A stretch of DNA of 41,427 bases from Catajapyx aquilonaris (lineage: Eukaryota): positions 62,001 through 103,427 of the forward strand of contig JYFJ02000887.1 in NCBI GenBank assembly GCA_000934665.2, written 5' to 3'. Under the pieces are notes generated by a model, which saw nothing but the letters and a program-made list of their open reading frames with translations, ran no database searches and was not told the origin of the DNA. Shown here piece after piece: positions 1-41,427 of the stretch. The position numbers were made by a program, and so were the translations under genes. Every line of letters starts with the position of its first letter. Position 1 is the first letter of the stretch.

Positions 1-1363
1 GGCTGATATCGAGGGCTTTAATAATCGCTGACCCTTCGTAAAGGGTGCGCCCACTGCATGCTCATGACAACTGCTGACTAAAAATCCTCAATCATCATGT
101 GACATCCAGGTGCAAATCCTGCCACATAAGACTACTGGCGAATAAATTCCCCGCCGCATGTCATAACTCATTCCTGGAATGTACGGTACCACCCTGTACA
201 GTCATCCCCTGATAACATTTCCACACTCTGCGCATTGATTTTTACCACGGTATTTGCTGAAGCATAAATATGCAAATTATACCGACACTAAACCACGCCA
301 AAAAAATCCGACAGCCACAAAAAAAAGCGGTCTTAAGTACCCACAAGTAGAGAGCATTATTAATATTTGCGCATGGGATGTCTGTATCCGGGCCGTTCCT
401 CCTCCTCTTCCGCCCCGCCGGTTCCGGTCCGCCGCCCCCTAACACCCATCCAAATATTCGCAACAACTTAATTTGCGCCAAAACATTTCTTTTTCTTTTT
501 CTGAAACCATCTCAACTGTGCCCGTACGAACAAGGGACCGCAAGATTGAGCAATCCCTCCACTATTGTGAAGATGACTTCAGACCCCAGTGTATATAATT
601 AGGGGGCCTCTCTCTTGGTTTAGTCTTAACACTCCCGAGTTCGCGTGATGGCAGCGCCAACTCGGTTCTCACGTGATGGTTCGAGGATGTCAGGTTCGCG
701 TCAGATCGACACACAGATTGTCGTGTGCAGCTTCCATTTTGGAGGCTCGCTGCTGTCAGGGGGCTTCCAAGGTACCTTTGGATCGTGCACGCCACGGTGA
801 ATACCCTCCTATGATACATTTTCAGCGATCTATCTTTTATATTTCGCCTGCTGGTCAAACATGCTCTTTGCTTGCCATTTTGACGAAGTGTCATCGCGTG
901 CATGACACGTCCTATCCAACCGGAAACCTCTTACTTTGTAACGGCTCTGAGTATTTATTCTGTTACAATTTGTTGAGCACAATTGGAGCAGTAGCGTCTC
1001 CAAATATGTCAAAAGACTTCATCATAAAGGCCCCTCCTTTTCCTTGCACTTGATACTGCATGCCAATACATTTATACTGTATACAAACGCGGGCATCGCA
1101 TGCGCCAATATAATGATAGACTATTGTGGGCAGGTGAACCTGGTCGCGTGAAGGCCAAGAACACCCCATCGGTGAATGACACCTCGCTTTTCAAATATCT
1201 TTTCATTATTTTCTTTTCAGTGTCCACCCCCTCGCCAGCCGCCCACCCGCCATCTCACAATTATTGTCTGCCTTTCTGGCTGCCACCGACACTAATATTC
1301 CTCCAGGTTGGACACCCCGGTTAATTTCAATCGACATAGGTATCCCCCCCCAATCCTCCCCTG

Positions 1364-1404
1364 ACACACACACACACTCTCTCTCCCTCCCTCCCTCTCT
1401 CTCT
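1364..1404. repeat. Compound (AC)n/(CT)n microsatellite
   Basis: acacacacacacac followed by tctctctccctccctccctctctctct. Confidence 0.85.
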
Positions 1405-4400
1405 ATCGATTTGTGGACTTTGCGGCATTGGATTGGGGCACTTCGCAAGGGGGTGGTGGTTGCTGGATAAGGTCATCGAAACTACCCCTCAAGGTTACCA
1501 AAGCGCAGGACTCATGGATTTCCAACAGATGGAAACCCTCAATGTATGTCCTGGCTCAAAAGCTAGTAGCAGAGAGGTGTTGCCGAGGTATGCTGGAAGG
1601 TTTTGGCGATAAGAGAGGCGGTACACGGGGTGACGTAATTGTGCATGCGGACCTTGAACAAGCCAAGGGAAAGCAACAGGCATGCACAGCACTCCCACAG
1701 TACAGACAACCTCAAAACCGCTCGCAACTGCCTTCTTTGCGGCCCTCTCTGTATTGCAGCTCCAAACACCCCCCAATTAATTGTCATTGCCGGGTTTACA
1801 ACACTAATTGGCTCCATTCGTTGCACTCGGGACTCATTTTTCTTTCATTTTCTCTGACAGCCCTTCATCCTATGGTTTTGGTTCCACTCCACGATCATTA
1901 CGATGCTACAAAAGTACGCCTTCTGCTGCTCTCTGATACTAAGTTGTAACATATTGCGCCCGACATACAAAGTCCACTGAGGCTGCACCAGAGCAATAAC
2001 TAGGATTTCATTTTAAAACAGACTCGACTTTCTAAACAAAGTCATAAATACTTCAGGACCGGAGATCTTCACTACATTGTTACATGGCATGTCACACATC
2101 TGGAATGTCGAAGTATTCATGCTTCCTTGGGGGGGGATAAAATGTTCAGAATGTAAAAGGTTCCTATACTCGTGCATGCCCACCACTTTCAGTAAGATAT
2201 CGACCATCAACAGTGTAATTGTGCATTGTGCAAGCGTACCTCCATATTGTTTCATTTAGCAATGTTTCCCTGCTGGATATCGGAACGTGTATGAAATACA
2301 TGAAAATTCACTGGCAGCCTCGTATAATTGTCACCTCGAAATTTGAAGCCAGATGTGCATGTAACTGGTTTTAAAATGAGTTGAGCGATAAACACAACAC
2401 AGGAAATGAGGACCTGCAAAGCCCCTGTAATCAATTAAATCGGAGCAACTAACAAGTGCATAGTTGTGCATGTGTAAACAATCGGCGAGACCCGGAGCCA
2501 CATCATACACACTCGCACATGGTTCGGGGTGAATGCACACCAATCGGGACGCAAGCGCCAGGCCACCCAACAGGAATTTCCCACCTGTTGGGCTTGGGGA
2601 TTGTTTGCAAAACATGCTGCACCACACACTCTCGCATATACGTGATGCCAGAAACCAACCAGCCCAACCAAACCCTCCTTTCCCTTGTAAAACGACGATC
2701 CCGTTTCGCTCAATGAAGATCCATGGTCGGGGCATCTTCCGGACACGGTCCAGGCCACGAATTGCCTAATTGAAACTGACTTAACATCCGGCCGACACGG
2801 CTTTGCCTTCTCGCCCAATCAAATCTGCATGAGGCCGTCCTTTGACTTTAAGGTACGCTCCAGAAATGTGAGTCTGAAACACAGGCTCAAGACACTGGAA
2901 AAGGATGTTCAGCAAAAATTCATGGACTCAAAGTCGATAGTTTTGAATGATGTGTAATCATTACGTTATGAATGTCTTCTGTGCTGACAACAGAAGATCC
3001 CTCCCCGCATTTGGCGTGTTACCCATACCAGCCCATACTGAAGGATATCATCTATACGAGGTTGAATTCGGCCCGGGCCATTAAATTCAGGCACAATTTC
3101 GGTTGCTCTACCATCTACATATACCAAGAAATAAAGGGGCGGTTGTTCAAGCATTACAGTTGCTTTCTTTCAGAACCATGTGATCCCCAGTTCCCCACCT
3201 TCGTCCCTCCAGGCCATTTACGAGGGCAATCAAAGCTCCAGAGAAACAATACGTCTGGGGAAGCTCACAGAAATGGGCATCATTATCACACCTTCCCGAA
3301 CAAGAACTGCCGAGACGAGTCCACGGCTATAGAAATCCAGCCATTAATAATATTACAACGATGAAATTTTATACTGTACGGGATAATTTTAACAAAAGCA
3401 CAAAGTAAACCCTGCCGATAGTTCCAGCTGATGGTCGACGCCCCTGAATGTGTTCCGAAAGTGCTCGTTAGGGACTATCATGTGCACCAACACCATAACA
3501 TACTCCTTATATCGTAAATGTCTGCAGTCTACATATCACACTCATTTACGCCCTTTTTAGTGCCATCACTACTTGTCAATTTCACGGACCAGATAGCGGC
3601 TCTGTTTACATAGGTTCTCCAAGACTTGAAAGATCACCGATGACATTGGCAGCACATTCTAACCTAGTGTATACTCTTACGGAATGCCAAACTATTTTCT
3701 TTTTTTAAAAAGGGAAAAAACTCGTTCCTTCTATATGTTCCAACTGGAAGTGCAAGCTCATGTGCAATCCCCCATATGTATAAAAAAAACACCCGCAATC
3801 AAAATCTCCTTTGACACCCAAAAAAATAACAAAGAAGCAACTATCCGGGTGACTCAGTGGATCTTTAAGAGGCACTCTGCAGAGTAGGGTCATTACAGAT
3901 AAATTGGAACCTTCCGGGTCTTTTAATTGCTTGGCCATACTGGAAAAAAGCACGCGCTAATAGAATCCAGTGCATACTAGCACTCAGCCATCAAGCAGCA
4001 TAAATAATGAACAAGAATCTTGCGCGCATGCGGAATAAACTGCATCATTTATATGATGAAACTACCTCATTAACATAAGCATATTCTTGCACACAAGGTA
4101 CCAACAACGAAGAATACTGACACTGAGTATGAGCAAATTATTGCCGTATGCAAAGCTTGAAAGCGAAACTTGATGAAAACGAGGAGTAACATGGCTGCAC
4201 ATAGCCTAATTGGTCAAGTATAGGGCTGAATGAAAAAAAGTATAGGCCGCTTGGTTGGGTAACGGCAGCTGAGAAAAGAACCGCAAGTGGAACCGACTAA
4301 CTAATCAAGCCTGGTTGTTTACTGCTCCTTCCAGAAAATATCCTTATTAGCGGATTCGTTAGGGAAAATAGCGTGCACATTCACAGGCCACGGAAACATC

Positions 4401-6540
4401 AAAGTTAATCAACTCTATATATGGAGGTATACAGTATTTGTAGGGGCGGATTTAGCAGCATCAACTGGAAGCGAGGTGATTGCTTCACGATCAACTTCGC
4501 TGCTCAAAATACTCGCTTTTTCTATCGGATTCTTCAAGTGATAACTTATCACAATTTCGAGGTTCCCTGCAAGGTGCTAGATAGCGCGCTGACATTTGAT
4601 GGCTTGCATCAATTTCTCAAATTCTAACATGGCGGTTAAGGGGATTTAGGATCCTAAGCAAGTTTTGCGAATGCCTGTACCCTCATGAGATGGACGAGGT
4701 TAGAACCATCCGGCCGTTAGCCTGGAGGCGGCAGGAAGAAAATCAAAATATGTTTACACCTGTGGTCAAAAACTAGATCGATAAATTATTCCATTTCTTC
4801 ACCACTCCTTCTGAATCTCCTGACGGGTGCTAAACATTTGACAGTTATGAGTGAAGCGCTACATCCTAAAATCCGGTCAGTCCACTTTCATCAGCCCCAA
4901 CCAAGAGAAGAAATCAGATTTGATTGTACACCAACAGATATTATGATAAGCGTAATGTGCAGAGTGAATTAACGACACCGCTGCCAACACTACCATTTAA
5001 ACATCACAGTCGCCATTACATTTATGCAAGAAAAACACACCTTTCGGCTACACAACTAGCCAAAGTTTACCTGTGTACCTTTACCTAACCTACGCAAACC
5101 GTTCCCATACTGAACACACCAGGTCCATCCAGCTGCAACACCCGCCCGTCAGCAGCATTTAAAAACCTGAGAAAGCCGTCCTTTCCGACAGATGTTCCAA
5201 AGCCTTATTTTTAAAAACCTCTCAACAAGGTCATTTCAATAAGGCCTCCCCCGGTGGTCGTAAATCACCGTTTGCTCCTCACTTCAATCCCAGAATCAAC
5301 ATACTGTACTGGCAAACAGCAGCAGCCTGGGCCACCACGAACACTAAAAACCCGGAGGTGCAAGGCAGCAAGCTCCAGGCAGACGGGAAGGAAATGGCCG
5401 GAATCAAATTCCTCCAAAGCTGGTTGCCGCTTCCTCTCTCCAAAATGGAACTTCCTCCGACTACAAGAGAGACCTCACCTAAAGGATTTTTCTTCCTTCC
5501 TCGGTTCCTCCACCCCCTTCCCCCCCCCCCCCCACACACACAAATCCTGCCCCAACCCCAACCAGTTTCTCCCATTCCATATTGAACAACAATGCATTTA
5601 TCTCCTATGCAAAACAGGGCACTAGTATTGACTGGTAATGCACAACCGCTAATGCCGTATATACCTGCGGGTGGCCCGTAATTACAGAGCCGCGAACCTT
5701 TTCCCACGGCCAGAGGAAGAGGCCCGTAGCCAGGTGTTGAAAATTCCACTAACCTACCCGAAACGTGGCCAAGTGGACCCGGTCATGTGCGGCTGCACTC
5801 TCGGGGCGTGCAAATTGGCCGCCATATTCTAGCAGCCTTGCCATCTACAGGGGGTGGGGAAAACCCCCCATTTCTCTCAATGTAGAAGGGCAATGTTTCA
5901 AATACATCTCGCTTCAACCAGCAGGCCAATAAATTAAGTTAAATTAAATACAAATAAAGCGCATTATATTTTTCAACTCGTTATGCCCTCAAGGTATACT
6001 GTACAGTGTACTTGTCCGTCCGGAAATCAATATAGATGCTGTTTTTTTTACCCCCGAGGATTTTTATGGAGTCGGGCCAGACATATAGTTAATTTTACTC
6101 CCGGATTTTTTTATTGCTAGGTTGCCACCTCTTTCCCACACCATTCAACTGATCCCGACTGATCCACTTGGGCCGGGGCGGATAAACCAAAAACTTGACT
6201 CACTGCACAAAGATTCTTTACATAACGAAAGTTATGCAAACACTACAGCTGCAACGTTCTTTATTGCCAATTAAATTTCGCCCGGATATATTTTCCTTCG
6301 CAAGTGAACCTCAACGTCGAAGAAAACGCCTCTGCATTTGTCATTTTTCTCATTAAAACCCGTTGGCTCCCTCCGTTAGGAAACGCCGTATTTCGGGAAG
6401 CACATTGGGGAGCTATAACAGGCCTGCAAAGTATTCTCTCATTTCAATGCAAAGAACTAGTGACGCCACGTACAAGATGTCCTTTGATATTGTACATCCT
6501 TCTTTATGCAATGTGCGCCGCAACAGCTGAGGCATATAGG

Positions 6541-6564
6541 ACTCACCTGCAAAATAAGCGAGGG
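6541..6564 (-). other. Candidate recursive splice site (ratchet point), junction 6547|6546
   Basis: Minus strand reads ccctcgcttattttgcAG|GTGAGT: pyrimidine-rich acceptor fused to a perfect donor consensus. Confidence 0.65.
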
Positions 6565-9500
6565 TCTTCTAGGTTTAATGAAGCGCTGCTTAATGTTCCA
6601 CATGCGTCAGTGCTGCACTACCAACGCGGGACATAATAAATTTTGCATTACCCACATTCAGCTGGTGTCCACTGATGAATAACGTGGAAAATGTAGCCTC
6701 GTCGTCGGACAAGTAAGAGGAAATTAGGGCAAAGTCCGCAACGCATGCAAACCCCAAAATGAAACCATTTTTACTTGGAAGCGTCAGGAGAAAATTCCCT
6801 ACTTATAATCCCTGTTTATCGCGGATTTTCGTATTCAGGTCACCGTCGAAATACCCACAGGAAGTACCTCATCAACGAAAAAAAAACGCATGCAATGGCA
6901 CTAAGTTGCACGTTAAGATGCTCATGATGAAATTATTGCAAACATTAACATTAAGCAGGCTGCAAGTAATCCATACTTTAAGGGGACTCCAATTTTTTAT
7001 ATAAAAAACCGTTCATTGTATAGTATATATAGGCACAACTTGCTGACATGGTGCTACAGTAAGGCCTGACTAAACCGTTCCACAGTTCTAGCCTTCACAC
7101 TCATTTCACTTCGTGTAGAAAAAGCATGGTCACGTTACCCCGTTCCGGTGGAAAATGCATTACAGTCCCAAACGCTACAACTATGGGTGAGCTTGATGCA
7201 GGTCCACTGCGACTTGAACATTACATTTAAGCAAGTTATCTCAAACAAGTTCATATTTGAAAGCAGTACTTAGTTATAGATATACCGTTGCACAGTATGA
7301 AACACCATATTCGCTCGGCAGCCAATAGCAAAAAGGGTGTGGGCAGAAGAAGGAGTCGTAATCGAACCTTTTCCTTATTGGATTGCCTGTCTATTTCTGT
7401 TATCCAATGGATTTGTGACAAGGGGCAATTTTGTCGGGAGCTATCATTTTCCACGGTGGGAAAAAAAGTATCGACAGAGAATGGCAGGGCACTCTCGGTG
7501 TAACAACTTTCAGAGTGCCTTTTGCCTCGTGCTTATGCCCGCCTTTTGTCGGTAGTCTTGCTCAAGAACCCAACATAGGTGTCAAATTTTTGTATCGGTC
7601 CCAAGGTAATGGCTCTTCGCCAAATTCCCAGACCGAATCATCGTGGGAGGGAATATGTTGACTAGCCTTCTTGGAGACCCGACTTGACATCTTTGAATTT
7701 TTCTACATGGGTGTTTGCAGATGAAAGCCATGCCTGCTCTACTACCAAAAAATTGCGCTGCTTCAAATCTGCCGTTGACAGTCTGAAGTGGAGAGAGCAA
7801 TGTCTCAAGGCTGCAATGCCAGTGTCAAGTATTCAACTTTCCATTAGGATTAGACTTGTGGAGTAACTAAATTGGCCATAAGAGTTCGTGTGTTCAATTA
7901 AATTTCTCTCGTACTTTTAAAAAAGCTATTAATTTTCATGCTACCATCAATATACAGGCCTACCTGCGCAGTCATACACTGGGAGATAATGTCTGTAACA
8001 GCCGGCAGAAGAAACAGACGCAAAATTTTTGAAGTCCTGGTTACATTGAGAATTGCATTTGCATGTTTTCATGAAAATTGCTCCACTCCATATAAAATGC
8101 CGTCTCCGAAATGACTCACGTGGAACACCAGTCCAATCCGGATTTTCCCTATACAGAGTGAAGCAATAAAATGTATGTTTCCAACCTTGATGCAAACATC
8201 ATCTTTATGGGACTTGCGGGTTAGCAACCCCCTCGGGGTAGAACGAAGCCAACTCCCTCACCCATTTTCAGGCCTTTCTCCGCCACAATAGACACCCGCA
8301 GGCATATGCTAGGCTTCCCTTTTGTCCCCATAGGTATCGCACAAAGAAGCTCAGATGGAAAGTAATGATTGGGAAGCTGAAGGAGCTGGCGGTTCCTTCT
8401 TCCCCCCAATCAGTCTCAAATTGGTAATAACATTGTGTGGTAATGAATATGGGCATGCCGGCACATCCCGCTCCTAAAAATAAATTCCCTCCGGATTCGG
8501 AACAAATTATATCGCACTGCACGGCGACAAGCTGGCAGCCAACTTCATCGCCGACCATCAATATGTACAGAGGCGTGTATTGTTGAGATTATCATAGCAA
8601 AGGGTGTGCCAAATATTAGCATTTCAAGCGCCCATACTTTGTACGCCCACAGTATTACTTCGCGCGCTTTACAATTTTGCCAATAAAAAGCCAAAATATG
8701 TTGGAATAAAAGCGAGCATATATAGGTATTGCCTTCCACTTTGAACACCGAGCCAGGCGAATTATAAAATTTTCCTGCCACTATTAACCAATTACACCAG
8801 GTTTCGAAATCCGCTGCCTATCCTCCAGCAACTATCCCTGGTCCGGCCCTGCAGTGAAACATGTTTAATTGTCTTGGGATTTATTGCTCTCCGAGACGCA
8901 TTCCTCTGTATGCGGGACCTAGGAAGCTGGCTCCTGTCCACTGTCACTCGCAAATTACGATCGTGACCAGCCTAAAAAATGAACGTGAGTTGTAAAATGC
9001 GAATAATTATGCGCGGCCAGTAATACCAGGGATTTAATTTGGTTCTCAATAGTACAATAAAAATATATTAAGGAATACATATAGAATTCTGAGACTTCGT
9101 GGCGCCATAGTTTAAATGCCCTTCCACCATTTAAAGAATCCATTCCTGTGTTCAATGATCTACACCGATCCAATACTTATGCAATGGCCATGTCACCGAG
9201 TTCATCCGAGATTCCTCCTGATTCATTCCCCTCCCCTACAGTGAAGGCGACAATGACGAGGCTCATTTCCTCTCTCTTGTCTGACTGCCCTGTTCCCATC
9301 GACAAAGAGAAGTTGGACGCTCGGACAAGTTTGCACCTCCAACAAGAATCGGCAGTAGGACCAGTGGTTTGTATATGTGTGGGGATGGGAGTTCAACTGG
9401 GAAGTACAAGGGCGCTCAAAAGAGAAGGCGTTCACATGCGTGGATGGTGATGCAAAAGAGCATGAAAGTCGCTTTGTTCCCAACAAAGACCTGACAATAA

Positions 9501-10711
9501 AGGGAACCCGTTCTGGTTTCGATCATCCCTCACGAAAATTAGCTTCTTATTTTGGACCTTTTTTTGCATGCTAATTTCCACTTTTATGAGAATTCCACGG
9601 TACGATACGCCATTTTCAGAAGAATGCCTGGAGACGCTGTTTTTTTCTCTATTTTTTTCTTTCCTATACTCTCCTCCCAGTGTGGTGTTTCGTGATAATA
9701 AAAACCCATGTCATTGTATGATTGGCAAAAAATGCAGTCTAAGCTTTAGAGTTTAGACATTACTCATACAATGTTATGTAATAATTAATATGGTGTATAA
9801 AACTGCACAGCCACGGTTATAAACGTCCAGCCTTTAATAGCCACCAAATATACCGATCAGTACCATCCCATTTGACCCATATTAAGAAAGAGCATGAACC
9901 TCCCGCAGATAGCTCACAGGATCAAAGACCTTAGAAGGACGCATACATTTGGTTCCCTTATCAGTTGTGTATTTGCCGTAACGAAACCCCACTATATTAA
10001 GCCTGTATAACATCCCTAAATATCTCCTGATACTGATGAGTGCGTATATGCAGGACACGCAACTTCAGGCAAGTCTTACTGAATACTTACTTCATCAGTA
10101 TTCTTAGTTCCTGCTTACATTTTTATCACTCCCGGTGACCAGGCCACAGAACCGGTGACTGATGTTAATTTCTAATTTAATATTGAATGAATATTAATCA
10201 ACTTCTCAGCTGCCCTGCAGGTCACATTAGAATTTATAGTCTTGCAAGAAATCTATCGCTATTTGTGTTTCTCTCTCGGTATAGTAAATTAATGAATATG
10301 GTCGCACCATCCATTTTTTTGTAAGCTTTTAATCCACACAACAGCACTTCAAAACCCACAAAAACTGTGACAGCATCTTGATCAACCCTCCATCACTTCT
10401 TCAATAGTGCATGATGGACACGCGGATTTCGAAGTGAGCGGTTCCATGTCCTAGCTGCCAGAATAAACTCCAAATACCAGAAATCCTAACTCAAATCTGG
10501 ACACGCATAATTCCTCCCAGGTGGAAACTCCAGTCTTCGCGCATCTAACACTCATCAAGGCGACACCGAAACTTCAGAGATAGAAACCTAAAACCCACGT
10601 CCACGGAGAAGGATGGCCAGCCCGGTATCCGATGATCTTACTTTCTAAGTGGTCGGGGTCGCAACTCATTCTGTATGTAGCAACACTCGGTGCAGTTCAC
10701 GGACGCTGATT

Positions 10712-10731
10712 GCTTACCTGTAAACAAAAGT
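10712..10731 (-). other. Candidate recursive splice site, junction 10718|10717
   Basis: Minus strand reads acttttgtttacAG|GTAAGC. A second donor AAA|GTAAGA lies 76 nt downstream (10642|10641). Confidence 0.65.
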
Positions 10732-11271
10732 GTATATATACATGCGAGTTCAATGCGAACTCAGCACGTCACACGTCGCATACATCATTGATTGCCGCTC
10801 TCATCTCCTATACGGGCATTATTTTAGGCGACTGCCAGTGTCGAGCGCAATGACACGTTTCATCGTATTAAAAAAAAAAATATATGAAAGAGATTGGATG
10901 GTGCAGGGAGGTGGGATGGGGGGTGAGCTGGTGTCGGTTTCTCATTTCCTTCCAATCGAACTGAATCCATTGTTATGCTAATTGTCGCACAATGCCGTCA
11001 CGCTTTTTACAGCTGTGTATACGGTTATACAGTGAAGCTACTTCGTGCTCCGGTTGCAGCAGTAAAAACGATCAAATCATTAAACTCCCAGCAATCGTGC
11101 GCCAAACATGTGGCATTACAATCCGAATCACTGCATTACAAAATTTACCAAATTGCTCAATTCTATGCCAGCCGATTCACCGGAGGTTTCTTCATGTTTC
11201 CTGTGTATGAGATTATTTTGCGATAACTAATCGAAACAAACGTATCGCCACATATACCGAGATTACCAACA

Positions 11272-11279
11272 TGACGTCA
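11272..11279. promoter_or_regulatory. Full CRE/ATF palindrome TGACGTCA
   Basis: atgacgtcat; exact match. Confidence 0.3.
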
Positions 11280-12132
11280 TACGCTTACTGTACGGCCATC
11301 ATAATAGCAACAACTCCTGAAAGAGTGGTGCTTTCATGCGACAATTTACTATCAGGTTCGCACCCTGAAGTAGTTTTACATCTCAATTACAGATCGGTGA
11401 ATATGGCACCACGAAACAAAAGCTCAATGCAAATATATAACTGGTAACAACAAGATCCGCGGATTAGATATTATGCCTTTGCCAAACAATCGCTTTATAC
11501 GGATAACGAGCTGGAAATTCATATTATTATCTATTACAGCCATCACGGTACCGGCACCATATTTATAATTCCAGAACCGGTATTTTTCCCTACGTGGCAT
11601 AAAACCTCAAAATCACCACTTAAAAGCCCACCTCGGATTTGCACATGACCGTTCAATTGTGACAATGTATTGGCCACCCCCACAGCCTAAACCCGGCTCC
11701 TTCCATCCCCAAAAAAGTGCAGATAAAGGCAGTGGGGCTCCAGCCGTGACCCTCTTGCCTCCCTCCCTGTGGAAGGTTAGACTTCTAGCACCGCGTCACG
11801 ATCTGCACGGCCGGTGAAGCTTCCACCGCGCCCAGCGGTTGCAGCCTTCACCTGCGTGTGAAGTCATTCCCACTCCCTGTGCACCGCCGGGTCCTTACTC
11901 CAAAAGGGGACACATCTCCCCGGGGGGTAACGCCCGCTACACCGCCAAAATCAATCCCTCAACAATTTTTGCACCTGTCCGAGAAGCTGACCGATTGCCC
12001 CACAGGCTCATTGTTTCTCGCAACAAGACATGGAGGGATGCACACATGTGCGAGGGAGGGGGAGAGGAAATTATGTAGAAGTAACGGAGCTGCCGATGCT
12101 GCAGCAGGAAAAGGGTGTGGCACCTCCCCCCT

Positions 12133-12154
12133 ACACACACATACACACACACAT
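12133..12154. repeat. Imperfect (AC)n microsatellite
   Basis: acacacacatacacacacacat. Confidence 0.75.
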
Positions 12155-13340
12155 ACGTGTATCCAGCAGGCGGGGTTCGAACCCATCCCACGTCTTCTTG
12201 TTATTCACCCCGCGGCGGCTCAATTGCTATGCTGTACAACTTGTTTTTATCGGCAGTTTTCGTTTCATGCCGCGGTTTATTTCAGGAGACGTCCTGCGGG
12301 GGTACAAAATCAGGCCGTTTTGTGTGCTGCCACGTTTCAAAAATGCTACACTCATCAGCAATAGTGTCATTACGTGCTTCTTTCATGTGTGTCGCTGGAA
12401 ATAATAGCCGCGTTTTTATTTCGCGGAAAAAAAATTATGTATGTTGATTCATCTCAAAGCTGTTTTACGAGCCTGATTGGCTTTTCCAGTGTTCCAGTGT
12501 GTGGATGACGTGCGATGAAATAATTCGGTAATTTAGCAGGCGGAGTTCCGGAGAAGCAAGTGGCCAACAAGAATACGGAGGGGGTGGAGGAGGAGGGGGG
12601 TTTCGAATCCCGTTACTAACACTCCCCCTTCCCCTTTCCAAACCTGGTCTCCCCCCTACCTCCATTCCGACCCCCCATCCCAGTACGCGGGGGGGTCGAA
12701 ACGTGACTTCCCTTCCGATGGACCGCCAACAAACCCGTTTGGATACCCCAAAACTCATTCACGCCCCTTTGCATCCACCGAGCTCCGGACTCCCCATTTC
12801 CCCCCTTCTTATTCCTCCCCCATAGTATTATCCCAACTGACTTGATGGATCGTGTGTTACGTCCGTGAACGTTGGTTCAACAGAGTGAACCACAAGTCGC
12901 CAAACCGAACGTGCAGACTGTACGTTTAGTCTCCACCACATGCATACACCCAGCGCGCAAGCATCTGCCAATCAACGCTACATCTCACTGCATTAAAAAT
13001 AGGAACCAGCATCAATCATATCGCACCATCACCTCGCAAACATCAACAATAACATAGCGGTAAAATACTCGTGCCGATGATGCCGAATATTACAAAAATG
13101 TACTAATCCAACTCGGTTTAAAAAAGGGGGCTGTCTTAATAATAAATATGTAAATAAATTTATCCCAGCAATCCAGCATGCAACAACAGCAGAAGGTGAT
13201 TGCATGCTTGGAGAAAACCATGCAGCACACACATTTCCTTTCGACGTCTAGCCATTTCGATTGCGTATATCAACACCGCTCCACTCCCTTCTATCTAAAT
13301 AACGCACGCTAGCAAATCGCCTTCAAGTCGTCACGTCTCC

Positions 13341-13348
13341 TGACGTCA
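13341..13348. promoter_or_regulatory. Full CRE/ATF palindrome TGACGTCA
   Basis: Exact match, with an adjacent half site (cgtcac) about 10 bp upstream. Confidence 0.3.
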
Positions 13349-14154
13349 CAATCGCTCTGCTACAGGCCTCGGTTCGCACGTCTCCAGCCAAATGATTTCT
13401 TCCACTCGGCTGGACACCATATAAACGGACAGAAATCCCATCTTCGCCAGTGCAGAATCCCAACTTCTGTTACGGCAACCACTCCTCAGCCTGGCCAAGA
13501 ACCGGTTCCCCCACAAAAACGGGTGGACGGGGGGATAAACGGCAACAATCCGCAGGTACTACGGTATATTTCGCTTGTACACTTTTTTTCCGACATATTC
13601 GGCAGAAATTCTGTCAACAAGCGATGGGAAGGAGCCCTGGCAAGGGGGAAAGAGGTCAACCATGGATTGCGTCAAAAGGTGGAGGAGGAGGTAGTGGAGG
13701 GGAAATATGGGTGACGGTTGCGTGAACGGAGCGGGGGGAGGGGGGGGGGAATCTGTTGGAAGGGTTCAGAAACCCCAGGCTCAAGGTAGAACAGCAGCTG
13801 TTGCCATTCTGTGCTGTGGAAACCGGCATGCCATATAATTCTACCACTCGGTAAATATGTGCACAGCAGCCGCTCTATCCCGCAGCCATAATGAAGCAGC
13901 ACACCCCGTGGGATAAGACTTCTAAGCGCGAAAAGGTGCGCAAAATGCAAATGGCCCCAGATCATTTACATCCACCTTTTGTGGCGGGGTTGTGTTCGGC
14001 GTTACACAATGCGGCTCTCCGTAGCTAATATTACACTCCAAGGAGTGCATGATGTACCCAATTGCGCAGAGGGGGCCGGAGAGCGGGGCAGTGGTGGTGG
14101 TTCCGGTGCCCCATTTTTTTTTTATTAAAAAAAAAGGATGCGCCAACAATGCCA

Positions 14155-14173
14155 GGGGCGGGCGTGACGTCAC
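14155..14173. promoter_or_regulatory. GC box abutting a full CRE palindrome
   Basis: aggggcgggcgTGACGTCAc. Confidence 0.35.
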
Positions 14174-17100
14174 CTGGCCCCACCTCGTGCATGTTACTCC
14201 AGCGTTGCACCGCGTCCTTGCTCGGACATTCACCTACAGAAGCGGAGAGCAAGAGACCCCCATCGGAGGGCACCGACTGACTGACTTGCTAGGACTCTCT
14301 CTCTTTGGCCCGCATGTGTGTTGCCAGGCATACCGGTACAACATCATCGCTGGAGATACACTCAGGCCTGAGAGCCTTCGCCAAACGAGAGGCCCCGGCT
14401 TGCTGTTTGCCTTGAGAGATGCCGGTCTGACCACAAGGACTCAATTGCCGTGCTGTACACTGCACAACTACACTAAAGACTGGCATTGCCCAATAGGGTA
14501 CGATATATTGCGGCTGTACTTGCTGCAAAAAACGCTCGGGAAGATTGATAAACAAGAACTGGCTGTAAAAGGTGGCTGCCAGCTTTTCGCATAACTGATA
14601 ATGATGGCCTATATGGCATCCATATAAAGGCATGTACAGGGTGATGTCGAAATTTGATGCGAGCTCAGGATCCAAACCCATTTCTAGAAAACTGGCATAA
14701 CTCAGGTCTGTCTGTATAACGGATCATGGACACAGTGGAAACTTGTCTATTACAAATTTTTTGATTGGTTCCGGTGAAGCATTTTCAGCCCATTTCAGTA
14801 GCCTATAAAACTGAAACCCGTTCAGTCAGAAAATTCCCGCGGAAAGGAGCCATTCCGTCTTTGAAAGGTTTCATTGTAGCAATTATAGGTGGTACTGTAC
14901 CCATTTCCTCGGATTTTTTCAAGATTTTACAAAATAACGCAGTTTGGCACAACTCATGAAGCATGAAGGGTTCCCCTGCCTAATTAAAAAAGCGTCTCGA
15001 GAGCAGTAGTGGAACTTGGTGTCTTTTCTACCATGGTCACATCCGGTTGTTAGCTTCGAATAGAGCATTAACTTATCGACTGGGGCGGGGAAAGTACACA
15101 GAATGGAGGCAAACATTACCTCACAGCCCCCAGCTCATGCTACTCATACATTGGGGCTAATCGGCACTTCAGGGTATGACAATAACAAAGTTTTGTGGCC
15201 GCCACGAGTAGAAATCTCGCCAGCATTTCCATTAAAAGGTCGGCCATCCCCGTCGCATGTAAACTTTTTTATGTGACTTACTAACTGCATCAAGGTAGCT
15301 AATTTAGGCGACAAACAATCCGTCCTAGAATTTCCCATTGTCGAACCTGAATTTCTGCACGCATCATTCTTCATACGCGACAAGGTAAGGCGATTTGGCA
15401 TTCGTTGCGGCTAATTAGCATTAACGAGCACCATCTTATACCTCACGTGCACCTAAAGGTTCCCGCCTGCGACCAGTTTCCACCCCGGAGGCCCTCAAAA
15501 AAAGGAATGCCCAACACAAAATTTCCCGTCCATGCTGGTCACGACCCCGAAGCATAGTGATACAAAGAGAGGCCTAAATAGCAGTCTAGCCCTAATCACT
15601 TTTGGCAGAAATAAACCGCACTTGTCCCGGGAGTCCCGAGGAGGCATTTTCAACACGAAAAGGCGTAACACTGTTCTCGAGCTGGAGTAAGGTCCAATGA
15701 ACGCAGTGATGAAGGGCCATCCATTTCTTGCGTAAGGCCACTCTTGCTTGTTAGTGCAACCAAGTGTTACTTGCACGCCTCGCCAAACACTCGCCAAACT
15801 CAGACAACTCTTCTTCATAATTCTGAGGGAGCAATTCTCCGCTGGTGAACCAAAAAAATGCGGGCGACCCCCAAATAGCCCCAAGGGACACATGGGGAGA
15901 GCTGGGTGGAAGGAGGAAATAATCTTTGTCGAAAATTCGAGCCAGTAATTGACATTTAGGCAGATAATGACGGCATTGTTTCCAGCTGGTTGAGCACGTT
16001 GCGTGCGCGGCAGGGGCCCTCATGCCACGACTCGTTACTCTGCCAGGAAAGCAGTGGGCCAGGAATGCACTTGTCTCATCACGTTCCCTTCCATCGTATA
16101 TTTTATCCGCCGGAATTATTGTGTCATCTCCTCCGGCCGGTGCCGAATTTGAATGACGTGCGTTTTGAACACGCGTACGGCTCCTACCGCCTCATTCCCA
16201 TGGGTTTCGCAAGCCATGGCCGCCAAACTGCACCCTTTTACTTTGTAATACTTTTTTTGTGTGTATATTACTGTGCGGCACCGAGGGGTGGAAAAAATAA
16301 TAATCGGTAGTTTGGAAATCTGTACTGCACATATAAGGTATAATAGAGTGGAACTCAACCGAGAAAAGAAAAAAAAAGTGGAAATCCGCAATTGGAAGTG
16401 TCGATTACTCCAACTCATTTTCGTGCCCGTCCATGCTAGAGATACGGCTTTTTTGTCCTATGAATAGTAGGCTATATATACAGTACATCAGTGAGAGAAT
16501 AACAACCTTATTTAGCAGTTCTCAAAGGCAAAAAAAAATCTTGCTTCACATCATGCTCGGTCGATTGCAATAATCAACACCCTTATTCCTCCCATGCAAA
16601 ATGAAGTTTGTTGCCAGTTCGGTTGGGCCTCACATGCAACCCACCTTGGTTGCTTTCTTTTCCCCGCGCAACACGGACGAATTGAAGTAGTGGTGGTAGT
16701 GAGGGTGCGGAGTACTGGCAAGGAACATAAGGGCCTTGGCCTACTATACCCACCAATTGGGTTCCAGCACCGCTGCATGGCTAGGCACACAGACACTGCC
16801 TACTGACCATTGCTAACGCATACAAAAGCATACCGTCGCATTCCATTTTTTCCCCCACCCCGCACTATCCAGCACGTGAGCTCATGACAACTAAAAAAAA
16901 CTATGCGACTTTTTTCCTGAGAAAGTGCGCCACGCAACTCTCACCTGTTGCATAAATGGGAAGGAGGCGGTCCCTTCAAATCCCCCGTAGGAAGTCGTAA
17001 TTATTGGCATTGTTGTGGATGAGTCTGCATATGCACGCGGTACAATATGCGATCCCAACCATGCTGCGAGGTTAAAAAACGCACAAAAAGTTGCCTATTC

Positions 17101-17360
17101 ACGTAGTGTCCTCGCCAACCCTAATGAGGGCCATTCCGCAAAAGTACGTCACTCAGTACGATACACGTCTCCTGTTGCACCGTACCTATTTCCCCCCGGC
17201 AGATGTACATAATTGGCGTGAATTATGACTCAACTTATCACGCACACTTGCACCACTCGAACCCCTGCCCTAACCCAACATCGGGCAAAGGGCCCCGCTG
17301 CGGTTGAATATTAGATGACTCCTGGAGGCACACACCAAATGGTAACCCAGCGGTGCTTAC

Positions 17361-17399
17361 CTCACATGCCGGCCGGGGGGCCAGTAGAATCCAACCCAT
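17361..17399 (-). CDS. Possible short coding portion of an alternative first exon (MGWILLAPRPACE, phase-0 intron follows)
   Basis: ATG in strong context (acaATGg), 13 open codons, ends at donor GAG|GTAAGC (17361|17360), lies downstream of a promoter-like module. No homology recognised. Confidence 0.3.
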
Positions 17400-17610
17400 T
17401 GTCAATCAACAGCACTCCGATCCAACAGCCGAGCACCACAAACAACACAGCACCTCCTCCACCAATCACTACACTCGATCACCACAACAACAATCATGGC
17501 CAGAGGCACTAACCAGGGGTGACATCACAGCACTACAGCACTAGTACCGCTTGCTCTTGCACCGGCCCAACACAAACCCAGCACAATCCTCCTACTCCGC
17601 CATCCCAGTT

Positions 17611-17735
17611 CAACATGGCCGCCGCGGCAATTTTGGCAAAACCACAGGTGGAGTAGTGCAGCGACGGTGGGACTGGGGAGGGCAGGCAGGGCTCCTAATT
17701 GGCTGAGGCACCTGAGAGGCCTGTTGGGATTGGCC
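17611..17735 (-). promoter_or_regulatory. Candidate internal/alternative promoter
   Basis: On the minus strand, in order: CCAAT (17729-17733), CCAAT (17698-17702, 31 bp apart), CCCTCCCC GC-box-like site (~17675-17682), Inr-like CCAGTC (17671-17676), YY1-like GGCGGCCATGTTG (17611-17623). Locally GC-rich. Confidence 0.5.
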
Positions 17736-18041
17736 GGGGACAGACCAAGGTCGACGGTAGAAAAAGAGGCGTATCTCTCTGGTGGTTGGGGATGGCTGCG
17801 GTGGCGCCAGTGCCAGCGATGGTTACGGGAGACTTGAATGCGCGGATGGAACAGGAACCGGCTCACTCACTCTCTTTGGGTGCCCTATGGGTCCCCCACC
17901 CCTGCCCCTAACTATGTACCCTCGACTTTCCCCCCTGCCCCGTCGGTCGAAGGACTGTCCCAATGCGTGCGGTGTTGCCCTCCAGGCGCACCTGCCCACC
18001 GCCCCTGCTGCACCTGACGCCGTGCTGGCCAGATGGAATCT

Positions 18042-18058
18042 ACTCACCTGTAAAATCC
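18042..18058 (-). other. Candidate recursive splice site, junction 18048|18047
   Basis: Minus strand reads ggattttacAG|GTGAGT: perfect donor but short pyrimidine tract. Downstream donors CAG|GTGCAG (34 nt) and CAG|GTGCGC (56 nt). Confidence 0.5.
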
Positions 18059-19000
18059 ACCGCATTTCCCTTCACGCACATGTGTTGGCCTATGATATGT
18101 CTGATTGTAGTCTATCGCACGGCTGCTTACACGCTAGTTCTGTATCGCCACCTATCACAAGGTTAGTGTATGCCTCAGCACAAGTACACTACATTACTTT
18201 TTTATGGGGTTGCTCGTCATATACTGTAATTTGTTATTTACGTCCTAAGTGAGCTCCACCGCAATCGCTATCATAATTATACTCCAACGTTGGTGCTTTC
18301 AGTGTTGCACATCATTACGGGCAATAGATTTTCCCCTAATGACGTTAGAGCGAACTACCCATCGCGTTCAATATTGCAACCGAAGTTAGGCTACTGGCTA
18401 CATCATAATGCCTTTCAACAGGAATCTGACGTTACATGTACCGTGCCATATTGCTATATTTTGCATAATAGTTCGAAATTTCTCCTTGTACACTCACGGC
18501 GGCAATAAAATGCAAGATAAATTGACAAATTCAGATATGCAAAACACCACTGTAATATTGCGTACAATATGACATCACTCATTCCGAAACCGCCAGAATT
18601 TCATCCGATCTATTTCGCATTCGATACTGTACGTGAATGTACTTTCGACGACGAGGAACTCCTCACATTTTAATGCTACGTACAATGCCACACGCTCTTA
18701 TTTTCACAATTTTCCCGCACAATCAAGCAAAAGTGCTGCGGTAATCGGAGAAGTTGTGACATTGTACGAGTGTCCTACTGATCCACATGGTCGAGTCCAC
18801 ATGTAACCTTGTAATCATTGTGTGATAATGTGGAAACGTGTAATATACATCGACACAGAGCGATGTCACTCCTAAGGTCCCACACAATCATTTTGACACC
18901 CGCATAATTCCACTTCCTCCCGTCATAAGTATTTCGACAGTCCGATTTGCGCGCACACACACACACACCTGAGTCTACAGGTGTGTTGGAGTGTCCGTAA

Positions 19001-19014
19001 CCACCAGATGGCAC
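19001..19014 (+). promoter_or_regulatory. CTCF core consensus site
   Basis: CCACCAGATGGCAC matches CCRSYAGRKGGCRS at every position. Confidence 0.45.
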
Positions 19015-22000
19015 CACCCTCCTAGAGGTGTTCCCGTCTGCTGCCGCCATTCAAATCGCCAGCATTGTTTGTGGTCGACCTTCAAAAGTAGGCGAGTAGG
19101 TGGCGGTGAGAGACGTAAGCCCTTACCCAGCCTCCCTAGGCTTCGAAAAAGGGCCTCCGACCAATGGGATTTCTCGGCCTGTTTCCCAGTTGTTTGACCG
19201 CCTGCGGGGAGTTCACTCAACCTCCCCCACTCAGATAGTCGCTACGATAGGCTCTAGGAGAGAATTGCTATGAGTCACCCCCGCTGCAACTGTTGGTACA
19301 CATGTGTGGGGTATTTCAATCATCATGCCCTTTTGCCAGGCTGCAGCAAACTGTGCAAGCGAGTTGGCAACACGGCTCAGGGCTGCCAACTGATGTGCAT
19401 GTTAGGTGCGCGTGTGTCGGTGTGCAAAATTCCGCACGACGGAAGCTGGTGCCGGAGTGGCGTGGAAAAATACATGGATTTGTCATATGATCATAACGCC
19501 CCGGCAAATGCACTTGTCGTGGCACACTTTCCCAGCGATTTAATTCCACATTTATTCTTACGGATATCGTTGGCACACTTACCCGAACACGGCTGGGCGT
19601 TTTATTTGGGATTGTTTCTGTAACAGTCAATAATGAAGCGGTTTAAAACCACGAATGTACTGATGCTTTTAGTATCCCAGAACGTCATGAACCGGCAAGG
19701 TCGCAGTGATGCCAGTAATACAACAAATTAGTTCAAGGTTATTTCACACTGCACATGGACACAACTAGACATGAGCAATCGAGTTATAATTGATGTGTTA
19801 CTACAAAACATAAGATGAGGCATTTCGCTGGGTAATTCAATGCAAAAAAAACAACTAATAATAAAAATAAAAAATCGAGCATGTAGCTTACATGATGCAA
19901 GAGCAAGTATAAAATTTAATTCTGAGAACCTATTCCCACACTCAAGGTGCCTGTTTTTTTGTTTTTTTGTTTTTTTACAGACTACAGTATATTTTCTTTC
20001 ATAGAAAAATGCTATACCAGACACGTGCACATTCATCAGCCTTAGCTTACAAACTGATTATACTTGGAAATGCTGCATGTATTCAACTCGAGTGTTGCGC
20101 TTGAGCTCTTAAAAATTTTAAAAGCATACATCTCCCTAACCTAGTCCATGACGGAACTTGAATACGATTTCCTGATAGGCGAGGCAGATTTGACACCACC
20201 TTCCAAAACCAAGCATCCATGCACTTTACCCCAACTTATACAACTTATTGGATTTTTCGTCGTAAGTCACTGGTGTGTGTTACCCCCAAATACCAATACA
20301 ATATATTGGCGAATAATAAGGTAGATGTTCGATAGCCCTATAATGTCAGCGAATGTCAGAAAATGAATCGACTTGTTACAAATTGGCTGTTGACTCGTTT
20401 ATTTACGTAAACTGTTTTGCGCAGAAATTTTCTTGCATATATTAGTCACTAATCATTGCAGTTCCAGATAAAACCGGTACAATACACGCTTACATGATGC
20501 AAGGGCCGATAAACCACTTGTTACACAACTAAACTGCAGCAGATTATCGTCCCTCTATTAAATTTTTTCAGCTGGCAGTCCAGCAACGGTACTCTGAAAG
20601 TGACGTAGAGCACCATCCCTTCAAAAAACAAATCCGACCACAACAATCTGTGGCAAGCCCTCACGCCGCCTATCGACAATCGCGCAATTGGCCACCAATA
20701 AAAAATAAACACGTGAAAAATAGCTTTATAAAACCCAGAAAAAAAAACAAGTCCCGGCAAGCGAAATATAAATTGCTCACTACCTCAAAAGGATTGCCTA
20801 TCCCATTTTTGCGGTGGCGAACAATGCGTCATAAATTCCTCCCCACTTTACGTAATTAGGCACTTCGGCTCGTGTGTTGTGGCCACAACGAATGTCACGC
20901 GTGACCGGATCTCTAAGGCCCTATACTATTCACATGTCACTCCAGTTTCCCGAAAAGGTGTGGGCGGTCATACTTTTCAATGGCGCGATTTTTTCCTCCC
21001 TCCCACCCCCCTGGTGCTATTTGCGATAAGGCACATTTCCGTCCGCCAACTGGGAATCTCATGCGTCATGAAGTCCACCTATTAATCCTCAACATCTGTA
21101 ATAATGTCCCCCAGAACGAGCAGCCTTTCGATACCCGACAGGACTAATCTATCAACCCCTGATTGCCGACCAGGCCTGCAATACTTCCGTTGTCAAATAA
21201 GCCAGGGAAAAATGCCCATGTTTCACCAGGGCGCACCGCCGCTAATTAATCACGCTCCAGGCCTACCAACTTGACGGACATAAGAATGTGCAGGTGCAGT
21301 CGTGAAATAAAGACCTCGGCTAATTCCCTTTCCAGCAGATTTTCTGAAGTCTGCCAAAACCCCGTGACAAAATCCTAATCCTGCCGCAGCACACGGCTAA
21401 TTCCTCTGCAAGATAGGTCTACAAACTCTGCTCATTTGTATAACGTCAAGTGTCACTTCTTCGGCTCCAGCGGTCCAGATCCGCTGGTGCACCACCAGCA
21501 TGGCAGGAGGGGCCATAAATAAAGAGGGGAAGACCGCATTAGGGGTAGGCGGCGAGACGCAGGGGGTTATCACTCCTCCATGATAACATTACTAATGGCC
21601 GAGTGGGAAACACGAGAATGAAGTCTACTGGAGATGATGCAGGTGCGAACGGGGGCCTCGACCTGGGCCACCGGATTTATTGGCCCCTTGAAAGTGGATG
21701 TGTCATCGCGGACCCACAGACTATATATGACCTACTTCCCTTACCAACATTCAACGCCTTGCCCGACTATTACGCTGGAGGGCATACGTGATTCACAGGC
21801 TGGCTCGGAACTGCCGGAGCTCGCCCTTGGAAGAGCCCAAAATGCGAAATGGACTTGGGCAGTGAGGAAGGCCGTGCGAGATTCCTTGTGGTTCCAGCCT
21901 CCAAAAGGCAGCAAGGAGGGCACACAAGCAGCCCACAAAACCTTGACAGCAGTCACGGCGAGGCCCCTTTCTATAAAAGCCATAAGAGATGGCGAAGGTC

Positions 22001-24658
22001 ATCCCTGGAGCAATTTCACTACCAATGCCAAGGAGGAGGCAGAGTGCTCCAAACTAATGTTCGTAATTTCTGTATTGCTGCATGCCTTCCAGCACTGCAA
22101 TATTGCTTCGTGAACTTGCCGCGAATCGTTGTCGTGACATGATGAATTTGCAATAAGCCCTCAGTGTGAGCTACTTTGCTAGTAATGACTTCACTTTCCT
22201 AAAGCAGTAACGTCTCTCCACATGATCGATGGCTAATACGATAATGAAGTCTAATAGCGGTCGGGGTTAGACTAGGTCGTGCCATGTATAAAAAGTACAC
22301 CGGCAGTGAAAATTCCTCTTGGGCTTATCAAAACGGTAACGGTGGAGTGTCTCACGTGGCGATAACCAACCTAGCTATCCTGTGGCTCTCAGCTTTCACG
22401 AAGGCACGGCAAAACATTCAATATTACTTCAGAGTCGTGATTGCAATAGGTTACGACGCATCTATTTCCTGCCCACTTCTCAACAGCTGTTAACCACATG
22501 TTTCTCCTGACATACGGCAGTAACTCTCCTCTAAGTTCTGCAAATACTTGTTTGGTCTCTCTGGGTGCAGGACATAACACTCGCGTCATTTGCGTCACCT
22601 GGTACCACAATTAAAGAGTCGCCGGTATACAAGATTAATTTGAAGAACTTGACAGCCGAGGTTTTCATGAACTAGACATATTGGATAACCTGCCTTCCTG
22701 TAAAAGTAATGAAACATGGTGTCATCGCAGATCCCCAAATGTGATGATGCAGCTCGGAACATATGCCAATTTCAACTGACAGTAAAACGCGACATAAGCA
22801 ACTACTGCGCCCAAAGGGCTTTAAAACTCAAAAATAAACCTCATTCGAAACCTGTATACACAACACTCACTACCCAACGCAATAAAATTCTGCAAACCTA
22901 TTTTCGCAAATAAAAAAGCGATGTAAATGGTAAGTGCAATATTAAAGCTCATTACAAACCAGATGACACTGATCAAGCAGGCCATGTTATCACATACTCG
23001 TTTCCTTATGTCGTCAGGCAAAGATTACGCACCTAAAACAATAACTGCCACTTCCGAATAAAGCACAAGAGATACGGACCACCTTCCATACGGTCCCGGC
23101 TTAATCACAGCCACAAATATTTACGACTCATATACACCTGACGCAGTGCTAGTCAGGTGAGAGATTATAGGCATGTTAAGAGCGGTAATGACAGCATGGC
23201 CAGCAGTACCGTGTATAATGTAAACCTTTCAGTAACGTTCAGTTATGTGTTCCACCCAATGACGGATAAATAAAGAATTCTCTCTTCCTCCTATTTTAAC
23301 GATCAGTTTTACGTTCAGGACTCCAGTCCCTTCCCTTTCTTGGAGTTCATTTTACGAGACTTCAAAAATGCGCGTTCCTTACCTTCCCAAATGCTTGTAC
23401 ACACTCTGAGAGCAGAGAAGCAAGCCCCTCTTTTCTTTTCCCTTTCTTTGCTCTCTTCCCTCAAAATTCCTATATGCCCTGCGCCCTGAGCAAACATATG
23501 GCCAAGCCAACAGGGTCCACAGCTCCTCGAGAAAAGGCCAGCCGGCATCTCCCCCAATTCTATTCTCTTTTACGAAAAACCAGCCAGCCCAGGCCAAAAG
23601 CCTCGCTCAGGAGGACACTGCGGGCACTTGAGCAAATCCGCCGTAATTATCCTCGCCACGCAAAGCGTAGTAGTTTCAATTAATCCTGCAAATTAATCGG
23701 CCTGTCTCTGCACCTCTCTCGTATTCTTTCTCTGCCCCTTGTACACATCCGCCCGTAGATCAAATTCGCACCATGTTTTACATCTGCACTTCGTGGGCAC
23801 ACCCTGCGTCTGTGGTTGCACTTGACTCACGCAATGTCTTTGCAATTATATCCTGAAATGCCCAGTGTAATCTTGTTAGAATTATTCAACCTATACGACG
23901 TCAATACACGAGCAGTTGTACGGCCGGCAATTGAACTTCAATATATGGCAATGTTTCTGATATATTTATGCCCAAACGGCCATTATGCCATGAACATACG
24001 TGCCAATGTGTGAAATAATTTTCAGTATGGCCTTCAAACGAGTAAAAAATGTATAACACGTTCAACGCACTTTTTCGCACGGGGTGTATTCACGGGCCAC
24101 GATGGGCATGCCTTTGAACCCCCTGCGATTACACTGTGAGACTGCTACATTGTCATCGCTCGCGGAACAATGCCCTTCGTCAGCAATTGGTGACGGAAAT
24201 AATACCGCTAGATCATCGCATAACTTTCACACGAAGGTAGGCTGAAAAAACTACTTACTACGGAGATCCCACATGATGGGCAACAGCTTTAGGCACTGAA
24301 TAATTGAGATCATTGCCGTCAGTGGTTGCGACAAAGAGGTTTTCAGCCCAGACAGACTTTACGACGGCTTGATTAAAAACCTAGACGAAACCATGGATTC
24401 CTGGAAACGATCATGACCTGAAGCCTTCAAGTTCCCGGACCCTTCCGTGACAAAACCCACCTTCACCTGCTCTCCACAGCACGGCAACACCCAGTGGGTG
24501 ACGTATGGCTCTGGATATTATTTAGTATGAGCTCTTTTTTCCCTAATTTGCACACGTTTAGCTCTCTTGACAGGGAGAAAATGCTCCTTGGTCTACCTCG
24601 TGGCAGCCACGTGAAATATGCATAAATGCCACGCATGTCCGATACTGTGATCACTCAC

Positions 24659-24694
24659 CAAAGCAGATAAGACGCCACCAAGCTGGTCACTTAC
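24659..24694 (-). other. 36-nt cryptic exon (RP/RS-exon) behind the ratchet point
   Basis: GTAAGTGACCAGCTTGGTGGCGTCTTATCTGCTTTG, bounded by the strong acceptor upstream and a second perfect donor TTG|GTGAGT (24659|24658). Confidence 0.6.
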
Positions 24695-24721
24695 CTAGAG
24701 AAGAAAAGAAACAAGAATTAA
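24689..24721 (-). other. Strong candidate recursive splice site, junction 24695|24694
   Basis: Minus strand reads ttaattcttgtttcttttcttctctAG|GTAAGT: branch-like TTAAT about 24 nt upstream, long pyrimidine tract, TAG, perfect donor. Confidence 0.75.
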
Positions 24722-27000
24722 TATAAGCCAATACCACCCAATGTATATGCATGACACACTGAGAAAATCGTGCCGATATCTCCTATCCAATAATGCGGCA
24801 CCGAAGCCAACGCCTTACGGACATGACAACATCTTGCATGCATGTAACCACCTGCAATTGATTTTCAACGGCACCCATCCTAGAGGGGACAATAAATGCA
24901 AATGTGCTCTTGTCGAAGTCCCCGCACGGATACGGTGACATCCACGCACCGAGAGACATACGTTTAGCCTTGCAAGTCACATACCAAACTAACGGTCTCA
25001 AGCTATTTGCTTGCTACTGTATCTAGCAAACGTCACTCGTGCCATCCGTTTTTTAAACCTTGATAACATTTTCGAAAGTATGTAAAATTCATTAAAAATG
25101 GGATATGCAAGACACTTCTAGTTATGTCATGACACTGTCTTATAAACACAGCAAAATGTTGGGAGGCGGCATTTAACATCACTAATAATGACAGTAAGCG
25201 TAATACCCTTGCCCTAATTTACATATGAAAACGAGTTCAGGGGACGTGGACAGGTGTCATCAGCTGAAATCCAACAGAACCAAAATGCCTAACCCTTAGC
25301 GTGCGATGCCATCCAACCCCCCTAGTCGATGGAATTTACTTTCCAACTTCCAAATGCAATTATCCGGCAATTATAGCACCTTTTACATCAAAGCCGTTAA
25401 TTTGTTGGCAAGCCACTGGCAATCCCCCAAATCGGCATCGATGCCCATGACCTAACCTCATCTCGACAGCGATTCCTATCAATCCTGATGCCCTCAATAT
25501 GCGCCCCCTCTCTCTGACACGAGGAAAATAATAGGCTAATCTCCCCTGAATCGAGGTACGCCCCTGAAGGGATAATGAAGTCATTGAAGTAACCTCCTTC
25601 CCTGAGGTATACTATAATGGTATACAAAAATGATGCTTTTGGCCCTAATTATAAGTGGCATGTGGAAGTGGAATTTGGAAGTTAATTTGAGTACACGTCA
25701 AGTAAACTCATTGACCACCTGCCGTTCAAATTCCACACGTGAGAAGATTCAAGTAATTTTAATCAACCTTTAAATCGGAATATGATTAGCCAGTATCAGT
25801 AATCACACGTAATACGCTCGTAAAAATTAAATAAATCCACCAGGTTTACTGTTCCGACACCACAACCATATCCGCTGGCCAAAAGCGACGGGATGTTGCG
25901 GTTGGAGTGTAAACGAGCCACCTGCCGCCCAATTTGATAATATCAAGGACATATTTTGTGTCTTCATCTCTCTTTCACATTTTTCCCCCCTATCCACCTT
26001 CCCCTACTTCTTCGTGGGAGACGAAAATGCTGTTTGGAGGAAGGCATTTAATAAAAAGCGAAATGACTTCGTGCGTGAAGTACTGCCAGAACAGGTGTTT
26101 TATACTTTTGGTTCCGATGGCTGACTGCACATGTCCCCCTGCTGGCATGCAATCGATTGCGCCTGTTTCAACCTCTCCACCCCGTTATGTGGGATGCAAT
26201 CATCGCCTTTTTGGCTCACTTGAGGCATCCACTTGTCACGCTTCCCACAATTTATGAACGACCCTCCACCAACACCTGTACTTCCTATGTGACAAAAAAC
26301 TGTTTCCTCTCTTTTCCAAACCAGGAATTCCCGATATCCCACGTATGATTCCACACTCGCAGAAAATTCAACGTCAGTAAATCCACACACGCTCTATGCT
26401 CCTATAGCTCAGCCTTTATGAACAGGCCTTTATGAAGGTGAGAATTATCATGGAAATTCCACGAAGCCCAGGCTGACCTAATTCAACGTTTATAACCCAA
26501 GCCAGAGTCCTGGAGGGACATGCATCAAAATCAATGAAACGAATGACGCTCTGGGAAGCATGGTTCAGCTTCCCTTCCGCTGCGGGCCAGCAACAGGTGG
26601 ACCTCTTCCTTCCCATCCTATATAGCTAGGGGAACTGGAGGAAATTGGTTTTCGGGCGGAGGCAAGACGCTCCACCGCCTCTCCAAAGTTCTAATCGAAG
26701 GGAACTAACCTAAGTTCAGGCCACCAACCCCCCCTTCTCATGCTCCTCACACCCCATCCCTGTTTATACCCGCAAATATATATTGGGTATGTGTCGGATG
26801 CACCAGTGATTTTTCCTTCGCGACGCATCGGTGCGTCATAATGGCACCTGGTTTAACCATGGTCATCAATATCTTAATACCGGTAATCATTCCTGCGATT
26901 GCATTAAAGGCCTGCTGCAAGGCTTCCCACGCGAAAACACGGCCCGGGTATCTCTCACCTATTCTATACACTCAAGGATGCTCGAGCCAGATATATATTC

Positions 27001-27028
27001 CCCCCNCCTCCCCCCCCCCCCCCCCCCC
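27001..27028. repeat. Poly-C run (contains N; assembly-uncertain)
   Basis: cccccncctccccccccccccccccccc. Confidence 0.7.
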
Positions 27029-27292
27029 AAGCCGTGCTTTCTATAGGAAAGAGGAGAAAAATTTCAGGGGAGGCTATATACATGGGGGGAGAAATGATCC
27101 CGATTTCTCCCTATTCCATCCCCCTTCTACAGCAGGTTGCGCAACCGATGGGAACAGCAGATAGCCCGTCAGGTGATTTGCTTACTGGGGGATCGATATT
27201 TGAATTTCAAGAAGCCATCAAGAGCCGAGTAGGATCTGATAATGAAAGATGTATGGGAGGAATCCCTTTCCAGGGAAAATTCCCCTTCTCTT

Positions 27293-27329
27293 CCCCCCCC
27301 NCCCCCCCCCCCCCCCCCCCTTTTTTTTT
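27293..27329. repeat. Poly-C run followed by T run (contains N)
   Basis: Directly visible homopolymers. Confidence 0.7.
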
Positions 27330-28018
27330 GCTTGACAACCTGAAGAGCTCTACTCTTGTAGAGCCCGTCGGCTAGCTGCTCCATATTGAAAACGCGACTG
27401 CATTCAAACACCATCTAGATAGGGAGGGTACTATACACAGGCCTGTAGCTTATCGTATCACGAAAGGCTAAAAAAAAATACCTTCTGTTTTTTTCTATAC
27501 TAACCGCAGATTACTATGGCACATTCCCTTTATCTTATCGAATGCGTTAGAAGGCCGCTCTAGATGATTGGTTGCCATGGCAGTCGACAAGATCATAGAC
27601 AACAGAGCTACCTCAATCTTGCCACAAAATATGGGATTACAGAAATGGCGAAATCCGCCAATAATCCGCTATAAAAGCATTTCTTCCTGTCTTATAACTG
27701 GCTTGGCTTTTGTGACTTCTTAAGACACAGTGTACCTCATAAAACTTTGTCAAAGGGGTCGACTTTTGGTTGGAATATGTCCAGAATATGCAACGGTAAA
27801 CAAGCCATGATGGGCTCTAGGTTCTTTTAGCGATTCGCAACGTTTACTCTTCACTAGTGCCTGAGACTGTCGACGTATTTGCAGAACAAAACGTAATCCC
27901 CGCCACTTTTCCCGCAAAAAAGGCATCGACAAAGCATCTCCTCCATCATGCTCCATCCTCCCACCTTCGCGGTCTATTTTAGCCTCTATTACCTGTTTCC
28001 ACAGCGACAACACGACCG

Positions 28019-28026
28019 TGACGTCA
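28019..28026. promoter_or_regulatory. Full CRE/ATF palindrome TGACGTCA
   Basis: Exact match. Confidence 0.25.
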
Positions 28027-29104
28027 GTCCCCAGGTTTGGGGCAACCACCTCTCCTTCGCACTGATATCCAAAACGCCCACGCAAAATTCGTTTCAAATC
28101 GGCCCTTTTATATTTTGTGTTTCCCAATAACCACTCCCCAGCAGCATGTGCTTCTATGGCCGACACAGAGGGCGATAACAACATTACTCGGTTCACAGAG
28201 GTCGGAGAGGCTTTGCACGAGGATGGATCAAACCCAAATATTTTTCAGAAGCTTCCACGAAGCGGAAGAGAATACAGTACGTCTTATTTGCAACGGCAAA
28301 AGATGAAAACGAAAGGGTTTCCAGAATCGTCATGAAAGCTTTCCAGGTGCATATGATGTATCCACAAACAAAAACTATAACTCATAGGACTTATTTCGAA
28401 TCAGGACGTTAACATCAAAGTTTCGGTTAGTTTTTATAATGGCAAGGGTTGGAGTGAAATTCCGCATTTGAACTGCTCCTGGAAGTTCGTCGTAACCAAT
28501 GGTTGATGGCAAAGATACCTGCGGGGAACTTTGGGAATATACTGGGTGATATCGAGACAGGCAGAGAAGGTGGAGCTACAGTTTATGTTCACATGTGTTG
28601 CACACCAAGCATCAGCAACTTAAGTTTAAGCCATTCTTAGCATTATATGATGCATAATTGTTTATGAGACTTCGATACCTATAAGACGGTATATGCACCT
28701 GCAAAATCTGCTGCGTCAAAATTGTCATGTATAATTTATAAGCTATAATTTTCTGGGTGTTTGCTTATTACGCTTAAATAAATTATAAATACCGCTACCT
28801 CATTACCAAGTCTCCACGTCTGCTTCTAGTAACATTTGGCTATCACTCTCAATTTATTTCACGTTTGACACTGCTGACTCAAAGAATTTCAATATACTGT
28901 AGCATTATAATTATATTATAGGCCTACATATAAAAAATAACAAGGGAAATGAAAATAGACAAAATATTTACTGCAAAATATTTAAAATTCTATGACACGC
29001 ATATAGTCATATTTTAAATGTTTGAGCTTTTGCCCTTATTTCTCAGGTGAAATGGTACACGTCTCACTATAACATAAATGGTTGTCCAGTGATACACCTG
29101 TGGC

Positions 29105-29129
29105 CATAGATAACCCTTTAATATCTATG
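29105..29129. mobile_element. 25-bp micro-element with 8-bp TIRs and an 8-bp target-site duplication (hAT-like geometry)
   Basis: CCTGTGGC|CATAGATA-accctttaa-TATCTATG|CCTGTGGT; flanks match at 7 of 8 bp. Confidence 0.55.
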
Positions 29130-29191
29130 CCTGTGGTATCTTCGGGGATTCTCTTTTATTCTTTCTTGCTCAATGGTGAGGGCCTTTGATA

Positions 29192-29361
29192 GTGGAAGGA
29201 AACGAAGGAAACGAGAGAACCCCGATAAAACCCACGCGTACACGGAGAAAATCTATCGAACCTCTTCCCTCATGAGAATCCTTTTCCTATAACCCGGGCA
29301 TCGAACTCGGGACTGCACAGGTGGAAGGCTATATGACGATAATCACTGAACCACCCCGCCC
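29192..29361 (-). mobile_element. Degenerate tRNA-derived SINE with V-domain-like core
   Basis: Minus strand: A-box-like TGGTTCAGTGA near the 5' end, B-box-like GAGTTCGATGCC within a cccgag/cccggg stem, then TTCTCCGTGTACGCGTGGGTTTTATCGGGGTTCTCTCGTTTCCTT..CCAC, resembling the V-SINE core (GCGTGGGTTTCCTCCGGGTGCTCCGGTTTCCTCCCAC). Includes an internal 9-bp tandem duplication. Confidence 0.7.
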
Positions 29362-32300
29362 TATATAACATAGCAATCAGAAAAGTTGTTATATTCAACG
29401 TTTTAAGTAGCAGCAAATTTAACTGCAGCATAATTCCTAATAGGTTTAACGAAGTTCCTACCCTTCACAGGGTGGTCAGAAACTCCCACATTTGGTTCAG
29501 CCTGGCGATTTCTCAGCCAATTCTAAACCCAAAATATTCGATATCATTCTCACAGCAGACTTACTTAAGTACGGATGCAACGAATTGGAATTGTAACCAG
29601 TGTAAGTGCAGGATGTATCCTGCAGCAATATTAGTCCTATCACTTGTAATTCTAATGGAAACAAATAAAAAATTGCTTCCACAGCCGTGCAGCAAAAAAA
29701 TGTGCGTATGCACATATGCAAACAAATGTTATGGCAGTATTTGTTTTGGTCGTTTTTGACTAGCATGTGCAGGCAATTTGGCAATTGTCCAAATATGGGT
29801 AGGTCTATAAATTAGTAGTGACGTTCTGGACAATGCACAAATCATACCATGCATAAGTAACAACACACACCTCTATTTTTAGGCAGCGGAAATACATGTC
29901 AAAGACACACCTGTCACTTTTGCAACTCTGCGACAGAAAACACACGTGAGAGATGGGCATCGGCCACGTGCCCCGAAGACGCCACTCACCCAAAATCCAT
30001 GGAATCGATCTCTTCATAGAGCCAGTTGACATGGTGCGGCGTACCCATTCCTGGTCACACTTCCTTTATGTACCCGCACACCTCCGCAAGACTAGACCGA
30101 CGTGCTCTATGCTCACTGAGCTAATAGTCGGATCTGACACGAACAAACCGTCTCCTGTCTTCGTCAAGAGGCTCAAAAAGGATACTCGCCCACATGCAGC
30201 ACCTGTGCCAAGCAAACCCTTTCAATTCCACCCTCCTACTGATGTTCCTGTATACATCTCGACATTCCCAGTCCTCAACCCCCCACCCTCCTCCACTGCC
30301 CCGCATATCACCACGACCTATTTTCCGACCGCAACTGTATGCAATTGTCACTATCTGATCAGGTCGATTTGGTGCCTCGTGCTTCTGCCTGTCGGGAGAG
30401 GAGTCCTTTAAACGACAGTGGCCTACTATTTTTTTTTTCTACCCTTTCCTATATATGCTTACCCCATCCCCTGTGAATTATCGAGGTCGTTATCTGAATA
30501 GCTATGTTCCACGTAATATGTATACCGGCGTATATCAAACCGTGGCAATGAAATCAGGTACAGGCTGCCTTCCGATTCTACTTCCGAGTTTTGTTGACAA
30601 ACAAATGTTGCAACCGAACCTGCGGTACTTCTACTGTACTGTCCTTTTAAAAATCCTACATAGAACCGGACAGCCTAATGTTTAACACAAAAATTCTAAT
30701 CACGTCACCCACTTTGGTGAACTGCCGGCGACCGCCGCCCATCTCCATCGGAGACAGCATCACCTCTAAGGTGGCCTCAAAAGGACCTCTTCTTCTCATC
30801 ACTCCTTCCCTCTGCCTCCTACCCCCACCTCCTCCCTCAAGGCCCAACCGAAGGGGACCTCCAATTAGACCCCTTTTCCCAGCATCCTATCAGGTAAACA
30901 AGCCTTCTCTTTGAATACCCGCCTGGGTTGCCTCAAATGAGCTACTTAGTGGGTGGGTGGAAAGTGAGGATGAGGGGCGGTGGTGGGGAGTGGTCGACTT
31001 CAAGCAGCCAAATTCAATTGCTTCCGAGAAAATTTGAATAATAAGTGTGGCAGCGATTAAGTTCCGCTCACAGAAAAGGAGACCGCTTGATTGCGCAACC
31101 GTTTCCTGCTCCGGCATTACGGGCCCGACTGACTGTGCCTCTAAATGCACCTATTGTTGCTGCAGAGTTAAAGTTCAACGACAAGAGAGAATTAGGCAGA
31201 AACTGGCAGACCCCCTGCCGAGGCACTTCATGACAAATGCCGGCTCGTTATAACCGTGTTTGCATTAGTGCTTGATTCGATACTCCCCTCGAGCCAAGTC
31301 ATCCACAAGCGCGTCCAGGTTCATTTGCAAACCTGTAATCAATGGCATGTAAACCAAAATAATTGACTGATATTGTCACTCTGCCACACCTACATTTTAC
31401 AGGAGAGAAACATTTGTAATAAGGATCCTGCAACAGAACAGTGGTCATGAAAGCCTTGGTACGACCCCATTCCTGATATCCCACTGCCCTTGCCCCCTTC
31501 CCAAGCCGCTCTGCCAGGAGCCGACATCAAAATTCAGCGACGGAAGGAATCAGGGATGGAAATGGGTGCTAATGCAAACGCCAAGCCAACAGCCCAGCCT
31601 TGGAGGAGCTATACCACCCTTCCAAACTCTCTCTTTCTCCCAATCAATCAAGCTCTCAAGCACCACATTAAAAAGTCTGGCAGGAGCTAAACTGTTCCTC
31701 GCCGAAACAACATGTCGCAACCGTTTCACACTAACTCATGGATCTAGCATCTACAGTAGAACAGCCACCATAAGGTTAACTACTCGGTCATAGACAACAA
31801 ATTCATTCATTATATTATTCTTCATTATGGCTTGTTTTTTTATCCATCTCGATGACATGCATCCAATTGGGCGGTAATGGAGCATGCAGAATACACTAGG
31901 GGCGCCGCTTTGCTATGGATGAGGAGGGGTTAAGGGAGCAGGCAAACCCAAAGATCATTATGTCCGTCCCAGCTCATTAATTCCGTACAGACCGCGGGGA
32001 CTCAGGGCAAAAATCAATGGGGATGTCCTTATCTGCTCGTTTAAAAATCGAGAGGAGGGTCACACAACCCGAGTCCTCCATGTCAGATGACCCTCTCTCT
32101 CTCTCTTTTTAAAGCCTGTACTTTGTGCAGAATTGGTGCAATAGGCCCCAGCCGGGTTGGAAATGCTGGAAATATGGACACAAAAGAAGTGCGGGACTCG
32201 ACTTCGATTCCCACAGTGGGAGTCAGACTACAGCCATAGAGATTCGACGGGAAGCCGCCAAGTCGAAACTGAATCAAGAGAACAAAAGCGGTCGCAACCA

Positions 32301-33571
32301 TTCATTCCTCCTCCTCTTCTCCAGTTCTCCCACCCTCTTTTTCCCGCGAGATGAAATTCCAGCTCCGTCATATCTATAATGCAGCAGGTAAATCCTACAG
32401 TACAGCAGAAGAGCAAACTGTGCACGGCACATCGTTACGGTCAAGAATTAATCAGTACCACTGGGGAAATTAGATTTCAAATAGACTTCAAACTGTATTA
32501 CTTATATTCCAATTCATTCCCCGAAAACTCCCACTGTTCACGCTAATTTCCCCACGCAGTGTAGTTTTAATTATCTACAGTATAAAAATTAGTTAATTAC
32601 TACCGTGATAAAGCGTATAATACGCCCGTCAACCTAAGTTCAGCCTAGCATTCCTGATCACAATTAAAATTCACTTCTCCAAGACGCGATAAAAGTACAG
32701 TACATTACTTACAGAATAAGTTCAAACGATCAATTTGAAAACTCTGAAATAACTTTCTGTTACTGAAATTACTTTTCACGCGCCTGACAAGTGCAAAACC
32801 AACCTGCCAAAAGCATAACACCCTAAATATCGTTTCAAGTCACATAGAAGGGGCCGTCTAATCGTCTCTCTGTTACGTGTCCCAAGTCTCTTGTCACAAG
32901 AAGTCCTCTTGATTTTGGAGCACGTCGACAGTAATTAGCGCCTCATTGGCAAAGCAGCGGCTTCAGTCACATCTTCCTCCCCCGCACCCACAGAGCGCCC
33001 ACTCTTTGAAGTTTTTTAANCCCCCGCCTTTTTTTTCAACTACTCCTATTTTCTCCCCCTTCTCTTTTCACATTTCGCCAGGCGAAAACCAGACTCTTCC
33101 TTCCCTAATTTTATCAGCGAGGCTTTGAAGTTCAGCAGAACTATGTTGGGCCAAGATGTTCCTCCGTCGCTACTTTGCTCGTCCGTAAAACCATACACTT
33201 TCAAACTGCACATAACATGAAACTGGAATCAATTTTAAGCAAAGGTGACCGCTCTTGTTATGACAAAACACGATTAAGAATCGTGCAGATTCGAGTCATG
33301 CACAGAGCATGTAATGCATTTCAGGTCATGCAGTACTAGATTAAAACTGCATAATTTCGCATGACATCAGAAGCAAAAAATGTAGCAAGCATGCCGTATA
33401 AGCGCTGATGAACCCATTGTTTCCTAATCTAACTGCAATTACCATCGAAATAGTCGAGATAATGCTGGTGTCACTCAATCGGCTGGATTATGGTCTCCGA
33501 GATCCGCACTAGGTGGGAAAACGCACATGAATTACGCAGCACAATAATGGTAGGGGAAAAAATAAATAAAG

Positions 33572-33580
33572 AAAAAAAAA
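33572..33580 (-). terminator. Pol III oligo-T terminator of the tRNA-like unit
   Basis: T9 on the minus strand, 27 nt downstream of the cloverleaf. Confidence 0.45.
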
Positions 33581-33607
33581 CAGGGCAGGAAAGGTGGGAA
33601 ATTCGTG

Positions 33608-33680
33608 AGCCCTCTCCGGGACTCGAACCCGGCGCCTTCGGCACGTACTGCCGACGCTCTGCCACCTGAGCTACGAGAGC
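33608..33680 (-). tRNA. tRNA-like cloverleaf, nominal anticodon TAC (Val), probably a pseudo-tRNA or SINE head
   Basis: GCTCTCG TA GCTC AGGTGGCA GAGC G TCGGC AGTACGT GCCGA AGGCG CCGGG TTCGAGT CCCGG AGAGGGC T: perfect D, anticodon and T stems and intact A/B boxes, but A32/G33 instead of Y32/U33, G48, and a G7:A66 mismatch. Confidence 0.7.
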
Positions 33681-36600
33681 GTTTTTATTCTCGGTACTGG
33701 GATGGTCCAAGGAATGTTATCAAATCATAACTCGGGATAATAAAAGAACTGGATGAGGTTCGGGTAATACCGGCCCTTGGTGTCTAAATCAGCGAAATAA
33801 TAGCTTCCGGGGAGTTGGCTAGGACCGGAGCTGGGGATGGGGGCTTGGGAAGGAAGCAACAGGTGGTTCCAGCATCTGGTCCAGAAGAGAGGCTGATGGG
33901 TGGGCGGATCACGTTTCCTATCCCGTTCACACCACACGGCGCCGATTTCATAAACGGAACATGAAGCGCCCAAAATTTGGAGGTTGTGTATACGAACACA
34001 ACTCTCAGATTACATACATGTAACTACAGCCTTGATAAACCGGGAGCGTACTTTTAAAATGCCCCCAACTATTTCTAGAATCTACAAGCAGTGTAAAAAT
34101 AATCTCCCCTTCCGCTCATATAGTCGTGGCCGTACAGGTGCACGCTAGCATGTCCGAATAAAGAATGAACCATCTCCCCCTGGTTCCTCCTCCCTGATAC
34201 CCCCTTCCCTGCTTTACACCCGCACAAATGCACGTGCACGCGACAGTCAACTGGCCCGCAACACCCTTCCAGTCCAGGCTTTATGCCTGACTACTGGCCT
34301 GTTTCCATGGGAACCCCGAGGAAAAGGCATGCAGGCCTCCCCAGCACCCCCCTCCACCAAATAAAAACTTTATATCAAAACCTTTTAAAAAAAAGGAGGC
34401 GAATTGGAAAGTTCGTTACAGTCCTCCCTCAGGAGTTCGCTCATTGCGACAAGTTGTCCCGCAAGAGCGGCTCCGGATACCGGTTACACCCCCTTCTAAA
34501 ATGATTCTCTTCCCTCGGCAGACTCCATAAGCTGATTAAAGAACCTGCTGAGTGCTCAAACTCCCGGATAAGTGGACATCAATTGCAATTCAGCCCGGAA
34601 CATGTCACCTCGACGCTTCTCTCCGGGGATCTCCTTGCGACTTTGCACAACAACCATTTATTTACCGCCGAGCGGGGCGCTACAAAACTTCCCGAGTTCG
34701 CGGTGCATACAACGTGTTGGCGACCTCCCATTTTCTGGAAGCCCGGATCCTCCAATTAATTAGCGAGGAAACCCTTGCGCTACTCATTATCTTACATATG
34801 GAGGGTATAGCTACAAAAATGCTGGCTAACGAATGTTGGAATCAATTCAATAGCACTTTCTCATCCGCGAAAATTTTCGGGGGCGACGACGTATACGTAT
34901 AGGAACTTGGCGGACACAATCCCTCATCACTTACACAACTTTCCCATTTAACCATTCGCGAAAATGAGCCGCGCAACACAATTCATCGCCCGCCTTCATT
35001 ATCCCTCTTCAACCCGGCGGTAAATTTTCGTACACTGAATTTATAACTGAATAACTTTTTCGCTTGTTTCTGGGCGCTGAGAGAACGGTTAGAACTTTCC
35101 TGGATGACAAGTCGGTACATTTCCATGGGTTTTAGTTTCTGTCGCGTTTTCAATCGAAAAGTTGGCCGTCACCCTCGGATTTAACTTTATACGCGATACA
35201 CTCTAAAATGCTATATATACACTCCATACCGACAGCTATATGCTTTGAACATGCCTATAAGTTACTTGTAAATCCGGCACTGTTGATGTCGAATATGTTA
35301 TACTGTAGGCTATATATGATGGCCATTAATTCCGCATAATAGGAACCTTTAAGTAACGAATCCTTCACAAATTCCACAACCGAAATGATTTATAGCAACT
35401 TTGGCAGGAAATGCCATTAAAAAGATAACCCATTGTCAGTAATCGCGACGTCAACCAATGACTGCGCTTATGACTAAGCTATATACACGTATAGACTTCA
35501 TCACCATCTCGGAATCAGATCCATCCTAAAATGCATTATTTTATCCGAATGACTGTTACAGAGAGGAATAGCAGAAATGTTTGTTTCAGCACAAAAGCAA
35601 GGCTTTCAGACGAACACGACTTCGCTGCATTTACACAGACTTCAAGACAGTTCTGTCATGAAAAGAGAGAAATCTTTTGTAAATATATCGACTGGAGTTC
35701 AAACCATATATACTGTATTGCAGTTCGGCTCATTCAAAGCTATCGGGCTATGTGCACAAGGAAATGGCGTTTCAGCACGAATACAACTTTGAGCATATAA
35801 CATTATGTTCATATGTTCAAATGTCAAGGTTAAATACAAGCGTACAAAGGACTTAATATTTCGACCCTCAATGCCCTGCACTATGCACACTTGCTTTGAT
35901 TTCAGTCGGAGTATTCCATTTGTAGGAGTCCTGCCAGAGACAAATGACTATAGGGTATGCAATCAAAACAGAGGGATGTGCTGGGACACCAGGTACATAA
36001 AAAATTGATTTCGCTTCCACTTGGACAAACACCACCATTTAAAAAAAAACAACAACAAGATGGCATGTTCCAGAGTGGGGGGAGGATGTTGAAATAAAAA
36101 TTAACTGTATTTGCATCTTGTATACAGTAGTATATTCAGAGATTAATAAATTCCAAATATAAAATCCGCCCCGACTACAATTTACGTGCAGAGCAACTTT
36201 TTAAACCCCACTTTTCGATTTTACAAATAAAATATTTACGAGTGTGAAACAAAAGCAAATGTAGATGTGAATTATGCAGTATCAACGCAGCCAACCTTTT
36301 CCACCCCATCCACATGAGAGCACCTCCACCGACCTGCCTGCATGTCGTAGCACAAAACTCTGGTCACTGCGATTAAATATTGGGACAAGGGCTCAGCAGG
36401 ATCATCTACACAGTTATTTGGTTCTCCCACAGGGTCTATATATGCAGACACCATGTTCCGATTTGCTCATAAAGAGATTCCAGAAAAAAAAGAGAGTTCG
36501 CCTCCACTGCAAATACCCTACTCCCTTCGCATACATTGCATCCAGCAGCATTCCGCCACATTACACACAATCGCCTACGCCAGGGATTCGTAGACTGATC

Positions 36601-37186
36601 CGTCCCATAAGCTCATGGTACAGAACCATCTCGTGCAAGCCTGCACTGCGTCACTTGGTCACCAGTTTGTGGATCGACGCTTATTTGTCGCGCATATGTA
36701 GAGTTCGTGGTATCACGGGAATTGTGCTGCTCCTAAATCAAGTCGACAATGGCAATTATAATATGCATGGGATTTGTGCTTTTGATGCGGAACTGACTAA
36801 TTTGCGTCCAGAAGTTGGGCTAGACTCGTGGCAAAGTCCCCCGTGACATTCCGTTCGCATTTCATTGGGTCACTTCTGAACACACTTAAAAATGCATAAG
36901 TTGCTCGAACGGGGCACGTGGATTTTTTTACGCCTCAAATAGATCACACGGTAAAAAAACTTATTCCATTACCAACTTCAAAGAAGCCTGTACCGATATA
37001 GAGGATGCCCTTCACGTGTCACTTCATTCTGTACACATCAATTCTTATAGGGCAAGCAGAGTGCATCACAATTTATGTGCACTCTCACACTGTACATGTA
37101 TGCAATCTCTTGTGTATTTATTTCTTTACAAAGACCATGCATGTGCTGCATGGCGAGGGCGCTTCTTTCCAACACAATGGTTCATT

Positions 37187-37437
37187 TGAAGGGGTCGGTG
37201 CAATACTGCCATAACCCTCCCAAACCTGATTTTGAGAAAACTGCAGTTGAAAGTTTGAGAGGCCATATACATCCCATATACCATGTGACTTATTTCATTT
37301 GATTTCTCAGTGACCGATGGCAGAAACTGCACAATTTCAATGGATTTTATTAGATACATGAATGTAGTACATGGAAGTGTGCTTAACTCAATTTGTGTCA
37401 TTTGGTGGGTTAGGGCGGTATTGCACCGACCCCTTCA
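37187..37437. mobile_element. Non-autonomous DNA transposon (MITE), ~250 bp, ~38-bp imperfect TIRs
   Basis: Left end tgaaggggtcggtgcaatactgccataaccctcccaaa (37187-37224); right end reverse-complements to tgaaggggtcggtgcaataccgccctaacccaccaaa (37401-37437). AT-rich non-coding interior; TSD not cleanly resolved. Confidence 0.8.
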
Positions 37438-37470
37438 TTTATTGAAGCACTTTCATAATAGTGAACAAGC

Positions 37471-37502
37471 ACCTACCTGTAGAAGAAAGATAAGAAGAGA
37501 GC
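37471..37502 (-). other. Strong candidate recursive splice site, junction 37477|37476
   Basis: Minus strand reads gctctcttcttatctttcttctacAG|GTAGGT: over 20 nt of pyrimidine tract, CAG, near-consensus donor. Confidence 0.65.
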
Positions 37503-40500
37503 AGCCACGCAATGCTTGACACCTTTGCCGGACCATTTCGCCCTTTCCTCCGACTCCACTATATCAAATAATGCGCGCATACACTCCAAGCGGCACTCCT
37601 GCACGATTCTAATCAAAGAAAACATTTATAACTCGAGATGTTGACTGAACTGTACTGAACACGCTGCGAGGCCTATGGGCAGCTATTCAATGCAAAACCA
37701 CAAACTCTATGCGTCCAAGCGAAACGATGCGAGCATTTAAAAATATTATAAAACGCCGTTCCTTCCGAAGGGTTTAAACAGACAACTCGGGTACCTATTT
37801 TCCTGGCATGACGTCCTCTACGTACCAAATGCACAAAGGACATCGAATCAGTTTTCATGAAAAAAGGCACTGTTGACAGTACTAAACTCGGCGGGAAGCC
37901 TGGACAGCAACTTGGATCTAGATTCTAGAATTTCATTTCTACATTCGCAGGGGGGAAAAGGTCCTAACACACGGTCCTGGTTGACATAAACTTTAGAGGT
38001 GGCGGCAAAAGGGCGCAAACCCACGAGGCGAGAATAGCTCGTCCCGCCTGCATAATCCAGCATGCGGGCGAAATTCTCTCATCTCCATTCCTCCCAAGGT
38101 CCTCTCCAGCAGGTCACCATACAGCCCACTTCCTTTTTTTCTGTTTGTTTAATTGCGACTGCGGGCGCAGAACTATCTCCCCGCAATAAACCGCCCATCC
38201 TGCTTATGTATGCAATACGCAGACTTTCACGCTTTGGAGTGATCCGTCACCTACGCAGTCAAAGAATGTTATCACGTAGGATGTGTCATCTGTATAGGAC
38301 ACCTATTTTGCTAAGATCTTTGGTACGCTCCTCTGACCCTGCACAATAAACCGACATTCGATCTGCAACTGGCACAGATGCTGGCTCCCTGCTGTGGTCT
38401 CATCAAACCTCTGCGGCCTGATGATGACACGACGTTCGGTGTCGTGCATGTGGCAATGAACCTGGGTGTTACCCCGGGAGGGACCCCCGGCCGAGACAGG
38501 AAAACCCTGGGATCAACGGGATAGAAGGGTTGGGGGTTGCCCAGGCAACCAGATGCGGGAACCAGTATCAAAGTCAGCCGGGGCCTGGGGGAACATGTGG
38601 CCAAAGTTCCTCCACCTCTGGTCGTCGGGGGCAACAGGCCCTAGATTTCGGGAACCTTCTCTTTTGAAAACTCCACATTTCAGTATTCGATTACCTGTGC
38701 ACTGTTACATAACAGCCAGGCACACTCGGTGACACCAGATCTCAAATATGCCTATTGTTCCGGTTCGCCTGTGATAAGTGCCTCCCGAGACAATCCGGCA
38801 TGGTACCCGCATCGCTTCGCTTCGATCATCAGCCGCGCAGCATCAATTTGACAGATTCGAAGTTGAGCCGTTCCCCACGGCAAATCCTATCCGACTCCTC
38901 GCAAATGCCTCCAGAATTACTGCGCCCTAAAACTCATCCTGCGAATGAGCGGACAGGAGTGCAATTTCCTCCCCAAGTCACAAAAGGGAATCCACTGGGT
39001 TTTTGACAGCCCTGCCCAGGTTCCACAGGGTGCCGAACCACCTGAATCCGCTCCTAATCGCATGTAAATCGAAAAATTCCCTGGCGCGCGCACACACACG
39101 AATTTTTAAACAAGGCACGAACACACCTTCCTTCTCTCCGCTTCACTGCTGTATTGTATCATCAGACATTATCTCTATCCCGATATGGTTAACGCTCAAG
39201 ATCACATGCGCAATCTGCCTGATAAAAAAAAGAGTAAAATCTACGCTACTTGAGGGAAAACTTGCAACTTCTTCGATACGTGTACACCAGTTATCATATA
39301 TTCCATCTGCAACCTGACTTTGCAGTGGGTGAAAAAACTACTTAATATCACCCACACACAATTATTAAGTTAATGATTTTTCAATATGCCCTAGACTTAC
39401 ATTAAGTTTGCATGATCTAAGTTTGATGTGAATCGATAAAAATTAATAATAATCACTCACATTCATGAGCTACCTTGAGCACCACAGCCCAAAATAGCCA
39501 CGTTTCTTATGCTAACATTGCTGCCATAACCTGATATAAAGCATCAACTACTGCAAATGTACACGCAGCTTGCACCAGCAATACATGACTCATCCGCATG
39601 ACAAAAAATTGCATTAGGTGGTGTAACTCTACTGTAATTGTTCAGGCCTGCCTGAAGTGAACATTTCAAGGTTATCGGCATAGCTTTACAAAATATTGCA
39701 TACAAGGAAAAGATTCATTAATAAAATGATGTACTACACAGATCGTGAATTTGGTAGTACCAAACTTCCGGTACCGTACGAGGTACGACAAAGCTCCAGG
39801 AGAGGTATTGGTGACTTTTACAGTTTACAGTTTGTTTTTTTAAATGTCCGCATCAGTGGAATGAATTTTATGGAGGGAAGACCTGATAAGCTTGGCATAG
39901 AATCCATCGATTAATAAGGTGGCTTATGGAAGTTTTACAGTATAATTTTGACAAATATCTGCATCAAATCCAAGTGACAGTCATGTCATGAAATTCCAGG
40001 TTCTCATGATGGAGATTCCCTATTGTAGTCCAGTCAAAAATTGCTCTGAACACTCGTTGCATATTGACAGGATTGAATGATGCATCCTGACATTTCCCAA
40101 ACCCAGTGTACCTTGCTACTCTAAAATTCGCTAATACTGTATCAGAGCAGCAAGTATTTAACATGCAGGCGTTCAAGTCATGTTTATAAAAACTTAGAGT
40201 ATTTACCAATACGAAGCACTCTGTTTTCCATTAGCTGCTGATGCCTTCATTTCTGCTTTACGTTTTTTTAAAACTAAATGCCTCATTTTAAATAAGCATG
40301 TGCATTAGAAAATGTTAACACGCCAAATTATTTACTGAGTCAATATGTGATTATCTCTAGGATATTCATCTCTCCGCTAAACTGCAGCATTAGCATATAA
40401 TATAGTCACCTGCATGACATATAGGGTCAATCACTTGGTTAAAATCAAGGATTAACTGCCATTATTATTACCATATCGTTTCTTATAATGCTACATCAAT

Positions 40501-41028
40501 ATGAGATCCTTTATCCTGCAAATCCTTTTAAATTCGAATTTTTACAATTACTGTAAAAATTCGAATCTAAAAGCATTTTCAACTTTCTCAAGTATCAAAT
40601 ATGTGGCCACAGACAGCACAAAAAATTCCATTACTTTAATTTTGATGAAGGATTGACTTTTTCCTGGGACAGCCACAATTTTCAGTGGAAGTTCTTCCTA
40701 ATGATGAAAGATGACAAACGAAACCCAGTTTTGCTCTCTATTCCAGCCACAAAAATTATTATTTGAAAATGGCAATTCCCATTTAAAAATTCAAAATCGC
40801 CACAGGAAACGCCAGTTACCCTAAATATTTCTTTTAACGACGTAAAATAACGTGCGATTTTTTTGAGTTGCATAATATTAACAAAAAATTTCATATAATA
40901 AATTGAGGCCCTTTCACGTAAGATTCTATGCCGAGGAACAATTACTTTGGATTATGTATCAATTTAATGAATCCCTGTTTTAGTGAACTATTGGCAACTC
41001 TAAAGTCAGACAGTACCTCACAGTCCTA

Positions 41029-41051
41029 ACGATATACACACGATATACACA

Positions 41052-41082
<31 letters not shown>
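41029..41082. repeat. ACGATATACAC 11-mer tandem grading into a (TA)n microsatellite
   Basis: Two full 11-mer copies plus a partial copy, then (TA)n up to an N at 41083. Confidence 0.85.
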
Positions 41083-41099
41083 NTGGGGCTTTATATATA

Positions 41100-41183
41100 T
41101 TAGACTCGCTTTGCGAGGTGGGGGGGCTCCGCCCCCCCACACCCCCCATTGGGGCTGCGCCCCAATTGGCGCGCCTTCGGCGC
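41100..41183 (-). mobile_element. Probable terminus of a non-autonomous Helitron-like element (multi-hairpin cassette ending CTAA|T)
   Basis: Four back-to-back GC-rich hairpins with 3-nt loops. The minus strand ends ...gcgagtCTAA followed by T in a TA-rich site, matching the Helitron CTRR 3' end. 5' end not identified. Confidence 0.4.
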
Positions 41184-41225
41184 TATGCCCGTGTTCCGCC
41201 TAATCCATCCGGTTACAGAAATCAG

Positions 41226-41326
41226 TGACGTCACCGGTAGCGATGAGGAGTTTCCGAACGTGCCCTCTCTGACGTATCGTTCAAAACAGCGCTTGGGATG
41301 ACAGGTGGGACCGTCTGTGACGTATC
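41226..41326. promoter_or_regulatory. CRE cluster: one full TGACGTCA plus two TGACGTATC half sites
   Basis: TGACGTCA at 41226-41233; tgacgtatc at ~41270 and ~41318. Confidence 0.3.
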
Positions 41327-41427
41327 ATTGTCACGCCAGGTTTGAGTAGTGTAAGCAAATCCCAGGGGGTGTATGGGAGGGGGTGGGCCATTGTTCTCCT
41401 TCTTTACGACCATCTGCGGGCAAGCCG

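What the first reader, a model, noticed from the sequence alone, without database searches (positions are those of the whole stretch)
6541..37502. Series of minus-strand recursive-splicing ratchet points subdividing a giant intron
Seen: five fused acceptor-donor sites on one strand (37477 ...ttctacAG|GTAGGT; 24695 ...ttctctAG|GTAAGT; 18048 ...ttttacAG|GTGAGT; 10718 ...gtttacAG|GTAAGC; 6547 ...ttttgcAG|GTGAGT), spaced about 12.8, 6.6, 7.3 and 4.2 kb. Manual count of YAG|GTRAG is 7 minus vs 1 plus (about 2.5 per strand expected at equal base frequencies), and most of the minus hits also carry pyrimidine tracts. Established: this is the architecture of Drosophila ratchet points (e.g. in Ubx) and of vertebrate RS sites in very long introns. 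Inference: this intron is removed stepwise. The V-type SINE suggests the host is not Drosophila, so this could document dense recursive splicing in a lineage where it is little described.
Basis: partly seen in the sequence, partly recalled or inferred. Interest (0 to 1): 0.85.

Follow-up and report, generated by a model that had tools for sequence, protein, structure and literature searches.

The report
Likely recursive splice sites in long intron
One strand of this gene-free 41-kb stretch carries a series of fused "end-of-intron/start-of-intron" signals far more often than chance allows, the known signature of a very long intron removed piece by piece, but no RNA data could be found to prove it.

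Summary
The bare octamer excess is modest once base skew is modelled: 7 against 2.2-3.2 expected, P 0.007-0.05.

The joint signal is strong. Sites with both a pyrimidine tract and a good donor number 4-6 on the minus strand and 0 on the plus strand. About 0.1-0.8 are expected from Markov simulations, block shuffles, offset controls and permutation.

- Strongest sites: 37476 and 24694.
- Good sites: 10717 and 6546.
- Weak site: 18047, which has a poor tract.
- Extra candidates: 16944 and 14233.

The window has no recognisable coding ORF and no internal repeats.

Stepwise (recursive) splicing of a minus-strand intron is the best reading, but it rests on inference. No RNA runs, no genome and no related sequences were available. 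CpG content argues against a vertebrate host. The lineage is unknown and the "V-SINE" claim was not verified. Such ratchet-point enrichment is already described in flies and predicted in other invertebrates, so this is a new member of a known kind.

The parts
37469..37506 (-). Candidate ratchet point 1: ...tctcttcttatctttcttctacag|GTAGGT, junction between 37477 and 37476
   Evidence: sequence; best acceptor score of 2479 AG on the minus strand; 15 of 16 pyrimidines, CT at -6/-5, and no downstream donor within 200 nt; passes the simple joint criterion. The donor half scores 2.9 bits, just under my 3-bit cut.
24687..24724 (-). Candidate ratchet point 2: ...ttcttgtttcttttcttctctag|GTAAGT, junction 24695/24694
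   Evidence: the top joint score, 10.9 + 5.4 bits; the maximum joint score in simulations averages about 6, against 16.4 observed; third-best acceptor; 15 of 16 pyrimidines, CT at -6/-5; branch-like TTAAT and CTTAT with the A at -24 and -30.
24653..24694 (-). Possible 36-nt cryptic RS-exon (24694..24659) closed by the donor ttg|GTGAGT at 24658
   Evidence: donor at +36; 36 nt, open in frame 0. A downstream donor like this occurs by chance 0.57 times per 194 nt, so this is only suggestive.
18040..18077 (-). Candidate ratchet point 3 (weak acceptor): ...gcggtggattttacag|GTGAGT, junction 18048/18047
   Evidence: joint-best donor on the minus strand, 8.1 bits; only 7 of 16 pyrimidines, TT at -6/-5. 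It fails every tract cut.
16937..16974 (-).
   Evidence: 3.9 and 3.1 bits. (12 of 16 pyrimidines, CA at -6/-5)..
14226..14263 (-). Extra, weaker candidate: ...ctcttgctctccgcttctgtag|GTGAAT, junction 14234/14233
   Evidence: acceptor 6.4 bits. (passes the simple criterion). (sequence). The donor lacks G at +5.
10710..10747 (-). Candidate ratchet point 4: ...cacttttgtttacag|GTAAGC, junction 10718/10717
   Evidence: 4.2 and 3.6 bits. (11 of 16 pyrimidines, TT at -6/-5, downstream donor aaa|GTAAGA at +76)..
6539..6576 (-). Candidate ratchet point 5: ...ccctcgcttattttgcag|GTGAGT, junction 6547/6546
   Evidence: 4.5 and 4.6 bits. (joint-best donor, 8.1 bits). (12 of 16 pyrimidines, TT at -6/-5). (passes even the 4-of-4 donor cut).
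1..41427 (-). Inferred minus-strand transcription unit (intron) spanning the whole window
   Evidence: G>C on minus in 20 of 20 2-kb bins and T>A in 17 of 20. AATAAA 18 on minus against 46 on plus; 0 of 288 ORFs of at least 60 aa has a credible Pfam match. This part is an inference, not an observation.

Best explanation
The window lies inside a very long intron of a gene transcribed from the minus strand, in a weakly methylated and probably invertebrate genome. That intron carries a series of zero-length-exon ratchet points.

The inferred mechanism runs as follows. The upstream exon is first spliced to the acceptor at 37476. The junction then regenerates a donor (exon|GTAGGT). That donor is spliced to the next acceptor at 24694, and so on through 18047 (and/or 16944 and 14233), 10717 and 6546. 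The intron is thus removed in segments of about 1-13 kb.

What is shown here is the existence, strand specificity and statistical excess of the juxtaposed sites. Intron status, order of use and actual splicing are inferred.
For: **(1) Sites present.** All five sites are present as described.

**(2) Scoring test.** I used a rough position-weight scoring: tract at -20..-5, Y at -3, and +3..+6 RAGT.
- 4 of 177 minus-strand AGGT score above 3 bits on both halves, against 0 of 132 on plus.
- Order-1 and order-3 Markov simulations give means of 0.10-0.12, and 0 of 400 reach 4.

**(3) Independence test from the real sequence.**
- 10 of the 177 AGGT have a strong acceptor half, 9 a strong donor half, and 4 both.
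- 0.11 are expected from rates outside AGGT (Poisson P = 6e-6). Fisher's test within AGGT gives P = 6e-4.

**(4) Offset control.** Strong acceptor and strong donor coincide 4 times at offset 0. The mean over 140 other offsets is 0.12 and the maximum is 1. Permuting donor scores among AGGT sites reaches the observed top-5 statistic in 0 of 20000 trials.

**(5) PWM-free criterion.** The rule was at least 11 of 16 pyrimidines, Y at -3, AG|GT, and at least 3 of 4 matches to RAGT.
- It finds 6 sites on minus and 0 on plus.
- Other offsets average 0.47.
- Block shuffles average 0.76-0.85 with a maximum of 5, and 0 of 300 reach 6.

**(6) Ranks.** 37476 and 24694 are the best and third-best of 2479 acceptor-like AG on minus. 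6 of the 8 best donor-like sites on minus are these candidates.

**(7) Tract scarcity.** The minus strand has fewer long pyrimidine tracts than plus (16 against 45 of at least 12 nt), so tract abundance does not explain the excess.

**(8) Not repeat copies.** The site flanks share nothing beyond the motif, and there are no in-window repeats of 40 nt or more.

**(9) Strand of transcription.** T>A on minus and AATAAA 18 on minus against 46 on plus.

**(10) Published parallel.** Sense/antisense RP-site ratios are 21.7 in fly large introns and 4-8 or more in mosquito, beetle, bee and sea urchin, against 1.5 or less in vertebrates (PMC2773006, section 6). Fly segments average 9.1 kb (PMC6110457 passages) or 18 kb with a minimum of 2.6 kb (10.1101/006163).
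Against: - **No direct evidence of transcription or splicing.** No RNA run was listed, no genome or annotation is held, and no related sequence was found, so conservation is untested.
- **G>C skew points the other way for invertebrates.** The putative sense strand has G>C at about 11%. Passages of PMC5786239 say invertebrate (fly, worm) introns have C>G on the coding strand, with G>C typical of vertebrates. The G/C skew therefore does not fit a fly-like host and leaves orientation resting on T>A, AATAAA and the sites themselves.
- **The fly TT rule is only partly met.** Only 3 of 7 candidates have TT at -6/-5, against 196 of 197 in fly. The two strongest sites have CT.
- **Two sites are individually weak.** 18047 has a poor tract and 14233 a weak donor.
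- **Downstream cryptic-exon donors are not enriched.** 4 of 6 sites have one within 200 nt, against 0.57 per site expected by chance.
- **Branch-point-like motifs are no more frequent than background**.
- **My scoring matrices are recalled approximations,** not trained models.
- **Selection effect.** The window was flagged out of a very large scan because of this pattern, so per-window P values overstate significance.
Confidence: 0.6

Rival explanations
1. The sites are edges of real or poison exons rather than zero-length ratchet points. They could be expressed RS-exons, like the Ubx microexons that begin with a donor sequence. They could also be dual-specificity sites used as acceptor in one isoform and donor in another. 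In that case they shape isoforms rather than merely subdividing an intron.
For: - 24694 is followed by a GTGAGT donor at +36. This would give a 36-nt, frame-preserving segment that is open in frame 0.
- 10717 has GTAAGA at +76.
- Fly ratchet points are reported always to involve a short cryptic exon, and a minority are expressed (PMC8605326 passages).
- The dual-specificity concept is recalled, not read.
Against: - 0 of 288 ORFs of at least 60 aa has a credible Pfam match.
- The putative exons at 10717 and 6546 are 76 and 73 nt and out of frame. Only one of three frames of the 10717 exon is open, and two of three for 6546.
- Downstream donors are no more frequent than background.
- This rival overlaps mechanistically with the best explanation, because it is still recursive-type splicing.
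Confidence: 0.17
2. Chance and composition. The G- and T-rich minus strand simply yields more AGGTRAG, a few of these fall behind pyrimidine runs, and the window was picked from many because of it.
For: - The octamer excess alone is modest, P = 0.007-0.05, and the strand split is not significant after composition, P = 0.14.
- AGGTRA and AGGT show no excess.
- The loosest control (block shuffle, simple criterion) gives a mean of 0.8 and a maximum of 5 against 6 observed.
- The scan covered a very large number of windows.
Against: The joint tests are far from chance.
- 0 of 400 Markov simulations reach the observed count.
- 0 of 20000 permutations reach the observed top-5 statistic.
- Offset 0 gives 4 coincidences, against a maximum of 1 at 140 other offsets.
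- Poisson P is 6e-6 to 2.5e-4.
- The minus strand has fewer pyrimidine tracts than plus.
- The best and third-best acceptor-like sites in 41 kb both sit directly on donors.
Confidence: 0.1
3. The sites are ordinary donors of several alternative non-coding first exons (multiple promoters of one long gene) or of exons of a long non-coding RNA. The upstream pyrimidine tracts are incidental.
For: 6 of the 8 best donor-like sites on the minus strand are these sites. Long developmental genes often have several promoters (general knowledge, recalled).
Against: - It does not explain why the donors sit exactly behind YAG and the strongest pyrimidine tracts in the window.
- No promoter evidence was sought or found.
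Confidence: 0.06
4. The region is intergenic or belongs to a plus-strand gene, and the minus-strand motifs are never transcribed.
For: C>G on the plus strand is the direction reported for the coding strand of fly and worm introns (PMC5786239 passages). No gene model is available.
Against: - The plus strand has A>T, opposite to the T>A reported for coding strands generally.
- AATAAA is 46 on plus against 30 expected.
- The plus strand has 0 juxtaposed sites.
- Unused motifs would not be expected to show the joint enrichment.
Confidence: 0.07

Closest known systems
Drosophila zero-nucleotide ratchet points (Ubx, kuz, osp, luna; Duff et al. preprint 10.1101/006163, read whole; Pai et al. PMC6110457, passages)
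   Same: - Juxtaposed acceptor and donor around AG|GT with a prominent pyrimidine tract.
- Several sites per long intron. Fly has one to six, and luna has five in 108 kb.
- Kilobase-scale segments.
- Strong sense-strand specificity.
- A repeat-poor, non-coding setting.
   Different: - Density here is higher: five to seven candidates in 31 kb, with segments of 1.1-12.8 kb. Fly segments average 9.1 or 18 kb.
- Only 3 of 7 candidates have TT at -6/-5, against 196 of 197 in fly.
- The putative sense strand has G>C, whereas fly introns have C>G.
- There is no RNA or conservation evidence here.
- None of the five site-specific 14-mers occurs in the fly recursive-site table. The sixth, generic TTTTGCAGGTGAGT, occurs 4 times; the two passages shown had different flanks.
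Computationally predicted RP-sites in large introns of mosquito, honey bee, flour beetle and sea urchin (Shepard et al. 2009, PMC2773006; passages and section 6)
   Same: Same kind of evidence, namely motif enrichment on the intron strand over its complement. The genome type is also the same: invertebrate and poor in interspersed repeats.
   Different: Their densities are 0.5-1.0 per 100 kb at an 80% score cut. Here the density is about 10-14 per 100 kb at my own, looser, cut, against 0.27 expected. The thresholds are not directly comparable.
Vertebrate recursive splice sites with RS-exons in long neuronal genes (Sibley et al. 2015, recalled; summarised in PMC8605326 passages)
   Same: A regenerated donor after the first splicing step, and use of a downstream donor to define a cryptic exon.
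   Different: - Vertebrate long introns show almost no sense/antisense RP-site enrichment, with a ratio of 1.5 or less.
- Only a handful of fully suppressed intronic sites are known.
- This window's CpG observed/expected of 0.69-0.97 in every 2-kb bin does not look like bulk vertebrate DNA.

Membership tests
Drosophila-type intronic ratchet points (zero-nucleotide recursive splice sites) | [quoted passage not shown] | tested here: met
   The feature is met by 37476, 24694, 10717, 6546 and 16944. 18047 has a weak tract and 14233 a weak donor.
Drosophila-type intronic ratchet points (zero-nucleotide recursive splice sites) | Strong excess on the intron (sense) strand over the complementary strand and over chance | tested here: met
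   4:0 and 6:0 minus against plus, with expectations of 0.1-0.8. That minus is the sense strand is itself inferred.
Drosophila-type intronic ratchet points (zero-nucleotide recursive splice sites) | TT at positions -6/-5 (196 of 197 fly sites; preprint 10.1101/006163) | tested here: not met
   3 of 7 candidates have TT (18047, 10717, 6546). 37476, 24694 and 14233 have CT, and 16944 has CA. This rule may be specific to flies.
Drosophila-type intronic ratchet points (zero-nucleotide recursive splice sites) | Location inside a long intron (over 11 kb in fly) of an expressed gene | not testable with these tools
   No genome or annotation is held. Indirect support only: 0 of 288 ORFs with a credible Pfam match, plus skew and AATAAA asymmetry.
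Drosophila-type intronic ratchet points (zero-nucleotide recursive splice sites) | Exon-to-ratchet-point junction reads, saw-tooth read density, recursive lariats | not testable with these tools
Drosophila-type intronic ratchet points (zero-nucleotide recursive splice sites) | Evolutionary conservation of the site above that of other AGGT in the intron | not testable with these tools
   No related sequence was found.
Drosophila-type intronic ratchet points (zero-nucleotide recursive splice sites) | Short cryptic RS-exon (about 50 nt) closed by a downstream donor (PMC8605326 passages) | tested here: inconclusive
   Donors lie at +36 (24694), +76 (10717), +73 and weak (6546), and +177 (18047). 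37476 has none. Background is 0.57 per 194 nt.
Vertebrate recursive splice sites (RS-exon type) | Host is a vertebrate long gene, with bulk-methylated, CpG-depleted DNA rich in interspersed repeats | tested here: not met
   CpG observed/expected is 0.81 overall and 0.69-0.97 in all 20 bins. There are no in-window repeats of 40 nt or more. The expected vertebrate CpG level is recalled. The global methylation of vertebrates comes from the PMC4776710 abstract, seen in the listing.

The most novel reading that the evidence does not exclude
A non-drosophilid animal, possibly not an insect, subdivides a long intron with ratchet points several-fold more densely than the fly average. It would have up to seven sites in 31 kb and segments as short as about 1-4 kb. 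It would use a relaxed acceptor rule (CT as well as TT at -6/-5), on a sense strand with vertebrate-like G>C skew. If so, this would be one of the first concrete multi-site recursive introns outside Drosophila and vertebrates.
Probability: 0.3. Interest if true: 0.6.

Novelty: new member of a known kind. Interest (0 to 1): 0.45.

Why it matters
Recursive splicing has been demonstrated experimentally mainly in Drosophila and at a few vertebrate sites. For other invertebrates the papers I saw offer genome-wide motif statistics (PMC2773006) and one predicted locust site tested only by U2AF65 binding (PMC8892266 passages).

A specific intron with five to seven well-formed sites gives exact junctions that RT-PCR or total RNA-seq can test in the source organism. 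It would also show whether the fly TT rule and segment sizes generalise. If the host turns out to be a drosophilid or a close relative, the finding is routine.

Tried and rejected
- **Whole genome.** None is held.
- **Rfam.** Nothing at gathering thresholds. In E-value mode there was one tRNA-like hit and four sub-threshold miRNA hits, taken as chance.
- **Pfam.** I scanned all 288 stop-to-stop ORFs of at least 60 aa. The only hit was a proline-run match to PRIMA1, below its cut-off.
- **Protein search.** The 163-aa ORF spanning 18047 gave 231 word-sharing candidates, none significant and not even a self hit. ORF-level conservation was therefore abandoned.
- **Exact-pattern scans.** The 24694 site in metagenome contigs gave 0. 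The tRNA-like element in metagenome contigs gave 0 and in prokaryote genome contigs gave 0.
- **Earlier findings of this scan.** Searches by place, words and sequence returned nothing.
- **Fly recursive-site table (Pai et al. supplement).** I searched six 14-mers from the window. Only the generic TTTTGCAGGTGAGT occurs, 4 times; the two passages shown had different flanks. The sites are not listed D. melanogaster S2-cell sites.
- **Branch-point motifs.** Not informative.
- **Candidate exon 39218..39127.** No frame is open through the whole 92 nt.
- **Papers not held.** Touchon et al. 2004 and Burnette et al. 2005. Their content is cited only second-hand.
- **Repeat-family origin of the sites.** Rejected.
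- **Lineage.** It could not be identified.

Full report
**1. Observation**

The five minus-strand sites are in the sequence exactly as quoted:
- ...ttcttctacAG|GTAGGT, with the G of GT at 37476
- ...ttcttctctAG|GTAAGT, at 24694
- ...gattttacAG|GTGAGT, at 18047
- ...ttgtttacAG|GTAAGC, at 10717
- ...ttattttgcAG|GTGAGT, at 6546

The spacings are 12782, 6647, 7330 and 4171 bases. The manual YAGGTRAG count is exact, with 7 on minus and 1 on plus.

The window is strand-skewed. The plus strand has A 11752, T 10799, C 10492 and G 8380, and its GC skew is negative in all 20 two-kb bins. Strand-specific Markov models therefore expect 2.2-3.2 octamers on minus and 1.1-1.8 on plus. On its own the octamer excess is modest, P = 0.007-0.047. 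The 7:1 strand split is not significant once composition is allowed for, P = 0.14. Shorter cores show no excess.

**2. The joint signal**

The real question is whether good acceptors and good donors coincide. I scored every AGGT with rough matrices. The frequencies were recalled, not trained. They cover pyrimidines at -20..-5, Y at -3, and RAGT at +3..+6.

*Scoring and simulations.*
- On minus, 4 of 177 AGGT exceed 3 bits on both halves (24694, 6546, 10717, 16944). On plus, 0 of 132 do.
- 37476 misses only because GTAGGT scores 2.9 on the donor half.
- Order-1 and order-3 Markov simulations give a mean of 0.10-0.12, and 0 of 400 reach 4.

*Independence test from the real sequence.*
- 10 AGGT have a strong acceptor half, 9 a strong donor half, and 4 both.
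- 0.11 are expected from rates outside AGGT (Poisson P = 6e-6). Fisher's test within AGGT gives P = 6e-4.

*Offset and permutation controls.*
- Sliding the donor relative to the acceptor gives 4 coincidences at offset 0. The mean is 0.12 and the maximum 1 at 140 other offsets.
- Permuting donor scores among AGGT reaches the observed top-5 statistic in 0 of 20000 trials. The plus strand shows nothing, P = 0.41-0.59.

*A criterion free of my matrices.* The rule was at least 11 of 16 pyrimidines, Y at -3, AG|GT, and at least 3 of 4 matches to RAGT.
- It gives 6 sites on minus (37476, 24694, 16944, 14233, 10717, 6546) and 0 on plus.
- Other offsets average 0.47.
- Shuffles within 50-, 200- or 1000-base blocks average 0.76-0.85 with a maximum of 5, and 0 of 300 reach 6.

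*Ranks and tract abundance.*
- 37476 and 24694 are the first- and third-ranked acceptor-like sites among 2479 AG on minus.
- 6 of the 8 best donor-like sites on minus are these candidates.
- The minus strand has fewer long pyrimidine tracts than plus (16 against 45), so tract abundance is not the cause.

*Not repeat copies.* The flanks of the sites share nothing beyond the motif (alignment A1). There are no in-window repeats of 40 nt or more.

*Caveat.* The window was chosen from a very large scan because of this pattern, so per-window probabilities overstate significance. I still put chance at only about 0.1.

**3. Individual sites**

| Site | Pyrimidines, -20..-5 | Bases at -6/-5 | Donor | Rating |
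|---|---|---|---|---|
| 37476 | 15 of 16 | CT | GTAGGT | strongest |
| 24694 | 15 of 16 | CT | GTAAGT | strongest |
| 10717 | 11 of 16 | TT | GTAAGC | good |
| 6546 | 12 of 16 | TT | GTGAGT | good |
| 18047 | 7 of 16 | TT | GTGAGT, excellent | poor tract |
| 16944 | 12 of 16 | CA | GTGAGA | extra candidate |
| 14233 | at least 12 of 16 | CT | GTGAAT | extra candidate, weak donor |

The octamer hits at 26958 and 5478 have purine-rich upstream sequence and fail even a 9-of-16 cut.

Downstream donors that could close a cryptic RS-exon lie at +36 (24694, GTGAGT), +76 (10717), +73 and weak (6546), and +177 (18047). 37476 has none. Such donors occur 0.57 times per 194 nt by chance, so this is inconclusive. 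Branch-point-like motifs are not informative.

**4. Surroundings**

- None of the 288 stop-to-stop ORFs of at least 60 aa has a credible Pfam match.
- Rfam finds only a tRNA-like element at 33608-33680 on minus, at 40.8 bits. ARAGORN calls it Val-TAC.
- CpG observed/expected is 0.81 overall and 0.69-0.97 in every 2-kb bin. Vertebrate genomes are globally and heavily methylated and invertebrate genomes sparsely so (PMC4776710 abstract, seen in the listing). The typical CpG depletion of vertebrates is recalled. On this basis the host is probably not a vertebrate.

**5. Strand of transcription**

- The minus strand has T>A in 17 of 20 bins and G>C in 20 of 20.
- Passages of PMC5786239 state that T exceeds A on the coding strand generally, while G is in excess in vertebrates and C in invertebrates (fly, worm).
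- T>A therefore supports minus as the sense strand. G>C does not fit a fly-like host. This cuts against a drosophilid origin and keeps the orientation inferential.
- AATAAA is 18 on minus (20.4 expected) against 46 on plus (30.1 expected). This fits avoidance of premature polyadenylation on a transcribed minus strand, P = 0.03 after composition.

**6. Mechanism**

The best reading is recursive splicing of a minus-strand intron longer than the window. Each site first acts as acceptor for the upstream exon. The regenerated exon|GTRAGT donor then engages the next site.

The sites and their non-random, strand-specific juxtaposition are shown. Intron status, order of use and usage are inferred. I put this at 0.6.

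The rivals are:
- exon-edge or dual-specificity sites, a recursive-type variant (0.17)
- chance plus selection of the window (0.10)
- a plus-strand or intergenic location (0.07)
- donors of alternative first exons (0.06)

**7. Comparison with what is known**

- In fly, 197 ratchet points lie in 130 introns, with one to six per intron. Luna has five in 108 kb. Segments run from 2.6 to 63.6 kb with a mean of 18 kb. 196 of 197 sites have TT at -6/-5 (preprint 10.1101/006163, whole text).
- A later study found several-fold more sites, with a mean segment of 9.1 kb (PMC6110457 passages).
- RP-site sense/antisense ratios are 21.7 in fly, far above 10 in mosquito, 8.0 in beetle, 8.2 in sea urchin and 4.0 in bee. 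They are 0.9-1.5 in eight vertebrates (PMC2773006, section 6).
- The window's 4:0 to 6:0 split and its repeat-poor character match the invertebrate pattern.
- Its density is about 10-14 per 100 kb at my thresholds, against 0.27 expected. This is higher than the fly average of 2.2 per 100 kb, but the thresholds differ.
- It fails the fly TT rule at the two best sites.
- Five of the six 14-mers tried from the window do not occur in the fly S2-cell recursive-site table. The generic TTTTGCAGGTGAGT occurs 4 times; the two passages shown had different flanks.
- A predicted locust site with U2AF65 binding (PMC8892266 passages) and a lungfish survey (abstract only) show that the idea has already been pursued outside flies.

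**8. Verdict**

This is a new member of a known kind and of moderate interest. It would rise if the host proves to be a lineage with no experimental recursive splicing, and fall if it is a drosophilid.

Supplements of bioRxiv preprints were closed, and Burnette et al. 2005 and Touchon et al. 2004 were not held. Their matrices and per-species skews could not be checked.

Noticed in passing
window 33560-33680 (-): A tRNA-like element (Rfam tRNA 40.8 bits; ARAGORN calls it Val-TAC) is followed about 40 nt downstream by a run of T that would end a Pol III transcript. By my reading of the printed sequence, the anticodon loop has G where tRNAs have U33. It could be a tRNA pseudogene, a small Pol III gene or a lone SINE head. 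There is no second copy in the window, and it was not shown to be a V-SINE.
   Followed up: partly
window 1-41427: There is an unusually strong and uniform strand skew. The minus strand has G>C by about 11% in 20 of 20 two-kb bins and T>A in 17 of 20. G>C on the putative sense strand is the vertebrate direction, yet CpG observed/expected of 0.81 is not vertebrate-like. The combination is unexplained.
   Followed up: partly
window 1-41427: The poly(A)-signal hexamer AATAAA occurs 46 times on plus (30 expected) and 18 times on minus (20 expected). Pyrimidine tracts of at least 12 nt number 45 on plus and 16 on minus.
   Followed up: partly
window 27006, 27301, 33020, 41083: Four single N bases. 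Those at 27006 and 27301 lie inside long C runs, the one at 41083 at the end of an AT dinucleotide run, and the one at 33020 beside short T and C runs. They look like unresolved base calls in low-complexity sequence.
   Followed up: no
window 23383-23405 (-): A good acceptor (ctctgctctcag|) at 23405 and one of the best donors in the window (aag|GTAAGG at 23382) bracket a 23-nt segment. It could be a microexon or a chance pairing. Such pairs at offsets 1-100 are no commoner than expected.
   Followed up: partly
window 24659-24694 (-): The segment between ratchet candidate 24694 and the GTGAGT donor at 24658 is 36 nt, a multiple of three, and open in frame 0. It could in principle be an expressed RS-exon like the Ubx microexons.
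   Followed up: partly

Follow-up and report, generated by a model that had tools for sequence, protein, structure and literature searches.

A candidate recursive splice site with a short RS-exon and sibling fused sites on the same strand

The minus strand of the window, by which we mean the whole stretch of 41,427 nt that was analysed, carries at the junction 24695|24694 a strong acceptor fused directly to a consensus donor, with a second donor 36 nt further on. This fused acceptor-donor site is more than chance, and it belongs to a set of similar sites that is restricted to one strand of a non-coding, strand-skewed stretch. Judged by its motifs and their setting, the element at 24695 may be a recursive splice site (ratchet point). 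The very long intron that would hold it, with at least three such sites in all, would belong to a minus-strand transcription unit spanning the window; we give this reading an even chance. The 36-nt RS-exon would, in this long-intron reading, normally be skipped, a prediction on which we are about evenly divided.

The candidate site at 24695|24694

When read 5' to 3', the minus strand carries the full motif with all of its elements, in the order TTAAT, pyrimidine tract, TAG|GTAAGT, 36-nt unit and GTGAGT (...tattaattcttgtttcttttcttctctag|gtaagtgaccagcttggtggcgtcttatctgctttg|gtgagtgatc...). A preliminary description of this DNA had named the branch-like TTAAT, the long pyrimidine tract and TAG|GTAAGT, each of which was found on the minus strand at the positions it gave; the second perfect donor that it placed exactly 36 nt on, TTG|GTGAGT, is likewise present, at 24658-24653. 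The elements of the site are as follows.

24717..24721, minus strand: branch-point-like TTAAT, which fits YTRAY; the presumed branch A is 24718, at −24 from the acceptor, by motif match only
24697..24716, minus strand: polypyrimidine tract TCTTGTTTCTTTTCTTCTCT, 19/20 Y
24695..24696, minus strand: candidate acceptor AG, junction 24695|24694 (TAG = 24697-24695)
24689..24694, minus strand: ratchet-point donor GTAAGT, 8/9 of MAG|GTRAGT in genomic context
24659..24694, minus strand: candidate RS-exon, 36 nt, reading VSDQLGGVLSAL in frame 0
24653..24658, minus strand: RS-exon donor GTGAGT (TTG|GTGAGT), 7/9 consensus

The polypyrimidine tract is prominent, as the AG of the 24695 site is among only 9 on the minus strand with Y ≥ 17/20, and the pattern Y10-N-Y-AG-GTRAGT is matched exactly. 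According to an excerpt of PMC8605326, a ratchet point is modelled as being first defined as a short cryptic exon through its acceptor and a downstream donor, whereupon the upstream exon is joined to it; the regenerated donor then outcompetes the RS-exon donor, and the cryptic exon is discarded along with the following intron segment. All of the sequence elements that this model requires are present at 24695: a branch-like A, an acceptor, GTAAGT at +1, a 36-nt exon and a closing donor.

Applied to the present site, the model would have the 36-nt unit recognised at first as a tiny exon, by means of the TTAAT branch, the pyrimidine tract, the TAG and the downstream donor GTGAGT. Splicing to 24694 would follow, from the upstream exon or from 37477, the preceding ratchet point. 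The GTAAGT at 24694-24689 would be the donor regenerated once the upstream exon has been joined, a strong donor directly behind the end of that exon, and it would be used for the next step, to 16945, to 14234 or to the true downstream exon. The 36 nt would be removed with the next intron segment, and the mRNA would retain nothing of the site. Were the downstream GTGAGT chosen instead, the 36 nt would be included, which is the expected minority outcome. Skipping of the 36 nt is not assured, because the two donors are near-equal (8/9 versus 7/9 consensus in genomic context, where the score of 8/9 uses the genomic bases at −3 to −1 and the real ones would come from the upstream exon); we expect skipping to be the main outcome, though not with confidence.

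We assessed the site against chance in three ways. First, the pattern Y10-N-Y-AG-GTRAGT with at most one mismatch has two matches in the window, both on the minus strand, against 0.03 expected, and none of 100 dinucleotide-preserving shuffles had two. Second, the combination of Y ≥ 17/20 and a perfect GTRAGT was observed once, with 0.003 expected from 1000 order-2 Markov simulations per strand. Third, a randomly chosen minus-strand position has a second GTRAGT in the next 40 nt downstream with P = 0.013, and in the next 100 nt with P = 0.039.

Sibling fused sites and strand bias

We scanned both strands for donor-like hexamers that directly follow an acceptor-like AG, with strong sites defined by Y ≥ 17/20 upstream and at least 5/6 of GTRAGT. 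The minus strand gave three strong fused sites and the plus strand gave none; 0.025 were expected per strand, and none of 1000 order-2 Markov simulations reached three. In a conditional test that uses the real sequence only, not simulations, 3 of the 9 strong acceptor-like AGs (Y ≥ 17/20) on the minus strand were fused to a donor-like hexamer, as compared with 0 of 21 on the plus strand. The number expected among the nine minus-strand AGs was 0.08 (P = 5.6e-5, from a background of 0.0089 after any AG), and these P values are somewhat optimistic because the thresholds (Y ≥ 17, donor ≥ 5/6) were set after a first listing. The contrast between minus and plus strands is independent of the thresholds. 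A looser search for AGGTRAG sites with Y ≥ 13 gave four, all of them on the minus strand; the best three AGGTRAG sites of the plus strand reach Y values of only 10 to 12. The sibling candidates, strong and weaker, are all on the minus strand.

37471..37496, minus strand: sibling candidate recursive site TCTTCTTATCTTTCTTCTACAG|GTAGGT (CAG|GTAGGT), junction 37477|37476, Y 18/20
14228..14253, minus strand: sibling candidate recursive site CTCTTGCTCTCCGCTTCTGTAG|GTGAAT (TAG|GTGAAT), junction 14234|14233, Y 17/20
16939..16964, minus strand: weaker candidate ...CCCATTTATGCAACAG|GTGAGA (CAG|GTGAGA), junction 16945|16944, Y 15/20
6541..6567, minus strand: weaker candidate ...CGCTTATTTTGCAG|GTGAGT (GCAG|GTGAGT), junction 6547|6546, Y 13/20, TT at −5/−6
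10712..10738, minus strand: weaker candidate ...ACACTTTTGTTTACAG|GTAAGC (ACAG|GTAAGC), junction 10718|10717, Y 13/20, TT at −5/−6

The strong sites are spaced 12.8 and 10.5 kb apart, with the 37477 site lying 12.8 kb upstream of the 24695 site in the direction of transcription predicted here. A consensus branch motif together with a perfect downstream donor occurs only at 24695. The 37477 site has no donor of at least 7/9 within 160 nt downstream, and the 14234 site has a possible 60-nt RS-exon that would end at CAG|GTGACG (14173). When the four best sites were aligned, no similarity was found outside the motif, and the window holds no internal repeats of 40 nt or longer; since the sites share only the motif and internal repeats are absent, they are not copies of one repeat. 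Short tandem arrays in the window number only three.

It could be argued that these sites are non-functional look-alikes, produced by chance or by local composition in DNA that is unspliced here and may be intergenic or unexpressed. The 24695 site was chosen among a very large number of windows, in which a perfect motif can be expected to turn up once, the expectation per window being the 0.003 to 0.03 found above, and the TT that fly ratchet points carry at −5/−6 is missing from it; an open reading frame in the 36-nt unit is also a chance property. Picking explains one site, however; it does not account for the further two strong fused sites, which share its strand while the plus strand has none. 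Look-alikes would also leave unexplained the consensus donor 36 nt downstream (P = 0.013) and the coincidence of the strand that bears the sites with the strand that is rich in G+T and in T-runs. We consider look-alikes unlikely, while still giving them appreciable weight.

If the 24695 site is used as a recursive splice site, sequence alone would have revealed a long intron that several ratchet points divide into pieces of about 10 kb, and the one-sided placement of the sites would also tell on which strand an unannotated transcription unit runs. The mechanism itself, the requirement for an RS-exon and the competition between donors are already established in flies and vertebrates; no new question is opened.

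Non-coding and strand-skewed context of the window

The 41-kb window is 45% G+C with four single Ns, and its CpG observed/expected ratio is 0.81; the ratio of vertebrate genomes is lower. We performed a Pfam search on 401 of the 498 open reading frames of at least 45 amino acids, comprising 101 of 101 of at least 85 amino acids on both strands, 188 of 188 of 45-84 amino acids on the minus strand and 112 of 209 of 45-84 amino acids on the plus strand (all but the 97 shortest, of 45-59 amino acids), and nothing scored above a curated cut-off. Two sub-threshold matches were discarded: one to PRIMA1 (17.5 bits against a cut-off of 38.6), which is a poly-proline translation of a poly-C tract, and one to DUF3663 (21.5 bits against 25). 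Across the whole window, 3-base periodicity did not rise above the shuffled level (maximum 3.4 versus 3.9). No match in the window was found with Rfam under gathering filters. With E-value filters, the Rfam output was limited to one tRNA-like element and to four miRNA matches below threshold.

The composition of the window differs between its strands. On the plus strand, C exceeds G in 20 of 20 bins of 2 kb (C 10492, G 8380; overall GC skew −0.11) and A exceeds T (11752 versus 10799); GC skew is zero or positive in only 4 of 41 bins of 1 kb. Runs of eight or more on the plus strand are A to T in the ratio 17:5, that is, they are T-runs on the minus strand. The minus strand, on which the fused sites lie, is thus the one rich in G, T and T-runs. 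In human genes, an excess of G+T marks the non-template strand, and introns of human and mouse show T > A together with G > C, as stated in a portion of PMC10030826. By this analogy, the skew fits a minus-strand transcription unit that would span the whole window. The GC skew of mammalian introns amounts to a few percent; the value of 0.11 seen here exceeds that level, and its cause may differ. On composition and the lack of coding signal, the context of the window looks intron-like.

Strand skew and absent coding signal would suit any long minus-strand transcript equally, including a long non-coding primary transcript, or another strand-specific process such as alternative terminal or first exons of a minus-strand RNA. 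Here the fusion of acceptor to donor argues for recursive splicing instead: the only known role of such a fusion is resplicing, and exons of a long non-coding RNA need not begin with GTRAGT. An origin of the sites in a non-coding transcript or a similar process therefore strikes us as improbable.

We also searched for related sequences. The exact 23-nt core had no match in metagenome, prokaryote-genome or viral contigs, collections that hold few or no eukaryote genomes and whose blanks are uninformative, and a codon-degenerate version of the 36-nt unit with both donors had none in the metagenome contigs, an equally uninformative blank given the few or no eukaryotes there. A literal search of the literature for four 14-nt site strings was without match.

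Reading frame of the 36-nt unit and comparison with known systems

The 36-nt unit had been described as a multiple of 3 that is open in frame 0, and translation bears this out (VSDQLGGVLSAL); stops in the other frames had also been reported and are present, at the very start of frame 1 and at codon 2 of frame 2. The further argument that the unit is open only in phase 0 carries no weight, because the off-frame stops, TAA and TGA, lie within GTAAGTGA and belong to it, and because any given frame is open in 57% of the minus strand's 36-nt windows. We attribute this openness to the donor consensus and to chance. Similarly, 63% of 30-nt stretches after GTAAGT are open, a length divisible by 3 is a 1-in-3 event, and a 36-nt unit that is both frame-preserving and open would arise by chance about 1 time in 5 (0.33 × 0.6). 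Coding by the 36-nt unit is not supported. A switch between a zero-length outcome and a 12-amino-acid insertion is possible in principle, and the sequence favours it only through chance properties. Were the 36 nt included, a host intron of phase 0 would yield the 12-amino-acid insertion, and one of phase 1 or 2 a premature stop (TAA or TGA). The preliminary reading as a ratchet point is thus supported in part: the anatomy matches that of a recursive splice site with a short RS-exon, and the coding part lacks support.

These figures bear on the possibility that the unit is an ordinary expressed small exon, constitutive or alternative, coding for 12 amino acids or lying in a UTR or long non-coding RNA, which starts with GTAAGT by chance or in the manner of the "expressed RS-exons" mI and mII of Ubx. 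Its length and open frame 0, the strong acceptor, the perfect GTGAGT donor downstream and the closeness of both donors in consensus strength would all suit such an exon, and expressed RS-exons are known, with fewer than 50 in flies and possibly thousands in mammals (PMC8605326, in part). Against this, neither the open frame nor the length carries much weight, being expected by chance at 57% and 33%, and there is no coding periodicity anywhere nearby. The codon-degenerate search for the 12-amino-acid unit in the metagenome collection was blank, in a collection where relatives are unlikely. The siblings at 37477 and 14234, furthermore, look zero-length, which speaks for several ratchet points in a row and against a lone exon. 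An ordinary small exon is, on balance, quite unlikely.

Counterparts of such an exon are mI and mII of Ubx, the validated case among fly expressed RS-exons according to a passage of PMC8605326. Like them, the 36-nt unit would be a small exon that opens with a donor consensus, is divisible by 3 in length, has an open frame, and would have its inclusion or skipping set by the choice of donor. In the Ubx microexons (51 nt), conservation extends over the full 51 nt and takes in the wobble positions (PMC8605326, in part).

On its motifs, the 24695 site resembles a fly intronic ratchet point with a cryptic RS-exon or a vertebrate recursive splice site, and we do not grant it membership of either class. 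Drosophila intronic ratchet points with cryptic RS-exons, reportedly described by Hatton in 1998, by Burnette in 2005, by Duff in 2015 and by Joseph, Kondo and Lai in 2018, and treated by Joseph et al. in 2021 (PMC8605326), share with this site a strong acceptor and GTAAGT fused around AG|GT and a prominent pyrimidine tract. They also share a short cryptic exon closed by a second donor, 36 nt here, and the occurrence of several sites, about 10 kb apart, in one long non-coding stretch. In flies a short RS-exon of about 50 nt is required, as an excerpt of PMC8605326 has it. The branch motif lies about 24 nt upstream here, with the A at −24 assigned by motif only, and this is inside the range of mapped fly ratchet-point branch points, −36 to −21 and usually A (Duff preprint 10.1101/006163). 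Recursive segments in flies have a mean length of 9.1 kb according to part of PMC6110457; the Duff preprint (10.1101/006163) gives a mean of 18 kb and lengths from 2.6 to 63.6 kb. The spacings of 12.8 and 10.5 kb between the strong sites are of similar size. Ratchet points of the fly type are expected on the sense strand of very long introns, above about 8-11 kb; the window is 41 kb long, lacks coding signal and is G+T-rich on its minus strand.

Two differences from flies stand beside these similarities. First, D. melanogaster ratchet points have TT at −5/−6 in 196 of 197 cases (Duff preprint 10.1101/006163), whereas the three strong sites here have C at −6 and T at −5; the TT is absent from 24695, 37477 and 14234, all of which read CTTCT-N-Y-AG, and is present at the weaker 6547 and 10718. 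Among other reasons, it is because of the missing TT that fly-type membership is withheld from the 24695 site. The C at −6 reflects either a non-drosophilid acceptor preference or sites that are not (fly-type) ratchet points. Second, the cryptic RS-exons of Drosophila are described as generally out of frame, unlike the 36-nt unit, which is in frame and open.

Recursive splicing is documented in two groups, drosophilids and vertebrates. A lineage-specific acceptor signature, with C at −6 in place of the TT of flies, would add a minor detail to what is known of the recognition of these sites. At its most elaborate, the reading would be that a lineage outside drosophilids and vertebrates has ratchet points with their own acceptor signature CTTCT-N-Y-AG|GT (C at −6), and that the 24695 element is a regulated, expressed RS-exon in which the near-equal donors, together with a weak hairpin between the ratchet donor and the exon's 3' half, decide whether nothing or an in-frame stretch of 12 amino acids is inserted; we regard this as very unlikely. 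The predicted local hairpin joins AG|GUAAGUG, the ratchet donor, to CUUAUCU, which lies in the exon's 3' half. This hairpin is unexceptional: of 1000 shuffles, 145 equalled or undercut its minimum free energy and 52 equalled or surpassed its donor pairing. Nor does the surrounding 111-nt segment fold more stably than shuffled sequence (z = +0.69).

The vertebrate sites of this kind, recursive splice sites with RS-exons that Sibley et al. are said to have described in 2015, would share with the 24695 site an exon-definition model, in which the RS-exon is recognised first and the regenerated donor then competes with the RS-exon donor; inclusion would yield a poison exon or an insertion. They differ in number, as three or four sites clustered in 25 kb, as here, would be unusual for mammals, for which only nine fully suppressed intronic sites are definitively noted in the part of PMC8605326 that treats them.

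Predicted hairpin and shared positions at the fused sites

The junction of the candidate recursive splice site at 24695/24694 (minus strand), where an acceptor AG is joined to a donor-like hexamer, falls within a predicted hairpin:

24659-24697, minus strand, predicted hairpin pairing the junction AG/GUAAGUG with CUUAUCU

The 36-nt unit, a candidate exon that opens with one donor-like hexamer and is followed by another, carries the CUUAUCU partner in its 3' half. The predicted folding energy was -11.3 kcal/mol (45-nt segment), and comparison with shuffled sequences gave no significance for this hairpin. If formed, it could bias donor choice. Alignment of the four best fused sites, with minus-strand junctions at 37477, 24695, 16945 and 14234, had as its invariant columns AG/GT plus positions -8, -6 and +7; at these three positions all four sites carried T, C and G, respectively, an identity noticed post hoc among four sequences.

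A tRNA-like element and a short open reading frame

Two further features were found on the minus strand, which also carries the candidate splice sites:

33609-33681, minus strand, tRNA-like element (Rfam tRNA match and ARAGORN call)
8795-8971, minus strand, ORF of 59 aa whose Pfam match, DUF3663, falls below the cut-off

With permissive filters, the tRNA-like element scored 40.8 bits against the Rfam tRNA model (gathering score 29); the Rfam run with gathering filters returned no match to it. ARAGORN assigned it as tRNA-Val (TAC). In our reading, it carries a G in place of the expected U33 in the anticodon loop and one mismatch in the acceptor stem, and a T-run lies ~30 nt downstream. Possible identities of the element are a tRNA pseudogene and the head of a SINE derived from a tRNA. 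The ORF matched DUF3663 (a peptidase N-terminal domain) with an E value of 2.3e-4 and 21.5 bits (Pfam cut-off 25); because 150 ORFs were included in that scan, this match is probably due to chance.

Strand asymmetry and uncertain repeat lengths

Across the whole 41 kb, the plus strand showed a steady GC skew of -0.11 and AT skew of +0.04, with C exceeding G in 20/20 2-kb bins and A-runs outnumbering T-runs (17 vs 5). No edge of the skewed domain was found within the window. The transcription-linked skews known from mammals are smaller than this.

Two poly-C tracts were also identified:

27000-27030, plus strand, poly-C tract of ~27-30 nt with a single N inside
27293-27329, plus strand, poly-C tract of ~27-30 nt with a single N inside, continuing into T9

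They are separated by ~262 nt of unique sequence, and one of them is also broken by a T. The remaining two Ns of the window, at 33020 and 41083, likewise adjoin simple runs, namely a T-run and (AT)14 at 41054-41082; since all of the Ns adjoin or interrupt such runs, they mark uncertain repeat lengths.
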